A DNA stretch of 64,000 nucleotides from a virus (lineage: Duplodnaviria; Caudoviricetes). The notes beneath the pieces are model-generated. The model was not told the origin of the DNA. It saw only the letters and a list, made by a program, of their open reading frames with translations, and searched no databases. The translations under genes and the position numbers were made by a program. Shown one piece after another: positions 1-64,000 of this stretch (the first letter of the stretch is position 1; the number at the start of each line of letters is the position of its first letter). The stretch spans positions 32,001-96,000 of the IMG/VR virus record IMGVR_UViG_3300026549_000029, one strand, 5' to 3'.

Positions 1-1389
1 GATTATAAAAGTGGTAAATATTCTCAGCAGAAACTTGCAGACATTTATGATGTCTGTACTGGTACAGTAGGAAATATTCTTAAGAAAGCAAAAACGAAAG
101 AGGGTGAGGGAATGAAAAGAAAGGGTAAGATTACAACTAAGAGGAATAGAGATAATAAGAAACGGCAGCCTATCATTCCCAAATCAAATACTTCTATTGT
201 AACTACAAATACTACTGCAGAAAATGCTGAAATTTATGCAGTAGTTAAGTTTGTCACTGACATCCCAGTATATGAAAAAGAATTGATAAATAAAAAGAAT
301 ATTATCTGGGCACTATCGAAAAATAGGGATATTAGTGATCTTGGACCTGATCTTTATATTAACTCAAAAAATGATATGAGGAAAATCAATGATCTGAGAG
401 GAAGATATTATTTAGTATCTTTCTCAAATAATAAGCTGCAGTTAATTGATTTCTTTGATGAGACAAATAAAGAAATCATTCCATATGCTCAGGAGACATC
501 TATCCTTTATGAAAATGAGGATGGGATTATTAGTAATAGTCAGATTGTAGAAGCAATTAAAATCATTTTAAAGTATGATAAATCCATTGAAAGAAGTAGA
601 CTTAGATTAGATGATTTTGTACTTGATCCTTCTAAGTTCACTAATCTGCAGAGAATTTTCGGTTTTGATAAATTCTCTTTCAATCTTGCTTCTAAAAATA
701 ATTCAGTAACTGTAGAAGCAGGATTGGTAGCAGATAGGCATAATATGCCTGTTGGAAGATTCATTTATCCTGAAGCATTATCTCAGGATTTGATGTTTAA
801 CTATCCTGAGCAGGAAAGAATTGCTCAGGATTTTCTGAAAGCAAATTTCGATTTTGATCCTGATAGTAATGATAAAAGGATCAAAGTTTTAAAATTGTAT
901 ATTACTGGAATGCAGTGTGCTTTTGCTGCTGTGATGAAGGTGTGTACAGAGATGGGGGTTAATCTAGTTGCAATGCATTATAACTCTGCAACTGGAGGGT
1001 ATGTTCCCCAGTATATTGTGGGACAGGCAGAAGAAACTGGAGCATATGTGAAAGGATTTGATAGAATTCTTTCACAGAAAAGTCTTAATGGAGACATTCT
1101 TCTGTTTAATTGTACTTATGAAGATTTCTCTGAGACTAATATTGACAACTTTTATATCATGGAAGCTGCCAAAATGAGAAATACAAGTAGTACAGATAAC
1201 CAGAAGGATGAAAGCATTATAATTGTGATTAAGAAAAGGGAAGATATTTGGAAGATCTATCCTACTGTATTAGATCACATTATAGATAATGATGGACTTA
1301 ATCTGGCAGTATGGGTAACCACTGCTCGGATTAAGGAGAATAATCTTCAGTGGGGAATGAATATAATTAAGTCATTTAATTATAAATAA
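1..1389 (+). CDS. 5'-truncated protein: N-terminal HTH-like segment, central Rossmann-like domain of unknown function
   Basis: Frame of ORF 112..1389 is open from base 1 (DYKSGKYSQQKLADIYDVCTGTVGNILKK, HTH-like), so the true start lies upstream of the window; central motifs GLVADRH and KLYITGMQCAFAAV...MHYN. Confidence 0.6.
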   Translation, partial: DYKSGKYSQQKLADIYDVCTGTVGNILKKAKTKEGEGMKRKGKITTKRNRDNKKRQPIIPKSNTSIVTTNTTAENAEIYAVVKFVTDIPVYEKELINKKNIIWALSKNRDISDLGPDLYINSKNDMRKINDLRGRYYLVSFSNNKLQLIDFFDETNKEIIPYAQETSILYENEDGIISNSQIVEAIKIILKYDKSIERSRLRLDDFVLDPSKFTNLQRIFGFDKFSFNLASKNNSVTVEAGLVADRHNMPVGRFIYPEALSQDLMFNYPEQERIAQDFLKANFDFDPDSNDKRIKVLKLYITGMQCAFAAVMKVCTEMGVNLVAMHYNSATGGYVPQYIVGQAEETGAYVKGFDRILSQKSLNGDILLFNCTYEDFSETNIDNFYIMEAAKMRNTSSTDNQKDESIIIVIKKREDIWKIYPTVLDHIIDNDGLNLAVWVTTARIKENNLQWGMNIIKSFNYK

Positions 1390-1481
1390 TAACATTTAAA
1401 GGGTGGGTATAAAATAATAATTTACTACTCCTGTAACTAATAAATACAAAGTTGCAGGAGTAGTAAAGTAAAAGATAAAAA

Positions 1482-1543
1482 GGTCTTATTGGATATTATA
1501 CATATATTTTATGTATAGGTAGTTTCGATTACTGTCAAGACTA
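1482..1543 (+). ncRNA. D-armless tRNA-like element (remnant or mimic)
   Basis: GGTCTT/AAGACT acceptor-like stem, TATACATA/TATGTATA hairpin, T-arm GTAGT-TTCGATT-ACTGT; no D stem. Confidence 0.4.
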
Positions 1544-1547
1544 TTAG

Positions 1548-1905
1548 TATCACAGAGTTATTTCCGAAATATGAAGTAGGATAGTAATAAAGGTTTTGGT
1601 TATAAGCAATAGCTCTGGCTAACCAATTTATTATTTATTATAAAATAATAAGCCTTGTTATAAAGCTGTGATGCAAAGAGCTTTAGGAAATGAGTTTTGA
1701 TATATTTTGTAATTTCCTAATATAATGATGGAAAAAATATATCTGGGCAAAGATTTAATATTTATTAAAACTCTAATAAGTATTAAATTGTCCACCACTT
1801 GAGTAACCTATTGAAGAGTGGTATCTAGTATTTATTATGGTACTAGATGTTTTTATATATAATAATAGACTGATCAACTAATATTATATATAGATAAAAA
1901 TACAT
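1548..1905 (+). ncRNA. structured non-coding block 1
   Basis: No ORF; stems ATCACAG/CTGTGAT, TTAGGAAAT/ATTTCCTAA, CCACT/AGTGG, ATCTAGTA/TACTAGAT. Confidence 0.4.
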
Positions 1906-1914
1906 AATACAATA

Positions 1915-1988
1915 CGGGGTGTAGTTCAGCTCAGTAGAACGCTTGATCTGGGATCAAGAGGCCGTGGGAGCGAAGCCCACCACTCCGA
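1915..1988 (+). tRNA. tRNA-Pro(UGG)
   Basis: Acceptor CGGGGTG/CACTCCG; anticodon arm CTTGA-TCTGGGA-TCAAG; T-arm GTGGG-AGCGAAG-CCCAC (atypical loop). Confidence 0.85.
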
Positions 1989-2019
1989 TGCCTAGCATAT
2001 AAAAATATTTTATATAGCT

Positions 2020-2270
2020 AACCTGGAGGGCCAGGCGTTTGGGTTAATACGACATAACCCATTATTTAGTGAAAGAGTGATTGGGCAATACTTCCATTAT
2101 CATGGTGCAGACATGCATAGTATTTATAGAGGAGGTCCCTATAAATATAAAAGGCCAATCTAGGATAGAATCTTCGGATAATCACTGCAGGATACAGTGT
2201 GAACTGAGCATGATAAGACTATCTGAAATTCGGATCATGAGTTAGTCATGGTGGATGCATCATGCAGTAT
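2020..2270 (+). ncRNA. structured non-coding block 2
   Basis: GC-enriched, no ORF; hairpins CCTGG/CCAGG, TGGGTTA/TAACCCA, TATTTATAG/CTATAAATA; long-range CATGGTGCA(2101)/TGCATCATG(2256). Confidence 0.5.
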
Positions 2271-2279
2271 ATTAATTTT

Positions 2280-2353
2280 GGAGCATTAGCTCAGTTGGTC
2301 AGAGCAGTCGGCTCATAACCGATCGGTCCCAGATTCAAATTCTGGATGCTCCA
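2280..2353 (+). tRNA. tRNA with CAU anticodon, likely Ile2 (or elongator Met)
   Basis: GGAGCAT/ATGCTCC acceptor; GTCGG-CTCATAA-CCGAT anticodon arm resembling Firmicute tRNA-Ile2; TTCAAAT T-loop. Confidence 0.9.
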
Positions 2354-2362
2354 CTCTATCTA

Positions 2363-2435
2363 CTCATGGTAGTCAAGCAGTAAAACACAGGACCTTAAAT
2401 CCTGCATTTTGATGTTTCGATTACATCATACCCTA
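2363..2435 (+). pseudogene. degenerate tRNA-Gln-derived element with UUA anticodon
   Basis: TAGTCAAGCAGTAAAACA D region, CAGGA-CCTTAAA-TCCTG anticodon arm, GATGT-TTCGATT-ACATC T-arm; 5' acceptor strand does not pair with the 3' TACCCTA. Confidence 0.6.
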
Positions 2436-2466
2436 TTATTTTTTGTAATTAAAAAGGATAATAAAT

Positions 2467-3057
2467 ATGTCAGAATATAAAAGAGTTTCTTGTCCAAAAG
2501 ATCATCCAAAATATAAAAATAATGGAAAAAGACAAAGAATAGGTGAACATATTTTAATAGCAGAAAAGAAGATTGGAAGATATTTAAAAGATAATGAAGT
2601 TGTTCATCATATTGATGAAAATAAAAAGAATAATAATCCTAATAATCTAATTGTATTTAAAAATGGATCATATCATACATCTTTTCATGATGGAGCAAAA
2701 TTAATACAATTAAATGATGGAACATATATAACAGAAAGAAAAACTATAACAGTAAAAACGGAAAATAATAAACGTGGTGTAAAAGTAATTTGTCCAGTAT
2801 GTAATAAAAATTATATGAATAATTTATCATCTATGTGCAGAGAATGTTATATTAAATCAAATAAAAATTTTAATTATGATATTCCAGAAAAAGAAAAATT
2901 AATAAATAATTTTGTGGAAAATGATTTTAATAAATCTAGAATAGCAAGATTATATAATGTATCTCAAAACTCAATAAGAAAATGGTGTAAAAAATATAAT
3001 ATAAAAGATGTTATAATTAATATTAATATGAGTAAACCTACTAAAGAACGAAAATAA
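2467..3057 (+). CDS. HNH homing endonuclease with Zn-ribbon and C-terminal HTH
   Basis: EHILIAE..IGRYL...EVVHHIDENKKNNNPNNL (HNH_3 type); CPVC...CREC; SRIARLYNVSQNSIRKW. Confidence 0.9.
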   Translation: MSEYKRVSCPKDHPKYKNNGKRQRIGEHILIAEKKIGRYLKDNEVVHHIDENKKNNNPNNLIVFKNGSYHTSFHDGAKLIQLNDGTYITERKTITVKTENNKRGVKVICPVCNKNYMNNLSSMCRECYIKSNKNFNYDIPEKEKLINNFVENDFNKSRIARLYNVSQNSIRKWCKKYNIKDVIININMSKPTKERK

Positions 3058-3071
3058 ATATTAATATTTAT

Positions 3072-3792
3072 TTAAGGAGTGATCTGGTAATACCTTCCTA
3101 TCAATATAGGTTGCTGATGAGCGTAAAAAGGCAGATCTTAGTGTTGATAGTTTAATAAAATCTCCTCCTGTGAATTTTTATTAAACTATATCTTACTATC
3201 TAGAGTATAGTAAGGTTGGGACCCATATACCTATACATGAAGACTGGATATGGAGTTAATGGCAGACATGTCATGCTTATTATGTTTTTCTATTATAGAT
3301 GTCAAAGTTTATAATAGAATTTAGTAACTTCTAATGGTAATCTGGCCAATTACTATTACCTTGTTTCTGCAAAACATATGAGAAAGTACAACTCATAATA
3401 GGGTTTAAAAGAAGTTGCAAGCAGAATATACTGAGATTTTATGAGTTTGATCAGTATATAATGTAAAACTCCTCAAGGGTATAAACAAAGACTGTGTAAT
3501 CTTTGGTAGATATACCCTCTCTTGATTTGCCAGGTTAATGTTAATAAAGGTTTCATCCTAGGCATAGATAGAGTTGGGATGTGAGAAGTCCCTGGAAAAC
3601 TTCGAGAGCAACTAAGCTACTAGATCGTAGTTATAGGCTTGGCTAAGAATCAAGGAGTACTAGCTATCTTAGTAGGGTATAGAAGAATGGGAGAGGCCCA
3701 TCTACTAAAACCGGAAGAGGCAGTAGCTTCTTAGATTGCTTAGATGTAGAAGTATAAAAAATCTGCTGGCAATATATAAAAGTATTGCCAGT
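3072..3792 (+). ncRNA. large ornate structured ncRNA candidate (GOLLD/ROOL-like context)
   Basis: ~720 nt without ORF directly upstream of tRNA-Gln; more than 12 hairpins and nested long-range stems visible. Confidence 0.6.
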
Positions 3793-3802
3793 ATTATTTT
3801 TT

Positions 3803-3873
3803 GCCCCCTTAGTATAAAGGTAGTACTATGGCCCTTGAAGCCAGTGGAAGTGGATCGTTACCACTAGGGGGTG
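3803..3873 (+). tRNA. tRNA-Gln(UUG)
   Basis: GCCCCCT/AGGGGGT acceptor, G73; TGGC-CCTTGAA-GCCA; T-arm AGTGG-ATCGTTA-CCACT. Confidence 0.8.
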
Positions 3874-3878
3874 CTTCT

Positions 3879-3950
3879 CTCCGATTAGCTTAATGGTAGA
3901 GCACTGAACTTTTAATTCAGCTTATATGGATTCGACTTCCATATCGGAGA
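3879..3950 (+). tRNA. tRNA-Lys(UUU)
   Basis: CTCCGAT/ATCGGAG acceptor; CTGAA-CTTTTAA-TTCAG; ATGGA-TTCGACT-TCCAT. Confidence 0.9.
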
Positions 3951-3954
3951 TTAT

Positions 3955-4036
3955 GCTCGGCTGGTGGAATTGGCAGACACAGCGGATTTAAGCTCCGCTT
4001 CCGGAAGGAGTAAGAGTTCGAATCTCTTGCCGAGCA
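3955..4036 (+). tRNA. tRNA-Leu(UAA)
   Basis: GCTCGGC/GCCGAGC acceptor; GCGGA-TTTAAGC-TCCGC; long variable arm; AAGAG-TTCGAAT-CTCTT. Confidence 0.92.
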
Positions 4037-4296
4037 TTAATATTTAATTCCAAGATTTGAAGATATAGGTATTTCTAAAATTAAATATTAATTATATTTC
4101 TATAAGAGATTAATCTCTTATAGAAATAATTTATTAAAAAACTATTTTATTTTTTTTTTTGAATACTTCTATATAATATAAATTCTTATAATCTTATTTT
4201 ATTAAATAAAAAGGTGAAACAAATAATTTAAATAAATTTATGAAATCATTATTATAATTTTATTATATAATATATAAAAAGGGGAGTAAATATATT

Positions 4297-4794
4297 ATGG
4301 CTATTTTTAGTGTTAATGATAGTAGTTTAGGTGAGTATTTGAATGAGCATGGTGGTGCTCATAATAAATATGCAAAAATGATTGCTGATAAAGATAAAAA
4401 ATTAAAAAATAGAGAAGAAGCATTTAGAAATATAGGAACAGATGCTGCTAATGAAAAAGCCGATAAAGCTAGAAGAGAAAGAAACGAGCTTGCTGATAAG
4501 AATTTAAAATACATTGATGATTACGGAAATGATTATATATCTAATGTATATAAAAAGAAAAAAGAAGATGAAAAAAGTGGAAAAACTGTAAACTATTTTC
4601 AAAAGAATCAAAGAACTAGCTATGCAGAAGGTAAAAAGAGATTTAAAAGAGATTTTGGTAGTAAATCTAAAGATACTACTAATACTAATGATAGAAGGCC
4701 TGGAACTTATTTAGATGCTCAAAAGAAACTCAGAGAAGCAGCAGAATATATTCTTTCTGTTCTTGATGAATCTGAAAAAAAAAATGATAGATAA
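4297..4794 (+). CDS. basic protein with MAIF...LNE leader; putative internal head protein
   Basis: ORF with RBS; N-terminus MAIFSVNDSSLGEYLNE; K/R-rich. Confidence 0.55.
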   Translation: MAIFSVNDSSLGEYLNEHGGAHNKYAKMIADKDKKLKNREEAFRNIGTDAANEKADKARRERNELADKNLKYIDDYGNDYISNVYKKKKEDEKSGKTVNYFQKNQRTSYAEGKKRFKRDFGSKSKDTTNTNDRRPGTYLDAQKKLREAAEYILSVLDESEKKNDR

Positions 4795-4942
4795 TAAGGA
4801 ATTAAATAATGCATTTAAAAATGCAGTTAAATCTAAAGCTAAAGAATTATCTAATAAAGGAAAAGTTGTAGATATAAATTCTCTTCCGGATAATGATGAT
4901 AATTATATAAAAGATAAAATTAAAAATAGATTAAATAAATAA
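4786..4942 (+). CDS. small hypothetical protein
   Basis: 3' part of ORF 4715..4942; ATG overlaps the end of the previous gene. Confidence 0.4.
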
Positions 4943-5022
4943 TAAAAATAAAATCAAAAATTAGATAATATTTGTCTAAACTTAATGATCTTTTATAATT
5001 AATATTATTTTTATAATATACT

Positions 5023-5051
5023 AAACCCAATAGGTTATTCCTATTGGGTTT
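5023..5051. terminator. intrinsic terminator hairpin
   Basis: AAACCCAATAGG-N5-CCTATTGGGTTT. Confidence 0.7.
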
Positions 5052-5102
5052 AATTATCTAAAAAACTCTTTTATAATATTTGATAAAATATATTTATACA
5101 AT

Positions 5103-5112
5103 ATATTATAAT
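5103..5112 (+). promoter_or_regulatory. putative early phage promoter motif (A/G)TATTATAA
   Basis: Recurs upstream of non-structural genes at ~10102, 12456, 30482, 32878, 35539, 39912, 45734, 48719, 51075, 52137. Confidence 0.6.
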
Positions 5113-5126
5113 AAGGAGAAAATAAA

Positions 5127-5324
5127 ATGGAATGGGATGAATTTAAAAACCTTAAATTAGGATCAAGTTCTAAATCTAATTATGAATATAAAGAAACATT
5201 AACTGATATTAATTGTCCAGTATGTGGTGATAAAATATATAGAGATGATAGTGTAATATTGACAAGTATTCCACCAAAATATAGATATTTTTGTAAAAAA
5301 TGTAAATGGAATAGTTATGCTTAA
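5127..5324 (+). CDS. small zinc-ribbon protein
   Basis: CPVCG...CKKC; strong RBS. Confidence 0.75.
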   Translation: MEWDEFKNLKLGSSSKSNYEYKETLTDINCPVCGDKIYRDDSVILTSIPPKYRYFCKKCKWNSYA

Positions 5325-5362
5325 ATATGTTATTAGGGAGAAATCCCTAATGACATATTTTA

Positions 5363-5374
5363 AACTTCTTAATA
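5363..5374 (+). promoter_or_regulatory. putative late promoter AAC(A/T)-N6-TA
   Basis: Recurs before structural or late genes at 8797, 10065, 13578, 14086, 18389, 30454(-), 45579, 55656, 58763(-), 63318; matches the AR9 late consensus AACA-N6-TA. Confidence 0.55.
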
Positions 5375-5396
5375 ATTAATATAAAGGAGGTATATC

Positions 5397-6887
5397 GTGA
5401 AAGCACCTCTGAAAGGTAAACAAATTTTATCAGATAATCAAGTATTAGAAATCATTAATGTAGATCGATTTAGACCTACATTAAAATGCGATTTATTTGT
5501 TCCATCATATATACAATCTTTATCTGTTGCTACAGAATTTATCTATTCTTATGTATTAGAAAGATTTCCTAAAGACTTTTTTGAATCTATTCATGTTTCT
5601 GGTAAGAATATTATAGATGATTTTCGTAGATTTAATAAAGGAGAATATCCAGTTAGAGAAAATCCTGCAGTTAGTATTGCTTATAATTTACAATATGATT
5701 TTAATGATAATAACCTAGATTGGAACTGGTTATCTACTAATAAATATCTTCGTACTTCTGCTTGGCAAAGATCATTCTTTAAATGTCCTAAGAGAGGACT
5801 TTATATTGGAATGGATCTTGAAGCTATGCTGATTAATTATAATTTTAAATTCAGAGTAAATACAAGACCAGAACAGTTAGATCTTTATAATAGAATAAGA
5901 AAAGTATTTAGATTAGGTTGTACTGAAACAAATGATATAGATTGTGATTTCCATTTAGATAGAAAACTTATGACTAAAGTAGCAGAAGCTGCTGGATTTG
6001 CTATAGATACAGATGGACAAATTTTAGACCCATGGAATTTTACTCGTTTTTTAAATGCTCATTCTCAAATGCCTATATTATATAAACTTAGATTAATTAA
6101 TCAACATTATGAATGGTTTTTAAGAATGAGAAATCTTCCTGTACATTTAGATTTCCAAAATCCTTTAGATGTAGATGATGGTCAGCAGACTGGAATGGAT
6201 ACTACAGATTATACTATAGAATTTCAAATTGCTGTAAGATTTCCTGCACCAAGAACTTTTGCTTTCTATAATGAAGGTAACTGGAAACACGAAATATATA
6301 CTGAACCTAATGAAGGTATTACTATATATTCTATGAAACTTTTTGATATACCAGAAGAAAATTATAAGGGATGGCCTTTATATGGACATTCTAATTATAT
6401 GGCAGAAAAAGAAGAAGTAGTAGTTAAATATATAGATATAAAAGAACTCTTTGTAGCTCCAGTAGATATTAAAGTAGGAACATCTTTAGATGATTTAATT
6501 CAAGATAGTTTAAATAATTTTGTTAGTCCAGATGTATTTGTAGAGATTGCTGTATACACTAATGATTTATTAGTACATGGATCTGGTAGAGTTCCTATTG
6601 TAATGGATTGGGAAAAGAGAAGAATTATATTACCAGATGGAATACCAGATTCTTATTTCTATTTAGCTATTTATGTAGATAGAAAATATGTAAATGATAA
6701 AATAGTAGAAATTACTAATGCTAATTATAATAGAGTAATGCTTAGTAAAATGAAGAGTGATGAAATTCTTGAAAAGAAAGTACAAGAATATTATAATCAT
6801 GATCATATAATTGAGAAAGAAAAATTCCCAAATGGAAATTTAAAGAAAAAGAAAAAAGCACAATTTATTATTAAAATAGGTGAATAA
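5397..6887 (+). CDS. probable virion structural protein
   Basis: 496 aa, GTG start with GGAGG RBS, late-type promoter, beta-rich; no enzyme motif recognised. Confidence 0.55.
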   Translation: MKAPLKGKQILSDNQVLEIINVDRFRPTLKCDLFVPSYIQSLSVATEFIYSYVLERFPKDFFESIHVSGKNIIDDFRRFNKGEYPVRENPAVSIAYNLQYDFNDNNLDWNWLSTNKYLRTSAWQRSFFKCPKRGLYIGMDLEAMLINYNFKFRVNTRPEQLDLYNRIRKVFRLGCTETNDIDCDFHLDRKLMTKVAEAAGFAIDTDGQILDPWNFTRFLNAHSQMPILYKLRLINQHYEWFLRMRNLPVHLDFQNPLDVDDGQQTGMDTTDYTIEFQIAVRFPAPRTFAFYNEGNWKHEIYTEPNEGITIYSMKLFDIPEENYKGWPLYGHSNYMAEKEEVVVKYIDIKELFVAPVDIKVGTSLDDLIQDSLNNFVSPDVFVEIAVYTNDLLVHGSGRVPIVMDWEKRRIILPDGIPDSYFYLAIYVDRKYVNDKIVEITNANYNRVMLSKMKSDEILEKKVQEYYNHDHIIEKEKFPNGNLKKKKKAQFIIKIGE

Positions 6888-6888
6888 T

Positions 6889-7407
6889 ATGGCTATATTT
6901 AATGAGGGTTATATTAAAGACTTCTTTAATAAAAAGAAAAAAGAAGATACTAAATATAATAAAGAATCTGATAAAATAAATGAAAATAAAAAAGCAAATG
7001 TAATTAATGTAAAATTATCTGATAAGAATATTTTTGATAAGTTATATCATAATGAGGCATTAACTGCTGAAGGAATTATTATTAAAGATAATAATTGTGA
7101 TATAATAGAAAAATGGTTTAGAGAACGAAATAATTGTACTTCTAATAATTTAAATATGTATATAATTACAGGAAAAGTAATGAATGATTTTTATCATCTT
7201 ACTACTGATAATAAATATCCAGAAAATAATTTTAAAATATTATGTATCGATTGGATAACTGCTGGAGTTAGATCTCCATTTAAATCTAAATGGAGATGGT
7301 TCAGTGATGTTGTAGATAATAATGCAAAACGAGAGATTGCTAAAAGAAATCCTTATTATAAACACTATAATTCTATTTATTATGGTGATATTGGTTTTGA
7401 AGATTAA
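6889..7407 (+). CDS. MAIF-leader protein, putative internal head protein
   Basis: MAIFNEGYIKDFF...; globular C-terminal domain (ITGKVMN..YHLT..NKYP, RWFSDVVDNN). Confidence 0.6.
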   Translation: MAIFNEGYIKDFFNKKKKEDTKYNKESDKINENKKANVINVKLSDKNIFDKLYHNEALTAEGIIIKDNNCDIIEKWFRERNNCTSNNLNMYIITGKVMNDFYHLTTDNKYPENNFKILCIDWITAGVRSPFKSKWRWFSDVVDNNAKREIAKRNPYYKHYNSIYYGDIGFED

Positions 7408-7425
7408 TATTTTGAGGTAAATAAT

Positions 7426-8259
7426 ATGGCTATATTTACTCTTGATTATTTACAAGAATCTAAACAGAAATATGATCCTAAAATTGTAGATAGAGCTGCA
7501 GATGTATTTAGAAAATTACAAAAGATTTTATCTAATTCTAATAATGCTTTCTTTACACTTTATCCTATTAGACAAGATAAGATTTCTTTTAAAAAGAAAG
7601 ATGATAATAATTTAGTTGCTTCTTGTTCAATAGGAAAAGTAAATAATAAGAAAGATTATGAAGAAGATATAAGAAAGATTATTACTAATGCTAGATATAT
7701 TATTAATGATACTACTAGAGACTGTAGAGTTGCTTTATATGCTCAAGTAGATTCTAATATTTATTCTACTATAACTTTCTTTAACTGTGCTAATAAATAT
7801 ATTTTATCAGAAGCTTCTAAATATAATACTTCTCAGTATCTAGAAGATGATGATATAGAAAGACCCTCTAAAACTATCAAACATTTATCTAATTCTGAAA
7901 TACGTAGATGTAGAGATATTATTAAATCTTGTATTAATAAATATCCCAGAATTAAGAAATGTTGTGATTATATAGATTTATATGATAATGAAGAATTTAA
8001 TGATGAAGGTGAAAGATCATCTGCTTTAGATAGATATAAATCTAGAAAAGGAAGTTCTTATTTAAGATTAGTAGAAGGTGATGTATATTCTGGATATCCT
8101 GATTTTAAAGAAGAAGGATCAGAAGTTTTTCATGATGATGTAAGTGATTTAAAAGAAGATGTAAATGAGAAATTTAAATCATTTAATATTCCTGCTGAGT
8201 TTATGGTAAAATTAGATTATGATGCTATAAATTTTGGAGTTATAAGTAAAAAGACTTAA
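7426..8259 (+). CDS. MAIF-leader protein, putative internal head protein
   Basis: MAIFTLDYLQES; internal ILSEA. Confidence 0.6.
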   Translation: MAIFTLDYLQESKQKYDPKIVDRAADVFRKLQKILSNSNNAFFTLYPIRQDKISFKKKDDNNLVASCSIGKVNNKKDYEEDIRKIITNARYIINDTTRDCRVALYAQVDSNIYSTITFFNCANKYILSEASKYNTSQYLEDDDIERPSKTIKHLSNSEIRRCRDIIKSCINKYPRIKKCCDYIDLYDNEEFNDEGERSSALDRYKSRKGSSYLRLVEGDVYSGYPDFKEEGSEVFHDDVSDLKEDVNEKFKSFNIPAEFMVKLDYDAINFGVISKKT

Positions 8260-8284
8260 TTTTATAGAAAGGAGATAATATATC

Positions 8285-8743
8285 ATGGGTATTAATCCAC
8301 ATTTTGTTGAATTGACTAAATTAATTGCAGTATTATATGCTGTAGTGGTTGGTTACATTCTTACTGGTATTGCTAATAATTGTTTAGTTAATGGTGAGCC
8401 TTTTGATATTAAAGTATTAATAAAAGGCATTGTTAAAACTATTACTGCATGTGTAAGTTTAATTATTGTTGCTTATGTATGTACTATTATTGATTTAAGT
8501 AGTTTAGGATTTGAACCTCAGACTGCTATTACTTCTGGTATTATTGTATATACTGCTAAGCTTATTAGAAATGCAATGGGATTACTTGGATTAACTAAAG
8601 CTGGTAAAGAGAATAAAGAAGACGTATTAACTAGTAGTCCTATTCTCTATAATAAAGCTGAAGAAGAGCTACAGAAAGAGGATAATGATTTTACTGAAGT
8701 AAATATAGATGATAATGATGAAGGTCCTAAAGCTGTTGGATAA
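8285..8743 (+). CDS. putative holin or membrane protein
   Basis: Three hydrophobic segments and an acidic C-terminal tail. Confidence 0.6.
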   Translation: MGINPHFVELTKLIAVLYAVVVGYILTGIANNCLVNGEPFDIKVLIKGIVKTITACVSLIIVAYVCTIIDLSSLGFEPQTAITSGIIVYTAKLIRNAMGLLGLTKAGKENKEDVLTSSPILYNKAEEELQKEDNDFTEVNIDDNDEGPKAVG

Positions 8744-8760
8744 TTATATAAATAAAATTT

Positions 8761-8786
8761 GAGTAGGAGATTATTATCTCCTACTC
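8761..8786. terminator. intrinsic terminator hairpin
   Basis: GAGTAGGAGAT/ATCTCCTACTC. Confidence 0.7.
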
Positions 8787-8849
8787 TATTTAATTAAACA
8801 AATATATAAAAAATCAAATATAATTTCTTAAAGAAAGGATCTTATTATT

Positions 8850-9710
8850 ATGTTATTTTATTTATTTGAATCATCTTTAAATAATTTTAATCAATTATTA
8901 TTAGAAAAGAAAACTCAAGAACAATATTCTAGAGAATCATTTAAAAAGAAATATAATTTTAATCCTGATAAACCAGGAGCAGATACTGGTACTATTACTA
9001 AAGATGGTAAAACATATAGAATAGATATGAAAAAAGATAAAATTATAAATTATAATAATGAAAAAGTATTAAGAAATTTATCTGCTAATTCTGAAAGTGA
9101 AAAATCTACTATATATTTAGATGATAAATTTTTTAAACTTAAAGGATCTAATAAAGGTGAAAGAAAAGATGCTTTATTAAATCATGAAATAGGACATCAA
9201 AATTTACACAATATAAATTCAAATAATAAAACTGTAGATAAAAAGAATAGAACTGAAAAAGTATTTAAAACTGTTATAGATAATGAGCTTAAAGATAAAA
9301 ATATAAAATATGATCCAATAATAAAACATCTATACTATAAAAATAAAGGAATTGATAATTATAATAAATCTGGAACTTCTAATGCTTATGAAAAACAACA
9401 AAGAGATAAAAGTTTAGAAATAGCTAAAAAATATGAAAAGGACGAACCTCATTATAATGCTATAGAATATGAAGCAGATAGATATGCAGCCAATAAAACT
9501 TCAGAAAAAGCATTAAAAAGAGGACTTAGAAATTATCATAAATTATCTAATTCTAATAAAGCAATTAAACAATATAAAAAGATAACTAAAAATAATATAC
9601 CTACAGAACATATTAAAAAAGTTGAAAATAAATATTTTAATGATGAATTTAAAAATAGAACTAAAGTTTTAAAAGATAAAGATATGAAAAAATCTGATAT
9701 TTATAAATAA
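8850..9710 (+). CDS. HExxH zinc-metallopeptidase-like basic protein with cleavable-looking leader
   Basis: LLNHEIGHQ...EYEADRYA; N-terminus MLFYLFES...LLLE. Confidence 0.7.
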   Translation: MLFYLFESSLNNFNQLLLEKKTQEQYSRESFKKKYNFNPDKPGADTGTITKDGKTYRIDMKKDKIINYNNEKVLRNLSANSESEKSTIYLDDKFFKLKGSNKGERKDALLNHEIGHQNLHNINSNNKTVDKKNRTEKVFKTVIDNELKDKNIKYDPIIKHLYYKNKGIDNYNKSGTSNAYEKQQRDKSLEIAKKYEKDEPHYNAIEYEADRYAANKTSEKALKRGLRNYHKLSNSNKAIKQYKKITKNNIPTEHIKKVENKYFNDEFKNRTKVLKDKDMKKSDIYK

Positions 9711-9725
9711 TATTTGGTGAAAATT

Positions 9726-10007
9726 ATGGATAAGATAAAAAAAGATATATTAAATTCTTTATTTAATATTGGTATTATATATGAAACACCAATATTTCAT
9801 AGAACTATACTATATCCTTTTCATTTAGTAGATATTTCTATTGAAGATACTAAAGAATATATTTTAGAAAATAATAAAAATAATATGTCAGACAAAGAGA
9901 TTAATGAATTATCATATTGGTATAAAACAGAATTTGATAAAATTAAAAAAGAAACTATTGAAAAAGAAAATAAAAAATATTATAATTGTAAAAATAAAAA
10001 AAAATAA
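9726..10007 (+). CDS. hypothetical protein
   Basis: ORF 9714..10007, likely starting at the internal ATG. Confidence 0.5.
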   Translation: MDKIKKDILNSLFNIGIIYETPIFHRTILYPFHLVDISIEDTKEYILENNKNNMSDKEINELSYWYKTEFDKIKKETIEKENKKYYNCKNKKK

Positions 10008-10152
10008 AAAGAGATTTAGAAGGTAGAGAGCAATTCTCTACCTTTTTATTTTTATTTATTCTTAAACATTTAAATACTAATTTAAAAATGAAATTATACA
10101 TATATTATAATTATGATAATAAATATTTATATTATATAAGGAGGTTTTATAT

Positions 10153-11385
10153 ATGGGATTACTAGCTGATAGATTTAGAGCTTTAATTGCAAAAGAAAAA
10201 GATCCAAGAATGAATGAAGCAGATTCAGATATTTTATATTCTACAGGATTTCTTACATTAGATTTTTTAAATGGTTATAAAGCTTTTGTTAAGAAACCTA
10301 ATAATGAAGAATATTTTTATAATGCTGTAGGTTTTGTAGATGGTTCCAGTACCACATTCATCGGAAGGCCGTCGTCGGGCAAGACTACCATTGCGTTGCA
10401 AATAGCTGCGAATATTATTAGAAAATTTCCAAATGCAGTTATGTTTTATGATGATATTGAAGGTGGTTCTAATATAGCAAGAAGACAGATTCTTACTAGA
10501 TTTACATTAGAAGAAATGGATAATAGAATTATATATAGAAATAGTTCCGTTAGTGCAGAGAATTTTTATAAAAGAATTGCTATGATTTCTGATGAGAAAT
10601 TAAATCATAGAGATGAGTATGAATATAACACAGGTATTTTAGATTCTAAGGGAAAAGAAATTTATAAATTAATCCCTACTGTATATATTCTTGATTCTCT
10701 TGCTATGTTAACTCCTGAAAAGATTACTGAAGAAGAAGAGTTATCTGGACAGATGAGTACTACTGCTGCAGCTAAAACTAATACAGCAGTATTCAAAAGA
10801 ATAGTTCCTAAACTTAAAGCAGCAAATATTATATTATTTGTAATTAATCATATTAATGATAAGATTGAAATTAATGCTTTTACACATACTAAATCACAGG
10901 TAGGTTATTTAAAACAGAATGAAACATTGCCTGGTGGTAAAGCAGCATTATATTTAGCAAATAATATGATAAGAGTAGATGATGGTGCAGTACTTAAACC
11001 TGAGAAAGATCTTGGAGTGTCAGGAAAGATAGTAGATTTTACTTATATTAAATCTAGAACAAATGCTTCTGGTAGATCTATCCCTATGGTATTTACATAT
11101 GATAATGGATTTGATAATATGCTTTCATTATTTATGTTTCTTAAGTCAAATGGGGCTATAGAGATGAAAGGAGCATATTGTAGTCTTAGAGGATATCCTG
11201 ATATGAGATTTACTCAGAAAGGATTTAAAGATAAATTGCTTAATGACAGTGAATTTTCTCAGGCATTTTTAAATGTTGCTAAAGAAGAATTAGAAACTTT
11301 ATTAGCAAAGCCTATTGATAATTTACAGATCGATAATAATAGTTCTTTTGATAATTTATCTAATTCTTTATTAGGATTGAATTGA
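10153..11385 (+). CDS. recA: RecA/UvsX-like recombinase
   Basis: STGFLTLD, Walker A GRPSSGKTT, YDDIEG, ILDSLA, LFVINHI, PGGKA. Confidence 0.92.
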   Translation: MGLLADRFRALIAKEKDPRMNEADSDILYSTGFLTLDFLNGYKAFVKKPNNEEYFYNAVGFVDGSSTTFIGRPSSGKTTIALQIAANIIRKFPNAVMFYDDIEGGSNIARRQILTRFTLEEMDNRIIYRNSSVSAENFYKRIAMISDEKLNHRDEYEYNTGILDSKGKEIYKLIPTVYILDSLAMLTPEKITEEEELSGQMSTTAAAKTNTAVFKRIVPKLKAANIILFVINHINDKIEINAFTHTKSQVGYLKQNETLPGGKAALYLANNMIRVDDGAVLKPEKDLGVSGKIVDFTYIKSRTNASGRSIPMVFTYDNGFDNMLSLFMFLKSNGAIEMKGAYCSLRGYPDMRFTQKGFKDKLLNDSEFSQAFLNVAKEELETLLAKPIDNLQIDNNSSFDNLSNSLLGLN

Positions 11386-11405
11386 TAAAATAAGGAGTTT
11401 ATTAT

Positions 11406-11849
11406 ATGAATAAAGAGAAAATATTTAGATTCTTTGCAATATCTTTTTTGATATATGCTTTAATGTATTACTATTGTGATGTAGTAAAAGCTGAAGAAAT
11501 TCTCTGCAATCCTCCTCTTATAACAGCAGAGGATTCTTATATAGGTAATTCTCATATAAGTCAAAAAGAAAATATAGAAGAAATTGTTCCTCTATATACT
11601 TTATATTCTCAGCCATTTTCTGAAGATTTATATAATACATATCAAGTTATAACTACAACTGAACTTAATGTGAGAAAAGGTCCTGGAGTAAAATATGATA
11701 TTTATACATCTATTCCAGAAAATGAACCAGTAGATATTATTATAGAGGAATATCCAGAAACTGGATGGATAAAAGTCTGGGTAGATTGTGGAGAATATTT
11801 TGTTTATACAAAATATTTGAAAGTAATAAAAAGGAATATATATGAATGA
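11406..11849 (+). CDS. exported SH3b-domain protein
   Basis: N-terminal signal or TM segment; TELNVRKGPG..Y.I...GWIKV. Confidence 0.8.
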   Translation: MNKEKIFRFFAISFLIYALMYYYCDVVKAEEILCNPPLITAEDSYIGNSHISQKENIEEIVPLYTLYSQPFSEDLYNTYQVITTTELNVRKGPGVKYDIYTSIPENEPVDIIIEEYPETGWIKVWVDCGEYFVYTKYLKVIKRNIYE

Positions 11850-12409
11850 TACATTTTATTATTGATATGATAATGATTTTTATAATAAGTATTTTTGTTT
11901 TAGGACATGCATTTATAATATCATTATTAATAATAGATGCTATTGAAAAACATAAAAAGAAAAAACAAAAAGAAATAGAATATAAAAGAAAACATAGTGG
12001 TTATTATAAAATAATGGCTCCAAGATTAGATTTAATTGATAAACCTGCATATAAATATAATTATGATTCATATCCTGAATTATATTATACTTATGGAATT
12101 GGTTTTACTTATAAAGGAACACAGCCATATCGTAAAAAAGGAACAAGTTTTGAACTTCTTCCTTCAGCAGGATGTAGTTTTGTAGAAATGACTCAGGATG
12201 AATATGATGAATTTGAAATTAAATATAGAATAGATCCCGATCTCATAAAGGTTGATTGTATATCTGCACCTAATTCTACTAAATTATCCAGTATAAAACT
12301 AATAGAAGATATATTAAAATTACCCGAAAAGAAATATGATGAATTTTTAGCTAAATATCGTATTACTTATCAGGATTTAGATATAGCTTATAAAAAATTA
12401 ATAAAATGA
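11846..12409 (+). CDS. membrane-anchored hypothetical protein
   Basis: Hydrophobic N-terminal 30 aa followed by a basic stretch. Confidence 0.65.
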   Translation: MIHFIIDMIMIFIISIFVLGHAFIISLLIIDAIEKHKKKKQKEIEYKRKHSGYYKIMAPRLDLIDKPAYKYNYDSYPELYYTYGIGFTYKGTQPYRKKGTSFELLPSAGCSFVEMTQDEYDEFEIKYRIDPDLIKVDCISAPNSTKLSSIKLIEDILKLPEKKYDEFLAKYRITYQDLDIAYKKLIK

Positions 12410-12509
12410 AGAGGATAATTTATCCTCTTCATTTATTTTTTACAAAAATAAAAAAGATATTATAATAATGAAACTGTAAAAATATTTTTATTTAAAAGGA
12501 GAAATAGAA

Positions 12510-13517
12510 ATGAAGGTTAAAAAGTATTATAGTAAAGATGTTACCAGAAATATTGAAGATATATTGAGTGGTGTAGAAGAAGAAAATATATCTTTAGATA
12601 TTCCTATCCAAAGAAGATTCATTTGGACACTTGATCAAATGTGTTTATTTATTCATTCATTAATTATAGGTTTTATTCCATATATGTTATTTGCTGTAAC
12701 TGTAAATGATATAGATTATATTATAGATGGAAAACAGAGATTAAGTACTATATTAAAATTTTGTAATAATGAATTTTGCTTTCCTGCTACTAGTGATTTA
12801 TCTGTAGAATATACATATGGAAAAGCAAAAGAAAAGAAAGAAATTTATTTAAGAAATATGTATTTTAAAGATTTACCAGAAAAATTAAAACGTAATATTC
12901 GTCATAATTTAGTAATTTATATTACATATAATAGATTATCTGAGGATGATATCTGTAATCTTTTTAAAAGAATAAATAATGGTACAGGATTTGGTGCTAT
13001 TGATGAAACTAGACTTTTATCATATATAAATAATCCAGAAATGTTAGAAGCTCTTACAAATCTTTGTGATGAAAATGAAGAATTTTTTAAAACATTTATG
13101 TCAGAGAAAAGTCTTATGTCATCTGAAGATATTATTCAAATTATTAGAGCAATTATTATGCTCAAAGAAAATTATGATACAGATATTGATATGCGTATAA
13201 TAAATAGAGAAATTGTTAATATTACAGTTGATGATATTAATGATATTTCTGTTCTTATTAAACGATTAAGAGTAGCAAATAAATTTAATCATAATAGTAT
13301 AGCAAAAAACTTTTCTTATATTTTAGCATTATCTCTTGAAATTAAAGATAAAAATATTGAAGCATATTGTACTGATATTAATAAATATTTCAGTAGCGAT
13401 AATAAAGAGAAAATAACTGATACTTTTAATAAATTTAAATCTTGGACAAATAAAAGTAAAGTAGTGCTTCATAGATATAATATATTAAAAAATGAATATT
13501 TAAAATATATTATATAA
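12510..13517 (+). CDS. DUF262 (ParB/GmrS-like) domain protein
   Basis: PIQRRFIW, FIHSL, IIDGKQRLST, LFKRINNG. Confidence 0.85.
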   Translation: MKVKKYYSKDVTRNIEDILSGVEEENISLDIPIQRRFIWTLDQMCLFIHSLIIGFIPYMLFAVTVNDIDYIIDGKQRLSTILKFCNNEFCFPATSDLSVEYTYGKAKEKKEIYLRNMYFKDLPEKLKRNIRHNLVIYITYNRLSEDDICNLFKRINNGTGFGAIDETRLLSYINNPEMLEALTNLCDENEEFFKTFMSEKSLMSSEDIIQIIRAIIMLKENYDTDIDMRIINREIVNITVDDINDISVLIKRLRVANKFNHNSIAKNFSYILALSLEIKDKNIEAYCTDINKYFSSDNKEKITDTFNKFKSWTNKSKVVLHRYNILKNEYLKYII

Positions 13518-13626
13518 AATAATATATTATATTAAATAAAGAGAGACATAGAAATGGCTCTCTTTATTTTTTATCAAAACTCATTAATAATAATATTAAA
13601 TAGCTGTATAAGGATGGCTAGAAAAT

Positions 13627-14028
13627 ATGAGAATATTATTAGTTGAAGATGTTGAAATTTCTAGAATGGTAACAGAAAATATATTAAGACAATTTTCTGA
13701 AGTTACATTTATAGATAATGCTAAAAATGGTTTTGAAGCTATTAAGAAAACTTTAGATTTGTATAAAAAAGGTAAAAAATATGATGTCATATTTATGGAT
13801 ATTATAATGCCTATTACTAGTGGATATCAAGCATTAGAGAGTATTAGAAAATATGAAAAAGATAATTATATTGAAGAAAATAATAGAAGTAAAATTGTAA
13901 TATTAAGCTCTCTTAATACTAAAGAAGAAATAGAAAATGGATTAAGAATGGGTGCTAATAAAGTTTTTATAAAACCTATAAATTATGAAGATATAAAATC
14001 TTTATTTAAAGAATGGAATATGATATAA
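13627..14028 (+). CDS. single-domain response regulator (CheY-like receiver)
   Basis: ILLVED, YDVIFMDIIMP..SG, IVILSS, GA..F.IKP. Confidence 0.92.
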   Translation: MRILLVEDVEISRMVTENILRQFSEVTFIDNAKNGFEAIKKTLDLYKKGKKYDVIFMDIIMPITSGYQALESIRKYEKDNYIEENNRSKIVILSSLNTKEEIENGLRMGANKVFIKPINYEDIKSLFKEWNMI

Positions 14029-14133
14029 GAAGAGGAGAAATCCTCTTCTTATTTTTATTTTTTTTTCAATATTATTGTATTCTTCAACTTTTTATTAATT
14101 AAGCAATATCCAATAATATGGAGGATTAATAAA

Positions 14134-15027
14134 ATGCCTGATAATAAAATTGGTTACATCATAAATGAATCTGGATATCAAATGGAATATATTAATACTA
14201 CTCCCACTTCTAATATTAAAAATCATAAATTCTATAATCCTGATAGAATTGCTGGTTATGGTATTCTTCAGACTGGTGGTATTAAGAATAGAAATGGAAG
14301 AATCTATAGAACAGAAGATCTTGATAGAGAAATTCATGCTCCTAGACAAAGAGAATTATTAGGTACTGGTACTATGTTAGGACATTTATCCCATCCTGTA
14401 AGTGGAGATCTTGTTGTACAACAGACTATTGATCCTAAACTCTGTTGTGTAAGATTTCTTGATCTTTGGATGGATGGAGATAATGTAATGGGATCTTTCC
14501 AAGGTACTAATAATGAATATGGAGAGATGTTTGATAAAGATCTTAGGATTGGAGTTAGACCTGCATTCTCTCTTAGGGCTCTTGGTACTATAAGAGCTAC
14601 CCCTGAAGGAGCAGTTGTTGAGAATTTAAAAATGATTACATATGATGCGGTGGTATATCCATCTAATCCCGGTGCATATATGTGCGGTGTAATATCAGAA
14701 TCTGCAAATTTAATGGATGCTCCTATTTCTAATTTTAAACTTACTAATGCTAATGATGCTACTAAGTCTGCTATTTATCCTTTTACTAATGATGATGTAG
14801 TATCTGCTATGAAAGCTCAGCATACTAATGAATCTGCTATAGCTTTTGATATAATTAAAAATAAATCTTTTAATTATCAATTACTTAAAGAAGCTTTTGA
14901 TATGACAAAGATTAATATGGTAGATCTTATTTCTCCTAATAAAATTGCTCTTACAGAATCTGGTAAATCTACAATTGTGATGAATATTGAAGATTATATT
15001 GCTAAAGAGCTTCAAAATTATAAATAA
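14134..15027 (+). CDS. prohead maturation protease (T4 gp21-like)
   Basis: NRNGRIY, GHLSHP, FSLRALG, TYDAV.YPS. Confidence 0.9.
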   Translation: MPDNKIGYIINESGYQMEYINTTPTSNIKNHKFYNPDRIAGYGILQTGGIKNRNGRIYRTEDLDREIHAPRQRELLGTGTMLGHLSHPVSGDLVVQQTIDPKLCCVRFLDLWMDGDNVMGSFQGTNNEYGEMFDKDLRIGVRPAFSLRALGTIRATPEGAVVENLKMITYDAVVYPSNPGAYMCGVISESANLMDAPISNFKLTNANDATKSAIYPFTNDDVVSAMKAQHTNESAIAFDIIKNKSFNYQLLKEAFDMTKINMVDLISPNKIALTESGKSTIVMNIEDYIAKELQNYK

Positions 15028-15058
15028 TATTGTTAATTACCACCTTAGGAGGTGTATT

Positions 15059-15772
15059 ATGTTTATTATCGATTTCTTCAAGAGATTATTTGGATTAAAT
15101 AAGAAGGAAGAAAATAATGCAAATAATAAAATAGAAACTATAGAGGGAAATACTATTCCTAATATAGAAAAAGAAGATATATTAGTATCCTCTGTAAATT
15201 TAAATAAAGAAGAAATTTCTAATAAAAATGATGACAATTCAAATATTCTTGTAAATTCTGTATCTCACTCTCCTGAATATAATGATGAGCATAATAATTA
15301 TTGGGAAAATTCTACAGAAGAGAAAGAGTCTGATTCTATATCTACAGAAGCTATACAAAATTTTGTAGATAATCCAGTAGATGAAGAAAAGGAAGAAAAT
15401 TTAGAAGAATATGAAGAGATTCCTGATGATCCTTACTCTTATTATCTTGATCCTATTTTTTCTGCTGATTTAATTGTTGGTATTAAAAATATTTTACGTC
15501 CTATAGTTAGATCTTATAATTATGAGAAAAAAGATACTTATGCTGCTTGTACTACATCTATTAAAACTCTTAAATGTTTTATTACAGTAGCACAAGATTC
15601 TGAATTATTAATATTTAGACCTACACAATCAGATACTTATAATAATAGCATTGCTATTTTTGTAAGAGGATTTATTTATAATGATTTTAAATCTGCTTTA
15701 ATTAAGAATAAATTTACAGGTTTATTGCTTGATTGCTATGGTGGTAAAATCTTTATTCGAAAGAAAATTTAA
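15059..15772 (+). CDS. hypothetical protein with acidic linker
   Basis: GGAGG RBS before MFIIDFFKRLFG (amphipathic N-terminus). Confidence 0.65.
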   Translation: MFIIDFFKRLFGLNKKEENNANNKIETIEGNTIPNIEKEDILVSSVNLNKEEISNKNDDNSNILVNSVSHSPEYNDEHNNYWENSTEEKESDSISTEAIQNFVDNPVDEEKEENLEEYEEIPDDPYSYYLDPIFSADLIVGIKNILRPIVRSYNYEKKDTYAACTTSIKTLKCFITVAQDSELLIFRPTQSDTYNNSIAIFVRGFIYNDFKSALIKNKFTGLLLDCYGGKIFIRKKI

Positions 15773-15808
15773 ATTACCAATCAAAAGAAAGGGTTGGTGA
15801 AATAATAT

Positions 15809-16585
15809 ATGGCTGGTTATCAGAATAATATGTCAAAATTAATTGACAAAATAGAATGGAGACTTGGTTTAATCCCATTAACTAAGCATTTACCAGAGGA
15901 GTTCGGTAAGAATGCTTGGGCAACTGTCATAAAAGAGGATTCTCTTTTAACATATTCAAGATATGTACCAAGAAGATTTTCTTTCAAAGTTACTCCACAG
16001 ACTGCTCCTAAGAAAGGACCGTGGTACTATATAGATGAAGACTATGTTGGATCTCAATCTATATTAGGAGTAGGAGATATTGACTGGACTAAATTTGGAA
16101 ATAGATCAATTGGATTGGCACAGACTTTTGGATATGGTACAATAGATGCTGGACTTGCTGCTAATTATACTATTGATGATATTATGGGAATGAAACAAAG
16201 AGCAGACTATGCTTCTATGTTTTCTAATCAAATTATTCCAGAATTCGAAGCTCCTAATAAGATAAGATTAGTAGCAGCAGGAAATTATGATGTTAATATT
16301 GGTGAATTTAATATTATACTATTTCTTAAACATCTTGATTCTTTAACTAGTATTCCTGCAACAGCAATGGAAAAATTTGAGCAATTAGCTCAAGCTGATG
16401 TGGCAGGCTTTCTTGTAAATAATTTAAAGTACTGGGATGGATTCGAAACAGTATTTTCTACTATAGACTTAAAGATGAGCAATCTAGAAAGTGAATATGG
16501 AAAAAGAGAATCTATTATAGATTATCTTGAACAGAATTATGTATCTGCTAATAATAGAGCTATTCCATTAATAATGACAATATAA
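15809..16585 (+). CDS. probable neck or head-completion protein
   Basis: KIEWRLG N-terminus and size reminiscent of gp13-like neck proteins; located in head module. Confidence 0.45.
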   Translation: MAGYQNNMSKLIDKIEWRLGLIPLTKHLPEEFGKNAWATVIKEDSLLTYSRYVPRRFSFKVTPQTAPKKGPWYYIDEDYVGSQSILGVGDIDWTKFGNRSIGLAQTFGYGTIDAGLAANYTIDDIMGMKQRADYASMFSNQIIPEFEAPNKIRLVAAGNYDVNIGEFNIILFLKHLDSLTSIPATAMEKFEQLAQADVAGFLVNNLKYWDGFETVFSTIDLKMSNLESEYGKRESIIDYLEQNYVSANNRAIPLIMTI

Positions 16586-16596
16586 GAGGTATTATT

Positions 16597-17562
16597 ATGG
16601 CCGGATTAATTAAATTTAATTCTGATAATTCAATTGATACTACTAATCTTTCTGAATCAGGATTAAATGAAGAATATAGAAAAATCAAAGCAGTAGTAGA
16701 ATCTAAAGATTGGAAAGCTGCTGTAAGAGAGAATTTTAGTGAAGATTATGATCAAGTACTTCTTAAAGAAGATTTTAGTGTAATTGCAATGGGAGTTTTT
16801 GCCATTGGTATTGTTATTGCTAAAATTATCTCTTGGCTTAAAGGTAAATATTCTCTTACTGTTAAGAAGCTTCTTACTCAATCTAAAGAGCTTAATGATA
16901 TTTATACTAAAGTAAATGCTCTTCTTGCTAATGATAAGATGGCTAGATTCAGACATAGAAATGATAGAATCAATGCTGAAGTTCATTCTATTGTTATGAT
17001 TGATAAGAAGACTGGTACTGCATATAAATTATATATTGATAATCTTATATACAATGCTGATGCTTGTATTACTAGACTTAATGAAATTATAAGATATTCA
17101 TCTACTAAAGCAACTCCAGAAGAGAAAGTTAAAACTCTCAATAATATGGTTGATAATCTTATTGCAGAAGTAGATGAATCTATGATGAAATATCATGGAT
17201 TTGTTCTTACTTGTGATCCTTTTATGAAGATTACTAAGTTTACTAATCAGAGATTAGAAGATGTCTTAATGGCTTATAAAGATTGGATTGAATTTATTTA
17301 TACTGCTACTAATAGTATTAATAATAATATTACTGCTCAGCTTCAATATTTCCAGTTATTAGAAACAGCTTATAAGAAGATGTCTGTTGAGTATAGTAAA
17401 GATAAAGATGCTAAAGAAGTAGTAGATAAATTATTTAAATATTTAATTAAGAATGCTACAGCATCTATGGATTTTAATACAAGAGCTATGGTTATTTTTA
17501 ATGATATGATTAAGTACTATTCTGAAGAACTGCATAAGATCTATGATATCATTAGATCTTAA
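16597..17562 (+). CDS. putative protease-processed internal head/ejection protein
   Basis: Several [LI]xE sites (LSE, LNE, LKE), then a hydrophobic helix and IAKIISWLK; helical body. Confidence 0.55.
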   Translation: MAGLIKFNSDNSIDTTNLSESGLNEEYRKIKAVVESKDWKAAVRENFSEDYDQVLLKEDFSVIAMGVFAIGIVIAKIISWLKGKYSLTVKKLLTQSKELNDIYTKVNALLANDKMARFRHRNDRINAEVHSIVMIDKKTGTAYKLYIDNLIYNADACITRLNEIIRYSSTKATPEEKVKTLNNMVDNLIAEVDESMMKYHGFVLTCDPFMKITKFTNQRLEDVLMAYKDWIEFIYTATNSINNNITAQLQYFQLLETAYKKMSVEYSKDKDAKEVVDKLFKYLIKNATASMDFNTRAMVIFNDMIKYYSEELHKIYDIIRS

Positions 17563-17582
17563 TATAAACTGGAGGTTAAATT

Positions 17583-17720
17583 ATGAAGAATAAAGACCTT
17601 GAATTTGGAGTTATTACAGAACAGGGAGATCTTGGATTAGGTTTTAATGTTCTTAATGAATCTGATCAAGAAGTAATGAGACGTAATAAAGAAAAAGAAG
17701 ATAAAGAAAAGAATAAATAA
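17583..17720 (+). CDS. 45-aa peptide (not in ORF track)
   Basis: GGAGG RBS; MKNKDLEFGVITE...VLNESDQ... Confidence 0.6.
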   Translation: MKNKDLEFGVITEQGDLGLGFNVLNESDQEVMRRNKEKEDKEKNK

Positions 17721-17841
17721 TTATATACCCAGCAAGATATTTCTTGCTGGGTGATTTTATTTTAAAAAGTTAATATTTTTAATTATATGATATAAACTTG
17801 AATAGAAAGAGTAAATAATAATTTTTGGAGGTATAAATAAT

Positions 17842-18333
17842 ATGAAGAAAATTATTGATATTGGGTTTGTAGGATATGGTAACTATGTAACTGATGATGC
17901 AATTTTTAAGCCGTTGCCTCATAATTATAAGCATGGACTCAAGACCCCCATTGTTCTTGTAAACAACATTTCTGATGTGCATCGTAAGTCATATGATGCC
18001 ATTAGAAATAGGGATGGCTATGATGTTCTTGAAGAATGTCATAGTTCTGGTCTTTTGACCAGAAAAATTGGAACTCTGGATTTCTATAATGAGATTTCAG
18101 GATTCCTGCATGTGAATGTAACATTTGGCCATAGCTTGTATGATGCATCTTCAGGAATTTGCTGTATTCCTGAAGATCTGGATGTTAAGTCGATCCCGAA
18201 GTATCATGAAAGCAAGAACAGTTTTCCTGGATGCGTTGGGGCTATCATTATTGATAGTAATTTTGACGTATATATCTGTTATGGATTTGAAAAGTCTGAT
18301 GGAGGTATGGATATTTACTTTGATTGGACTTAA
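17842..18333 (+). CDS. hypothetical protein
   Basis: GGAGG RBS; flanked by terminators. Confidence 0.7.
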   Translation: MKKIIDIGFVGYGNYVTDDAIFKPLPHNYKHGLKTPIVLVNNISDVHRKSYDAIRNRDGYDVLEECHSSGLLTRKIGTLDFYNEISGFLHVNVTFGHSLYDASSGICCIPEDLDVKSIPKYHESKNSFPGCVGAIIIDSNFDVYICYGFEKSDGGMDIYFDWT

Positions 18334-18434
18334 AAATAAAGAGGCATTTAAGCCTCTTTATTTTTTTTCTACATTTCTTTTCTCTCAAAACTTTATATTA
18401 ATAATCCAAATATATTTGTGGAGGATATTCTACA

Positions 18435-19388
18435 ATGGCTGATAATAAAAAGTACATGGCCAGAGTACCAATTATTCCTGATGATTTCGAGAATAAAGAT
18501 GAACATAAAAATCATGAACTAGTAATGGATTTTATAGAGAATGATATTTATGTTAAAGAAGGTTCTGGTTATGTTTCTATTACAGGACAAATCAAAGAAG
18601 AAATTAAAAGTATTCAAGATGGTTCTGTAGTTGTTCATATTGTTACGGAAAGTACATTACCAGCACTTAAAGATAGACCTGAAAATCATTGGTACTATGT
18701 AATTACTAGTTCTGAGACTGTAAAATCTGGTGCTGTTGGTTTAGCTAATTATGTTTATTATGGTCTTATTGATACTACTGCTACAGATAGACTATATCAG
18801 TATATTCTTGTAGCTCAGAATATGATAGAGGATTCTTCTACTGTAAAGATTACTATAAGACCTGGATATAAAGCAGCTTTTTATGTTCCTATTAATATGA
18901 GTGCTACATTTGTTAATGAAGATACTGGAGCTGTTATTAATTATTCTATAGAAGATAGATTATATGCAATTAATAATGCTGATGGGTCTTATGTAGCTTA
19001 TGATGTTTATATTCTTAATCTTATAGATGAAGGTGAATATAATGTAACAATAGACTTAACAGGTTCAGATTATTATAATATTCACTTTGATACTAATATT
19101 TCTGTTGGTGGATTAGAATTACCTGAAGATATTAAAATCAGAATTGGAAGTTCTATTGGTAATGCTTTGCCAGATGAACCTAATAAAACTGATGCTAGAT
19201 ATACATTTGTTGGTTGGTCAACAAATAAAATAGCTCAATTAATTATAGATGGTTCATATGTTCCTGAAGGAAATATTACTTTATATGCATTTTATGTATA
19301 TGAATCTGATCCTTCTTTGTTATCATATTATTCTACTTATGAATCCACTACTGGTGATGACAGTAGTGATAATGGTGAGGGGGAATAA
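18435..19388 (+). CDS. virion protein with C-terminal InlB B-repeat (Flg_new)
   Basis: Y.I.FDTN...P...K...YTFVGW...GNITLYA. Confidence 0.65.
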   Translation: MADNKKYMARVPIIPDDFENKDEHKNHELVMDFIENDIYVKEGSGYVSITGQIKEEIKSIQDGSVVVHIVTESTLPALKDRPENHWYYVITSSETVKSGAVGLANYVYYGLIDTTATDRLYQYILVAQNMIEDSSTVKITIRPGYKAAFYVPINMSATFVNEDTGAVINYSIEDRLYAINNADGSYVAYDVYILNLIDEGEYNVTIDLTGSDYYNIHFDTNISVGGLELPEDIKIRIGSSIGNALPDEPNKTDARYTFVGWSTNKIAQLIIDGSYVPEGNITLYAFYVYESDPSLLSYYSTYESTTGDDSSDNGEGE

Positions 19389-19391
19389 GAT

Positions 19392-20537
19392 ATGAGTATT
19401 ATAATTGGTAAATATTGTGGTGTAGCTAGAAGAGATACATATATTTATCCTAAACAGATTGAAGGATATACTACCCCTGAACCTCAGATATTAACTACAG
19501 ATGGTCAGAATTTTACTTTCAAATATACTCCTATTGATTATACAGTTTCTTATAATTTAAATGGTGGAGAATTTGATATAAGTGATAATCCTAGATCTAC
19601 TTATAATATTGAGACTGACTATATTCCTCCTGTACCTCATAAAGAAGGTTATACTTTTATTGGATGGAGTCCTAATGCTATTAAACCTGGATTTACTGGT
19701 AATATGACTTTTACTGCTAATTGGTCTGATAATGCTATTTTATTACCAGGAGCTACATTAAATTCTACAATCAGTGCAGCATATGATAAGACTACTATAA
19801 TGGCAATTAAGATATCCTCTACTAGACCTGATGTTAGTACTATTAATTTATCTAGTACTAATACTCCTATTCAGGCATGGTATTCTAATGGAACTTTATT
19901 CTTCTATAGTACAGTAAATATTTGCTGTAATCAAGATATGTCTTCTGCTTTTGAAGGGTTTGAACTTCTTAGAGATATTGAAGATCTCTCTAGATTTACT
20001 ACTAAGTCTAATATGAAGATTACAAATCTCTTTAAAGATTGTAGATTATTAGGAGATGTATCTGCTGTAGAGGATTGGGCTGATGGAGTATTTTCTGATT
20101 TTACAGATGCTTTTACTAATACTCCTGCATTAGATGCTGGAAGAGTTCCTAGTTGGTATTCTTGGACAGTTGTAGTTCATTATATTTCTTCTACTGGTAG
20201 AACTATTGAGACTGTTAACACTACTTGTATTCCTGGACAGACATTATATGCTAAAAATATTACTGCTTATAATGCTGATACTCAAAGTGTTGTAATTACT
20301 AGTAAAGATCTTGAATATAGCTTAACTTATATACCAGTAAACTATTTAATTAGTTATGATACAGATGGTGGTACTATTCCTTCTTCTGCTAAAACTTCTT
20401 ATACTATAGAAGATGGAGCATATACTCCTCCTGAAGCTGTAAAATCTGGATATAGATTTGTAAAATGGAATCCAGAAAGAATTGAAAATGGTGATTATGG
20501 TAATATAAGATTTATTGCTAACTATGTTTCTGAATAA
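19392..20537 (+). CDS. virion surface protein with InlB B-repeats and BspA/DUF285-like segment
   Basis: YNLNGG...P.KEGYTFIGW; DMSSAFEG..LL.DI..L; YDTDGG...KSGYRF. Confidence 0.7.
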   Translation: MSIIIGKYCGVARRDTYIYPKQIEGYTTPEPQILTTDGQNFTFKYTPIDYTVSYNLNGGEFDISDNPRSTYNIETDYIPPVPHKEGYTFIGWSPNAIKPGFTGNMTFTANWSDNAILLPGATLNSTISAAYDKTTIMAIKISSTRPDVSTINLSSTNTPIQAWYSNGTLFFYSTVNICCNQDMSSAFEGFELLRDIEDLSRFTTKSNMKITNLFKDCRLLGDVSAVEDWADGVFSDFTDAFTNTPALDAGRVPSWYSWTVVVHYISSTGRTIETVNTTCIPGQTLYAKNITAYNADTQSVVITSKDLEYSLTYIPVNYLISYDTDGGTIPSSAKTSYTIEDGAYTPPEAVKSGYRFVKWNPERIENGDYGNIRFIANYVSE

Positions 20538-20548
20538 TATAAGAGAGG

Positions 20549-21727
20549 TTGATAACTATTATGGATAGTAGAGTAGAAACTTTAGTGAGAGCAATTGATA
20601 ATTTACGCAACTTCTCTCATAGACAAGAAGACTTAGTTGCAGTAAAGGATGCTCTTAATTCTATTTTCTTAAAAGATGCTAAATGTGAGAATTTTATCTA
20701 TACTATTAATACAGACAAAGTTCCTTTTGGGTGCATTGTAATGCCTAAGATTCCTTCTGATACTATTAATAATCTTATGATTGTTGGTGATAGTGCTAGA
20801 TTTGATTCTTATGAAGTAGAAATTGATAGTAAAGTATTTGATTATGGTTTAACTAATGAAGATGTAGCAGCTATTATGCTGTATAATATTTATCATTTAA
20901 TTTGTGATTATTCTCCTGCTACTAGAGTAAGAGAAATGATCGATGCTTGGCTTGCAAATAGAGGAACAAATATTATTATTAAAGACTCTATTCAGTTCCA
21001 AGCCATTTTAGCATTTGGTTTATATGATGCAATTAATCAGATTACATCTTGCTTATATTTACCTGATGATGTTACAAATGATCCATTTCTTGATTCTTTA
21101 GAGCTTGATAATTTTGAATCTGCAATACAAAAACTCTATAAAGAAATTCCTGGTTGTGAAAATGAAATAACTAGACAACCTAGATTAAGTATGCTTAACT
21201 GGTGCTTAAGGCTCTATAGTGATGTGGATAAGGAAAGAGTTCCTGCATTACATCTATTAGATAAAGCTAAGAAACTTACTGCTTCTGTATTATATATTAA
21301 TAAAATGAATGCTGTTATTAATGCTCTTAATAGAATTGATACAAGTTTATATACTGAGTCTACTAAATTGTATATAACTGAAGCTAAGAAGAGAGGATTC
21401 TTTGTTGGGCTTAAATATGCAGGTTTACAAGCTATAGAGGATGATTTATACGAATATATTATCAGAGCTAAAAATAGTGAAAGTGAAGAGGATATATTCT
21501 ATTGCTTAAAGCAAATAAATGCTCGTTTGGCATTGATTTCAGATTATATCAGAGAAGAAAGAGAAGCTGGTACTAGTGAGAGAGAATTAGAAAAGTGGAT
21601 AACCTTAAAGATTCAATATATGGAAATTAGAGATAAGCTTGTTAAAAATGCTAATTATAAAAGAAAAGCTAAATATGGAATTTTTATAGATTATGATGCT
21701 TTAGATAAATTAGATGATGAGGAATAA
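20549..21727 (+). CDS. probable virion structural protein
   Basis: 392 aa, helical, in a late operon; YTES/ITEA sites. Confidence 0.5.
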   Translation: MITIMDSRVETLVRAIDNLRNFSHRQEDLVAVKDALNSIFLKDAKCENFIYTINTDKVPFGCIVMPKIPSDTINNLMIVGDSARFDSYEVEIDSKVFDYGLTNEDVAAIMLYNIYHLICDYSPATRVREMIDAWLANRGTNIIIKDSIQFQAILAFGLYDAINQITSCLYLPDDVTNDPFLDSLELDNFESAIQKLYKEIPGCENEITRQPRLSMLNWCLRLYSDVDKERVPALHLLDKAKKLTASVLYINKMNAVINALNRIDTSLYTESTKLYITEAKKRGFFVGLKYAGLQAIEDDLYEYIIRAKNSESEEDIFYCLKQINARLALISDYIREEREAGTSERELEKWITLKIQYMEIRDKLVKNANYKRKAKYGIFIDYDALDKLDDEE

Positions 21728-21824
21728 TTTTATTTATATACAGGTAGGAATAATTTCCTATCTGTATTTTATTTTTTATATTTATTATAACAAATTTATT
21801 AAAATAATAAAAGATAGGTATGAT

Positions 21825-22049
21825 ATGACATTACAAGAGTTTAAAGATCAGAATAAAAATATTCCAGTAGTAACCAAAATTGGAGCTTATGATAAAAATT
21901 ATAAACTTAATGAATTTAGTGCATTTATTATTGTTGATGAAGGAATATTAATCCCAGAAGAGCAAGAATTATCACGTACCATATATGTTAGATTTTTATC
22001 AAAAGAAAAAATTAAAGAAATATATAAAAAATTTATTTTAGAAGAATAG
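21825..22049 (+). CDS. small protein, V(D/E)EG(L/I)LIP paralog family
   Basis: IIVDEGILIP; likely start at MTLQEFK. Confidence 0.6.
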   Translation: MTLQEFKDQNKNIPVVTKIGAYDKNYKLNEFSAFIIVDEGILIPEEQELSRTIYVRFLSKEKIKEIYKKFILEE

Positions 22050-22136
22050 ATAGATATTACAGATAGAGAATTCTCTATCTGTAATATTTTATTTACTATA
22101 CTTTAGTATAATATTTTATATTATAAGGAATTAAAT

Positions 22137-22907
22137 ATGATTATAAAAGAAAAAGATTTGCAATCTATTTTAAATAGATTATCTGAAATTGAAATACAAT
22201 CTAAGTCTAAATATGAATATATTGGAAAAAGAGTTCCTAGAGTAACAGAAATATTATCTGCTATGCTTCATGAAGATTTTTTAATGAAATGGGCTAATAA
22301 TTTAGGATTTAAACATATTTCCTATAGAGCTTTTATGAATGATGCTGCAGATAGGGGAACTTATTCTCATCTTGCTATAGAAAAATATCTTAAACAAGGT
22401 TTTTTAGATTTAGATACTATGAATGAGATTCCTAATGATAAAATTAGAAATACAGTATCTTCTGTTATGACAGGATTTCATTCTTGGTGGATAAATCTTC
22501 ATAAACAATATAAAAATATAGAAATTATATATCTTGAAGCGGCTCTGGTTCATAAATACTTTGCTGGTACTTGTGATTGTTTATTAAAGGTAGATGGTGA
22601 ATATTGGCTTATTGATTTTAAGACTTCTAATCATATGAGTTATAATTATGCTTTACAATTAGCAGCTTATAAATTTCTATTAAAAGAGTTAAAAAATATA
22701 GATATTTCTAAAGCTATGATATTAAGATTAGATAAAGAAAAATCTTGTTACTATACTTATGAATATGATATGAATAATGAGATTCATTTAAATTTCTTCA
22801 ATAATTGTTTACAAACTTTTATGTTATTGACAGCTGGATTTATTATGAGAATGACTACTAAAGAAGAATATGATAAACTTCTTAAAGAAATAACTACAGG
22901 AGAGTAA
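22137..22907 (+). CDS. PD-(D/E)xK (RecB/Cas4-like) exonuclease
   Basis: VPRVTEIL, AADRGT..H, FAGTCD, LIDFKTS, LQLAAY. Confidence 0.88.
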   Translation: MIIKEKDLQSILNRLSEIEIQSKSKYEYIGKRVPRVTEILSAMLHEDFLMKWANNLGFKHISYRAFMNDAADRGTYSHLAIEKYLKQGFLDLDTMNEIPNDKIRNTVSSVMTGFHSWWINLHKQYKNIEIIYLEAALVHKYFAGTCDCLLKVDGEYWLIDFKTSNHMSYNYALQLAAYKFLLKELKNIDISKAMILRLDKEKSCYYTYEYDMNNEIHLNFFNNCLQTFMLLTAGFIMRMTTKEEYDKLLKEITTGE

Positions 22908-22977
22908 AATCTCCTGTAGGGTTTTATTATCAAAAAAACCTCTTTATAAATTAAGTGATATATAATGAGGGTCCATA

Positions 22978-23541
22978 ATGAATAATATATATGTAATATT
23001 ACAATGCTGTGATATTGTAAGAGATCTATATAATGAATTTAATAAACCATTTGGATGGTTTAAATTTAAAGAAAGAAAAGAATATAAAAAATTAAAAGCA
23101 CAATTAATAGAAATGATAGATAATCTTATGTATGATAAATGGACAGTAGATTATCTATTTAATTTAGAAAGAATATTTCTCTTGTATTGGGATAAGTTAG
23201 AAGTATATTCAGAGAAAATATCTATAACTAAAGATACTACATATACTCAAATTATAAATAAATTTATTCCTATTTATTTTTCAGATTTAGAAAATGATAA
23301 GTTATATATATTAGATATAAAACCAGGTAACTCAATTATTTTTTCAATTATGCATACTAAAACTGGAAGAGTATTAGAGATATCTAGTGTTGATATTACT
23401 AATGATTCACAGAGAAAGGTAGAAATACAATGCAAAGAAAAAATAATAGATGTATTAAAAAATTATTTAGATGATATTACTATAAATAAAAATAATCCAA
23501 ATCAAAATATGATAAAAAAGGTAAAAGATATTCAAATCTAA
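22978..23541 (+). CDS. hypothetical protein
   Basis: ORF with RBS. Confidence 0.65.
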   Translation: MNNIYVILQCCDIVRDLYNEFNKPFGWFKFKERKEYKKLKAQLIEMIDNLMYDKWTVDYLFNLERIFLLYWDKLEVYSEKISITKDTTYTQIINKFIPIYFSDLENDKLYILDIKPGNSIIFSIMHTKTGRVLEISSVDITNDSQRKVEIQCKEKIIDVLKNYLDDITINKNNPNQNMIKKVKDIQI

Positions 23542-23636
23542 GGTATCAACTTAGAGTGAATACCTTAAGTATTATCAATCATATTGATAATACTTATATA
23601 AAAAATGCTACTTTTTAAAAAGGAGAGTTTGTTAAA

Positions 23637-24062
23637 ATGGAAACTATCACCTTTAGTGAAGCTTTAGAGAAATTAGGTTGTAGTAGAAAAACTATATTAA
23701 GTTTAATAGATGAAGGATCTCTATATGCTTTTAAAGATGGTAAGTCATGGAAAGTATCCAAACAAAGTTTAGATAATTTAATTGTTACAAATACAGAATA
23801 TACTAAGATAAAAAAGAGAATTAAAGATAGTATAAATTTTAGTATTAAAAAATATTCCAGTCTTCCTGATAATAAAAAATTTTGGAAGAAACAAGATATA
23901 AAAATAGATTGGGATTCTGCTTTAAAACAAGCTACAGATAGATTTTATAAAGAAAAAACAATAGATAGTGCTATATATTTACAAGAAGTGCAAAGACTAT
24001 ATAAAAGAGATGATATTAATGGTTATTTAGAATTATTAGAAAGAGGTTATGTAAAATGTTAG
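23637..24062 (+). CDS. excisionase/HTH_17-type DNA-binding protein
   Basis: TFSEALEKLGCSRKTILSLIDEGSLYAFKDGKSWKV. Confidence 0.85.
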   Translation: METITFSEALEKLGCSRKTILSLIDEGSLYAFKDGKSWKVSKQSLDNLIVTNTEYTKIKKRIKDSINFSIKKYSSLPDNKKFWKKQDIKIDWDSALKQATDRFYKEKTIDSAIYLQEVQRLYKRDDINGYLELLERGYVKC

Positions 24063-24301
24063 ATAATCCCAAAAGTTATAAAGATTTAGATGAAGTAAAG
24101 AATGAAACGGTATATATTACTAGAAGATTTACTCATGGAGATTCTAATTATATCTATAAACCAATGATAGTAGAAGAAGGTTTATTAGTTCCTTTTATTT
24201 ACTATTCTGGTTTTGATAATAAAATTGCATATCTTCTTATTGAAAAATCTATAATAAAAGAAGCAATTAATTTAGTTAAAGATTTAGATGATGGGAGATA
24301 A
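24056..24301 (+). CDS. small protein, VEEGLL(V/I)P paralog family
   Basis: IVEEGLLVPFIY...LIEKSIIKEAINLVK. Confidence 0.7.
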   Translation: MLDNPKSYKDLDEVKNETVYITRRFTHGDSNYIYKPMIVEEGLLVPFIYYSGFDNKIAYLLIEKSIIKEAINLVKDLDDGR

Positions 24302-24307
24302 TTAATA

Positions 24308-24613
24308 ATGGATAAACTTATAAGCAAATCTGAAAAAGAAGCTGGTTTTGAAATTCCTGCTCCTTTTGTACAAAAATTTAAAGAATATAAAAATGTAAAA
24401 GTTATAGATAATTTTAGAGCTCCTAGTAAAACGTGTGGAATTGTAACTGCTCAACCTACTGTAGTAGAAGAAGGTTTACTAATTCCAATTATATATACTC
24501 ATTTTGATAATTATAAAAAACGTGCAGAAGATTTATTATACTATATGATTATTAAAAAAGATGTATTAAAAGATGCATTAAATTTAATTAAGGAATATGA
24601 TGATGATAAATAA
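24308..24613 (+). CDS. small protein, VEEGLL(V/I)P paralog family
   Basis: VVEEGLLIPIIY...IIKKDVLKDALNLIK. Confidence 0.7.
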   Translation: MDKLISKSEKEAGFEIPAPFVQKFKEYKNVKVIDNFRAPSKTCGIVTAQPTVVEEGLLIPIIYTHFDNYKKRAEDLLYYMIIKKDVLKDALNLIKEYDDDK

Positions 24614-25760
24614 TATTAATCCAAATCTATTATATGATAATTATATTTTTAATAATACAACTATCATATCAGCTCATATATCAGATTTACATTTTCCAGT
24701 AATGGACCCATATAAACAATATTCTATATTAGAAGATCAGTTTATAAAGAAGATAGAAGTTATGCCTAGATTGGATTTAATCTGTATCAATGGAGATCTT
24801 TATGATCATAAAGTAATGACAGCTTCTGATGCTACTTTATATGCTTCTATGTTTATAGCTAGATTAGTAGAGATTGCTAAAATGAAAAATGCTACATTAA
24901 TCATTCTTCAAGGTACTATTTCTCATGATGCTAATCAGTTAAAAATATATTATCACTATATGCAGAGAACTGATGTAGATGTTAGAATAGTAACTAATAT
25001 CAGATTTGAAATGGTAAAAGGAATAAGAATTCTTTGTATACCAGAATTATATGGTATAGACGAAGATTATTATCAAAAGATATTATTTCATTCTGATTTT
25101 TATGATTTTTGTATAATGCATGGTACTATTAAAGGTGCTGTATATGGAGATAATGTAGGACAAGGAAGATTATTTACAATAGAAGATTTTTTAAATTGTA
25201 AAGGACCTATTATTTCTGGTCATATACATAAAGCTGATACTTTTTATGATCATTTTTATTATTGCGGGTCTCCTTATAGATGGAGATTTGATGATGACTG
25301 TTTTAAGGGATTCATATTAATGTCTTATAATTCTATGTCAAGGAAGTATTTCCTTGACTATGAAGAAATAATTTCTGATAATTATAAAACTATCACTTTA
25401 TCAGAATTAGTTAATAATAATCCTATAGATACTATAAACTATATCAGAGATCTTAAACAAAATCAAGGTATAGATTATATTAGAGTAAAGTTTGATAATC
25501 TTTTATCTCCTGCTAATAGAATGGTTATTAATAATACTTTTAGAAATGATGATACCGTAACTTTAGAATTTTTCTCACCTGAAAGAGAAATAGCTAGACA
25601 GGCAGAAGAAAAGATTAAAGAAGATAATGAAAAATTTTCATTTTTGTTAGATCCTAGATTGACAGATGAACAGAAATTTGTTATGTGGGTTAATCATCTA
25701 AAAAATGATGAAAAGTATCTTACTATAGAGGAACTTGAAAGTATTTTAAGAGAGGGGTAA
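24600..25760 (+). CDS. SbcD/Mre11-like metallophosphoesterase nuclease
   Basis: SDLH, GDLYD, GTISHD, MHG, GHIH, YCGSP. Confidence 0.9.
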   Translation: MMINNINPNLLYDNYIFNNTTIISAHISDLHFPVMDPYKQYSILEDQFIKKIEVMPRLDLICINGDLYDHKVMTASDATLYASMFIARLVEIAKMKNATLIILQGTISHDANQLKIYYHYMQRTDVDVRIVTNIRFEMVKGIRILCIPELYGIDEDYYQKILFHSDFYDFCIMHGTIKGAVYGDNVGQGRLFTIEDFLNCKGPIISGHIHKADTFYDHFYYCGSPYRWRFDDDCFKGFILMSYNSMSRKYFLDYEEIISDNYKTITLSELVNNNPIDTINYIRDLKQNQGIDYIRVKFDNLLSPANRMVINNTFRNDDTVTLEFFSPEREIARQAEEKIKEDNEKFSFLLDPRLTDEQKFVMWVNHLKNDEKYLTIEELESILREG

Positions 25761-25766
25761 TTACAA

Positions 25767-26276
25767 ATGGGTATATTTACTCCCAAATCTAAATTTATGA
25801 AAATGATGAAAACTACTTTAAATACTAATAAGTATTTCATAGAGAATAAAAAAGAGGAAGATAAAATGGCAGAATACTCTACAATTAAATTAAATGATAC
25901 ATGTAATAGTTATATGACTAATACTATAACTGATAAATTTGAAGAGTTAAATGATAAATATGATGAATGTATCTCTTTCTCTGAACAACAAATTAAATTG
26001 AATAAACAGTTAAAGAATAATTGTGATAGATTTAATAAAAATTTGAGAAAGAATACTGATGATATTGTTATACATATTGATAGAACTTATGATAAGTTAT
26101 ATGAAGTTCTTGATAATCAGTATCGACAGGAATTAATTGAAATTAGGTATGCTTCTCAGTATAAAGATGAGATTCTTAATGAAATAAGAAATATTAAGAA
26201 AACTGTATATTTCTTTATGAAAATATATGGAGTATTATTACTTGCTACTTTTCTTTCAATATGTTTTTTAAGATAA
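25767..26276 (+). CDS. coiled-coil protein with C-terminal TM anchor
   Basis: Heptad-like body; IYGVLLLATFLSICF at the extreme C-terminus. Confidence 0.7.
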   Translation: MGIFTPKSKFMKMMKTTLNTNKYFIENKKEEDKMAEYSTIKLNDTCNSYMTNTITDKFEELNDKYDECISFSEQQIKLNKQLKNNCDRFNKNLRKNTDDIVIHIDRTYDKLYEVLDNQYRQELIEIRYASQYKDEILNEIRNIKKTVYFFMKIYGVLLLATFLSICFLR

Positions 26277-26298
26277 ATTAGAATAAGAGGTATATATT

Positions 26299-26607
26299 AT
26301 GAATAATACATATGGTGATTTATTATCTATTACTGAAGATGAAGAGAAAAAAGATAATGATAATAGGCAACTTAAATCAAGTATGGAAGATATTATGATT
26401 GATCTTCATAATAATTGTGAATTTATAGGTGGTAAACTTGCAAATATCACAGAATTAATTAAGACTACTGCTGATGAAGAGATAAAAGCTTCTACTAAAA
26501 ACTATAGAAAAGCTTATGATACTCTTATGAAAGTTGCTATTATTATTGGCGTTACTAATATAACTATCATTATATTACTTGCATCATTGCTTATCAATCA
26601 AATTTAA
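26299..26607 (+). CDS. coiled-coil protein with C-terminal TM anchor
   Basis: VAIIIGVTNITIIILLASLLI at the C-terminus. Confidence 0.7.
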   Translation: MNNTYGDLLSITEDEEKKDNDNRQLKSSMEDIMIDLHNNCEFIGGKLANITELIKTTADEEIKASTKNYRKAYDTLMKVAIIIGVTNITIIILLASLLINQI

Positions 26608-26630
26608 AATATATATTGGAGGAAATATAA

Positions 26631-27143
26631 ATGAATGAAGAAATTAAAAATGAAGTCAGCACAAATGAAGAAATGTCTACAAATAATCAGCAAGAAGAAT
26701 CAGATAATAATATTTACACCGATGGAACTTTGAATCTTAATATGTCTGGTATTGGTAATGCATCTGATTCTGATATTGTTGATGCACATGGAAAACATAT
26801 TGGTGATGATGAGGAAAATATTCCAGATACTCCTAGTTTTAGTGATGGTTTATCTGGAGAAGCAGATACTATCGATGATTATCCGAATCAAAATACTACC
26901 AATTTTCCCAATTATATGGAGCTTTTTAATACATATAAACAACTTTTTGAAAATCTTACTGATGATGTAGAAAATATTAATAAAAAAATTAATAGAATTA
27001 CAGAAGTTATAGATAAGGATAATAAAGAAACTAATGCCGCTATTAAAGCTACTCAGATTTATTCTAAATTATTTACTAAACTTAGTATGGGCATTAATAT
27101 AATTCTTATTATTCTTATCATTATTTTATTTATTATTAAATAA
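26631..27143 (+). CDS. acidic plus coiled-coil protein with C-terminal TM anchor
   Basis: Acidic N-half; FENLTDDVENINKKINRI; GINIILIILIIILFII. Confidence 0.7.
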   Translation: MNEEIKNEVSTNEEMSTNNQQEESDNNIYTDGTLNLNMSGIGNASDSDIVDAHGKHIGDDEENIPDTPSFSDGLSGEADTIDDYPNQNTTNFPNYMELFNTYKQLFENLTDDVENINKKINRITEVIDKDNKETNAAIKATQIYSKLFTKLSMGINIILIILIIILFIIK

Positions 27144-27160
27144 TAAGGGAAAATAATAAT

Positions 27161-27505
27161 ATGAGATTTGTTGCTATAGAATATAAAGATGGTAATAATA
27201 ATACTGATGTGAAAGGCTATTTAAGAATACCTGATAATATGCCACCTAATTGGGCTAATGGATATAGAAAATATTTAAAAGATGTAAAAAAAGTAAAAGA
27301 TTCTATTGATATTTATCCTTTGAATATTCATCTTAATAGTGATACTATGGGTAAACCCCCTACTGGATATGTAAATCTTGAAGATGATTTTAATCTTGCT
27401 TTAAGATCTACTAAGTATTATCCTATAGTACCTTATGAAGCTACTAGAAGAGCTTGGTCTATGATGGACCCAATGAGTCCTGACTTTGTTCCAAAAGAGA
27501 GGTAA
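27161..27505 (+). CDS. hypothetical protein
   Basis: ORF with RBS. Confidence 0.65.
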   Translation: MRFVAIEYKDGNNNTDVKGYLRIPDNMPPNWANGYRKYLKDVKKVKDSIDIYPLNIHLNSDTMGKPPTGYVNLEDDFNLALRSTKYYPIVPYEATRRAWSMMDPMSPDFVPKER

Positions 27506-27572
27506 ATAGAATATTATATTTATCTTAACTATCTTATACTTTTTGATATAAAAGAGAGATGGTATTTTAATT

Positions 27573-29462
27573 ATGAATATTAGACGAGCATCTAATTATA
27601 AAAATCTTGAAAATAAAAAAGAGAAATTAACTCAATTATTTGATATAAAAACTTTGGATTTATACTGTAGATATATTATATCTAGAAATTCTAATATTAA
27701 AATGTCAAGTTTAATATTAGTAAAAAATTTATTTGATAAGGTATTAATTTCAGATTATGGAAGTGATACTGAAAGAGTAAAAAGAATTAATTTTATTAAA
27801 AAGGGTTTAGAAGCTAGAGTTGATAAACATCTTAAAGATAAAGATTTAATTATACAATATATAAATGGTGGTATTGGAGCAGAAGATTTATTAGATACAT
27901 CTGGATATGAAGAAATATCTGATGATGAATTAGCTTATATAAATAATGAATCTTGTTCCTTATCAGAAACATATTTTGTAGATGGAGATTTTAATGAAAT
28001 TGTAAGATTAGCTACAGATTTGCATAATAATACTGGAGTTAATAGAGCAAATACAATAAATGAAATTAAATATTTAATTCAAAAATTAAATTCTGGTTTT
28101 AATAAATTTGAAAGTGGTAAAAATATTGAATCAGAATTTAGTTTATATGATGATACTTTTGATAATACTTTTAGAGATATATTTTCAAAAGAGACTAGTC
28201 CATCTAGAATATTAAAAACAGGGTTATCTGGATTGAATCAAATGTTAAATGGTGGGTTTCAATCTGGTAGAGTATATATATTCTTTGGAACTGCTGCTAC
28301 TGGTAAATCATTCTTTGTATTGGATATAGCAATGCAGATTTCAAAATATAATTATATGTATAAAACTAAAGATCCAACCAAACAACCTTGTGTAATAATA
28401 TTAACGATGGAAAACTCTGTAAGAGAAAATGTGTCCAGAATGTTTACTATGATTACTGGTGAAGTAATGGCTGAACATACTCAATATGATGAAGCCAATA
28501 TGTTATTTAAAAATGCACTTGAAGCATATTCCGGACACAGAGAAGTAGATTTATTTATGGAATATCAACCTAATTTATCTCAGTCAACAAATTATTTATA
28601 TGCCCTTGTAGATAAAGTAAAATCTCAAAATAAAGAACCGATATGTATTATTATAGATCATATTAAAAGAATAAGATCTATAGATCCTGCGAAAGATATG
28701 AGATTAGATTTAGGTAATATAGTAAATGAATTTAAAGCATTTGCAAATATTCAAGATATTCCTATTATAACAATATCCCACTTAAATAGAGAAGCTGCAA
28801 AGAATATTGGTGAGAATAAAAATAAAAAAGATATTATCAGAAGTCTAGGGGTAAATAATGTTTCAGATTCATTATTGATGATAGATAACTGTGATATTGG
28901 TGTTATTTTAAATAAAGAAACTGATTCTAAAGGAAATTATTATATGGGATTTAGTTCTATTAAATCAAGAACTAAATGTGATGTTGAATTATTCTTTCAA
29001 CCATTTATGGAACATCATGGTCTTAAACTTATTGAGGATGCATATAGTCAATATCCTGCTTATAGATGGACTCTTATTGATAAAGAAGCAGGACCTTTAA
29101 GGATTAATAATAATGATTATGTAAAAACAGCTTCAAGGAGAATAGATGATGATGAGGATATGTTTTCAAGTAATAATATTGCTAGAGATGATAGTATTAC
29201 TATAGAAGATATAGATAATTCAAATGTTGTTGGATTACAAGTACAACCTCAGATTCAGCAACCTCAGCCATATAATAATTTTGAAATTCAACAACCAATA
29301 TTAGATTTACAACCATTACCAATACCAACAGAAGAAATGACAACCTGGGAACAAGAACTAGTTAATTTAAAATATAATACAGATGCTGTAGCAGTATTTA
29401 GTATATTGAATGATGATGGTATTGTTATTGGTGATAGTGTTGAAATGTTTACTGCTGAGTAA
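27573..29462 (+). CDS. dnaB: DnaB-like (SF4) replicative helicase
   Basis: KTGL..LN.ML.GG, GTAATGKS, LTMEN, IIIDHI, ISHLNR. Confidence 0.9.
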   Translation: MNIRRASNYKNLENKKEKLTQLFDIKTLDLYCRYIISRNSNIKMSSLILVKNLFDKVLISDYGSDTERVKRINFIKKGLEARVDKHLKDKDLIIQYINGGIGAEDLLDTSGYEEISDDELAYINNESCSLSETYFVDGDFNEIVRLATDLHNNTGVNRANTINEIKYLIQKLNSGFNKFESGKNIESEFSLYDDTFDNTFRDIFSKETSPSRILKTGLSGLNQMLNGGFQSGRVYIFFGTAATGKSFFVLDIAMQISKYNYMYKTKDPTKQPCVIILTMENSVRENVSRMFTMITGEVMAEHTQYDEANMLFKNALEAYSGHREVDLFMEYQPNLSQSTNYLYALVDKVKSQNKEPICIIIDHIKRIRSIDPAKDMRLDLGNIVNEFKAFANIQDIPIITISHLNREAAKNIGENKNKKDIIRSLGVNNVSDSLLMIDNCDIGVILNKETDSKGNYYMGFSSIKSRTKCDVELFFQPFMEHHGLKLIEDAYSQYPAYRWTLIDKEAGPLRINNNDYVKTASRRIDDDEDMFSSNNIARDDSITIEDIDNSNVVGLQVQPQIQQPQPYNNFEIQQPILDLQPLPIPTEEMTTWEQELVNLKYNTDAVAVFSILNDDGIVIGDSVEMFTAE

Positions 29463-29468
29463 AAATAA

Positions 29469-29499
29469 ATACAGTGGTAGGATATTCCTACCACTGTAT
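29469..29499. terminator. bidirectional terminator
   Basis: ATACAGTGGTAGGA/TCCTACCACTGTAT between convergent genes. Confidence 0.8.
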
Positions 29500-29512
29500 A
29501 TTCTATTTATTT

Positions 29513-29983
29513 TTATTCTGTCCAGATATTATTTCCATCGTTATTTTTAAAGTCTTTCTTTAATTTGGATTTATTTTTATTTATATAATCCTCATTAATA
29601 GCACCTATTCTATTAATGATAGTAGTTAATTCATTATATCTTAATACTCTTATTTTATTATAATCAAACTCTTTAGGATCTATAATACCATTAAGCATCA
29701 TTATAATAAAAGCCATTTCTCTAGTACCATATAAATCATAAGCAAATAAGTATGGCTTATATTTATATCTAATTCTTTCCACATCTGTTAATTTTATAAA
29801 TACAGATAAATCCCTTAATTCTTCTTCATAATCATACAAGACATTTGTGATGAACATATCATAACCATTCAAGTATTCTACTATAGAAAAATTATAGTAA
29901 GTAATTTCATCTGAATTTCTCATAGCAATAAAATCTTGAACAGTGATAGTTTCATCAGACTTCATTGTTGTATATGTAGCCAT
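29513..29983 (-). CDS. baseplate wedge protein (gp53/LysM-like)
   Basis: YKPYLFAYDLYGT....FIIMMLNGI.DP. Confidence 0.7.
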   Translation of the reverse strand: MATYTTMKSDETITVQDFIAMRNSDEITYYNFSIVEYLNGYDMFITNVLYDYEEELRDLSVFIKLTDVERIRYKYKPYLFAYDLYGTREMAFIIMMLNGIIDPKEFDYNKIRVLRYNELTTIINRIGAINEDYINKNKSKLKKDFKNNDGNNIWTE

Positions 29984-30420
29984 TATTCTATCACTCCTAT
30001 AACAACTGGATTATCATAATTTCCTGCTAAATTAGAAACTAAGAATTTTTGTCCTTTATAATATTCTACTCTTGTTATAGTAGCATTATTAGTAGATGAT
30101 TCATCTCCACCTGGATGATAAACTGAAATATTTGTAATATAAAATAAATGTCTAGGTACTTTTAATTCTACATAATTTGATGTAGTGATTGCAGATACAC
30201 CTAAACTTAATTGGTCTCTATTGATAACATTACTAGCACTCTGTCTAGGTAATTGTGTATCATATTCAGATTTAGATACATTAGGTGTTAAATATGACAT
30301 AACAAATTTACCAATATTATTTTCAAAAGTGACTTTATCACTTATTAATTCCACATAATGTAATCCAAGCATATTTGCTTTATTATTAGCAAAATTACTT
30401 TTCATTACAGTACTATCCAT
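29983..30420 (-). CDS. probable baseplate or tail protein
   Basis: Co-transcribed with the gp53-like gene from a late-type promoter; C-terminal GQKFLV...GNYDNPVVIG. Confidence 0.45.
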   Translation of the reverse strand: MDSTVMKSNFANNKANMLGLHYVELISDKVTFENNIGKFVMSYLTPNVSKSEYDTQLPRQSASNVINRDQLSLGVSAITTSNYVELKVPRHLFYITNISVYHPGGDESSTNNATITRVEYYKGQKFLVSNLAGNYDNPVVIGVIE

Positions 30421-30531
30421 ACTAATATCTCCATTTAATAATTATATAGAAGTTTCGGAATACTAAAATCATAAACGGTAAGATATTATAATAATGATAT
30501 GGAAAATATAAGAAAAGAGGTTAAAAAACAA

Positions 30532-30717
30532 ATGAGTATTAAAAAATGGAAAGTAATAGCCGAATTAGATTGGTGTGCTAATAATTTTAACAGTTGTATT
30601 GTAGAAGCTAATACAGAAAGGAAAGCTAGAATTATGGCTGAAAAATATTTCAAAAAGAAAATGAAAGCTTTTGCAATAAATATTCAAGATATTGAATTAA
30701 TTAATGAGGAGGTTTAA
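30532..30717 (+). CDS. small early protein (paralog of 48774..48977)
   Basis: KVIAEL...IVEANTERKARIMA. Confidence 0.65.
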   Translation: MSIKKWKVIAELDWCANNFNSCIVEANTERKARIMAEKYFKKKMKAFAINIQDIELINEEV

Positions 30718-30719
30718 TA

Positions 30720-31136
30720 ATGAAAGTTAACATAGATATTTTTAATAAAGATAGTATACCTAAAGAAATTTATGATATTATCAAAAAATTTGAAGATGAT
30801 TTTGATGAACTTATTCATTATGATAAAATTTCTATAAATAATTATATGGATAATAAAAAAGAATATTTTAATGAATATATAAAAATTCGTTCTAAAAATC
30901 ATACATTAATTTATACATATTCTAAAACATATAAAATGAATTCTATTTGTAGAGAAAATAATTTTACAAAATATTCTTATCTAAATCATCATTATATATA
31001 TAATAATGATTTAGTTAACAAAACTAAAGAAAATAATATAGATAATTCTACATGCACAACATATGCTTCAACTAATGCACCTTTATATGTACCTATTGCA
31101 GAATATAGTTTTAATATAAGCCGTGTAATAATGTAA
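30720..31136 (+). CDS. hypothetical protein
   Basis: GGAGG RBS. Confidence 0.55.
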   Translation: MKVNIDIFNKDSIPKEIYDIIKKFEDDFDELIHYDKISINNYMDNKKEYFNEYIKIRSKNHTLIYTYSKTYKMNSICRENNFTKYSYLNHHYIYNNDLVNKTKENNIDNSTCTTYASTNAPLYVPIAEYSFNISRVIM

Positions 31137-31154
31137 ATCGAAAGAAGGTTAAAA

Positions 31155-31646
31155 ATGTTTAATGATAAAGATGTAGCAGATATTACTAGAAATTTATTAA
31201 TCGCTTTAGGTATAGAAATACAAAAAGGTAGTAATATTTTATTTTATCAAGAATCTAAAAATACTATATTCTTTGATAATCATCCTGTAAAAGCTAATAT
31301 AGATTCTAACTCTGCTTTATTTATAGATAAGGATGATGTTAGATTTAATCCAATTGATCCTAGATGTACTAAATTAATGGATAGATTCTTTGCTAGATAT
31401 TTAGAAGATTCCAGTGAAGAGGGTAATCTTCCTGTTTGTTCTACTTATTTCTTTGATAAAGATAAAGATACAGGAAATTATATGCTTCATGTAAGATTTG
31501 AAGATGGATCTGAATATAAAGGAAATTGGTATATTAATAAAATAATATGTCTTATTGAAGCTGTATTTAGCTTAGATGGAACATTTGCTGATATTAATCT
31601 CAGACCTTATGATTTAGATCAATCAGAATGGATAGATGATGAATAA
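31155..31646 (+). CDS. hypothetical protein
   Basis: ORF in operon. Confidence 0.7.
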   Translation: MFNDKDVADITRNLLIALGIEIQKGSNILFYQESKNTIFFDNHPVKANIDSNSALFIDKDDVRFNPIDPRCTKLMDRFFARYLEDSSEEGNLPVCSTYFFDKDKDTGNYMLHVRFEDGSEYKGNWYINKIICLIEAVFSLDGTFADINLRPYDLDQSEWIDDE

Positions 31647-32862
31647 TATCATTTTAAATCAAGGACAACAGAAGATTTATGATGCTGCTATACAGTGGTA
31701 TTATAAATCTTCTAATCCTTTATTTCAAATAGCTTCTGAAGCAGGTTGTGGTAAGAGTGTATTAGTTGCAGAAATAGTAAATGGTCTTGGTTTAAGAGAA
31801 GATCAAATATTACCTATGGCCTATACTGGTCAAGCAGCTATGGTAATGAGATTACATGGTTTAACAAATGCATGTACTTGCCATTCTGGATTATTTATTC
31901 CTATTCAAGTTAAAGATACTGATGGAGAAGGAAATTATATTATAGATACAAGATTCAATACTGTAGTTTATAAATGGAAATTTATTCCTAAAGATTTTAC
32001 TAATTCTAATATTAAACTTATAATATTAGATGAAGCTTGGATGGTTCCAAGAAAGTTTAGAAAGTTTATTGATGATATAGGAATTAAGGTAATTGCTACT
32101 GGAGATCCTGGTCAGTTACCACCTATTGCTGACGATCCTGGATATTTTGTAGATGGGGAAATTCATTATTTAACTGAGATTATGAGACAAGAGAGAGATT
32201 CTGCTCTTGTACATATTGCTCATAGAGCAAGATATGGGTATCCTATAGATTATGGATTATATGGTAATGATGTATTAGTTATATTTGATACAGAATTAGA
32301 TAATAATATTTTAATGAAAGCTAATATTATTTTATGTGGAAAGAACGATACTAGAGATATTTTAAATAGAAGAATAAGAAAAGATATTTTACATTTTTAC
32401 AATGATACTCCTAATTATGGGGAAAGAGTAATATGCAGAAAAAATAATTGGGGAGTATTTATAGACGATATTCCTCTTGTAAATGGTTTAACAGGATTTG
32501 TATTATCTCAACCTACAGTAGAGAAATATGATGGTAAAACTATAAAAATTGATTTTATGCCCGACTTATCTAATAATGCATTTATAGATTTACCTATAAA
32601 TCGAAATTATATAAATGCAAGTAATAAAAAGGAAAGAGAATTTATAAAAAGAGATCCATACTTACAAGGAGAATTATTTGAATATGCTTATTCATCTACT
32701 GTACATTTAGCACAAGGATCAGAATATAATTATGGTATATATTTTGAAGAGTATTTGGGACAACCTGGATGGTATCAAAATGCTTTAAATTATACAGCTA
32801 TTACAAGATTTAGAAATAAACTTATTTATGTAAAACATAAACCTAAATATTGGAGTTTCTAA
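31636..32862 (+). CDS. Dda/RecD-like SF1B helicase
   Basis: LNQGQ, AGCGKS, AYTGQAA, LDEAWM, GDPGQLPP, LTEIMRQ, TVHLAQGSE, YTAITR. Confidence 0.92.
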   Translation: MMNNIILNQGQQKIYDAAIQWYYKSSNPLFQIASEAGCGKSVLVAEIVNGLGLREDQILPMAYTGQAAMVMRLHGLTNACTCHSGLFIPIQVKDTDGEGNYIIDTRFNTVVYKWKFIPKDFTNSNIKLIILDEAWMVPRKFRKFIDDIGIKVIATGDPGQLPPIADDPGYFVDGEIHYLTEIMRQERDSALVHIAHRARYGYPIDYGLYGNDVLVIFDTELDNNILMKANIILCGKNDTRDILNRRIRKDILHFYNDTPNYGERVICRKNNWGVFIDDIPLVNGLTGFVLSQPTVEKYDGKTIKIDFMPDLSNNAFIDLPINRNYINASNKKEREFIKRDPYLQGELFEYAYSSTVHLAQGSEYNYGIYFEEYLGQPGWYQNALNYTAITRFRNKLIYVKHKPKYWSF

Positions 32863-32908
32863 AATTTATTATTATAAGATATTATAATAATGAAAGGAGA
32901 GTAAAGTT

Positions 32909-33307
32909 ATGAAATATATTGTTGAAGTTAAGAATTTAACTACAAATGATTCATCAGGTATTCATACACAGACTAATTATATTAGAGAAATTAATGCTGG
33001 AGATTTTTACATTCATTTTAAGCATGAATTAAAACAAGTAGATGAAGATGGAAAAGAATATCCTATAACACTTTATTTATATAAAATTCTTAATATTGCA
33101 TATAATGCAAGTGATAATGTAGGAAATGTAAAATATTTTATTATTTATAAAAATATTTTATCTGGAGATACATATGCCAGAGATATAAAAGAGTTTTTAT
33201 CTCTTGTAGATAAAGAAAAATATCCTGAAATTAAATCTAAATTTAGATTTACTAAATGTGATGCTTTAGGAAATATAATTGAATGGTATAATAAAAAAGA
33301 GGAATAA
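32909..33307 (+). CDS. DUF1653-family protein
   Basis: YIHFK...YKILNIA...IYKN...YARD..EFLS.VDKEKYP....FRF. Confidence 0.75.
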   Translation: MKYIVEVKNLTTNDSSGIHTQTNYIREINAGDFYIHFKHELKQVDEDGKEYPITLYLYKILNIAYNASDNVGNVKYFIIYKNILSGDTYARDIKEFLSLVDKEKYPEIKSKFRFTKCDALGNIIEWYNKKEE

Positions 33308-33310
33308 ATA

Positions 33311-33850
33311 ATGGAAGATCGAAGAAATCTACAAATATGGGATAATAATGGTAGAGTGGTTACAGATGATGATACATTAAATAATATTATTAGAAGTGTA
33401 GAAGATGAAGAAGATGCTGTACTTGGTGCAGTTATTCCTGCTGTAAGCTTTGAAGGAGAAAATCCTGACGAAAAAGTCTATTTATTATTATTATCAATAT
33501 ATGATACAAATAGTACTAGAGATGATATTATACGACATTGGGAAATTAAAGTAGGTAGACAAGCTACTTATGATACTCTTAAAGAATTAGTTAAATATGA
33601 AGCTATTGATCCTAATACTTCATTTATTATTGGTGGATCATCTATTAATGCTGATATTATTATTAATGGTAAAACAGAAGCTAGAGATAATATTAAATTT
33701 AATGATGTATCTCCTATAACAGTATTTAGATTTTTAAAAGCCATGAAAGAAAATCATAAAGTATTAGATGGTGATGATATGTTTAATATAGATGATTTTG
33801 AAAAAGAAGATGCTATTACTTTTGGAGATAAAACTATCTTTGAAATTTAA
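33311..33850 (+). CDS. hypothetical protein
   Basis: ORF in operon. Confidence 0.7.
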   Translation: MEDRRNLQIWDNNGRVVTDDDTLNNIIRSVEDEEDAVLGAVIPAVSFEGENPDEKVYLLLLSIYDTNSTRDDIIRHWEIKVGRQATYDTLKELVKYEAIDPNTSFIIGGSSINADIIINGKTEARDNIKFNDVSPITVFRFLKAMKENHKVLDGDDMFNIDDFEKEDAITFGDKTIFEI

Positions 33851-33870
33851 TTAAAAAAGGAGAAAATAAA

Positions 33871-34914
33871 ATGACTGAATTTGATAACATTGAGTATGGA
33901 TTTAATTCATCTGGTGGAATTGTGGAAGAGCCTATTCCTTCACAGTTAGGAAGTCAGATTCTTATCAGACCAAAGTTTAATACTCTTATTGAGAATGGTA
34001 CAGAAGAGAATACAGATCATTCTGAGAAGAAATTTAATGGTCCTGTAACATCTAATCTTAATAAGGATACAACACCTTATGGATTTAATACTATTGTAAA
34101 TCAGCTTGATAATATTCCTAAGCCCGAAATGGCTGAAAATGTTTCTATGAATAAATTAGTAGAAAATGGAACTACTAATGAAGTAGTAAAATCTATGGGA
34201 TTAGATATGAATCCTTTAGTAAAAGATATTCCTACAGATAAAAGTGATCCTGAATTTGTAGGATTAAATTTTAATAATCTTGTCTCTGATTTTGTTCCTA
34301 ATTATGATAATAAATTTGGAGTACAAGCTATTCCATTAAATATGGATGCAAGTATGCTTCCTAAGCCTATTACTCCTGAAGATTTACATAACAATAAGGA
34401 TAATAAACCTAATAGAAGAATCAATAACTGGTTTACCAGAATTATTGATCAAAAAGGTGAAGACTATTTTACCTCTGGAAAGCTTACTATTGAAGAAGTA
34501 AGTAAGAATGCAGAACGTATTATTGATGATATGATTGCAGGAAAGGTTGACTATGATAAGTTTGGCCCTTATCTGATTCTTCCTGTAATTTTGGATACAT
34601 TAATCAATTATTGTTCTAACAAACTTGCAATTAATAGAGCTTTACAGTTCTCTTTAGGTTATATTTATAATGACTATATAGAGAGAGCAAACTTAGCAGA
34701 TGATCCTGAAAGATATAATATTCTTATTAGAATTGATGATTCTCTTATTAGAGATATCACTCAGTCTATTGCTATTGTCAATCAGGATATTGCTGTTTAT
34801 AGCATTCTCTTTAATAGACTTTCTTATGTAAATGCTACTAAGAATGCTAGTAATCTGTATAGTCTTATAAATGAATTAAATTCTTATAAGAAACAGATGA
34901 AAAAACGTTATTAA
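33871..34914 (+). CDS. hypothetical protein (disordered N-half, helical C-half)
   Basis: ORF with strong RBS. Confidence 0.75.
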   Translation: MTEFDNIEYGFNSSGGIVEEPIPSQLGSQILIRPKFNTLIENGTEENTDHSEKKFNGPVTSNLNKDTTPYGFNTIVNQLDNIPKPEMAENVSMNKLVENGTTNEVVKSMGLDMNPLVKDIPTDKSDPEFVGLNFNNLVSDFVPNYDNKFGVQAIPLNMDASMLPKPITPEDLHNNKDNKPNRRINNWFTRIIDQKGEDYFTSGKLTIEEVSKNAERIIDDMIAGKVDYDKFGPYLILPVILDTLINYCSNKLAINRALQFSLGYIYNDYIERANLADDPERYNILIRIDDSLIRDITQSIAIVNQDIAVYSILFNRLSYVNATKNASNLYSLINELNSYKKQMKKRY

Positions 34915-34929
34915 AGGAGAAATCTGATT

Positions 34930-35427
34930 ATGAATAAAAGTGTAGTTTTAGCAAAACTTGAAGAATATAAAGATAGACCTATTGAATTGGGTCTTCTTGA
35001 TGTTAAAAGTATATATGGTAATATTGAAGGTCATTGGCTCTTTGATGGTGGGGATTGTCTCATTCATGTAGAGAAGAATGTTTCTAATGCTTCTTATGAG
35101 ATTCCTTCTATTACTCAGAGAGAAAAGCCTTTTGTTATGACTCATATTTATTATGATGATATTTCTTATATTAAGACTTATATTTCTCCTGGATCTGGAG
35201 AAATTGAGAATGATCTTAGATCTTTTACTCCTGTTGGTACAGAAAAGAGTAAAGATGATATTATTAAAGAACTTCAGGGAGATAGTGTACATAAAGCAGT
35301 TGGTCCTAGAAGTTTCCAGAATGTAGATAATGTAGCACCTGGTTCTTCTTATGGAACTTTTAAAGGTTCTGCTATTAGTACTACTATTGAAGGACTTCCT
35401 GAGTATTACAATAAACTTGTTGAATAA
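34930..35427 (+). CDS. hypothetical protein
   Basis: ORF with RBS. Confidence 0.7.
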   Translation: MNKSVVLAKLEEYKDRPIELGLLDVKSIYGNIEGHWLFDGGDCLIHVEKNVSNASYEIPSITQREKPFVMTHIYYDDISYIKTYISPGSGEIENDLRSFTPVGTEKSKDDIIKELQGDSVHKAVGPRSFQNVDNVAPGSSYGTFKGSAISTTIEGLPEYYNKLVE

Positions 35428-35630
35428 AAGTGGTATAATTTTAAATTAATTTTTAAACAGCACCTAACTAAATAATACGAAGGAATTAATAAAAATAATT
35501 CATTCGAAAAATCGAGTGTTAAAATTGATTTTGAGAATGTATTATAAATATGAATCGAAAGTTAAAATCTCACACATTAACTTAAGATTCAAAAAATATA
35601 CATATTTTAATCTCAAAGGAGGAAACAAAA

Positions 35631-36545
35631 ATGAACATGTATGGTAATGTATTTATGGGACCCGGTATGGTTCCGAATCAGTATCAGCAGAAGAAAACTC
35701 TTAACTGGCTTCCTGCTGAAGATTATGCACTTCTTCAGAAGGGACTTTCTCAGTTTAAGCTTTCTGTAACTAAAGAGGAGCTTGCAAAAGGTCAGTGTAA
35801 TCATTATGATCGTAATGGTAATCCTACACTGGTTCCTGATCCTGATGGGAGTGGTGGTTGCACCTGCACAACTTGTGGAACTCACTTCTATACTAAGGAC
35901 TTTACTTCTGAAGAAATTAAGAATGCTACTGATAATATTCTTGATATTCTGAATACCATTAAGATTATGTATCTGTCGATCGATCCTAATGCAGCTCTGG
36001 ATTATTTCCAGATTATTCCGTTTATCGAGAAGATTCCTGCTCTGTATAATATTGCTGTTCAGGATTTCAAGAGATATGAAGGTATTGATAGTTTCGTGCC
36101 TGGAGCAAATGGCTATAATGTAAATCCGTTCAATATCTATGCTATGATGACTCAGCCTGGTTGGGGAATGGTTCCTCCTCAGCAGCAGATGTATGGATAT
36201 AATTATCAGCAGCCTGGAATGATGCAGCCTAATATGGCTCCTCAGGGACAGCCTGTAGCTCCTCAGCAGCCTATGAATCCTGCTGGACAGCAGCAGATGT
36301 ATAGTTTCAATCCTAACATGAATGCTGGATTTGCTCAGCAGAATCCTCAGTTCAATCCTATCTATGGAGGTCAGGGAGCTTATCAGCCCCAGATGCAGGG
36401 ATTTAGCATGAATCCTGTTGGAGCAGCAGCTCCTCAGCAGGGGTATATGAATACTAATATGCCCAATGCTATGAATCCTACTGGACAGGCTCAGACTTCT
36501 CAGCCTGCAACTCCTGCTCAGACAGCTTCTAGTGAACAGAAGTAA
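35631..36545 (+). CDS. Zn-binding protein with long Q/P/M/N/G-rich low-complexity tail
   Basis: CNH...CTCTTCG; ~130-aa nearly uncharged tail; own promoter, GGAGG RBS and terminator. Confidence 0.8.
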   Translation: MNMYGNVFMGPGMVPNQYQQKKTLNWLPAEDYALLQKGLSQFKLSVTKEELAKGQCNHYDRNGNPTLVPDPDGSGGCTCTTCGTHFYTKDFTSEEIKNATDNILDILNTIKIMYLSIDPNAALDYFQIIPFIEKIPALYNIAVQDFKRYEGIDSFVPGANGYNVNPFNIYAMMTQPGWGMVPPQQQMYGYNYQQPGMMQPNMAPQGQPVAPQQPMNPAGQQQMYSFNPNMNAGFAQQNPQFNPIYGGQGAYQPQMQGFSMNPVGAAAPQQGYMNTNMPNAMNPTGQAQTSQPATPAQTASSEQK

Positions 36546-36574
36546 TTAAGTAATTATTTGAGATTAGAATAAGT

Positions 36575-36602
36575 TAGGGGTGGAGGTAAATCTCCACCCC
36601 TA
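36575..36602 (+). terminator. intrinsic terminator
   Basis: TAGGGGTGGAG/CTCCACCCCTA. Confidence 0.8.
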
Positions 36603-36783
36603 TATATTTTCATATTTTTTAATAATTACTATATTATAGGTTTTTACCTCAATATTAACCTCTAATTAATCTGAAATTAATAGACTGAGGATATTTAATT
36701 TTTAAATAAAGAAAAATTATAATTTTACTGTCTAGTAACTAATAAATGAAAGAATATTTTGTTAGAGAGGAGATTTCTATTTT

Positions 36784-37140
36784 ATGTTAGGAAATCCAAA
36801 TACTCAATTAGATGAAGAGATTATTTTATTTGGCAGTACTAATATGAGTAAAGATGATGTATTATCTATATTATAAGAAGAATGTTCTGAATTAATTCAT
36901 GCTATATCAAAATATAATAGAGCTAATGGAAAAGGAATACCTACTTGGTGTTCTAAAGAAGAAGCATATTATAATTTAATTCAAGAATTTACTGATGTTA
37001 TGATTGATTTAAATCAATTAGCAAGAATGATGAATTGGAATGAAGAAACTTTTAAACCTTATAAAATGAAAGCTCATATTGATATTATTAAAAGATATGA
37101 AGAAAGTATACTTGGAGAAAATCGTTGGAGGAAATCATAA
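36784..37140 (+). pseudogene. MazG-like nucleotide pyrophosphohydrolase with in-frame TAA at 36874-36876
   Basis: GAGGAG RBS; ...VLSIL*EECSELIHAISKYNR...NLIQEFTDV; frame otherwise open to TAA at 37140. Confidence 0.8.
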
Positions 37141-37146
37141 ATAAAA

Positions 37147-38706
37147 ATGCCAAAAGATAAATCTAAAATAGCACAACATGGCTTGTCAGAAGAACAGATT
37201 AAAGTAATTGATAATTATAAAAATGAAATTAAACATATAGAAGGTACAATCAATGCAGTAAGAGCTAAGATAGGTATGTATCTTGGAGCTATGCATGATC
37301 AAGGATGGCTAAATGGATTTAGAGAGATATTTCAAAACTCTATTGATCAGGTAATTAATCCAGATTCTCCTTGTAATTTTGTATCAGTATTATATGATGA
37401 AAGAACATATAAATTTGCTGTACAAGATAATGGTATGGGAATTCCTTTTGATATGATTATTCAGATATATACAGAAGGACATACTGGACGAAATCTTACT
37501 AAAAGTAAAAAAGGAGATTATACTGCAGGAACTAATGGTATAGGTGCTAAAGTAACAAATGCAGTATCAGCATATTTTGATGTAATGTCTTATAGATATG
37601 ATGGTACATGCATGCATGTTAGATTTGAAAAAGGTAAATTAAAGAAACAAGAATTATTACCTAATAAGGAATTATTTCAAGGTACTAGAGTAGAATGTGA
37701 ACCTGATCATACTGTATTAGGAGAAACTCCATTAGATCCAGGCAGGGTGTATTTATTAGTAAGAGATACTTTATCTTTATTACCTATTGGAACTAAGATA
37801 GATTATACCAGTATTAATAAAAAAGGTAAAGTTTATCATGAATTAATGGTAAATGAAGATGGTATCATGACTAATATTATTGGTAAAAGTTCAGCTATGC
37901 TGATTGCACCAATTAATATTTATAATGATACTGGAGAAATGAAACTTGAAATGTCTTTTACATTTGATCAGCAGGATTTGGGTGGGGAAGATATTACAGC
38001 TTATGCTAATATGTGTCCTACAAGTACAGAAGCTAATAGAAATACTCATGTTGGTGGAGTATTAGATGGAATTTGTACTTGGTTCTGCAATTATATGAAT
38101 AAGACATTTCTAACAGATAAAGAAAAAGTTAAAATTAGAATAATGCCAAGTGATGTTAAAACTGGATTAAAAGTGATGATATCAGCTTGGGCATTAGAGC
38201 CTATTTTTACAGGACAAGCTAAAGAAATATTTTCTAATATAGAATATAAAGCTTATGCTAAATCTGTAGTAATGAATGCTTTAGATGAATGGGCTAAAGC
38301 TAAACCTCAAGATTTATTAAAATGCTGTAAATTTATTAAAGATATAGCAAATGTTAGAATAAAAACTGATTCTGAAAAAATTAAAGTTACAGCTAAATAT
38401 GAAACTTCTGCAACTAGTGGATTACCTGCTAAATATTTAAAACCAACTTCTAAAGATTATAAAAATACAGAATTGTTTATAGTAGAAGGAGATTCAGCAT
38501 TAGAGACTGCTAGAAATGCAAGAGATGTTAAAACCCAAGGAGTATTTCCTATTAGAGGTAAAATATTAAATGTATTTCAAGCAACTCCACAAAAAATTGC
38601 AGCTAATGTAGAAATAGCTTCTATTATACAGATCTTAGGAGCTGGATATGGTAAGAATTTTGACATAAATAAGTTAAAAGTAGGTAGAATTCTGTTATTA
38701 TCGGAT
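37147..38706 (+). CDS. gyrB: type IIA topoisomerase B subunit, exon 1
   Basis: VRAKIGMYLG, EIFQNSIDQ, DNGMGIP, GTNGIGAKVTNA, IVEGDSA, PIRGKILN, ending ILLLSD. Confidence 0.95.
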
Positions 38707-39059
38707 GAATAAAAATGCGTCCGTAGATGCTTTTCCCAAAACCATGGGGGTTAGATATAATCTAGCTAACGGTAAGAGCTGAATAAGACTAATACATGAA
38801 GCCAAAAGAGATATGTATGTACTAACAAAAGACGAAGCAGCTCTCTAAGAAAGCCTAAGGTCCAGAAATGGATAGCTGGTAATACCGTGTGAAATTTTTA
38901 TTAATTAAATTAATAAGAAAAACATGTAACGACTATTCCTATATAGGAAGTACAGATATTATTGGTACATATCTGGAAAGAGCATCCTAGTTATTTTTAT
39001 AACTAGTAAAATATAGTCTAAGCCCTAATTAAATATCGAGAAATCGAGGGTACTAACTA
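38707..39059 (+). mobile_element. group I intron (ORF-less, 353 nt) in the gyrB TOPRIM DxD motif
   Basis: P1 CGGAU/GUCCG; P3 GATGCTTTTCC/GGAAAGAGCATC; P4 ACGGTA/TACCGT; P7 ACGACTA with AATATAGTCT; removal restores LSD-ADSDGAHI. Confidence 0.92.
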
Positions 39060-39896
39060 GCAGATTCAGATGGCGCACATATTTGCGACTTACTTTTATT
39101 AGTATTTCTTAAAATGTTCCCAGGTTTAGTTGAATCTGGTAAGGTTTATAAAGCTGTACCTCCTCTTTATGGTATTCCTTCTAAGAATAAAATGCAATAT
39201 TTTTCAGAGAGAATAGACTTTGTTAGATATATGCAGAAGGAATATTATAAGAAAAATACTGTTACTGATATTAAAGGTAAAGCTATAGACTCTAGTACAT
39301 TCTCTAGATTACTTATAGAGAATTCTGATTATATTTATGATTTTTCTATGATATCTGAAAGATATAAATTAAATCCTATGCTTCTTGAGATAGTACTTAC
39401 TTCATATATTGCAAAAGAAAGATTTGAAACTCTTAGAAAGAGGATTACATCTGAATTTAGATTTATGGAGAATAAGAATATTGAGAAGAGAGGATCTACT
39501 ATATTTATTAAAGGATTAATAAATGATAGAATAGAGACACTGTTTTATAATGATAGATTTATAAAAGATTGTGAACCTCTAATTGAACCTATAAGAAGAG
39601 CTATGTCTCAGAATCATATGCTATTTAAAGTGAATGGTAAAAAAGTAGGATTATATGAATTAGTATCTACTGCTATGGCATCATTAGGATCTATTAATAG
39701 ATATAAAGGTCTTGGTGAAATGAATGACTGGCAGTTAAGAGATTCTACTATGGATCCAAATACTAGAACTGTAATTCAATATACTATTGAAGATATTAAT
39801 GAAACTATGAAAATTATTAGACAATATGATTCTAATAAGAAAATGATTCTTCAAAAGATAGGTTCTGTAGATAGAGGAGATTTAATTGGATTATAA
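39060..39896 (+). CDS. gyrB: type IIA topoisomerase B subunit, exon 2 (spliced product ~798 aa)
   Basis: ADSDGAHICDLLL...GKVYKAVPPLY...RYKGLGEMN..QL..STMDP; in frame with ORF 39114. Confidence 0.93.
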   Translation, partial: ADSDGAHICDLLLLVFLKMFPGLVESGKVYKAVPPLYGIPSKNKMQYFSERIDFVRYMQKEYYKKNTVTDIKGKAIDSSTFSRLLIENSDYIYDFSMISERYKLNPMLLEIVLTSYIAKERFETLRKRITSEFRFMENKNIEKRGSTIFIKGLINDRIETLFYNDRFIKDCEPLIEPIRRAMSQNHMLFKVNGKKVGLYELVSTAMASLGSINRYKGLGEMNDWQLRDSTMDPNTRTVIQYTIEDINETMKIIRQYDSNKKMILQKIGSVDRGDLIGL

Positions 39897-39990
39897 AGAC
39901 TAATTAAATTAGATATTATAAACTTGATAAATATATGGGGCTTATATATTAATATAAGCCCCTCTCTAATCTAAAAGGAGAAAATGAAAA

Positions 39991-40512
39991 ATGTTGGTAG
40001 AATATAAAGTAAAAGAATTTGATAAACTTATTATCACAGATTTTAATGCTGATATTATTAGAATTGCTAAAGATGTAGTTAAAAGAAACATATTTGTTGA
40101 AGGAAATCCTCCTGAGAATTACATTATCACTATTTCTCTGAGAGATAAAGGTAAAGTTAGATATAACTTGAATTTCTTAAATAATACTGATAATACTTCA
40201 CCTCTATATTGCTTTGATTTTAATGTGAATATTATTGATGATAATAAAGAAATCTTTGGTAATATAAGAATTGATTCAAATGGAATGCTTAAAGAATATA
40301 ATGCTTCTCTTGAAGAAAATGAGGGTGAATCTAAAATAGATCCTATTATTATGGATTTAATTACTAAAAAGAAAGATGAATACTGTTTAGATATTAATAG
40401 CAAAAATCCTGTATCTGTAAATGATGGATTACTTAAGTTTTATGATAATGAAGCTAAGATCTCCGTTATTCAAGATCTTAAGAATAAGTTTAATAATAAG
40501 GAGAGTACTTAA
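39991..40512 (+). CDS. hypothetical protein
   Basis: Early-type promoter and RBS. Confidence 0.7.
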   Translation: MLVEYKVKEFDKLIITDFNADIIRIAKDVVKRNIFVEGNPPENYIITISLRDKGKVRYNLNFLNNTDNTSPLYCFDFNVNIIDDNKEIFGNIRIDSNGMLKEYNASLEENEGESKIDPIIMDLITKKKDEYCLDINSKNPVSVNDGLLKFYDNEAKISVIQDLKNKFNNKEST

Positions 40513-40514
40513 TA

Positions 40515-41000
40515 ATGGATGCGAATAAGATCAATTTAGATTCTGGATCTTTAAAGGTTTGTACTTATAAAAAAGAAGGTATTACTCCTGAAACTAGAGT
40601 AAGACCTGTTATTTATGATATTTATAATCATTCTGATTATGAAGGAAATATTAATCTTATTATGAAAGCTTCTATTAAAGAAGGACATAGTATTGAAGAT
40701 CTTCTTAAAGAATATATTAAAAAAGAATATGATAAAGAATCTTTAGTTATTGTAATTGCAGGAACTTTATCTGCTATTCCTGAAGCTGGATCTATACTAG
40801 AAGGGTTAGATGGTATTAGAATTGAAAAAGAACATCTTTACAAAGCTGATTTCTGGAATATTCTGTTTAATCCTATTGCTACAAAGTCTTCTAGTAATTC
40901 TGATATCTGTATTTATATTGATAATTTCTCTGATGAAAATTTTATTAAGAAAAATATTGGTACTATTGAAGAAGGAAAACTTATTAAGATTCTTAAATAA
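40515..41000 (+). CDS. hypothetical protein
   Basis: ORF in operon. Confidence 0.7.
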   Translation: MDANKINLDSGSLKVCTYKKEGITPETRVRPVIYDIYNHSDYEGNINLIMKASIKEGHSIEDLLKEYIKKEYDKESLVIVIAGTLSAIPEAGSILEGLDGIRIEKEHLYKADFWNILFNPIATKSSSNSDICIYIDNFSDENFIKKNIGTIEEGKLIKILK

Positions 41001-41020
41001 TATAAAGGAGAAAATAAATT

Positions 41021-41389
41021 ATGGAAAATGAGAATATTAAAGTTGTAAAAGAAAATAAGAATGAAATCAATAATGAAGAACAGTCTGCTACTAGTGCTGC
41101 ACCTAATCGGGTTATTCATAATATTACTGTTGAAGTAGCTAAAGGTGGTTGGTATCATGATATCTTTGTAGCAGAAAATTTTAAGATTACTAGAGATGAT
41201 GGAGAAGTAATCGATTTTAAAGCTGATACTGTAGAAAATGGTTTAGTGATTCCTATGTTTAAACCCGATGGAACTCCTTATTATCAGCTTATTGATTTTG
41301 AAACTCTTGATTATATTATTGAACAGTTTTTCCAGACTAGAATTTTTAAGGATAGAATGATGATGGTTCCTCCTCTTCCTATTAAGTAA
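41021..41389 (+). CDS. small protein, distant member of the VEEGLLIP family
   Basis: TVENGLVIPMF...YQLIDFETL. Confidence 0.65.
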   Translation: MENENIKVVKENKNEINNEEQSATSAAPNRVIHNITVEVAKGGWYHDIFVAENFKITRDDGEVIDFKADTVENGLVIPMFKPDGTPYYQLIDFETLDYIIEQFFQTRIFKDRMMMVPPLPIK

Positions 41390-41405
41390 GAGAGGTATTT
41401 CTATA

Positions 41406-43778
41406 ATGGCAGAGAAAATACTTAAACATATTGCTCATGATCAGTACATATCTGATTTAGCATTATATACTCTAGCTGTTAACTTAGTTAGAGCATTACC
41501 AGATGTAAGAGATGGTTTAAAACCTGTTACTAGAAGAATTATTTATACTTTATTAAATGATGAAAAAGCTATATATCCTAAGACTATTAAGTCTCAAAAA
41601 GTGGATGGTGATGTTATGGGTAATTATCATCCACATGGTAGTTCTTATCCATCATTTAAGACTTTAGTAAATTATTTTGAAATTAAAACTCCAATAGTAT
41701 ATGGTCAAGGTGGCTGGGGATCTGTAGCAGGTGGACCTCCATCAGCAGCAAGATATACAGAATGTGCACTTAATCAATTTGGATTAGAGTGTGTATGTGG
41801 AGCTCTTGCTAATAATAAAGAAGTAGTAGATTGGAATCCTACTTATAATAATATGGGATATGAACCTCAGTATTTACCAGTAAAAGTTCCATTATTATTG
41901 ATTAATGGTATTCTTGGTGGTATTGGTACTGGAGTAAAAGCTGATTTACCTTCTCATTGTATTAATGAAGTTATTGATGCTACTTTAAGATTAATTGATA
42001 ATCCTAAGAGTCCTGTAGTATTAATTCCAGATCATTGTTTACCTTGTGATATTATCGATACAGATTGGGTAAATATCTGTAATAAAGGTCAGGGTAATTA
42101 TAGAGCTAGAGCTACTATGGAAGTTTCTTATGATAAGAATGATTATCCATATATTACTATTACATCTCTTCCTTCTTATGGTACTTCTAATGTAGTAGCA
42201 AAGATAGAAGAAGGGATAAATAATGGTAAATTTCCTCAGATACTAGACATAAATGATGAATCTAAGAATGAATATGGAGTTAGGATTGTAATTAAGCTTA
42301 AGAAAGGTACTGATGTTAATTTTGTTAAAGAGGCTTTATTTAAATATAGTCCTTGTGAACAATCTTTTAGAGTAAATTTTGAAGTTGTATTAGGAACAGA
42401 ATTAGTAAGATTATCTTATAAAGAATATCTTAAATTATTTATTCAATTTGCTATAAATAATAAGATTAAAGAATATGCAGCAAGAAATTATGTAGTGGCG
42501 ACAAGATTGCATAGACTTGATGCATTTATTAAAATTGTAGGTTCTAAAGATATAGATAAAATTATAGATTTAATTAAGAAAAGAAAAGAATCTACAGATA
42601 ATGAATTAATTGAGTTATTAATAAAGAAATATGGATTGACCAATATTCAAGCATCTTATATTATTAATGCTCAAATTAAGCAATTATCTAAAGGATATTT
42701 ATCCAAATATAAAGAGGAATTTGATAAATTATCTAAAGAAGAAAAATGGTTAGAAGATAGATTATCAGATGATACGCTTATATTAGGTGATGTAAAAGAA
42801 GAATTAATTGCTATTAAAAAGAAATATGGTAGGAATAGAATATGCAAAGTTATTAAAGTAAGCAACTTAGGTAATATTCCAGAAGGTAATTTTAAAATAG
42901 TTATTACTGAAAATAACTATGTTAGAAAACTTATGGAAAATGATCCTGTAAATATTGTTAAAGGAGATAGACCTAAGTTTGTTATCAATGTAAGTAATTT
43001 AGAGAATCTAATCTTATTTGATAATAAGGGAAGAGTGTTTAAATTACCTATACATAAGATTCCTATCATATCTAAATCAGATCCTGGTATTGATATAAAA
43101 GGAGTATTGAAAGGTTTAACAGCAGATATTATATCTGTTATATATGAACCTCAATTAATTACTTTATCTAAGCTCAGACAGAAAATCTATATTGCTATAC
43201 TATCTAAAAATAATACTCTAAAGAAGCTTGATATACAAGATTTTCTTAATGTACCTCCAAGTGGAATTATATATTCTAAGATAAATCAAGATGATGATAT
43301 AGTAAGTGTCCAAATTATTTCTGATAATATGGATCTTATTCTATATAGTTACGATAAAGCTCTTAGAATATCTACTAAAGATATAGCATTACTGAAGAGA
43401 AATACTATTGGAACTTTAGGAATGGGAGGTAAACATGGTCCATTAGAAGGGATGAGTATTATTTATACAGATAAGAATCCTACTAAATATATTTTAGTGG
43501 TAACAGAATCTGGAAAAATAAATAAATTTCTTGCTAGTGGATTTGAGAGATCTCAAAGAAATAAAGCTGGTAGTAGAGTAATAGATCTTGGTAAGAATGA
43601 CAAGATCTATAAATTATTTGGAGTTACAGATAAAGATACTTTAGTAATTACAACTACAGCAAATAAGTTGCAATTAAAAGTAAAAGATATTACTTTAGCT
43701 TCTTCTATAAGTAAAGGAGAAAAAATAATCAATACTAAATCTGATATAATTTTAAAAGCGGAAATTATTAGTGAATAA
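41406..43778 (+). CDS. gyrA: type IIA topoisomerase A subunit with C-terminal beta-pinwheel
   Basis: RALPDVRDGLKPVTRRI, YHPHG, SAARYT, PLLLING; C-terminal repeat blades. Confidence 0.95.
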   Translation: MAEKILKHIAHDQYISDLALYTLAVNLVRALPDVRDGLKPVTRRIIYTLLNDEKAIYPKTIKSQKVDGDVMGNYHPHGSSYPSFKTLVNYFEIKTPIVYGQGGWGSVAGGPPSAARYTECALNQFGLECVCGALANNKEVVDWNPTYNNMGYEPQYLPVKVPLLLINGILGGIGTGVKADLPSHCINEVIDATLRLIDNPKSPVVLIPDHCLPCDIIDTDWVNICNKGQGNYRARATMEVSYDKNDYPYITITSLPSYGTSNVVAKIEEGINNGKFPQILDINDESKNEYGVRIVIKLKKGTDVNFVKEALFKYSPCEQSFRVNFEVVLGTELVRLSYKEYLKLFIQFAINNKIKEYAARNYVVATRLHRLDAFIKIVGSKDIDKIIDLIKKRKESTDNELIELLIKKYGLTNIQASYIINAQIKQLSKGYLSKYKEEFDKLSKEEKWLEDRLSDDTLILGDVKEELIAIKKKYGRNRICKVIKVSNLGNIPEGNFKIVITENNYVRKLMENDPVNIVKGDRPKFVINVSNLENLILFDNKGRVFKLPIHKIPIISKSDPGIDIKGVLKGLTADIISVIYEPQLITLSKLRQKIYIAILSKNNTLKKLDIQDFLNVPPSGIIYSKINQDDDIVSVQIISDNMDLILYSYDKALRISTKDIALLKRNTIGTLGMGGKHGPLEGMSIIYTDKNPTKYILVVTESGKINKFLASGFERSQRNKAGSRVIDLGKNDKIYKLFGVTDKDTLVITTTANKLQLKVKDITLASSISKGEKIINTKSDIILKAEIISE

Positions 43779-43784
43779 AAACGG

Positions 43785-43810
43785 GGGTAAGAGGATTAAT
43801 CCTCTTACCC
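43785..43810. terminator. bidirectional terminator
   Basis: GGGTAAGAGGA/TCCTCTTACCC. Confidence 0.8.
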
Positions 43811-43838
43811 TTAATTATATTTTTTTTACTCTTATTTA

Positions 43839-43973
43839 TTATGCATTCCCATTAGGAATAGACTTAAGATAATTTGCCTGAGCAGTAGTAATCCACTTTT
43901 TTGCAAGAGCTTTATCAACTTCAGCATCAGTAAGATTTCCTTTTCTACGCATTCTAAGAAGAGTATTATACAT
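43839..43973 (-). CDS. 44-aa XkdX-like protein (not in ORF track)
   Basis: AGGAGG RBS; MYNTLLRMRRKGNLTDAEVDKALAKKWITTAQANYL. Confidence 0.7.
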   Translation of the reverse strand: MYNTLLRMRRKGNLTDAEVDKALAKKWITTAQANYLKSIPNGNA

Positions 43974-44032
43974 ATTAAAAATCCTCCTTATAAGATCGAT
44001 CTATATAGTATATCGGATATTAATTATGAAAA

Positions 44033-44482
44033 TTATTCAGTGGGTTCCTGGTTAGGATCAACCTCAGGTTCAGATTCATCTTCAGGGAAAAGTTTTTCAT
44101 CACCAAAGATAATAGCAAGAATATCATCAACAACCTCTTCAAGATCTGCAAGTCTTTCATCAATACTCTTCTTAATGCAGACAATTATGAATGCAGTATT
44201 GATAATTTCTTCACCAGTTTCAGGATCAATACCATTACTATACTGAGGAAGCTTAGCAACTTCTTTAATTGCAGTATAGCCATAATACTTAGCAATATAA
44301 GAAGTATCATCACCCTTACCAAGAACAACATCAAATTCATCTACACCAGAAAATGCAGATTCAATTTCTTCAAGAGTTTTATTATTGCAAATAATAGTAA
44401 AAGATATAGAGCTTTCATCACCAGTATATCCATTATCTGCAAGAGTAAACTCATAGCCATTTGATAAAACAACTTTCGACAT
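44033..44482 (-). CDS. tail-fibre-associated chaperone-like protein
   Basis: Acidic; ends SIDERLADLEEVVDDIL; upstream of the XkdX-like gene. Confidence 0.55.
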   Translation of the reverse strand: MSKVVLSNGYEFTLADNGYTGDESSISFTIICNNKTLEEIESAFSGVDEFDVVLGKGDDTSYIAKYYGYTAIKEVAKLPQYSNGIDPETGEEIINTAFIIVCIKKSIDERLADLEEVVDDILAIIFGDEKLFPEDESEPEVDPNQEPTE

Positions 44483-44551
44483 AATTATGTCCTCCTTAAA
44501 TAATTTAAAAACATGTTTTTAGATTTTAGAAAGGATTTAACTTGATAAAAT

Positions 44552-45544
44552 ATGGTAAGTAATATAGAAATGATTCTAAAACTAATGGAACAAGATCTAA
44601 ATGAATACCAATTAGCTAAGCTCAAAAATGTTTTAGAAATCATTCTTAAAACTACTAGAAACTCTCTACCAAATGAAGAATTGATAGACAGATTCATACA
44701 AAATAAAAAATTAGTTGGACTTTCTCAATCTTCTATAGTTCATTATACTGGTGAAGCCCGTAGATTAGCAGCTTATTACCCTAATAGAAATCTAACAGAA
44801 CTTACTACAGCAGATATAAAAGATTATTTATCTGAATATGTTGCAGAACGTAATTTACAGGCAAGCACTACTCAAACTATGGTAAGATTTCTATCAGCAT
44901 TTTATGATTTTCTTGTAAATGAAGAGTATATAGAAAGAAATCCTTGCCATAGAATAGAAAAAATTATAGTAGAAAAGAAGATTAAAAAAGCTTTTACAGA
45001 AGAAGATATAGAAGCATTAAGAAATGCTTGTACTACTTCTAGAGATAGAGCTTTTCTAGAATTTCTTTATTCTACAGGCTGTAGAATATCAGAGACATTA
45101 AGCCTAAAAGTACAAGATATTGATTTCTCAGAAGGAGAAATTATTGTGTTTGGTAAAGGTCATAAAGAGAGAATAGTATATTTATCAAATATTTGTATGG
45201 AATGGTTAAAAATATATTTAACTCAGAGAAATGCTCAACCTGAAGAACCATTGTTTAGTCATTTAGATTCTCCTAAAAAGAAATTAACTGTAAGAGCAGC
45301 ACAACTTATTTTAAAAGATTTAGGTCTCAAAAGTGGTGTTGATAATGTACATCCTCATAGATTCAGACGTACTATGGCAACACATGCTATGGATAAAGGT
45401 ATGCCTATTGAACAGATTAAAGAACTTTTAGGTCATTCTAAATTAGATACAACAATGATTTATTGTAATGTGAATGCTGGGAAAGTTAAAGCTAGTTTTA
45501 AAAATATATTTAATGATAATGATCCTTTTAATAATAAAAATTAA
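44552..45544 (+). CDS. tyrosine recombinase (XerC/D-like)
   Basis: RDRAFLEFLYSTGCRISE, GKGHKER, HPHRFRRT, LLGH..LDTTMIY; catalytic R-K-H-R-H-Y intact. Confidence 0.95.
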   Translation: MVSNIEMILKLMEQDLNEYQLAKLKNVLEIILKTTRNSLPNEELIDRFIQNKKLVGLSQSSIVHYTGEARRLAAYYPNRNLTELTTADIKDYLSEYVAERNLQASTTQTMVRFLSAFYDFLVNEEYIERNPCHRIEKIIVEKKIKKAFTEEDIEALRNACTTSRDRAFLEFLYSTGCRISETLSLKVQDIDFSEGEIIVFGKGHKERIVYLSNICMEWLKIYLTQRNAQPEEPLFSHLDSPKKKLTVRAAQLILKDLGLKSGVDNVHPHRFRRTMATHAMDKGMPIEQIKELLGHSKLDTTMIYCNVNAGKVKASFKNIFNDNDPFNNKN

Positions 45545-45583
45545 TTTTAATAACTATATATTGTGAGATTTTGACTTTAACAG

Positions 45584-45674
45584 TTATATAAAGTACTCAT
45601 TTATGGTGCTGAGGTGGGTGCTTTGTATGGTTCAATTACTTGTTTCTTGTCCATACTCATGATTCATTTTTATT
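45584..45674 (+). repeat. imperfect direct repeat copy 1 / candidate sRNA
   Basis: ~90 bp matching 48606-48698. Confidence 0.85.
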
Positions 45675-45683
45675 TTCTCCAGA

Positions 45684-45707
45684 GCTAGGTTCCATATGGA
45701 ACCTAGC
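45684..45707 (+). terminator. intrinsic terminator
   Basis: GCTAGGTTCCAT/ATGGAACCTAGC followed by a T-rich tract. Confidence 0.75.
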
Positions 45708-45779
45708 ATTTATTTTTAAAAAAATAAAAATAAATATTATAATATTAATATATGGTATTAATATTATTTAAAAGGAGAA

Positions 45780-48554
45780 ATGGAAATGAATACAGAGAAA
45801 AAGAAATTAGAACTTTATGAACATAATCTTGAAGCTTATAATGAACTTATTAATTTTATAAATAATAATAAAAATAATAAGATTTGTATTATACGTCCTA
45901 CTGGAACAGGTAAAGCTTTTATTGAACTTAAATTTATTGAAGAAAATATTGATAAAAAGTTTCTTCATATTACATCTTATACAGAAAATCTTAATCAGTT
46001 TAAAAGATATGTAGATGAATATCTTGATAATCCTAATATTGTATATTCTACATATGCTGGATTAAAAAATATCTGTAATGATTATGAAGATTATTTTGAT
46101 TATATTATAACAGATGAATTTCATCATATTGGAGCTCCTAAATGGACAGCATCTCTTAATAAATTATCCAATCAGAATCCAAATGCAACTATTATAGGAT
46201 TATCTGCTACGGAAAAAAGATATTCTGATATTACTATAAATGGTACACCTAGAGATGTATCAGAAGAGTATTTTAATAATAATATAATAGCAAATTTATC
46301 ATTAAGTGATGCTATTATGAATGGTATATTACCTGTACCAAATTATATTTATGGTATAATTAATATTGTTGAAATACTTAATAATTGTAAAAATGACAAA
46401 AATCTTTATAAAAATGCTAAGAAAAATATCGAAAAAAAGATTAATAATATTAAAAGTGTAATAAATGAAAATATTAAAAGAAAAAATGGAAAATATATAA
46501 TTTTCTGTAGAAATATAGAGCATAAAGAATCTGTAAAGTATGAAGCATTATCCGAATGGTTTATAGATTTTAATGTATCTGTATATGATATTGATTCTAC
46601 TAAATCAGTAAAAAAGAATAGAGAAAATATAGATAATTTTATAAATAATAATGATGATACTCTTAAATTATTATTTAGTGTAAATATGTTAAATGAAGGA
46701 GTTCATATAAAAGGTGTAGATGGTGTAATACTTAGTAGATATACAGAAAGTAATAATGTATATTTTCAGCAGATTGGACGGGCATTATCATCTGATTATA
46801 TAGAATATAATAATCAGAATCCTGTAATAATAGATCTTGTTAATAATATTAAAAATATTGCTAATATTGTAGATTTTTGGATTCCTTTATATAATAATTT
46901 AAAAGAAATTAATAGAATTAGTGAAAAAGAATGTGAATCATTATTTATGCTTAAATTTAATTCTTTAAATAGTAATTTATTAATTGAATTATTTAATTTT
47001 ATTAATAAAATTAAAATAAAGCCTATAGAAGAATGGTTTAAAGAATTAGATAAGTTTTATGAAAAAAATGGTAGGTATCCTAAGACTAATGAAGGAAGTA
47101 TAGGACATTGGCTTAATGACATTAAAGTAAAAGCAAGACAAGGTAAAGCATCAGATTATATTTTATCTGAACTTGAAAAAAGAGGAATTAATTTAGATTT
47201 TAAAATTAAATCTACAAAAGAACGATTTAAAGAATTAGATAAGTTTTATGAAGAAAATGGTAGGTATCCTAAAAAAAGAGATGGAAGTATAGGAGAATGG
47301 TTTATAGATATTAAAGTAAAAGCAAGACAAGGTAAAGCATCAGATTATATTTTATCTGAACTTGAAAAAAGAAATATTAATTTAAATACTATATATGCTA
47401 AAGCTAAATCTATGGAAGAATGGTTTAAAGAATTAGATAAGTTTTATGAAGAAAATGGTAGATATCCTAATACTAAAGATAAAAGTATGGGAAATTGGTT
47501 TAAAGATATTAAAGTAAAAGCAAGACAAGGTAAAGCATCAGATTATATTTTATCTGAACTTGAAAAAAGAGGAATTAATTTTAGTAGTAAGTGTAAATCC
47601 ATAGAAGAATGGTTTAAAGAATTAGATAAGTTTTATGAAGAAGATGGTAGGTATCCTAAAGAAAGAGATGGAAGTATAGGAGAATGGTTTAAAAATATTA
47701 AAGTAAAAGCAAGACAAGGTAAAGCATCAGATTATATTTTATCTGAACTTGAAAAAAGAAATATTAATTTAAATATAATACGTACTAGTATTAGAGGTAG
47801 ATCTATAGAAGAATGGTTTAAAGAATTAGATAAGTTTTATGAAGAAAATGATAGATATCCAAATACTAATGATGGAAGTATAGGAAGTTGGCTTAAAAAG
47901 ATTAAAGTAAAAGCAAGACAAGGTAAAGCATCAGATTATATTTTATCTGAACTTGAAAAAAGAAATATTAGTATAATCTCTTTAATAATAGATGATAAGC
48001 TTATAGAATTAGATAAATTCTATAAAGAAAATGGTAGATATCCTGAATGGAATGAAGGAAAAATAGGACAATGGCTTTTAAGTACTAAAACTAGAATAAA
48101 ACATGGTAAAGCATCAGATTATATTTTATCTGAACTTGAAAAAAGAGGAATAAATACTAATAATAAATATAAATCTGCAGAAGAGCAATTTATAGAATTT
48201 GATAAATTCTATAAAGAAAATTATAGATATCCTAGAGCTAAAGACGGAGAAATAGGAAGGTGGTTTTTAAATACTATTAATAGAGTAAAACAAGGTAAAG
48301 CATCAGATTATGTTTTATCTGAACTTGAAAAAAGAAATATTAGTTTAAATTCTAAAATTAGATCTGCAGAAGAGCGATTTATAGAATTGGATAAGTTTTA
48401 TGAAAAGAATGGTAGATATCCTAAGACTAATGAAGGAGGTATAGGAGGTTGGCTTAGAGATATTAGAGCAGATGTAAGACAAGGTAAAGCATCAGATTAT
48501 ATTTTATCTGAACTTGAAAAAAGAGGAATTAAATCTAATAAAAAAAGAAAATAA
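45780..48554 (+). CDS. SF2 DExH helicase with 8 C-terminal helicase-associated (HA-like) repeats
   Basis: LYEHN, PTGTGKA, DEFHH, GLSAT, VNMLNEGV, QQIGRAL; ~63-aa repeats ELDKFY..NGRYP....IG.W...K...G.ASDYILSELEKR. Confidence 0.9.
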   Translation: MEMNTEKKKLELYEHNLEAYNELINFINNNKNNKICIIRPTGTGKAFIELKFIEENIDKKFLHITSYTENLNQFKRYVDEYLDNPNIVYSTYAGLKNICNDYEDYFDYIITDEFHHIGAPKWTASLNKLSNQNPNATIIGLSATEKRYSDITINGTPRDVSEEYFNNNIIANLSLSDAIMNGILPVPNYIYGIINIVEILNNCKNDKNLYKNAKKNIEKKINNIKSVINENIKRKNGKYIIFCRNIEHKESVKYEALSEWFIDFNVSVYDIDSTKSVKKNRENIDNFINNNDDTLKLLFSVNMLNEGVHIKGVDGVILSRYTESNNVYFQQIGRALSSDYIEYNNQNPVIIDLVNNIKNIANIVDFWIPLYNNLKEINRISEKECESLFMLKFNSLNSNLLIELFNFINKIKIKPIEEWFKELDKFYEKNGRYPKTNEGSIGHWLNDIKVKARQGKASDYILSELEKRGINLDFKIKSTKERFKELDKFYEENGRYPKKRDGSIGEWFIDIKVKARQGKASDYILSELEKRNINLNTIYAKAKSMEEWFKELDKFYEENGRYPNTKDKSMGNWFKDIKVKARQGKASDYILSELEKRGINFSSKCKSIEEWFKELDKFYEEDGRYPKERDGSIGEWFKNIKVKARQGKASDYILSELEKRNINLNIIRTSIRGRSIEEWFKELDKFYEENDRYPNTNDGSIGSWLKKIKVKARQGKASDYILSELEKRNISIISLIIDDKLIELDKFYKENGRYPEWNEGKIGQWLLSTKTRIKHGKASDYILSELEKRGINTNNKYKSAEEQFIEFDKFYKENYRYPRAKDGEIGRWFLNTINRVKQGKASDYVLSELEKRNISLNSKIRSAEERFIELDKFYEKNGRYPKTNEGGIGGWLRDIRADVRQGKASDYILSELEKRGIKSNKKRK
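47020..48535 (+). repeat. 8 tandem ~190-bp intragenic repeats
   Basis: Near-identical core GGTAAAGCATCAGATTAT(A/G)TTTTATCTGAACTTGAAAAAAGA in every unit. Confidence 0.95.
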
Positions 48555-48605
48555 AAAATAAAGAGGGATTTCTCCCTCTTTATTTTTTTTAATATTCTCT
48601 TTTCT

Positions 48606-48698
48606 TTATATAAAGTATTCATTTATAATACTGAGGTGGGTACTTTGTATGACTCAAATACTTGTTATTTGTCCATACCCTTATGATTCATTTTTATT
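48606..48698 (+). repeat. imperfect direct repeat copy 2
   Basis: Matches 45584-45674. Confidence 0.85.
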
Positions 48699-48773
48699 AT
48701 TTTTTATTTAATAAAAATATATTATAATAATAAGAATATTAATATGATTAAAAAATAAAAGGGGAAAATTAAA

Positions 48774-48977
48774 ATGAATAAATTAGAATTGGTTACACCT
48801 TGTAAATATGAAGTTATAGCAGAATTAGGTCTTAATGATTGGAATCCTAAAAAAGTTATAGTTAAAGCTGAAACAATTAAAAAAGCTAAAATATTAGCTA
48901 GACAATATTTAAAAAATAAATATAATATAAAGAAAGTATTTTTTATTAAAATACGAAAAATAAAGGAAGGTGTTTGA
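48774..48977 (+). CDS. small early protein (paralog of 30532..30717)
   Basis: EVIAEL...IVKAETIKKAKILA. Confidence 0.65.
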   Translation: MNKLELVTPCKYEVIAELGLNDWNPKKVIVKAETIKKAKILARQYLKNKYNIKKVFFIKIRKIKEGV

Positions 48978-48994
48978 ACCTTCCTTTATTTTTT

Positions 48995-49732
48995 CTAATA
49001 TTCTCTTTCCATTCTTTTCTTTTTTCTTTCTAAACTATGAGGATTATAATAATCTTCATCTATTAAATTACTATGAATTCCGGCTCCAATTAAATAAACA
49101 TTCATAGTATTCTTAGCAATACTATCAGTCTTTTCTGTATCAATATCTTTAAAGCTTACTTCACCTTTTACACTAATAGTACTATAAGCTTCAGTCTTTG
49201 CTTTCATAGCAGCTGCTTTAATTCTAGCATATTCTTCTACAGTTCTCTCTAATCCTAAAGCTAATGCACCTTCAAACTCTTTATTAGATTCTGTACCACC
49301 TTTATCATGTGATAATAATCTACCTGTCTTCATATCCCTATTAGCAATCTCAATAGCAGTATTATTCTTTTTAGTAAGCATTTGTTTAAGTCTTTTAATA
49401 TTCATATAGCCTACTAAACATTCTTGAGATTCTATAGGTTTACCATCTTTATTTCTTGCTAAATAAGGTAACTTAACTTTTTCTATTAAAGGTTTATTAA
49501 GTACTTTAAATGCATTAATAATGTCAGGCATTTTAGGTTCATTATTAAAAGGAGATACATGATAACGGAAAGGTAATCTTCCAGATATTAATTCAGTAAA
49601 TTGTTTATCTGTCATATTAGATAATAAAGTTTGATAATATTCTGTATTAGCTCCAGTAGGATCTATAGCATCAAAAGTTCTATAAATAAGCTCTTCGCAT
49701 TGCTTTCTTTTTTCTGGAGAAATTATAGGCAT
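48995..49732 (-). CDS. multisubunit RNA polymerase beta-subunit C-terminal fragment (virion-RNAP type)
   Basis: LVGYMNIKRLKQM resembles beta VGYMYMLKLNHL; RDMKTG...DKGG..S.KE...AL.LG; NTMNVYLIGAGI. Confidence 0.8.
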   Translation of the reverse strand: MPIISPEKRKQCEELIYRTFDAIDPTGANTEYYQTLLSNMTDKQFTELISGRLPFRYHVSPFNNEPKMPDIINAFKVLNKPLIEKVKLPYLARNKDGKPIESQECLVGYMNIKRLKQMLTKKNNTAIEIANRDMKTGRLLSHDKGGTESNKEFEGALALGLERTVEEYARIKAAAMKAKTEAYSTISVKGEVSFKDIDTEKTDSIAKNTMNVYLIGAGIHSNLIDEDYYNPHSLERKKKRMEREY

Positions 49733-49786
49733 AACTAATCTCCTTTTATTATTTTTTTAAAGAAATTATTAATATAATTAATCTTA

Positions 49787-50239
49787 TTATAATTTATATG
49801 ATAAAATACAATCATTTTTTCCTTCATCAAAATCAAATTTTCCTCTTATATATTTAGCAGAATTTGTTTTAATTATATTTTTTAAAAAATGAAAAGCATC
49901 GGATGCTTTCTTTAAAAATTCTGCAAATTCTTTTTCTGATAATTCATTATTTTTATTTGTATATGTTTCGCATTTTAAAAAAGTAAATTTATTTGTATCA
50001 CAATAATCTGTAAAATCTTCATAATTATCTTTTGTTATAAAATAACCATCTGTATTTGGATATAAAATAAATGTTGTATATTTTAAATCATTTTTATATT
50101 TTTCTTTAGTTTTCTTTATAGCATCTTTAGAAATTTTTAATATAGTAGATATTTCTTTTTTACGTATAGCTGATTCATCTGAAGATTCATTAACAAGATA
50201 ATTATGTATACTAGATTCACTTAAATAAAATATAGCCAT
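49787..50239 (-). CDS. MAIF-leader protein, putative internal head protein
   Basis: MAIFYLSESSIHNYLVNES after a GGAGG RBS. Confidence 0.6.
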   Translation of the reverse strand: MAIFYLSESSIHNYLVNESSDESAIRKKEISTILKISKDAIKKTKEKYKNDLKYTTFILYPNTDGYFITKDNYEDFTDYCDTNKFTFLKCETYTNKNNELSEKEFAEFLKKASDAFHFLKNIIKTNSAKYIRGKFDFDEGKNDCILSYKL

Positions 50240-50253
50240 GATTAGTTCCTCCA

Positions 50254-50748
50254 TTAATTATATTTTTCTATCCATTCCCAATTCCAGCCATATAATTCAG
50301 CACTAAATTTTGTAGGATTATTAAATGGACCATATGTAAATTTATGTCCCGGTTTACCATCATCACCAATAACTTTAATTTTTCCAATACAAATCTGATT
50401 TACTTCTTCTAATATCCATAATTCATCAGTTATACCAGAATCTGGTACTTCTTTTATACTTGGTTTATATATTTTAAAATTACTATTTGGATCTGGAATT
50501 TGAACAAAAAATTCTTCTAAAGAACAATTTCTGCTTAATGCCATTAAACATTTATCTATACTAGGAGCAAAACATACTCTTGGAGTTTTATTATCTTCAT
50601 ATCCATTTTTAACAAAATAGTTATCAGGTATTCTAGGTATAGCTATTTTATTATTTTCATTAGTATGAGTAAGCCTAAATATTTTTATCTTTTCTATATT
50701 CTTTAATTTAGTATATTCAGTTATATATTCCATATTAAATATGCCCAT
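50254..50748 (-). CDS. MGIF-leader protein, possible ADP-ribosyltransferase-like fold
   Basis: MGIFNMEYITE; FRLTH...PRIP...ED.KTPRVCFAPSI...VPD...T.ELW. Confidence 0.5.
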   Translation of the reverse strand: MGIFNMEYITEYTKLKNIEKIKIFRLTHTNENNKIAIPRIPDNYFVKNGYEDNKTPRVCFAPSIDKCLMALSRNCSLEEFFVQIPDPNSNFKIYKPSIKEVPDSGITDELWILEEVNQICIGKIKVIGDDGKPGHKFTYGPFNNPTKFSAELYGWNWEWIEKYN

Positions 50749-50749
50749 A

Positions 50750-51010
50750 TTAGATACCATACCATATATTTAAAGCTTTATCTACAGTTATTTTATAATT
50801 GTTATTAATAATTTTAGAAGAAATTTTATTAATAAAATCATTAAATTTCTTTTGATCTATATTATGATTTCTTATAGCTCCTATCCAAAGAGAATTTCCA
50901 GCACTAATAGGATCTGTAAGAGATGAAGAAAAATCTAATGGAAGTTTATACTCAAGATTTAATACTTTAGCATATTCTAATATTATAGTATATTGCTTAT
51001 TATTTATCAT
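50750..51010 (-). CDS. hypothetical protein
   Basis: AGGAG RBS; first gene of a minus-strand operon. Confidence 0.6.
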   Translation of the reverse strand: MINNKQYTIILEYAKVLNLEYKLPLDFSSSLTDPISAGNSLWIGAIRNHNIDQKKFNDFINKISSKIINNNYKITVDKALNIWYGI

Positions 51011-51105
51011 AATGATTCTCCTATGAATTTTAGAGTCATTATATAAAAGTGAAAATAAAAAGAAAAAATAATAAGATATTATAAAAATGAAGAAAGGAGA
51101 ATAAT

Positions 51106-51621
51106 ATGGAAAAAATAAAAGTTAATAAAATAGAAGATCCATTAGATATTAAAGAGTTTATAGATAAATATAAAGAAGATATAAATAAAGGTAATATAAC
51201 ACAGGAGATAATAGATAATTCTATATCAACAATATTTGATATATATGATTGGATTTATAAAAAATATATTGATATTGTATATTTTATATATTTTGATATA
51301 CTATGTATATTATATTTTAATGATTATGGAAATTTAGATTTTTGGAAAATAATAGATATGCTTAAAAAAATATCTTATTTAGAAACAGATACTGATTTTA
51401 AAAATTATGATATAAATTATATATGTAATGAAGCATATAAATTAATATATGAACAGAATAAAGAATATATAAAAACAAATGTAAAACCAATAGAATTTCA
51501 GCCAGAAAAACTTTTTAATAAAGAATTTCATATAAATAATTTTAGAAAAGTATGTGTTCTTGGAACATATGATGATAAAATAATTAATTTTATAGATAAT
51601 GGTTATTGGAGGTATATCTGA
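51106..51621 (+). CDS. hypothetical helical protein (paralog of 52169..52672)
   Basis: Identical start MEKIKVNKIEDPLDIK; shared CNEAY and terminal WRY. Confidence 0.75.
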   Translation: MEKIKVNKIEDPLDIKEFIDKYKEDINKGNITQEIIDNSISTIFDIYDWIYKKYIDIVYFIYFDILCILYFNDYGNLDFWKIIDMLKKISYLETDTDFKNYDINYICNEAYKLIYEQNKEYIKTNVKPIEFQPEKLFNKEFHINNFRKVCVLGTYDDKIINFIDNGYWRYI

Positions 51622-52055
51622 TGTTATATAATAAAAAATTAGAAATTCTTGATGAGAATACAACTAAAGACGCTGATAAATCAAAATCTTTTGCTATTAT
51701 ATTCTTTTGCCATTGTTTAAAATGGTATTATCAAAGATATAAGCAAGGTACATCTTGGATAGAAAGTATTATTACAAGTTCTAGAAATATTAAAACTATT
51801 TTATATAAAAATTATCCAAATAATAAAAATAATGCAACTTTTACTAAAGCAACAAATCTTCTACATGATGCATATTTAAAAGGTGTAGAAAATGCTATTA
51901 GAGAAACTGGAATATTAGATATTTCTAAAGATATAAATATTTGGAAAACTTTTTGTACTATTGAAAGTATATGTAATGAAGAATATATAAGAAAATGGTT
52001 AATTTTAAATGCATATTCTTCTGAAATTATTGATAAAATAAATAATAAAAAATAG
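51621..52055 (+). CDS. DUF29-like protein
   Basis: HCLKWYYQ...GTSWIESI...AY..GV..A.RETG. Confidence 0.7.
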   Translation: MLYNKKLEILDENTTKDADKSKSFAIIFFCHCLKWYYQRYKQGTSWIESIITSSRNIKTILYKNYPNNKNNATFTKATNLLHDAYLKGVENAIRETGILDISKDINIWKTFCTIESICNEEYIRKWLILNAYSSEIIDKINNKK

Positions 52056-52168
52056 TATTTAAAGCTAAAAGAGATAGAGATCTTCTCTATCTCTTTATTT
52101 TTATTTAATTTAAAATATAAAAGTAAAATCAAATAACTATTATAATTTTGAAAAGGAGATAATATAAT

Positions 52169-52672
52169 ATGGAAAAAATAAAAGTTAATAAAATAGAAGA
52201 TCCATTAGATATTAAAAAATTAGTTGATAAATATAAGAATGAATTAGAAAAAGGAGAAGTTAATAAAGAAATAATTGATAATTTAGTATCAACTATTCTT
52301 GATCAAGAATATTTTAATCATGATAGATATGTAAGATGTATATATGAAATTTATGATACAGTATATACAATATTAAATAATGGTGATTATACTATAATTG
52401 GATATTTAATAAGAAATATAATATATCTTAAAAATGATGATAATTTAGAAACATATAATTTGGATATATTATGTAATGAAGCATATGATTTATTAAAGAA
52501 AAATTATTCTATATATAATATATTTATTTTAGAAAAACTGCCAGATGAATTTAAAAAAGAACACATATTAGATCTTAAATATTATATGGATTTATTTAAT
52601 GAAAGATGTTTAAAAAAGAAGCCTGAACTTATTGAAATTATTAATAAAGAAATATGGAGATATTTATTATGA
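52169..52672 (+). CDS. hypothetical helical protein (paralog of 51106..51621)
   Basis: Shared N- and C-terminal motifs. Confidence 0.75.
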   Translation: MEKIKVNKIEDPLDIKKLVDKYKNELEKGEVNKEIIDNLVSTILDQEYFNHDRYVRCIYEIYDTVYTILNNGDYTIIGYLIRNIIYLKNDDNLETYNLDILCNEAYDLLKKNYSIYNIFILEKLPDEFKKEHILDLKYYMDLFNERCLKKKPELIEIINKEIWRYLL

Positions 52673-53093
52673 TTTATAATATTGATAAAGAATTTATAGG
52701 ATATATTGATTTTAGTAATGCATTAACTGAAGAAAGTATAGATAAAAAAAGATCCTGATTTTGGATTTGGCACATGTGAAGTATTTATATGGAAAAGAGA
52801 AGGAGCAAATATTCCTCATATTCATATAAAGAATAAAAATGTTGATACATGTGTCTGCATCTATAAACCTTATTATTTTTCTTCATGGTCAATCTCATAT
52901 TAATATTATGAATAATGACCAATGCAAAGAATTTAATAATTGGATGAAAATGCAAAATAAAAGATCAAGATATAAAGGGTTTACTAATTGGGAAGTTGCA
53001 TGTATATTATGGAAAAATGCATTTCCTAATCCTATAGAAGAAGTAAATGTACAACCAGATTATACAAAATTAAATAAAAATGGAGCTATATAA
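52669..53093 (+). pseudogene. HxH-motif (DUF4160-like) gene with two +1 homopolymer frameshifts
   Basis: Removing one A near 52750 and one T near 52880 gives ...EGANIPHIHI...YYFLHG...QPDYTKL, paralogous to the next gene. Confidence 0.65.
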
Positions 53094-53506
53094 TGATAGA
53101 TAATAATACAGATATGTTAAAATATGGATATATTAATAAAGATGGTATATATATCCATACATCTTTTAATAAAAATATTCCTGGTATAGCTCATGCTATA
53201 TATGGAGTGAATATTACAAAACTTGGTAATTGTAATATTGGTATAATTGATACTGATAAAGATATTCCAAGATTTCATATTTTTACAGAAAATAATGATG
53301 ACATTATTATTAGATTAGATATTGCTAATTATTATTCTAAAAAATATAATCTAAATGCTGAACAGAAAAATGATATAAATAATATAATGAATATGGACTC
53401 TATATTTAAAGATTTATCTGTTTATAGTGATTTATGTAGTCTTTGGAATGATTATAATGATATAGAAATTGCATTTACACAACCAGATTATATGAAATTA
53501 GAATAA
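53093..53506 (+). CDS. DUF4160-like protein
   Basis: IPRFHIF...IRLDIANYY...WN...QPDYMKL. Confidence 0.65.
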   Translation: MIDNNTDMLKYGYINKDGIYIHTSFNKNIPGIAHAIYGVNITKLGNCNIGIIDTDKDIPRFHIFTENNDDIIIRLDIANYYSKKYNLNAEQKNDINNIMNMDSIFKDLSVYSDLCSLWNDYNDIEIAFTQPDYMKLE

Positions 53507-53563
53507 TTAAATCTGATTATTATGATATGAAAACTTTTAAAGATAAATAATAAAGGAATAAAA

Positions 53564-54377
53564 ATGAATATATTAGATCTTATAAAAAGTAAAGACATTA
53601 AAGATTTTTATAAAAAAAATAAATTTTAGATTTACTACAGCACAAAAATTATCTATTTTATATAATAATTTATCTTTATTATCAGATATTAAAAGATATA
53701 AGGAAGTATTATATGATACTCTATTAACTGATGATTTAGATGGTATTAAAATATATGATACATATTTAAATAATATTCAAAATGCAATAGATTCTTTTAA
53801 AATATTAAAAGAAAATGAACTTTTTAAATTTACTGCATATAAATGTAGAGATATTATTGATGAAGAAAAGTATTCTAGTTCATATGATGAATTATATAAA
53901 TATGGATTATCATTATCATATGAAACAAAATTCTATATAGAAAAAATAAGTACTATTTTATATAGAAAAAGTGGTTATTATGATGACTATTATATAGCTT
54001 TTAATGAATATGGAGATATTGATATAAAGTCATCTTTCTTAATTTATGATACTCCAAAAGAATTAATGAAAGAATATAAGTATTATATCATACCATTTTC
54101 TAATGGAGATATTGTAAAAGTTATAAATACTAATGAAATTGGAATTATAAATACAGATATTGATAAATTTTATAGTGAAGATAATAATGATTTTGTTCTT
54201 TTAATAGAATTTTATGATAAAAAGAATAAGACTTTTTATCATGATCATATATCTCCATTTAATATTGAATTTTATCATGGAGAAATTTCAGAATTATATA
54301 AATATATGCAAGTTATTATTAAAGAGAATGAAAGAATTAATTTTAGTTCATTATCATATTTTATGAATAATGCATAA
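53564..54377 (+). pseudogene. hypothetical gene with +1 frameshift in the A8 run at 53611-53618
   Basis: MNILDLIKSKDIKDFYKK joins the frame of ORF 54066 if one A is removed. Confidence 0.65.
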
Positions 54378-54418
54378 CAAATTAAAAAGAGACAGAGATT
54401 TCTCTGTCTCTTTATTTT

Positions 54419-55612
54419 TTATTTATTAGCTCTATTTATAGTAATAGCAATATAACTTAATAATCCTTTATAATAATTATTCTTAGTAGCTTGTGTCTTA
54501 ATACTTCTATATCTAGCACTATTATTTAACCAAGTTAAGATAATATTCTTTAATTGTAAAATATCTTTATCTTTAGTATTAGGCTTCATACTAATACTAT
54601 GTGCAATAAATTTAGCTCCAGTAATTTCTTTTTCTTCTGGATATCTTCTAATAAAGTCTGCTAATAAAATAATAATTACAGTTCTTAAATCACTTATAGA
54701 ATCATTATCATTGAGAATATTTTCAAATATAGCTTTTAATTCATAAGGATCTACACCACTACCAGCACAACTATAACAAATAGAAATATTTATCTGCGTT
54801 GTAGTAAAATAGATCATAGTATTTTCAGCAATATTGCTAATTATAGTAGAATTATTATGAGCTATTCTATATTTATCTTCTTCATAATTATCACTTTCAG
54901 CATTTAAATATAATTTCTTCTCATAAGCTTCATAATATAATTTAGCAATATTTCTTAAGAAAGCATATATTCTATTATGTAATTGATGAATTAAATAAAC
55001 AACTCTTTCATCAGTAATTTCAGAGCATAATTCTTCACTATAGCTATTAATCCATGTAACAGTTAATTCTTTTACAGCTCCCCAAACTGATCCTGTTCTT
55101 GCTAAATCAAATTTTTGAGAGAGCATATAGTTTACTACATAATCCATTACTTCTCTTTTAGGAGTATAATGCCTAAACCAAGTAGCATGACAAGATGCAT
55201 AAAATTTACCAGAGAAAGATAAATACATATAAACTAATTCAGTTATAGATTTATCATTTTGTTTATTTTTTAATAAATATCTTAATAGCATTATACAAGT
55301 TAAAGAAAATTCATCTTTACAAGCCTGTAATTCTTCTTTATTATAATAATAAAGATTTTTCATTATATTAGTAATATCATTCTGCTTTACATCTATAGCT
55401 TTAAAGAAGTCATTTACATCTTGTTTTCTAAAATAAATTCTATCTATAGGAGCATAATCATATAATTCTTTGTGCCTAGTCTGAATAAATTTTTGAATAC
55501 AAGATTTCACATTATTTATTTTTCCGGCTTTTGCTTGTTTTTCTATAATAGGATAGATTTCATCTATCATAATTGAATCTTGAATTATATATTTCTTAGG
55601 TGTTTTTGGCAT
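54419..55612 (-). CDS. probable virion protein (helical)
   Basis: 397 aa; late-type promoter upstream on the minus strand. Confidence 0.55.
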   Translation of the reverse strand: MPKTPKKYIIQDSIMIDEIYPIIEKQAKAGKINNVKSCIQKFIQTRHKELYDYAPIDRIYFRKQDVNDFFKAIDVKQNDITNIMKNLYYYNKEELQACKDEFSLTCIMLLRYLLKNKQNDKSITELVYMYLSFSGKFYASCHATWFRHYTPKREVMDYVVNYMLSQKFDLARTGSVWGAVKELTVTWINSYSEELCSEITDERVVYLIHQLHNRIYAFLRNIAKLYYEAYEKKLYLNAESDNYEEDKYRIAHNNSTIISNIAENTMIYFTTTQINISICYSCAGSGVDPYELKAIFENILNDNDSISDLRTVIIILLADFIRRYPEEKEITGAKFIAHSISMKPNTKDKDILQLKNIILTWLNNSARYRSIKTQATKNNYYKGLLSYIAITINRANK

Positions 55613-55666
55613 ACTTGGATAAACTCCTTATATATTATAAATAAGTTTTTCTTAAAACATTTGAAT

Positions 55667-55838
55667 AAAGGTCAAGGAGAAATTCTATTTCGGGGAATTA
55701 TGTGACCTCTTGTTTATATAATCAAATTACTAACATAAACCTCCAAATATAAGATATTTATGATTCAGATACCTTCTTACACTTTCTTGACTTCTTTGAC
55801 ACGGTGGATAATAATAGATTTAGATTTCTCCTTGACTT
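55667..55838 (+). ncRNA. candidate ~170-nt sRNA or structured leader closed by an 18-bp stem
   Basis: AGGTCAAGGAGAAATTCTA (55669-55687) pairs with TAGATTTCTCCTTGACTT (55821-55838); starts at the AACA-N6-TA motif. Confidence 0.5.
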
Positions 55839-55879
55839 GAAAAGAAGGTATTTATTATTAGAAAATATAAGGTATTAAT

Positions 55880-56296
55880 ATGAATATTTATTATAAAGAT
55901 AAAGTTGAAGAATATAATAATGAAGATTGTTTTTTATTATATTTTCCTAAGGGAGGAATGTTTATAAATACTCCTAAGGAAACTATAAAAATCTTTGAAA
56001 ATAATTTTTATGATAATTCTATTGATAAAATAGAAATTGATACTTATGCTAGAACCAGAGAATTTGAAACAGTTGTTAAATTTAGGAGACCAAAACACTT
56101 GTTTAATGATAGAATAATTGAATGGTTTAATGATTTTGATAAAAATGAAAAGATGATTAATAAATTGAAAAATCGTTTAAATAATGCAGCATTATCTATA
56201 TATAAAACAGGAGTATTACATATTCCCCAAGATATAGCTAGTAGGTCTATAGTACAAGAAATATTTGGTTTTATATCAAAAATTAATAGAGAATAG
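55880..56296 (+). CDS. hypothetical protein
   Basis: ORF followed by a terminator. Confidence 0.6.
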   Translation: MNIYYKDKVEEYNNEDCFLLYFPKGGMFINTPKETIKIFENNFYDNSIDKIEIDTYARTREFETVVKFRRPKHLFNDRIIEWFNDFDKNEKMINKLKNRLNNAALSIYKTGVLHIPQDIASRSIVQEIFGFISKINRE

Positions 56297-56334
56297 AATC
56301 CCAAGAGAGTTTATTACTCTCTTGGGAATTTTTA

Positions 56335-57357
56335 TTATTTGTTATCTTCCATAGAATTCTTATATTCAATGATAGCTCCAGTATTATCAGTCTGAATAAG
56401 AAAAGTTCCTACAAACATATATCCACTGGAATCAAAGAAATATCTTTTTCCACCAATATTAACAATCTTATCTACATAGTACTTATATCCTTCAAGTAAG
56501 TACCACCATCTATTATTAGACTTCTCAAGAATCCACCCAGTAAAGTAGGATGCAGAAGCCCAGCCTTTCTTCTCTTCAATATAATACCAAGCTTTTCCAT
56601 CTACAAAAGTCTTCTTACTAGGAGTAACTTTCTCACCTTTCTTAATAGAATCAATAACAGCACCAGTAGAAGGATAATCTCTTACATTGAGCACTTCAGT
56701 AGTACAAGTGATCTTATTAGTATCGGTACCAATATCAGAAGACTGGATTGTAGGACCATTTGCTCCACCAGTAGTAATTCCATTACCTTCATAATCAGGT
56801 CTACCAAATGCTACTTTTCTTTGACCAAGGGTATAATGTTTATAGCAAGTAGCTCCACCATTTCTAATAACAACATCATTACCAGAAGATGTATTAGCTT
56901 CCCAAGTAGTATAGCCTTTACCATTACTATCAACTGCTGTTACAATACCAGTGTGAGAATATCTTCCCATACTATCACTATAGAAAAATACAACATCAAA
57001 AGGTTTAGGAGTGGTATAAATTCTACCTTTACTCTTAAACTGAGAATAGCCAGTAGGACAATATACATAGAGATCTCCACAAAGAAGTTTCTTAGCTTTT
57101 GCAAGACCAAAAGCATTAACAAACATTGTAGAAACTCCACATGCACAATATGCACTACCCTGCATATTTCCATAACCAAGTTCTTTATACCACTGCCAAT
57201 AAACAGTATAATTTGCACTACCTGCATTAACTACTTTACCGGCTGCAGTAAAATCACCTAAATTAGATCCATTGGCTTTCTCAAGATAACCATCTGCTGT
57301 TTTAAGAAAAGCAGCAAATTCTTTTAAAGTAGTATAATTGTACTGAGGCCTAATCAT
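56335..57357 (-). CDS. endolysin: CHAP + SH3b + cell-wall(choline)-binding repeats
   Basis: AYCACGVS...SHTGIV...TWEANTS; LNVRDYP; RWWYL, RYFFDSSGYM. Confidence 0.88.
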   Translation of the reverse strand: MIRPQYNYTTLKEFAAFLKTADGYLEKANGSNLGDFTAAGKVVNAGSANYTVYWQWYKELGYGNMQGSAYCACGVSTMFVNAFGLAKAKKLLCGDLYVYCPTGYSQFKSKGRIYTTPKPFDVVFFYSDSMGRYSHTGIVTAVDSNGKGYTTWEANTSSGNDVVIRNGGATCYKHYTLGQRKVAFGRPDYEGNGITTGGANGPTIQSSDIGTDTNKITCTTEVLNVRDYPSTGAVIDSIKKGEKVTPSKKTFVDGKAWYYIEEKKGWASASYFTGWILEKSNNRWWYLLEGYKYYVDKIVNIGGKRYFFDSSGYMFVGTFLIQTDNTGAIIEYKNSMEDNK

Positions 57358-57380
57358 AATTTATTTCCTCCTATAAAAAA

Positions 57381-58721
57381 TTATTCTCCTTCTTCCTCTT
57401 CAGGATCATTATCTACATCATGACTATCACCAAATTGTCTTGCAGCAAATAATTCAGTAATAGTGATCTTACCACTAGAAATTCCACTAATGGTAAAACT
57501 ATGAGCATTAGTACCTGATTCAAGAAAAGCTCTAATAGTTACATTACCAAAGGTATAAGTATAATCAAGCGTATCAATATTATCCCAATCTATCATTATA
57601 ATAGTATCAAGATCCATTGTATTATTAATCTGATCAATAAGATCAGTAAATACAATATGATATACATCTAAAGAAGCATTATCATGCCAGTTATCTACAT
57701 TAAGATGAACAGTATAAGAATTATTAGTAACAGGCATTTCATAATTAGAAAGTAAATTATCTTGGCTATCTGTAACAGGAGCATTTACTCTCTTATAGTT
57801 GAGTGCATTAATACCAGTTACAATAATATCTCCGGTCATATATTTACCAGTAGTATGAATAGTCTGAGGAGAAAATGCTGAAGCTACTGTTTGAGTTCCT
57901 AAAGTTTCTATATTCTGTGTTACAACTCCATTACCAGAGTGATAGCCCTTAGGAATAGTATATGATCCATTAACAGGAAGAATTTCTGTAGAAGAAGTAA
58001 TCTTAGTGATATTACCAGTAATCTTAGTACCATTTACCCAAGCAGTCTTACCATCTACTATATCTGCAGCTGTAGCTGTACCAGAAGTTTGAGATGATAA
58101 TGTATTGGCAGTTACAACTCCAGTACCATCATGATATCCTGCAGGAATAGTATAGGCTCCACCTGCCTGAAGAACTTGTGATACAGACCCAATATTAGGC
58201 ATAGTACCAGTAATAGAAGATCCATTTACCCAAGCAATCTTACCAATTAAAATTTCTCCTGTGGTTGCATCTCCAGGAGTTTGATCAGATAAAGATCTAG
58301 CAGTTATAACTCCAGTACCATCATGATATCCAGCAGATATAGTATGAGTTTCTCCACAGTTAAGGGTAGTAGATTCTGTACCTATGTTAGGCATAGTACC
58401 GGTAATTTTAGTACCATTTACCCAAGCAACTTTATTTTTTAAAATTTCTTCTGCAGTTGCATCTCCAGGAGTTTGTCCAGATAATCCTGCTGCACTTACA
58501 GTATATCCTTCTGGAATTTTTCCATAAGGAACAGCATGAGATTCTCCACAAAGTAATGTAATATCACTTGTATATTCAGCAACAGGCATTATTCCTGTCT
58601 CTAATTGAGAAGTAGTTCCAATAAAAACTTTCCCAGATACAACATCAATAGGAGATGCTGTAATTAAATTTTTATCTGATATAACAACATCAACTATTTT
58701 AATAGAATCTGTAAATGGCAT
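57381..58721 (-). CDS. repeat-rich fibre/spike-like virion protein
   Basis: Repeats G.ATA..I..GK.AWVNG.KITG.MP and YTIPAGYH.G.G; GGAGG RBS before MPFTD. Confidence 0.75.
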   Translation of the reverse strand: MPFTDSIKIVDVVISDKNLITASPIDVVSGKVFIGTTSQLETGIMPVAEYTSDITLLCGESHAVPYGKIPEGYTVSAAGLSGQTPGDATAEEILKNKVAWVNGTKITGTMPNIGTESTTLNCGETHTISAGYHDGTGVITARSLSDQTPGDATTGEILIGKIAWVNGSSITGTMPNIGSVSQVLQAGGAYTIPAGYHDGTGVVTANTLSSQTSGTATAADIVDGKTAWVNGTKITGNITKITSSTEILPVNGSYTIPKGYHSGNGVVTQNIETLGTQTVASAFSPQTIHTTGKYMTGDIIVTGINALNYKRVNAPVTDSQDNLLSNYEMPVTNNSYTVHLNVDNWHDNASLDVYHIVFTDLIDQINNTMDLDTIIMIDWDNIDTLDYTYTFGNVTIRAFLESGTNAHSFTISGISSGKITITELFAARQFGDSHDVDNDPEEEEGE

Positions 58722-58823
58722 AATATTCCTCCTATAGAATAGCCACAATATTACTATGGAGTTGAATCTTGCCTCTTGAGCACATTATATTAATATTTTG
58801 CTTTAAAAAGGAGCTAATCCCAT

Positions 58824-61800
58824 ATGGCCAAAGAGATTTTATCCTATGAAAATGACATAGCAAATAGATCTACTGAGGTTGATAGAAATAGTTCTATTGC
58901 TACGGAATATAATGTATTATCGGGTCATATATTTCAGGATGCTATAACTAGAGAACCATTGGTTGGTACTATGCCTGATAATGGTTATATACATGAAACA
59001 CTAGAACCTAGTACAAATGAAGAATTATCTTATTATGTAATTCCAGAAGGTTATCATAATGGTTCTGGAATGATAATAGCACCAAAAATATCAGATTATA
59101 CTTTTGGTACTGCTACTGAAGAAGATATTGCTTATGGTAAAACTGCTTGGGTTAATGGTGAAAAAATAGTTGGTACTTTAGATGTAAGATCTAATGCTCA
59201 AGAAGGTAATGCTACTAGTGAAGATTTGTTATCAAGCAAAGTAGCATGGGTTAATGGAGAAAGAATTGTAGGTAATATTCCTTATCTATATAGAGTAGAT
59301 AAGACTTTATTACCTGGAGAATCTTATATTATTCCATATGGTTTTTCTTCTGGTGATTCTATAGTAACAGCTGCTGATTTATCTACACAAACTACTGGTG
59401 ATGCTACTGCAGAAGATATTGCTTATGGTAAAACTGTATGGGTTAATGGAGAAAAAATAGTTGGTACTTATAGAACAGATGAAGCTATAAGAGAATGGTT
59501 ATCTGAAGCTACTGTAGAAAGAGAAAATGTATTAGAAGGAGCTAAATTCTATTCTACTTTATATAATTCTGTAGTAGAAGGTACTATGATTGATCATTCC
59601 GGTGAGGAATCTAGAGTATTATCAAACGGTGAAGTATTTTATATTCCTGCTGGATATTATAATGGCTTAACTTCTATTGAGGTTGTAAAAATAGGCAATG
59701 TAACTGTAGCTAATATGGAAGCAGATGATTTGATTGCTGGTAAAACAGCTTGGGCCAATGGTGTTAAAGTTACTGGTACTATGCCTAAAATTGAAAATAT
59801 AAATGCTATAGTGGCATGTGATGAAGTATATACTATTCCTATGGGTTTTCACTCTGGAGAAGGTAAAGTTACTGGTAAAAATCTTGCATCTCAAACTCAA
59901 GGTACTGCTATTGATAGCGATATTTATAGTGGTAAAACTGCTTGGATTAATGGTGTTAAAGTTACTGGTACTATGACTGTAAATCCACATATTGAAAAGA
60001 AACTTGAACCTGGTGAACAGTATATGATTCCTATGGGATTCCATACAGGAACAGATTTTATTTATACAGATAGCATAGCAGATCAGACTCAAGGAACTGC
60101 TACTGCTACTAGTATGCTTGAAGGTACTACTGCATGGGTTAATGGAATAGAGATAGTAGGTACTATTCCTGTAATCTCTAATCAAGATATTAGTCTTGAT
60201 GGCGGTGAATCTTACACTATTCCTGCTGGTTATTATGATGGAACATCTATAATTACTGCTACTACAGTATCAGATCAAACTCCTGGTACAGCTACAGCTG
60301 AAGATATAGTAAGTGGTAAGACTGCTTGGGTTAATGGAGTTAAAATTACCGGTAATATTGAATTGACTGGTGATGCAATCTCTGTGCAAGTATTAAAAGG
60401 AAAAACTTTTTATAATACAAATGTACACCAACAGATTACTGGTGAATTAGAATTAACTGGTAATGCTACTGCTGATAAAGTATTAAAAGGACTTAAGTTC
60501 TATTCTGATGATCCATTTACTCAATTAGAAGGTACATTAGAATTAACTGGTGATGCAAGAACTGCTCATGTTTTAGCAGGAGAGACTTTCTATACTACCC
60601 ATTATGATTTTAAAGAAACCGGTACTATGATAAACAGAGGAGCTATTGTAAAAGGTTTAACCTCTGGAGAAGTATATACTATTCCTGCTGGATATCATAA
60701 TGGTAATGGTAAAGTTACAGCCCCTTCTATTGAATCTGTAACAGAAGGTACTGCAGTTGCTAGTGATATTATTAAAACTAAAACTGCTTGGGTTGATGGA
60801 CAAAAACTTACTGGTACATTAGAATTAACTGGTAATGCAGCTGCAGAAAATGTATTAATAGGAAAAACTTTCTATTCTACTAATCCTAAAACTAAACTTA
60901 CTGGTACTATGCCAAATATTACAGATACTGATACTGAACTTCAAGCTGCTGGGACTTATGTTATTGAAGTTGGTTATCATAATACTCAAGTTACTATATC
61001 TGCTGCAGATCTTACAGATCAAACTTCTGGCACTGCTACCGCAGCTGATATGCTTGAAGGCACTACTGCATGGGTTAATGGTCAAGAGGTTATAGGTACT
61101 ATTCCTGTAATAGAATCTTTTAGACCTACTATTAGTGCAGGAGATTCTTATACTATTCCTGTTGGATATCATGATGGAAATAGTATAGTATATTCAGAAT
61201 CATTATCTTCACAAACTCATGGAACTGCTATTGATAGTGATATTTTAATTAATAGAACAGCTTGGGTTAATGGTGAACAAGTTACCGGTACTATGCCCGA
61301 TAGAGGAACAGAATCTGTAACTCTTAACTGTGGAGAAACTTATAATATTCTTCAAGGATATCATAGTGGTTCTGGAATTATTTCTGCTAATACATTAGAT
61401 ATACAAACTCCTGGTACTGCTACTGCTGCTAATATATTTGAAAATGAGACTGCTTGGGTTAATGGTGTACAGATTATAGGTACAGTTCCTGTATCTAGTG
61501 AGAATGGAACTACTCTTTATGCCGGAGAAAGTGTATCATATTCTGCTGCATATTATGAGAATGGATTATCTATAATAGCTGTAGATCTTGCTACACAAAC
61601 TCCTGGTAATGCAACAGCTTCTCATATTCTTAGTACTAAGACTGCTTGGGTTAATGGCCAAGAAGTTAATGGTTCTATGACTAATATAGGATCAGAATCT
61701 GATACTCTTAACTGTGGTGGAACTCATATTATTTCTGCTGGATATCATGATGGTACTGGAGTAATTACTGCAGCTAGTTTATCTTCACAGACACAAGCTA

Positions 61801-62666
61801 CTGCTGTAGCAGGAGAAATTCTTAATACAAAGACAGCTTGGGTTAATGGTGTTAAGATTACTGGTGATATGCCCAATAGAGGAGCTATAGTTGAGACTAT
61901 AAATGCTGGTAGTACATATACTATTCCTGCTGGTTATCATAATGGTTCTGGAACTATTACAGCTTCTGATTTGTCTGGACAGACTTCTGGTACTGCTATA
62001 GCAGATGATATTTTATATAATAAAACTGCTTGGGTTAATGGTACTAAATTAACAGGTTCTATGCCTAATATTGGGACTGAATCTGATACTCTTAACTGTG
62101 GTGCTACTCATACTATTTCTGCTGGTTATCATGATGGTTCGGGTGTTATTACAGCAGCATCTCTTGCTTCTCAGACTTCTGCTAATGCTGTAGCTGCTAA
62201 TATATTATCTACTAAGACTGCTTGGGTTAATGGTACTAAATTAACAGGTTCTATGCCTAACGTGGGTACAATAACTAGAACTCTTAATGCTGGTGAATCT
62301 TATACTATAGATGAAGGATATCATACTGGTACTGGTGTAATATCTGCACAGACCTTGGCAGAGCAGACTGTTGGTACTGCTACAGCTGATGATATGTTAT
62401 CTAATAAGACAGCTTGGGTTAATGGAGTACAAGTTACTGGTAATATTCCTGTAAGATCTGGAGCTGATACTACTATTAATGCTGGTGGTACTGTAACAGT
62501 ACCTGCTGGATATTATCCAAATGGATTTATTATTAGAGCTGCATCTCTTGCTTCTCAGACTGATGGTACTGCTACTGCTGGTGATATTGTTATTGATGAA
62601 ACTGCATGGGTCAAAGGTGAGAAGATCACTGGTATTATCGCTAGCGGTGATGATGTTTCTTACTAA
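58824..62666 (+). CDS. long repeat-rich tail-fibre-like protein
   Basis: About 20 repeats of TAWVNG/KTFY...G.MP and YTIPAGYH.G.G. Confidence 0.8.
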   Translation: MAKEILSYENDIANRSTEVDRNSSIATEYNVLSGHIFQDAITREPLVGTMPDNGYIHETLEPSTNEELSYYVIPEGYHNGSGMIIAPKISDYTFGTATEEDIAYGKTAWVNGEKIVGTLDVRSNAQEGNATSEDLLSSKVAWVNGERIVGNIPYLYRVDKTLLPGESYIIPYGFSSGDSIVTAADLSTQTTGDATAEDIAYGKTVWVNGEKIVGTYRTDEAIREWLSEATVERENVLEGAKFYSTLYNSVVEGTMIDHSGEESRVLSNGEVFYIPAGYYNGLTSIEVVKIGNVTVANMEADDLIAGKTAWANGVKVTGTMPKIENINAIVACDEVYTIPMGFHSGEGKVTGKNLASQTQGTAIDSDIYSGKTAWINGVKVTGTMTVNPHIEKKLEPGEQYMIPMGFHTGTDFIYTDSIADQTQGTATATSMLEGTTAWVNGIEIVGTIPVISNQDISLDGGESYTIPAGYYDGTSIITATTVSDQTPGTATAEDIVSGKTAWVNGVKITGNIELTGDAISVQVLKGKTFYNTNVHQQITGELELTGNATADKVLKGLKFYSDDPFTQLEGTLELTGDARTAHVLAGETFYTTHYDFKETGTMINRGAIVKGLTSGEVYTIPAGYHNGNGKVTAPSIESVTEGTAVASDIIKTKTAWVDGQKLTGTLELTGNAAAENVLIGKTFYSTNPKTKLTGTMPNITDTDTELQAAGTYVIEVGYHNTQVTISAADLTDQTSGTATAADMLEGTTAWVNGQEVIGTIPVIESFRPTISAGDSYTIPVGYHDGNSIVYSESLSSQTHGTAIDSDILINRTAWVNGEQVTGTMPDRGTESVTLNCGETYNILQGYHSGSGIISANTLDIQTPGTATAANIFENETAWVNGVQIIGTVPVSSENGTTLYAGESVSYSAAYYENGLSIIAVDLATQTPGNATASHILSTKTAWVNGQEVNGSMTNIGSESDTLNCGGTHIISAGYHDGTGVITAASLSSQTQATAVAGEILNTKTAWVNGVKITGDMPNRGAIVETINAGSTYTIPAGYHNGSGTITASDLSGQTSGTAIADDILYNKTAWVNGTKLTGSMPNIGTESDTLNCGATHTISAGYHDGSGVITAASLASQTSANAVAANILSTKTAWVNGTKLTGSMPNVGTITRTLNAGESYTIDEGYHTGTGVISAQTLAEQTVGTATADDMLSNKTAWVNGVQVTGNIPVRSGADTTINAGGTVTVPAGYYPNGFIIRAASLASQTDGTATAGDIVIDETAWVKGEKITGIIASGDDVSY

Positions 62667-62687
62667 TATTTAGGGAGATAAATAATT

Positions 62688-63260
62688 ATGGGAAATATTG
62701 AAAGAAGAAATATTAGAATTGAAGACTGGGAAGGTAATATTTACTATCCTGAGACGCAATCTGGCTCGTCTTTAGCTGGAAGAATTATAGATTCAGAAGA
62801 TGCTACTACTGATCTTACCAGTGGCTCTGTTACTATTACTGAAGGAACAGTTACTACTGATATTACTGCTAATAATAGTATCGCTATCATGATAGCATCT
62901 CCTGCTGCAGATAAGTTATTATTCCAGACTGCTGTCTCTGGTATTCCTTTTGGAAAAGTAGCAGTAGATATTAGAATCAAATCTAATGTAGTAAGTTCTG
63001 CTAATATTTTTAAAGTAGAATGTTATTATTATGATACTATTGAAGAATCTGAAGGAACTCTTTTAGAGACTAAAACTTTTAAAGGTACTGATATTAGTAC
63101 TGCTAATACTTATAAAAATATAAACTTTATTACAGATTTCTATGGTAATTATAAAAGCTCTGTAACTTTTAAGATTAAAGTAATTGCTATTGGTGGAAAT
63201 GCAGCTACATTATACTTTGATCAGATTGCTATTGCTAAAGCAATGCCTACTATCTCTTAA
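62688..63260 (+). CDS. probable fibre-associated carbohydrate-binding-module-like protein
   Basis: Beta-rich; ends LYFDQIAI; follows the fibre gene. Confidence 0.5.
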   Translation: MGNIERRNIRIEDWEGNIYYPETQSGSSLAGRIIDSEDATTDLTSGSVTITEGTVTTDITANNSIAIMIASPAADKLLFQTAVSGIPFGKVAVDIRIKSNVVSSANIFKVECYYYDTIEESEGTLLETKTFKGTDISTANTYKNINFITDFYGNYKSSVTFKIKVIAIGGNAATLYFDQIAIAKAMPTIS

Positions 63261-63359
63261 GTAATCAAAATGCCACTACTGGTGTTTTCCAGTAGTGGCT
63301 ATTTATAGGTAAAGAAAAACATTAATATAATATTCTGATTCTGTGGAGGATTCATTAAA

Positions 63360-64000
63360 ATGAAAATTCTTTCTGATTCCTGCTTTTATGATAAATCAAA
63401 TTATGAGAAGCCACTATTTGATTATCTATTGGCTGCTCATAGAGTAAATAAAAAAGATGAAAGTTTTAATGATATAGTATATGATGTAAAAAGACAATCT
63501 ATTGCTCCAGTATTAGTAAAGGTTTTATTAAGTAATAAAATAGAATTACTTATTGATCCTAAAGGAGTATCTAGAGCTTTTAAAGTTATATATTCTAGTG
63601 ATCCTAAAGAAAGAAATGGTGGAAAAAAGAAAGTATTTATTGATTGTACTGGAGTTATAGAATATAATAATGGTATTTATACAATTAAGAAAATTAGTTA
63701 TCTAGTTTCTTATTTAGTAACAGCTATGACATATATTATTTACTATAATCTTCCTAAAGCTATCCTTTCAAATAGCTCTTTAATGAAATCCTCTACTGAA
63801 GCTTTTGTTGATCTCATGCTTTATGTATTAGGATATTTAAAAGTACCGATTACATACTCAGATAATAAAGAAAGAATGAGCTTTGCATTAGCCGAATATT
63901 ATCAGATCTGTGTTGCTGGTAGAGATAATGGTGAAAATGTCTATAATCTAGCTAAGAATATATCTGGTATTAAAGAAAAGAGAATATGTGATAATATTCA
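63360..64000 (+). CDS. 3'-truncated late-promoter gene, unknown function
   Basis: GGAGG RBS, ATG at 63360, open to the window end. Confidence 0.7.
   Translation, partial: MKILSDSCFYDKSNYEKPLFDYLLAAHRVNKKDESFNDIVYDVKRQSIAPVLVKVLLSNKIELLIDPKGVSRAFKVIYSSDPKERNGGKKKVFIDCTGVIEYNNGIYTIKKISYLVSYLVTAMTYIIYYNLPKAILSNSSLMKSSTEAFVDLMLYVLGYLKVPITYSDNKERMSFALAEYYQICVAGRDNGENVYNLAKNISGIKEKRICDNI

Follow-up and report, generated by a model that had tools for sequence, protein, structure and literature searches.

What is the long stretch without an open reading frame (ORF) that separates a homing endonuclease gene from a tRNA-Gln gene near the start of the window, the 64,000 nucleotides analysed here (bases 32001-96000 of a 287,868-bp (288-kb) IMG/VR phage record with a genome G+C of 27.7%)? 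The source is a bovine-rumen jumbo phage, and the window opens with an RNA island in which tRNAs, an HNH gene and ORF-free stretches are interleaved (Table 1). A preliminary description had placed an ornate non-coding RNA at 3072-3792 (~720 nt), either a member of the GOLLD or ROOL classes or a new large RNA. There is indeed such a stretch, with different limits: bounded by the HNH stop codon (3057) on one side and the start of tRNA-Gln (3803) on the other, it occupies 3058-3802, is 745 nt long and is the largest ORF-free gap of the genome.

Table 1. Features of the RNA island and of the 745-nt stretch (window positions; p, pair probability of the fold)
Feature	Position	Strand	Remarks
425-aa gene	ends 1389		upstream anchor protein
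ORF-free stretch	1390-1914		~520 bases
tRNA-Pro	from 1915		
ORF-free stretch	1989-2279		291 bases
tRNA-Met	from 2280		
Decayed tRNA-Gln	2363-2435	+	aligns with the intact tRNA-Gln of L057 and L061 (alignment A4)
HNH homing endonuclease gene	2467-3057	+	free-standing, 196 aa, HNH_3 and HTH (Pfam)
ORF-free stretch "C"	3058-3802	+	hairpin-rich, transcribed, lineage-specific insertion
Orphan extended Shine-Dalgarno-like sequence	3073-3084	+	TAAGGAGTGATC, no start codon behind it
Two neighbouring perfect hairpins	3147-3216	+	p 0.95, 0.89
First hairpin of the pair	3147-3189	+	14-bp stem, loop with CUCCUCC
Second hairpin of the pair	3190-3216	+	10-bp stem
Helix	3147-3160/3176-3189		14 bp
Helix	3192-3199/3207-3214		
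A/U-rich hairpin	3288-3319	+	13 bp, p 0.97
Helix	3288-3300/3307-3319		13 bp
Three-way domain	3324-3418	+	closing 9-bp helix GUAACUUCU/AGAAGUUGC; p 0.97, 0.84, 0.76
Helix	3324-3332/3410-3418		
Helix	3333-3341/3349-3357		
Two hairpins	3421-3518	+	3426-3459 (9 bp) and 3476-3518 (8 bp around 6 bp)
Helix	3426-3434/3451-3459		
Helix	3476-3483/3511-3518		encloses 3486-3491/3500-3505
Most G+C-rich 3' part	3519-3743	+	GC 0.41; p 0.65-0.99; domain 3519-3608, hairpin 3612-3642, long irregular stem 3643-3743 capped by UGGG/CCCA
Helix	3688-3691/3697-3700		
Intrinsic terminator	3764-3802	+	12-bp stem, 6-nt loop, U-run; ends 1 base before tRNA-Gln
Helix	3764-3775/3782-3793		
tRNA-Gln(UUG)	3803-3874	+	C at position 33
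tRNA-Gln, tRNA-Lys, tRNA-Leu	3803-4037		
Strong terminator	4095-4128		downstream of tRNA-Leu (terminator scan)

The stretch does not encode a protein. As previously described, it contains no ORF: the longest frame with a start codon inside 3058-3802 has 32 aa, the three plus-strand frames hold 30, 21 and 19 stops, and reassigning any single stop codon does not yield a long frame. A tblastn comparison with the 827 ORFs of the phage and with the HNH family found no protein similarity in it. Its GC content of 0.334, compared with 0.281 for coding and 0.26+-0.05 for intergenic DNA, is a mild excess and no outlier. The Shine-Dalgarno-like sequence near its 5' end has no gene behind it; in the fold its AGGAGU (3075-3080) pairs with ACUCCU at 3468-3473 (p 0.88), a pairing with no comparative support. 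This orphan ribosome-binding site, and a decayed tRNA-Gln 600 nt upstream which shows that decay does occur at this locus, would fit an origin of the stretch from a gene, or from a run of tRNA genes, that has decayed. We consider such an origin nearly excluded, given the numerous stops, the negative tblastn result and the tRNA covariance model, which is silent in the stretch at E<=10 yet gives the nearby decayed tRNA 24.7 bits. ARAGORN makes calls in the stretch at 70% thresholds alone, which also yield "tRNAs" inside the HNH ORF.

Folding supports local structure. All of the complementary segments listed in the preliminary description are present in the sequence, and the local ones were recovered by a repeat search and by the minimum free energy (MFE) fold, with partition-function pair probabilities of 0.84-0.98 for the local helices of 3058-3802. 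Perfect local hairpins (>=8 bp, loop 3-30) number six, compared with 0.55+-0.69 in 1000 dinucleotide shuffles, none of which reached six; against the genome's own 745-nt windows (2.3+-1.8) the excess is smaller, at about +2 SD. The MFE of the stretch is -206.6 kcal/mol (z = -3.9), and 200-nt windows within it have z of about -2, compared with about 0 for the HNH ORF beside it. The inner hairpin of the three-way domain (3333-3357) exposes the palindrome UGGCCA in a 7-nt loop (3342-3348). At the 3' end, the stem at 3764-3802 has four G-C pairs and is followed by TTATTTTTT, as expected of a Rho-independent terminator, and folds with p 0.97; the terminator scan detected it as well.

The ornate architecture that had been proposed did not hold up. 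There is no excess of long-range pairing: perfect 8-mer complementarity was observed six times and expected 6.7+-2.5 times, which leaves enclosing and long-range helices, as well as pseudoknot candidates, at chance level; therefore a complex tertiary fold is not indicated. The segments of the suggested long-range helix TCTTGATT/AATCAAGG are given other partners by the fold, and the single-sequence fold as a whole consists mostly of hairpins in series with about three small junction domains. The argument that G-U pairs favour a plus-strand RNA is likewise weak. The MFE is lower for the plus strand (-206.6 versus -167.7), the z-score is better for the minus strand (-5.5), and the positive GC skew (G over C) is a regional feature; the co-oriented tRNAs and the terminator are better guides to the strand. 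Two short motifs in the stretch were set aside. The sequence CUGAUGAG at 3116-3123 resembles a hammerhead core but has no match to the hammerhead model and was taken as chance, and the 8-mer TAGGGTAT at 3673-3680 could pair with the decayed tRNA at its 3' end, a complementarity that occurs at chance frequency. Elsewhere in the genome, the densest perfect hairpins (up to 15 per 745 nt versus a mean of 2.3) lie in a 904-nt ORF-free A/T-rich gap (GC 0.20) at genome positions 98,918-99,821 (66,918-67,821 in window numbering, just outside the window), which may be an origin or repeat region.

Is this one of the large RNAs already described from phages? GOLLD and ROOL fold and self-assemble without protein, and their function is not known. 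ROOL is a large RNA first seen in cow rumen that is borne by phages and prophages, often in tRNA islands; both RNAs occur near tRNA islands, are abundant and are non-essential where tested (PMC5737381; bioRxiv 10.1101/2024.12.08.627333). The genomic setting here is the same, as this is a jumbo phage and the stretch lies between tRNA-Met and tRNA-Gln-Lys-Leu. The likeness to ROOL extends to the rumen origin, the depth in RNA libraries and the absence from close relatives, and the likeness to GOLLD to a length within 700-800 nt, the phage context and the position beside tRNA genes (GOLLD is sometimes found downstream of tRNA-Met). However, neither the ROOL model (RF03087, gathering score 99.1 bits) nor the GOLLD model (RF02032, gathering score 150 bits, mainly the conserved 3' domain) matches the stretch or any part of the 288-kb genome at E<=10, in the case of ROOL in a search with no positive-control match. 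The stretch is therefore not a member of either family as modelled, contrary to one of the two readings that had been proposed. It also differs from both in lacking homologues: ROOL is widespread in three phyla and the stretch is an orphan. A very divergent GOLLD or ROOL missed by the Rfam models would suit the length of ~700 nt, the rumen origin, the phage host and the tRNA-island position given in the published descriptions, but beyond the silence of both models, the single-sequence fold appears to be without the numerous multistem junctions and the pseudoknots by which ROOL is defined, and we regard this explanation, too, as nearly excluded.

Other known families gave no assignment. At the gathering score, Rfam 15 matched the tRNAs alone and nothing on 3058-3802, and at E<=10 just three chance matches were found on 2900-3900; the models for group I and group II introns, T-box, hammerhead, RNase P, tmRNA and rRNA have no match on 2900-3900 at E<=10. 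A group I intron carrying the HNH gene (RF00028) was rejected on this basis, and also on the location of the stretch between genes and the presence of HNH genes without the stretch in relatives. A T-box leader (RF00230) was rejected as well, the terminator being the sole T-box-like element present. The stretch thus belongs to no described family, yet is of a described kind: we propose, by analogy, that it may be ecologically of one kind with GOLLD and ROOL (a large RNA carried by a phage, located in a tRNA island, abundant and non-essential) and unrelated to both.

The stretch is present as RNA. It was found nearly identical in bovine gut or rumen sequencing runs of 11 studies, six of them metatranscriptomes, and contigs of three RNA runs from three studies (X3, X15 and X16) and of one DNA run (X13) were mapped on window positions 1201-4800. 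In X3, a single contig at 2300-3770 has a word depth of 734 and a second, at 1457-2173, a depth of 346, compared with 2.1 at the end of the upstream gene (1256-1406), 4.3 over tRNA-Lys/Leu (3863-4115) and 29-34 in the downstream gene (4193-4800). In X15 and X16, the ORF-free stretches alone were assembled, for 3058-3802 as contigs at 3339-3762, 3431-3761 and 3094-3247 (X16 comprises 12 million letters only); the most G+C-rich part is covered by the X15 contig 3339-3762 and the X16 contig 3431-3761. The DNA run X13, in turn, has an even depth of 2-6 over the HNH gene, the stretch and the flanks. Where contigs of X15, X16 and X13 leave part of the stretch uncovered, this was not counted as absence. 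This 20- to 300-fold excess over the flanks is beyond DNA carry-over, and therefore the stretch exists as abundant RNA. The contigs, which give neither strand nor true RNA ends, stop in all three studies at 3761-3770, the foot of the terminator hairpin, a weak hint that the RNA ends there. Two variants were seen within the stretch, T3497C in the apical loop of hairpin 3476-3518 (run X16) and one further in the second X16 contig.

Because the X3 contig joins the HNH ORF and the stretch, and its depth is a single mean, the abundant species in that run could be an HNH mRNA with a long 3' UTR instead of a separate RNA. In a broader form, the stretch would be a cis element of the operon, either a 3' UTR that shields the HNH mRNA from 3' exonucleases or a leader that throttles read-through into tRNA-Gln-Lys-Leu. 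Such a role is consistent with the joint contig at depth 734 and with the terminator that closes the stretch directly before the tRNAs. In relatives, only a short spacer separates the HNH stop from tRNA-Gln, so that their HNH mRNA would have no protective 3' structure, and the unit of HNH gene and stretch is 99-100% identical where the flanks differ by 4-6%, as for a cassette in active spread. The same population pattern would, however, result from the spread of an HNH gene alone, and 745 nt is far beyond the need for 3' protection or attenuation. The stretch also matches no T-box or other leader family. Furthermore, the low-depth runs X15 and X16 recover parts of the stretch and no clean HNH contig, which suggests that the RNA of the stretch outlasts that of the HNH ORF. 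On balance, we find a cis role rather unlikely.

Comparison with related phages indicates how the stretch came to its position. Through orthologues of the upstream 425-aa anchor protein, 13 syntenic relatives were found in IMG/VR, in JGI metagenomes and mainly in ENA and Logan assemblies, with anchor-protein identities of 96% (L057/L058), 89% (L059), 75% (L061/L062), 73% (L064/L065), 68% (L063), 57% (G001/L021) and 52-59% (L066-L070 and L023); L024 is a further close relative, with an HNH protein 88% identical. All relatives have the same tRNA array, and the stretch is absent from 13/13 syntenic relatives (anchor 52-96% identical). In L057, tRNA-Met is followed by 8 nt, tRNA-Gln and tRNA-Lys, and in L059, L061 and L024 an A/T-rich spacer of ~20-30 nt leads from the HNH stop codon to tRNA-Gln. 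Compared with L024, nucleotide homology (89.6%) stops exactly at 3058 and resumes (83%) at 3867, with 808 nt here (the stretch and tRNA-Gln) versus 88 nt in L024. The absence from all 13 syntenic relatives therefore identifies the stretch as a lineage-specific insertion, with a replaced tRNA-Gln, beside the HNH gene. In L024, another presence/absence difference at the tRNA-array locus is an extra ORF right after tRNA-Leu (L024:1104-1283), which we take to be a putative homing-endonuclease-like gene from its sequence; the window phage has a 259-nt A/T-rich gap after tRNA-Leu.

The neighbouring gene has the features of a free-standing homing endonuclease cassette at the sequence level. Its product contains HNH_3 (E 9.5e-10) and HTH_28 domains (Pfam); among relatives the gene is present, absent or relocated; and the unit is more conserved than its surroundings. 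In L037, the HNH gene and the start of the stretch are 99.3% identical, versus 93.5-96% for the flanks, and in run X16 a flanking segment (candidate B) has 4 substitutions and 2 indels in 163 nt versus 2 differences in 485 nt of the stretch. A unit 99-100% identical between flanks that differ by 4-6% has the pattern expected of a cassette spreading between strains. SegB of phage T4 is a GIY-YIG enzyme. Its gene, a free-standing homing endonuclease gene inside the tRNA cluster, promotes its own inheritance and that of flanking DNA, and T4 relatives differ by blocks in that cluster (PMC2330249; PMC13096335). The present locus is similar in having an HNH gene in the tRNA array and relatives that differ by blocks (HNH gene, tRNA-Gln type and the 745-nt stretch), and differs from T4 segB in that the enzyme is of the HNH rather than the GIY-YIG type, with homing predicted from its sequence. 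To our knowledge, no 700-nt non-coding passenger accompanies the gene in the T4 case.

The tRNA-Gln genes record the same remodelling. The tRNA-Gln at 3803-3874 is unlike that of any relative and has C33 in place of U33, which is near-universal in tRNAs; judging from the break in homology, it was gained together with the 745-nt stretch. The decayed copy at 2363-2435 reaches 24.7 bits with the tRNA covariance model (2370-2427), below the cut-off of 29, and ARAGORN makes no call there. A blastn alignment of window 1300-2420 extends into the tRNA-Gln of L057 (8741-8798). The decayed copy has the anticodon-loop sequence CCTTAAA, and the L024 copy is further decayed. We interpret 2363-2435 as the remnant of the array's original tRNA-Gln, left upstream of the inserted cassette. 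It had also been considered as an ochre suppressor or a split tRNA; both were rejected, since this relic shares homology with the intact tRNA-Gln located after tRNA-Met in L057 and L061, and this homology accounts for it. Across the group, tRNA-Gln(UUG) occurs in at least four very different types (window 3803-3874; L024:848-920; L057:8741-8814; L002:11060-11131), and tRNA-Lys and tRNA-Leu are 75-94% alike in phages with differing tRNA-Gln types. This diversity would fit a homing-endonuclease hot spot at which the gene has been replaced repeatedly, or selection by a tRNA-cutting host nuclease.

The simplest history, as reconstructed from these comparisons, would begin with the entry into the array of an HNH cassette with its own tRNA-Gln; the resident tRNA-Gln would have become redundant and decayed; and the 745-nt stretch and yet another tRNA-Gln would have arrived at the same spot in this lineage alone.

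No homologue of the stretch was found in the phage, viral, metagenome and genome collections searched. These comprised 50,697 phage records (blastn at a distant setting), the phage's own genome and all fetched loci (nhmmer and blastn), and the whole 274-kb relative G001 (BLAST), which holds no copy. Exact-word scans of IMG/VR (three words of the stretch and one of tRNA-Gln) and of 185,579 species genomes (five words) returned, among the matches listed, only chance words, which for IMG/VR were checked; two word matches in marine metagenome-assembled genomes were read as chance on exact words alone. Since the stretch has no called ORF, protein-indexed collections cannot reveal copies; loci with HNH homologues, orthologues of the 425-aa protein or UvsX yielded the 13 syntenic relatives and none with the stretch. 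Independent assemblies are identical within the stretch. For now, the stretch is apparently an orphan.

There is a serious chance that the stretch is idle cargo, that is, DNA without function pulled in by homing-endonuclease-driven recombination at a tRNA-array hot spot and transcribed by virtue of its position, with hairpins that make the by-product RNA long-lived and serve nothing. This is the main alternative to the reading favoured below, and several observations fit it: among the 13 syntenic relatives and in the collections searched, the stretch belongs to one lineage alone; the locus is in flux, as seen from the decayed tRNA-Gln, the four or more types of tRNA-Gln and the varied positions of HNH genes; long-range pairing is at chance, GC is mildly raised, and the Shine-Dalgarno-like sequence has no gene. 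Against it, 745 nt of idle DNA is unusual for a phage, the more so as the largest ORF-free gap in the genome, and neither gene nor tRNA remnants were detected in the stretch. With six perfect hairpins it far exceeds the shuffles, a clean terminator stands at the end, and in three studies the RNA depth is well over that of neighbouring genes.

With a probability of roughly 0.4, we favour the reading that the stretch is a stable structured RNA, acquired and dispensable, which is matured from the transcript of the tRNA operon and acts in trans as an accessory. It would have been gained by horizontal transfer beside the free-standing HNH homing endonuclease and would be transcribed with the highly expressed tRNA/ncRNA operon. 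Its 3' end would be made by its own terminator or by an RNase P cut at tRNA-Gln, and it would accumulate as a stable RNA above the neighbouring mRNAs. If it acts at all, it would do so as an accessory, trans-acting structured RNA that is dispensable for this type of phage; we infer the maturation, the action in trans and any function from the features of the locus. This reading is favoured by the many helices with p >0.9, the hairpin excess, the terminator, the RNA depth, the assembly of the stretch apart from the HNH ORF in the low-depth runs X15 and X16, and the size of the gap. Against it, the stretch has no homologue and so offers no covariation and no sign of long-term selection; close relatives manage without it; and the chance-level long-range pairing, the mildly raised GC and a hairpin number just ~2 SD over the genome background weigh on this side as well. 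The earlier suggestion of a new large non-coding RNA accordingly agrees with the transcription, the absence of a coding frame and the excess of local hairpins, and finds no support in conservation, with no homologue known and 13 relatives lacking the stretch.

GOLLD and ROOL provide the precedent that phages carry very large RNAs in tRNA islands. If the structured-RNA reading is true, an unrelated RNA matching them in size, setting and abundance would suggest that this niche has been filled repeatedly and independently. In a bolder version, which by analogy we consider a long shot, the stretch would found a third class of large phage tRNA-island RNAs, forming multimers, for example via the UGGCCA loop at 3342-3348, and carried as exchangeable cargo beside homing endonucleases. 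Natural strains with and without the stretch, together with a visible route of acquisition (a homing-endonuclease cassette that swaps a tRNA gene), would offer a natural genetic contrast through which to study the role of such RNAs. If the stretch is passenger DNA only, the locus still documents the remodelling of phage tRNA arrays by homing endonucleases, with a tRNA-Gln replaced and its predecessor left decaying.

The island as a whole is mosaic, built of exchangeable parts: non-coding modules, tRNAs and HNH genes. The ORF-free stretches at 1390-1914 and 1989-2279 are, unlike the 745-nt stretch, conserved in relatives: L057, L059 and L061 share 78-84% identity with window 1300-2420, and L063 shares 94.9% with 2067-2342, at a different array position. 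At 1301-1600, z of the 200-nt windows ranges from -5.8 to -8.7. Relatives also have spacers that are not in this phage, one of ~160-176 nt between tRNA-Lys and tRNA-Leu (L057:8891-9066, L061:9772-9931, L063:9451-9626) and one of ~580-630 nt between tRNA-Pro and tRNA-Met (L059:8368-8945, L061:8330-8960). In G001, a ~90-nt motif without an Rfam match is repeated directly upstream of tRNA-Met and tRNA-Gln (L002:10526-10615, L002:10880-10975; alignment A2), and its hairpin loop CCATA.. can pair with the downstream ATATGGGCAA, giving a predicted pseudoknot; it was considered as a module of the 745-nt stretch and rejected, as the window has no copy of it. Relatives encode, some 5-6 kb upstream of the RNA island, a GH25 lysin with faint or weak matches to choline-binding repeats (L057:1-726, L059:1-747, L061:1534-2469), a combination that points to a probable Gram-positive rumen host for this group of phages.

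Follow-up and report, generated by a model that had tools for sequence, protein, structure and literature searches.

Unrelated proteins encoded by an AR9-related jumbo phage begin with the same short leader, M-(A/G/S)-(I/L)-(F/Y), followed in most of them, after a stretch of variable length, by h-h-x-E (h, hydrophobic). This tag is non-random, conserved at the protein level, modular, found across the clade and common to a scaffold-like protein, and it is probably a capsid-targeting and processing tag of the T4 type. The tagged proteins are probably packed in the capsid, because the working positions of the T4 tag are matched and the tag ends in the cutting motif of the head protease; we infer that they would be loaded into the head, cleaved after the Glu and co-injected. 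In the mechanism that we propose, the small residue, Ile/Leu and Phe of positions 2-4, together with a late aromatic residue, would dock the protein into the prohead core; after closure of the shell the gp21-type S77 protease would cut past the Glu of h-x-E; and the tag would leave, while the mature cargo would be retained in the head and would enter the host with the DNA. Such a system would carry a zincin peptidase, a basic protein, a protein with a putative ART fold and domains without a family.

Tagged genes in the window and in related genomes

The source phage, from cattle rumen, has a genome of 287,868 bp (G000) with about 327 proteins, multisubunit RNA polymerases among them. Its nearest cultured isolate is AR9 (capsid identity about 21%), and its capsid and portal proteins do not match the T4 Pfam families. 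Seven tagged genes lie in the window, that is, in the whole 64,000-nucleotide stretch analysed. The protein encoded at 4297..4794 (+) carries a 17-residue leader (nt 4297-4347) ending YLNE, whose matrix score of 19.3 (see below) was exceeded by 0 of 2822 controls, on a basic body of 148 aa (pI 9.6, K+R 26%) with no match in Pfam or PHROG. The gene at 6889..7407 (+; 172 aa), for which family searches returned no match, has the leader MAIFNEGYIKD, in which the Glu found at the presumed cut site of the other leaders is Asp; its start, an internal ATG, has a ribosome site, AGGTGA, 6-8 nt upstream. At 7426..8259 (+), the leader MAIFTLDYLQE (nt 7426-7458) precedes two folded domains in a protein of 277 aa, residues 1-12 having a pLDDT below 50 in the AF2 model; a fold search gave no convincing match, and in the orthologues M1, I3 and F4 are invariant and the middle of the protein is swapped out.

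The sequence-only reading of this DNA had named an HExxH peptidase among the cargo, and the motif confirms it: the 286-aa zincin-like product of 8850..9710 (+) contains HEIGH, and HExxH is present in 95/95 homologues, a Pfam search of the protein giving no family above threshold. Its leader, a variant of 19 aa (nt 8850-8906), ends LLLE, whereas the typical leader of the family is MAIFNE...(I/V)LNE, then KKT, and 69 of the 95 homologues begin M-small-h-[FY]. On the minus strand, 49787..50239 encodes 150 aa, of which the first 18 (nt 50186-50239) are a leader that ends LVNE and closely matches that of a zincin homologue in a relative; the start, an internal ATG, has a GGAGG ribosome site 6-8 nt upstream, and the ESM Atlas leads for the body are probably wrong. 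The second minus-strand gene, at 50254..50748, encodes 164 aa with a predicted ART-like fold behind the leader MGIFNMEYITE (nt 50716-50748), and its start is open to more doubt, since the frame also contains an ATG four codons farther upstream. These six N-termini, at 4297(+), 6889(+), 7426(+), 8850(+), 50239(-) and 50748(-), had been quoted earlier and were all found in place. The seventh, new to the list, is a weaker candidate at 25767..26276 (+; 169 aa), which starts MGIF, has its first YFIE at residue 26, scores 10.4 (control fraction 0.0004) and bears a hydrophobic, membrane-anchor-like segment at its C-terminal end.

BLASTP among the cargo bodies found no significant similarity, and hhalign of A1 against A2 gave a probability of 0.3%. 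In both AF2 models (7426 and 50748) the leader is disordered, with low pLDDT. The leaders run to 10-26 residues, the spacer that separates the MAIF head from the h-x-E tail varying from 3 to about 25, and near-identical tags are found on different bodies. Most tagged proteins of the source phage lack an orthologue in a comparison genome related to it at 59% (G002), and vice versa. The earlier proposal of a portable tag on interchangeable cargo is supported by the unrelated bodies, by homologues of one body that lack the tag and by the recurrence of near-identical tags on different bodies.

Outside the window the genome has four further tagged starts, at 212230(-), 214525(-), 276531(+) and, more loosely, 257689(+), and over its approximately 327 proteins 8-11 tagged N-termini were seen against 0.6-1.4 expected. 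M[AGS][IL][FY] occurs at 10/327 initiator and 5/1756 internal Met residues in the source phage (Fisher p 1e-5) and at 9/321 and 5/2082, respectively, in G002 (p 1e-5), where the pattern is the same and the proteins carrying it are mostly different. The ending hydrophobic-hydrophobic-x-E is present at residues 5-30 in 7 of the 10 tagged proteins and in 51 of 317 others (p 3e-4). With a scoring matrix (PSSM) built from the leaders of the scaffold-like protein alone, and internal-Met sequences as controls, 15 N-termini in the two genomes reached at least 9.7, against 0.69 expected, and 13 of the 15 belong to non-scaffold proteins. The tag is kept in hundreds of homologues from three unrelated families. 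Since its codons vary synonymously (GCT/GCA/GCC/GCG, ATA/ATT/ATC, TTT/TTC) and the DNA upstream is unrelated from one tagged gene to another, it is at the protein level that the tag is conserved.

Most tagged genes had also been assigned to late-type transcription units. This stands for several of them, although a recognisable late-type motif is found in the unit for only about half. The motif AAC(A/T)-N6-TA heads the units of several tagged genes and also precedes the prohead protease gene; a late-promoter-like AACTTCTTAATA (5363-5374) lies before the gene at 5397, and promoter-like AACAAATATATA (8797-8808) and AACTTTTTATTA (14086-14097) before the tagged 8850 gene and the protease gene at 14134, respectively. 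The first of these genes, 5397..6887 (+), encodes a conserved 496-aa protein and opens an operon with two tagged genes; its G002 orthologue, 63% identical, is followed by a syntenic gene pair, one of them tagged.

The scaffold-like protein, the prohead protease and the T4 targeting sequence

The gene at 276531-277571 (+) of the genome, immediately before that for the major capsid protein, encodes an acidic scaffold-like protein; it and 90/90 of its homologues have the tag at the N-terminus, followed by a conserved NE-L-x-V-N-G. On the T4-type reading, the leader is this protein's own N-terminal peptide, of which a changing array of accessory proteins bears copies. Short forms of 10 residues exist in this family, for example MGIFARYLHE. 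In one natural fusion, P0170, the order is tag, ART-like domain, second FLNE site and scaffold-like protein.

The presumed processing enzyme is a T4 gp21-type prohead protease (Peptidase_S77) encoded at 14134..15027 (+), recognised by Pfam (PF03420, 51 bits against a cut-off of 27), by PHROG ('head maturation protease') and by alignment: it is 27% identical to T4-like proteases, and its His87 and Ser146, invariant among relatives, align with His85 and Ser140 of T4 gp21. Cleavage by T4 gp21 occurs after L/I-x-E (PMC9026906). The xxE-S sites that had been pointed out are present in the protease (IINES, VISES and ALTES), and the genes at 16597 and 17583 have them too; in the protease such h-x-E-S sites occupy residues 10-13, 187-190 and 273-276, IINES or ILNES being retained, and the N-terminal region of the capsid protein retains LLNE-S or ILEE-S at residues 36-40. 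The motif at the tag end is the one that the S77 protease of this phage would be expected to cut. In the scaffold family the Glu is followed by Leu/Ile, and at polyprotein borders by Ser/Ala. Cargo bodies keep internal h-x-E-[SA] sites (8 seen against 5.7 expected, no depletion), so that single-cut behaviour as in the T4 internal proteins is not evident.

The capsid-targeting sequence (CTS) of T4 is carried by IPI-III and Alt and removed by gp21 (Mullaney and Black 1996, reviewed in PMC9026906, PMC3012670 and PMC5694885), and by mutagenesis its positions 4 and 7 were found to act in targeting, and positions 8 and 10 in processing (PMC9026906). At these four residues the short form MGIFARYLHE matches T4 MKTYQEFIAE, with positions 4 and 7 aromatic or hydrophobic, L/I at 8 and E at 10; the leaders in the window fit this pattern only with at least one inserted residue, and the N-termini of T4 Alt, gp24 and gp22 (scaffold) show it too. 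The likeness extends to the setting: unrelated proteins that change fast and look non-essential carry an N-terminal tag some 10 residues long, alongside an S77-type protease, with the ART-like cargo paralleling Alt and the small basic 4297 cargo paralleling the internal proteins, a set that turns over likewise in T4 (PMC3012670). The two systems also differ: (i) the start is M-A/G/S-I/L-F here and M-K-T-Y in T4; (ii) the length is variable here and fixed at 10 residues in T4; and (iii) the phage here is an AR9-related jumbo phage, and each genome has about 10 tagged proteins. If the leader is indeed of the T4 type, capsid targeting would not be specific to the T-even phages but an old, portable feature of phages with gp21-type proteases, and the mechanism would reach the AR9-like jumbo lineage with its functional positions preserved. 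In AR9 itself the generic T4-like N-terminal pattern shows no enrichment in virion proteins annotated by MS, being found in 2/36 of them and in 10/282 others (p 0.40); the clade-specific matrix does not transfer to AR9, and no clade-wide tag is statistically detectable there.

Other functions considered for the leader

An unlikely alternative, and the one that survives best, is that the leader is only a removable propeptide, keeping enzymes (the zincin or the ART-like protein, for example) inactive until head maturation, with entry into the prohead directed by other parts of the protein. The conserved leader end does fit the protease motif, and the long propeptides of phiKZ and SPN3US are cut without a common short tag (PMC5694885). 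However, it is the extreme N-terminus (the invariant M1, I3 and F4) and not the cut site that is most conserved, the N-terminal match to T4 is to targeting rather than processing residues, and the unrelated bodies have no other common element to direct entry. The phiKZ-type phages resemble the source phage as jumbo phages with a virion RNA polymerase and a gp21-related protease cutting after Glu; head and ejection propeptides of phiKZ, 201phi2-1 and SPN3US are cut by gp175 or gp245, and SPN3US gp53 and gp54 have an identical 15-residue N-terminus that the authors of the work likened to a CTS (PMC5694885, PMC9026906). Propeptides of this type are mostly 80-250 residues long, belong to one paralogue family each and have an S/A/G-x-E motif, whereas the tag described here is short (10-26 residues), common to unrelated families and hydrophobic at P3 as in T4; on length and P3, assignment to the long-propeptide class was rejected.

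We regard as still less probable that the leader stays uncleaved and is a contact motif for some other machinery, such as the virion RNA polymerase, a GroEL-like chaperonin or a site in the membrane, unrelated to capsid loading. A GroEL-like chaperonin is encoded by the phage, two tagged genes adjoin a gene related to the virion RNA polymerase, and the weaker member at 25767 has its membrane-anchor-like segment, all of which would suit such a motif. Nevertheless, the acidic protein whose gene immediately precedes that for the capsid protein bears the tag too, the natural fusion sets a cargo domain inside a scaffold-like protein between two h-x-E sites, similarity stops exactly at the tag end, at the Glu of a protease-type motif, and the tag has no hydrophobic core of the signal-peptide kind.

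A recognition sequence for a modifying enzyme, as in RiPP leaders, is very improbable: one maturase can serve common N-terminal tags on unrelated proteins, but a radical-SAM search found none in this genome and was positive in 14/14 control genomes, copies of the tag differ in both sequence and length and are not near-identical, and a scaffold-like head protein bears it. Chance, or an initiation preference for ATG GCT ATA TTT in an AT-rich genome, is on the sequence statistics effectively refuted already by the enrichment over expectation, the matrix scores and the conservation in three unrelated families, for although Ala is common at position 2 (44/327) and Ile and Phe are abundant, the tag codons vary synonymously, the likeness runs 10-20 residues to the common h-h-x-E end, and the structural proteins with the highest expression, for example the capsid protein, lack the tag.

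Putatively delivered modules and their relation to polyvalent proteins

The assignment of one cargo protein as ART-like, made earlier, is tentatively supported by its predicted fold. The AF2 model of the 50748 protein (pLDDT 88.8; residues 1-18 below 50) found almost exclusively members of the ART superfamily among its top matches in Foldseek and VIA, with modest scores in both (Foldseek E 0.1-1; VIA Z 6.1 to TreX, 5.5 to EcPltA and 5.3 to Arr, rmsd 3.6-4.1 over 107-112 residues), and the ESM Atlas gave a match to Arr at 0.94. The body is thus predicted to have an ADP-ribosyltransferase-like fold, and the invariant residues of the domain include R57, E109 and W111. With 824 relatives, this domain is a widespread module in phage polyvalent proteins. 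Among the best 150 of these relatives most are 500-2900 aa long with the domain internal, in chains that also contain GNAT, P-loop kinase, NUDIX, transglutaminase-like and metallophosphatase domains; the homologues in other jumbo phages, Erwinia RAY gp71 and Salmonella SA002, lack the tag.

Polyvalent proteins are known from phages and conjugative elements, and their packaging and delivery along with the DNA have been predicted (Iyer et al. 2017, PMC5512222). Zincin (HExxH) and ART are hallmark modules of that class, and the cargo here includes an HExxH protein and an ART-like one, although each is a separate protein of one domain that bears a tag for itself. The related polyproteins have h-x-E|S joints of the prohead-protease type rather than the internal zincin that serves for release in the described class: h-x-E-[SA] lies 2-18 residues before the embedded ART-like domain in 85 of 127 copies, against 8% expected (p 1.7e-60).

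Tentatively, we go one step further: the tag may be the scaffold's own docking peptide, the cargo scaffold mimics, and effector domains may move freely among three delivery formats, namely tagged single-domain proteins, polyprotein modules joined by protease sites, and scaffold insertions such as P0170. If this is true, the tag and the joint motif would together be a searchable key to injected effectors in uncultured phages with an S77 protease, and would offer a means of packing foreign proteins into the heads of jumbo phages. Under the T4-type reading, the tag would label proteins, the zincin, the ART-like enzyme and others, that enter the cell before any gene expression, making them prime candidates for anti-defence or host-takeover functions of the first minute in unculturable phages, and would link tagged single-domain effectors to the giant polyvalent proteins by common modules and a release motif.

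A gene at 48995..49732 (-), the untagged last gene of a minus-strand operon with two tagged genes, has PHROG matches to 'RNA polymerase beta subunit' and 'hydrolase' and is homologous (tblastn E 3e-19) to AR9 63316-63717, part of g078. According to the annotation of GenBank KU878088, the product of g078, which begins MSFFKGIRNIE, is a polyprotein that undergoes proteolysis, its virion RNA polymerase domain alone being found in virions; g078 is a single polyprotein, whereas the tags described here are on separate genes.

An N-terminal tag on unrelated proteins

We consider it probable that a short leader, M-(A/G/S)-(I/L)-(F/Y)...h-h-x-E (h, hydrophobic), at the start of otherwise unrelated proteins of this phage is a tag of the T4 type for targeting to the capsid and for processing, common to a scaffold-like protein and to exchangeable cargo; encapsidation, cleavage and injection of the tagged proteins would be expected by analogy. 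The six N-termini quoted by the sequence-only reading are all present, in the genes starting at 4297(+), 6889(+), 7426(+) and 8850(+) and in 49787-50239(-) and 50254-50748(-); a seventh is found at 25767(+), and four more elsewhere in the genome (287,868 bp, 27.7% G+C, of which the window is bases 32001-96000). The following observations bear on the nature of the tag: (i) Across the genome, 10 of 327 proteins start with M-[AGS]-[IL]-[FY], which is seen at 5 of 1756 internal Met (p 1e-5), with 0.6-1.4 such starts expected from position-specific composition, and a hydrophobic-hydrophobic-x-Glu site lies within the first 30 residues of 7/10 tagged vs 51/317 other proteins (p 3e-4). (ii) The DNA upstream of the tagged genes is unrelated from gene to gene and the tag codons differ synonymously, so that it is the peptide that is under selection, and neither a DNA element nor an initiation region. 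(iii) The enrichment recurs in a complete relative, G002 (270,993 bp; 9/321 initiator vs 5/2082 internal Met, p 1e-5), and the tag is also present, on genes with strong ribosome sites, in IMG/VR contigs with a 59%-identical prohead protease. The protease neighbourhoods of these relatives, where synteny differs, contain no tagged genes, which lie elsewhere in those genomes. That the tag is instead a RiPP-like recognition sequence for a radical-SAM maturase is highly improbable, since no radical-SAM enzyme was found in the genome.

The tag behaves as a module. The bodies of the tagged proteins have no significant mutual similarity by BLASTP or when profiles are compared (hhalign probability 0.3%), and the majority of those in this genome or in G002 are without an orthologue in the other, the existing orthologues keeping the tag. 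M1, I3 and F4 never vary among the family members of the 7426 protein, not even where an acidic linker replaces the entire middle region; the likeness between one protein of the relative G004 and one of G002 is confined to their first 17 residues; and homologues of the 8850 protein in relatives have leaders nearly identical to those of the unrelated window proteins 50239 and 4297. As the last two cases show, tags move from body to body. The tag is a detachable extension: in the AlphaFold models of the 7426 and 50254-50748 proteins the only N-terminal stretch with pLDDT <50 is the leader (residues 1-12 and 1-18, respectively), with confident domains right after, and for the body homologues of the latter protein (Erwinia phage RAY, Salmonella phage SA002 and others) the alignment starts at residue 20, their N-termini being unrelated.

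One tagged gene of G002 (127304-127740; L044 ~7304-7740), a member of a tandem cluster of tagged paralogues, has its stop 26 codons in. Its body resumes in a different frame and is homologous to residues 49-175 of a tagged protein that is intact in the relatives G001 and G004; the alternatives are a pseudogene with a frameshift and a site of recoding.

The scaffold-like protein and the T4 capsid targeting sequence

The major capsid protein, encoded at genome 277727-279481, matches PHROG 20655 and shares ~21% identity with its counterparts in Bacillus phage AR9/PBS1, Staphylococcus jumbo phages and Yersinia phiR1-37; the Pfam models of the capsid and portal proteins of T4 have no match anywhere in the genome, and the capsid protein was identified via PHROGs and AR9, the nearest cultured phage. 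Immediately 5' of its gene, at genome 276531-277571, is encoded a very acidic scaffold-like protein of 346 aa, which begins with the tag and has YLNE at residue 22; the equivalent place in AR9 is taken by g116, an acidic gene of comparable kind. With the conserved C-terminal part of this protein as query we retrieved 90 homologues, all 90 of which start with M-[SGA]-[LFI]-[FI], followed 3 to ~25 residues on by h-h-[NHQ]-E and then by a conserved L-x-V-N-G, the shortest leaders of the family being of 10-12 residues. A scoring matrix trained on these scaffold leaders alone was applied to every N-terminus of our genome and G002, with internal Met as controls: 15 proteins scored at least 9.7, vs 0.69 predicted by the controls, and 13 of the 15 are non-scaffold proteins, so that the cargo proteins bear the scaffold protein's own N-terminal peptide.

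A natural fusion was also seen in the metagenomic protein P0170, which consists of a tag, an ART-like domain (45% identity with the 50254-50748 protein of the window, E 7e-41), a second site, FLNE, and an acidic scaffold-like protein (E 1e-31); in this order a cargo domain is physically part of the scaffold protein, flanked by two candidate cut sites.

[quoted passage not shown] The 10-residue leaders of the clade, such as MGIFARYLHE, place F, Y, L and E at CTS positions 4, 7, 8 and 10, while the 11-residue leaders of the window are one residue longer. When the T4 genome was read, Alt, gp24 and the scaffold gp22 were seen to start with M-x-x-h-x-x-h-h-x-E, so that scaffold and cargo have a common pattern in T4 as well. 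Thus the address tag proposed earlier gains support, at the level of sequence, from its enrichment, its modularity, its sharing with the scaffold-like protein and its match to the T4 positions; loading into the head and injection are predicted by analogy.

The leader at 6889-6921 ends in YIKD, with Asp in place of the Glu of the other leaders. The 6889 protein might enter the head and keep its tag, as Asp at position 10 of the T4 CTS blocks processing and not targeting (PMC9026906), or might be cut at the earlier FNE.

For a test on virion-annotated proteins the whole AR9 genome (KU878088) was put together from its annotated record. A generic T4-like N-terminal regex was not enriched there (2/36 virion-annotated vs 10/282 other proteins, p 0.40), and the scaffold-trained matrix gave no significant matches and does not transfer to AR9. 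Several small virion-annotated proteins of AR9 (g153, g078, g096 and g115) and the acidic g116 have leader-like starts ending in h-x-E (MSSFFNLLTE and MSFFKGIRNIE, for example), which are statistically indistinguishable from background.

The protease, its candidate sites and the cargo

The prohead protease is encoded at 14134-15027 (Pfam Peptidase_S77, the T4 gp21 family; 51 bits, cut-off 27) and is 27% identical to T4-like proteases. Its His87 and Ser146, which do not vary among relatives, align with His85 and Ser140 of T4 gp21. The protease keeps IINES or ILNES at its own N-terminus, and the capsid protein keeps LLNE-S or ILEE-S at residues 36-40.

Of the two cargo types named by the sequence-only reading, the HExxH peptidase was borne out by its motif, and the ART-like protein gained support from its predicted fold. 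The 8850 protein is a zincin whose HExxH is kept in 95/95 homologues, 69 of which have the tag start. The model of the 50254-50748 protein (pLDDT 88.8) has ADP-ribosyltransferases as nearly all of its top matches, both in Foldseek and in the independent all-against-all aligner VIA, and its ESM Atlas match is Arr; as the scores are modest (TreX Z 6.1, EcPltA 5.5, Arr 5.3, Scabin 5.2), we call it ART-like rather than an ART. Beyond its leader the 4297 protein is basic (pI 9.6), and for the 7426 protein no fold match was convincing (Foldseek E 0.04 or worse; VIA best Z 8.0, inside the tool's stated background range, with heterogeneous matches). For the 49787-50239 protein, the Cas10/Cmr2-like segments among the ESM Atlas leads were rejected, being flagged there as probably wrong.

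Searched for exhaustively, relatives of the 50254-50748 protein number 824, and the majority of the best 150 are embedded as modules in proteins of 500-2900 aa. The chains of the ART-like relatives also contain GNAT, P-loop kinase, NUDIX, transglutaminase-like and metallophosphatase domains, the architecture of the 'polyvalent proteins', for which packaging and delivery with the phage DNA have been predicted (PMC5512222). In 85 of 127 embedded copies the motif h-x-E-[SA] stands 2-18 residues ahead of the domain start, vs 8% expected (p 1.7e-60), with I/V/L at P3, often N/T at P2, S/A at P1' and frequent doubling. Inside the cargo bodies the motif is not depleted (8 observed, 5.7 expected).

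Outside the window, an 848-aa multidomain protein (genome 14171-16717(-)) has h-x-E-[SA] at residues 6-9 (LIEA) and 277-280 (LLES), sites that fit the joint rule drawn from unrelated polyproteins. In another group of relatives, P0149, P0156, P0202, P0218, P0235 and P0249, the ART-like domain follows by ~45 residues a different motif conserved at the N-terminus, approximately H-(H/Y)-G-V-K-G-M-K-W-G-V-R-K, by which a separate phage lineage may mark proteins for delivery or processing. An 870-aa protein without a family match is encoded immediately 5' of the scaffold-like gene (genome 273913-276525, outside the window; L053:11913-14525), with 43% identity in G002 and three h-x-E-S sites within residues 1-225. 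Its candidacy as portal was withdrawn because tblastn places the portal at genome 159427-161751 (match to AR9 g128, E 1e-47).

Transcription units and neighbouring genes

The motif AAC(A/T)-N6-TA is enriched about twofold between genes (66 of 344 copies, non-coding DNA being 9% of the genome). Copies at 5363-5374, 8797-8808, 14086-14097 and 18389-18400 lie 23-55 nt upstream of starts, and at this spacing the motif precedes the protease, several very large virion-type genes, the operon headed by 5397-6887(+), with the tagged genes 6889 and 7426, and the tagged zincin gene. The proposal that the tagged genes sit in late-type units is thus supported in part, by that operon and the zincin gene; the remaining tagged genes have variant motifs or none.

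The two minus-strand tagged genes form one operon with 48995-49732, a homologue of AR9 g078 (E 3e-19); according to the GenBank record, g078 is proteolysed and its RNAP domain alone is present in virions. At 51106-51621 and 52169-52672 are two paralogues of ~170 aa each, with nearly identical N-terminal halves (MEKIKVNKIEDPLDIK...) and a 149-aa ORF between them.
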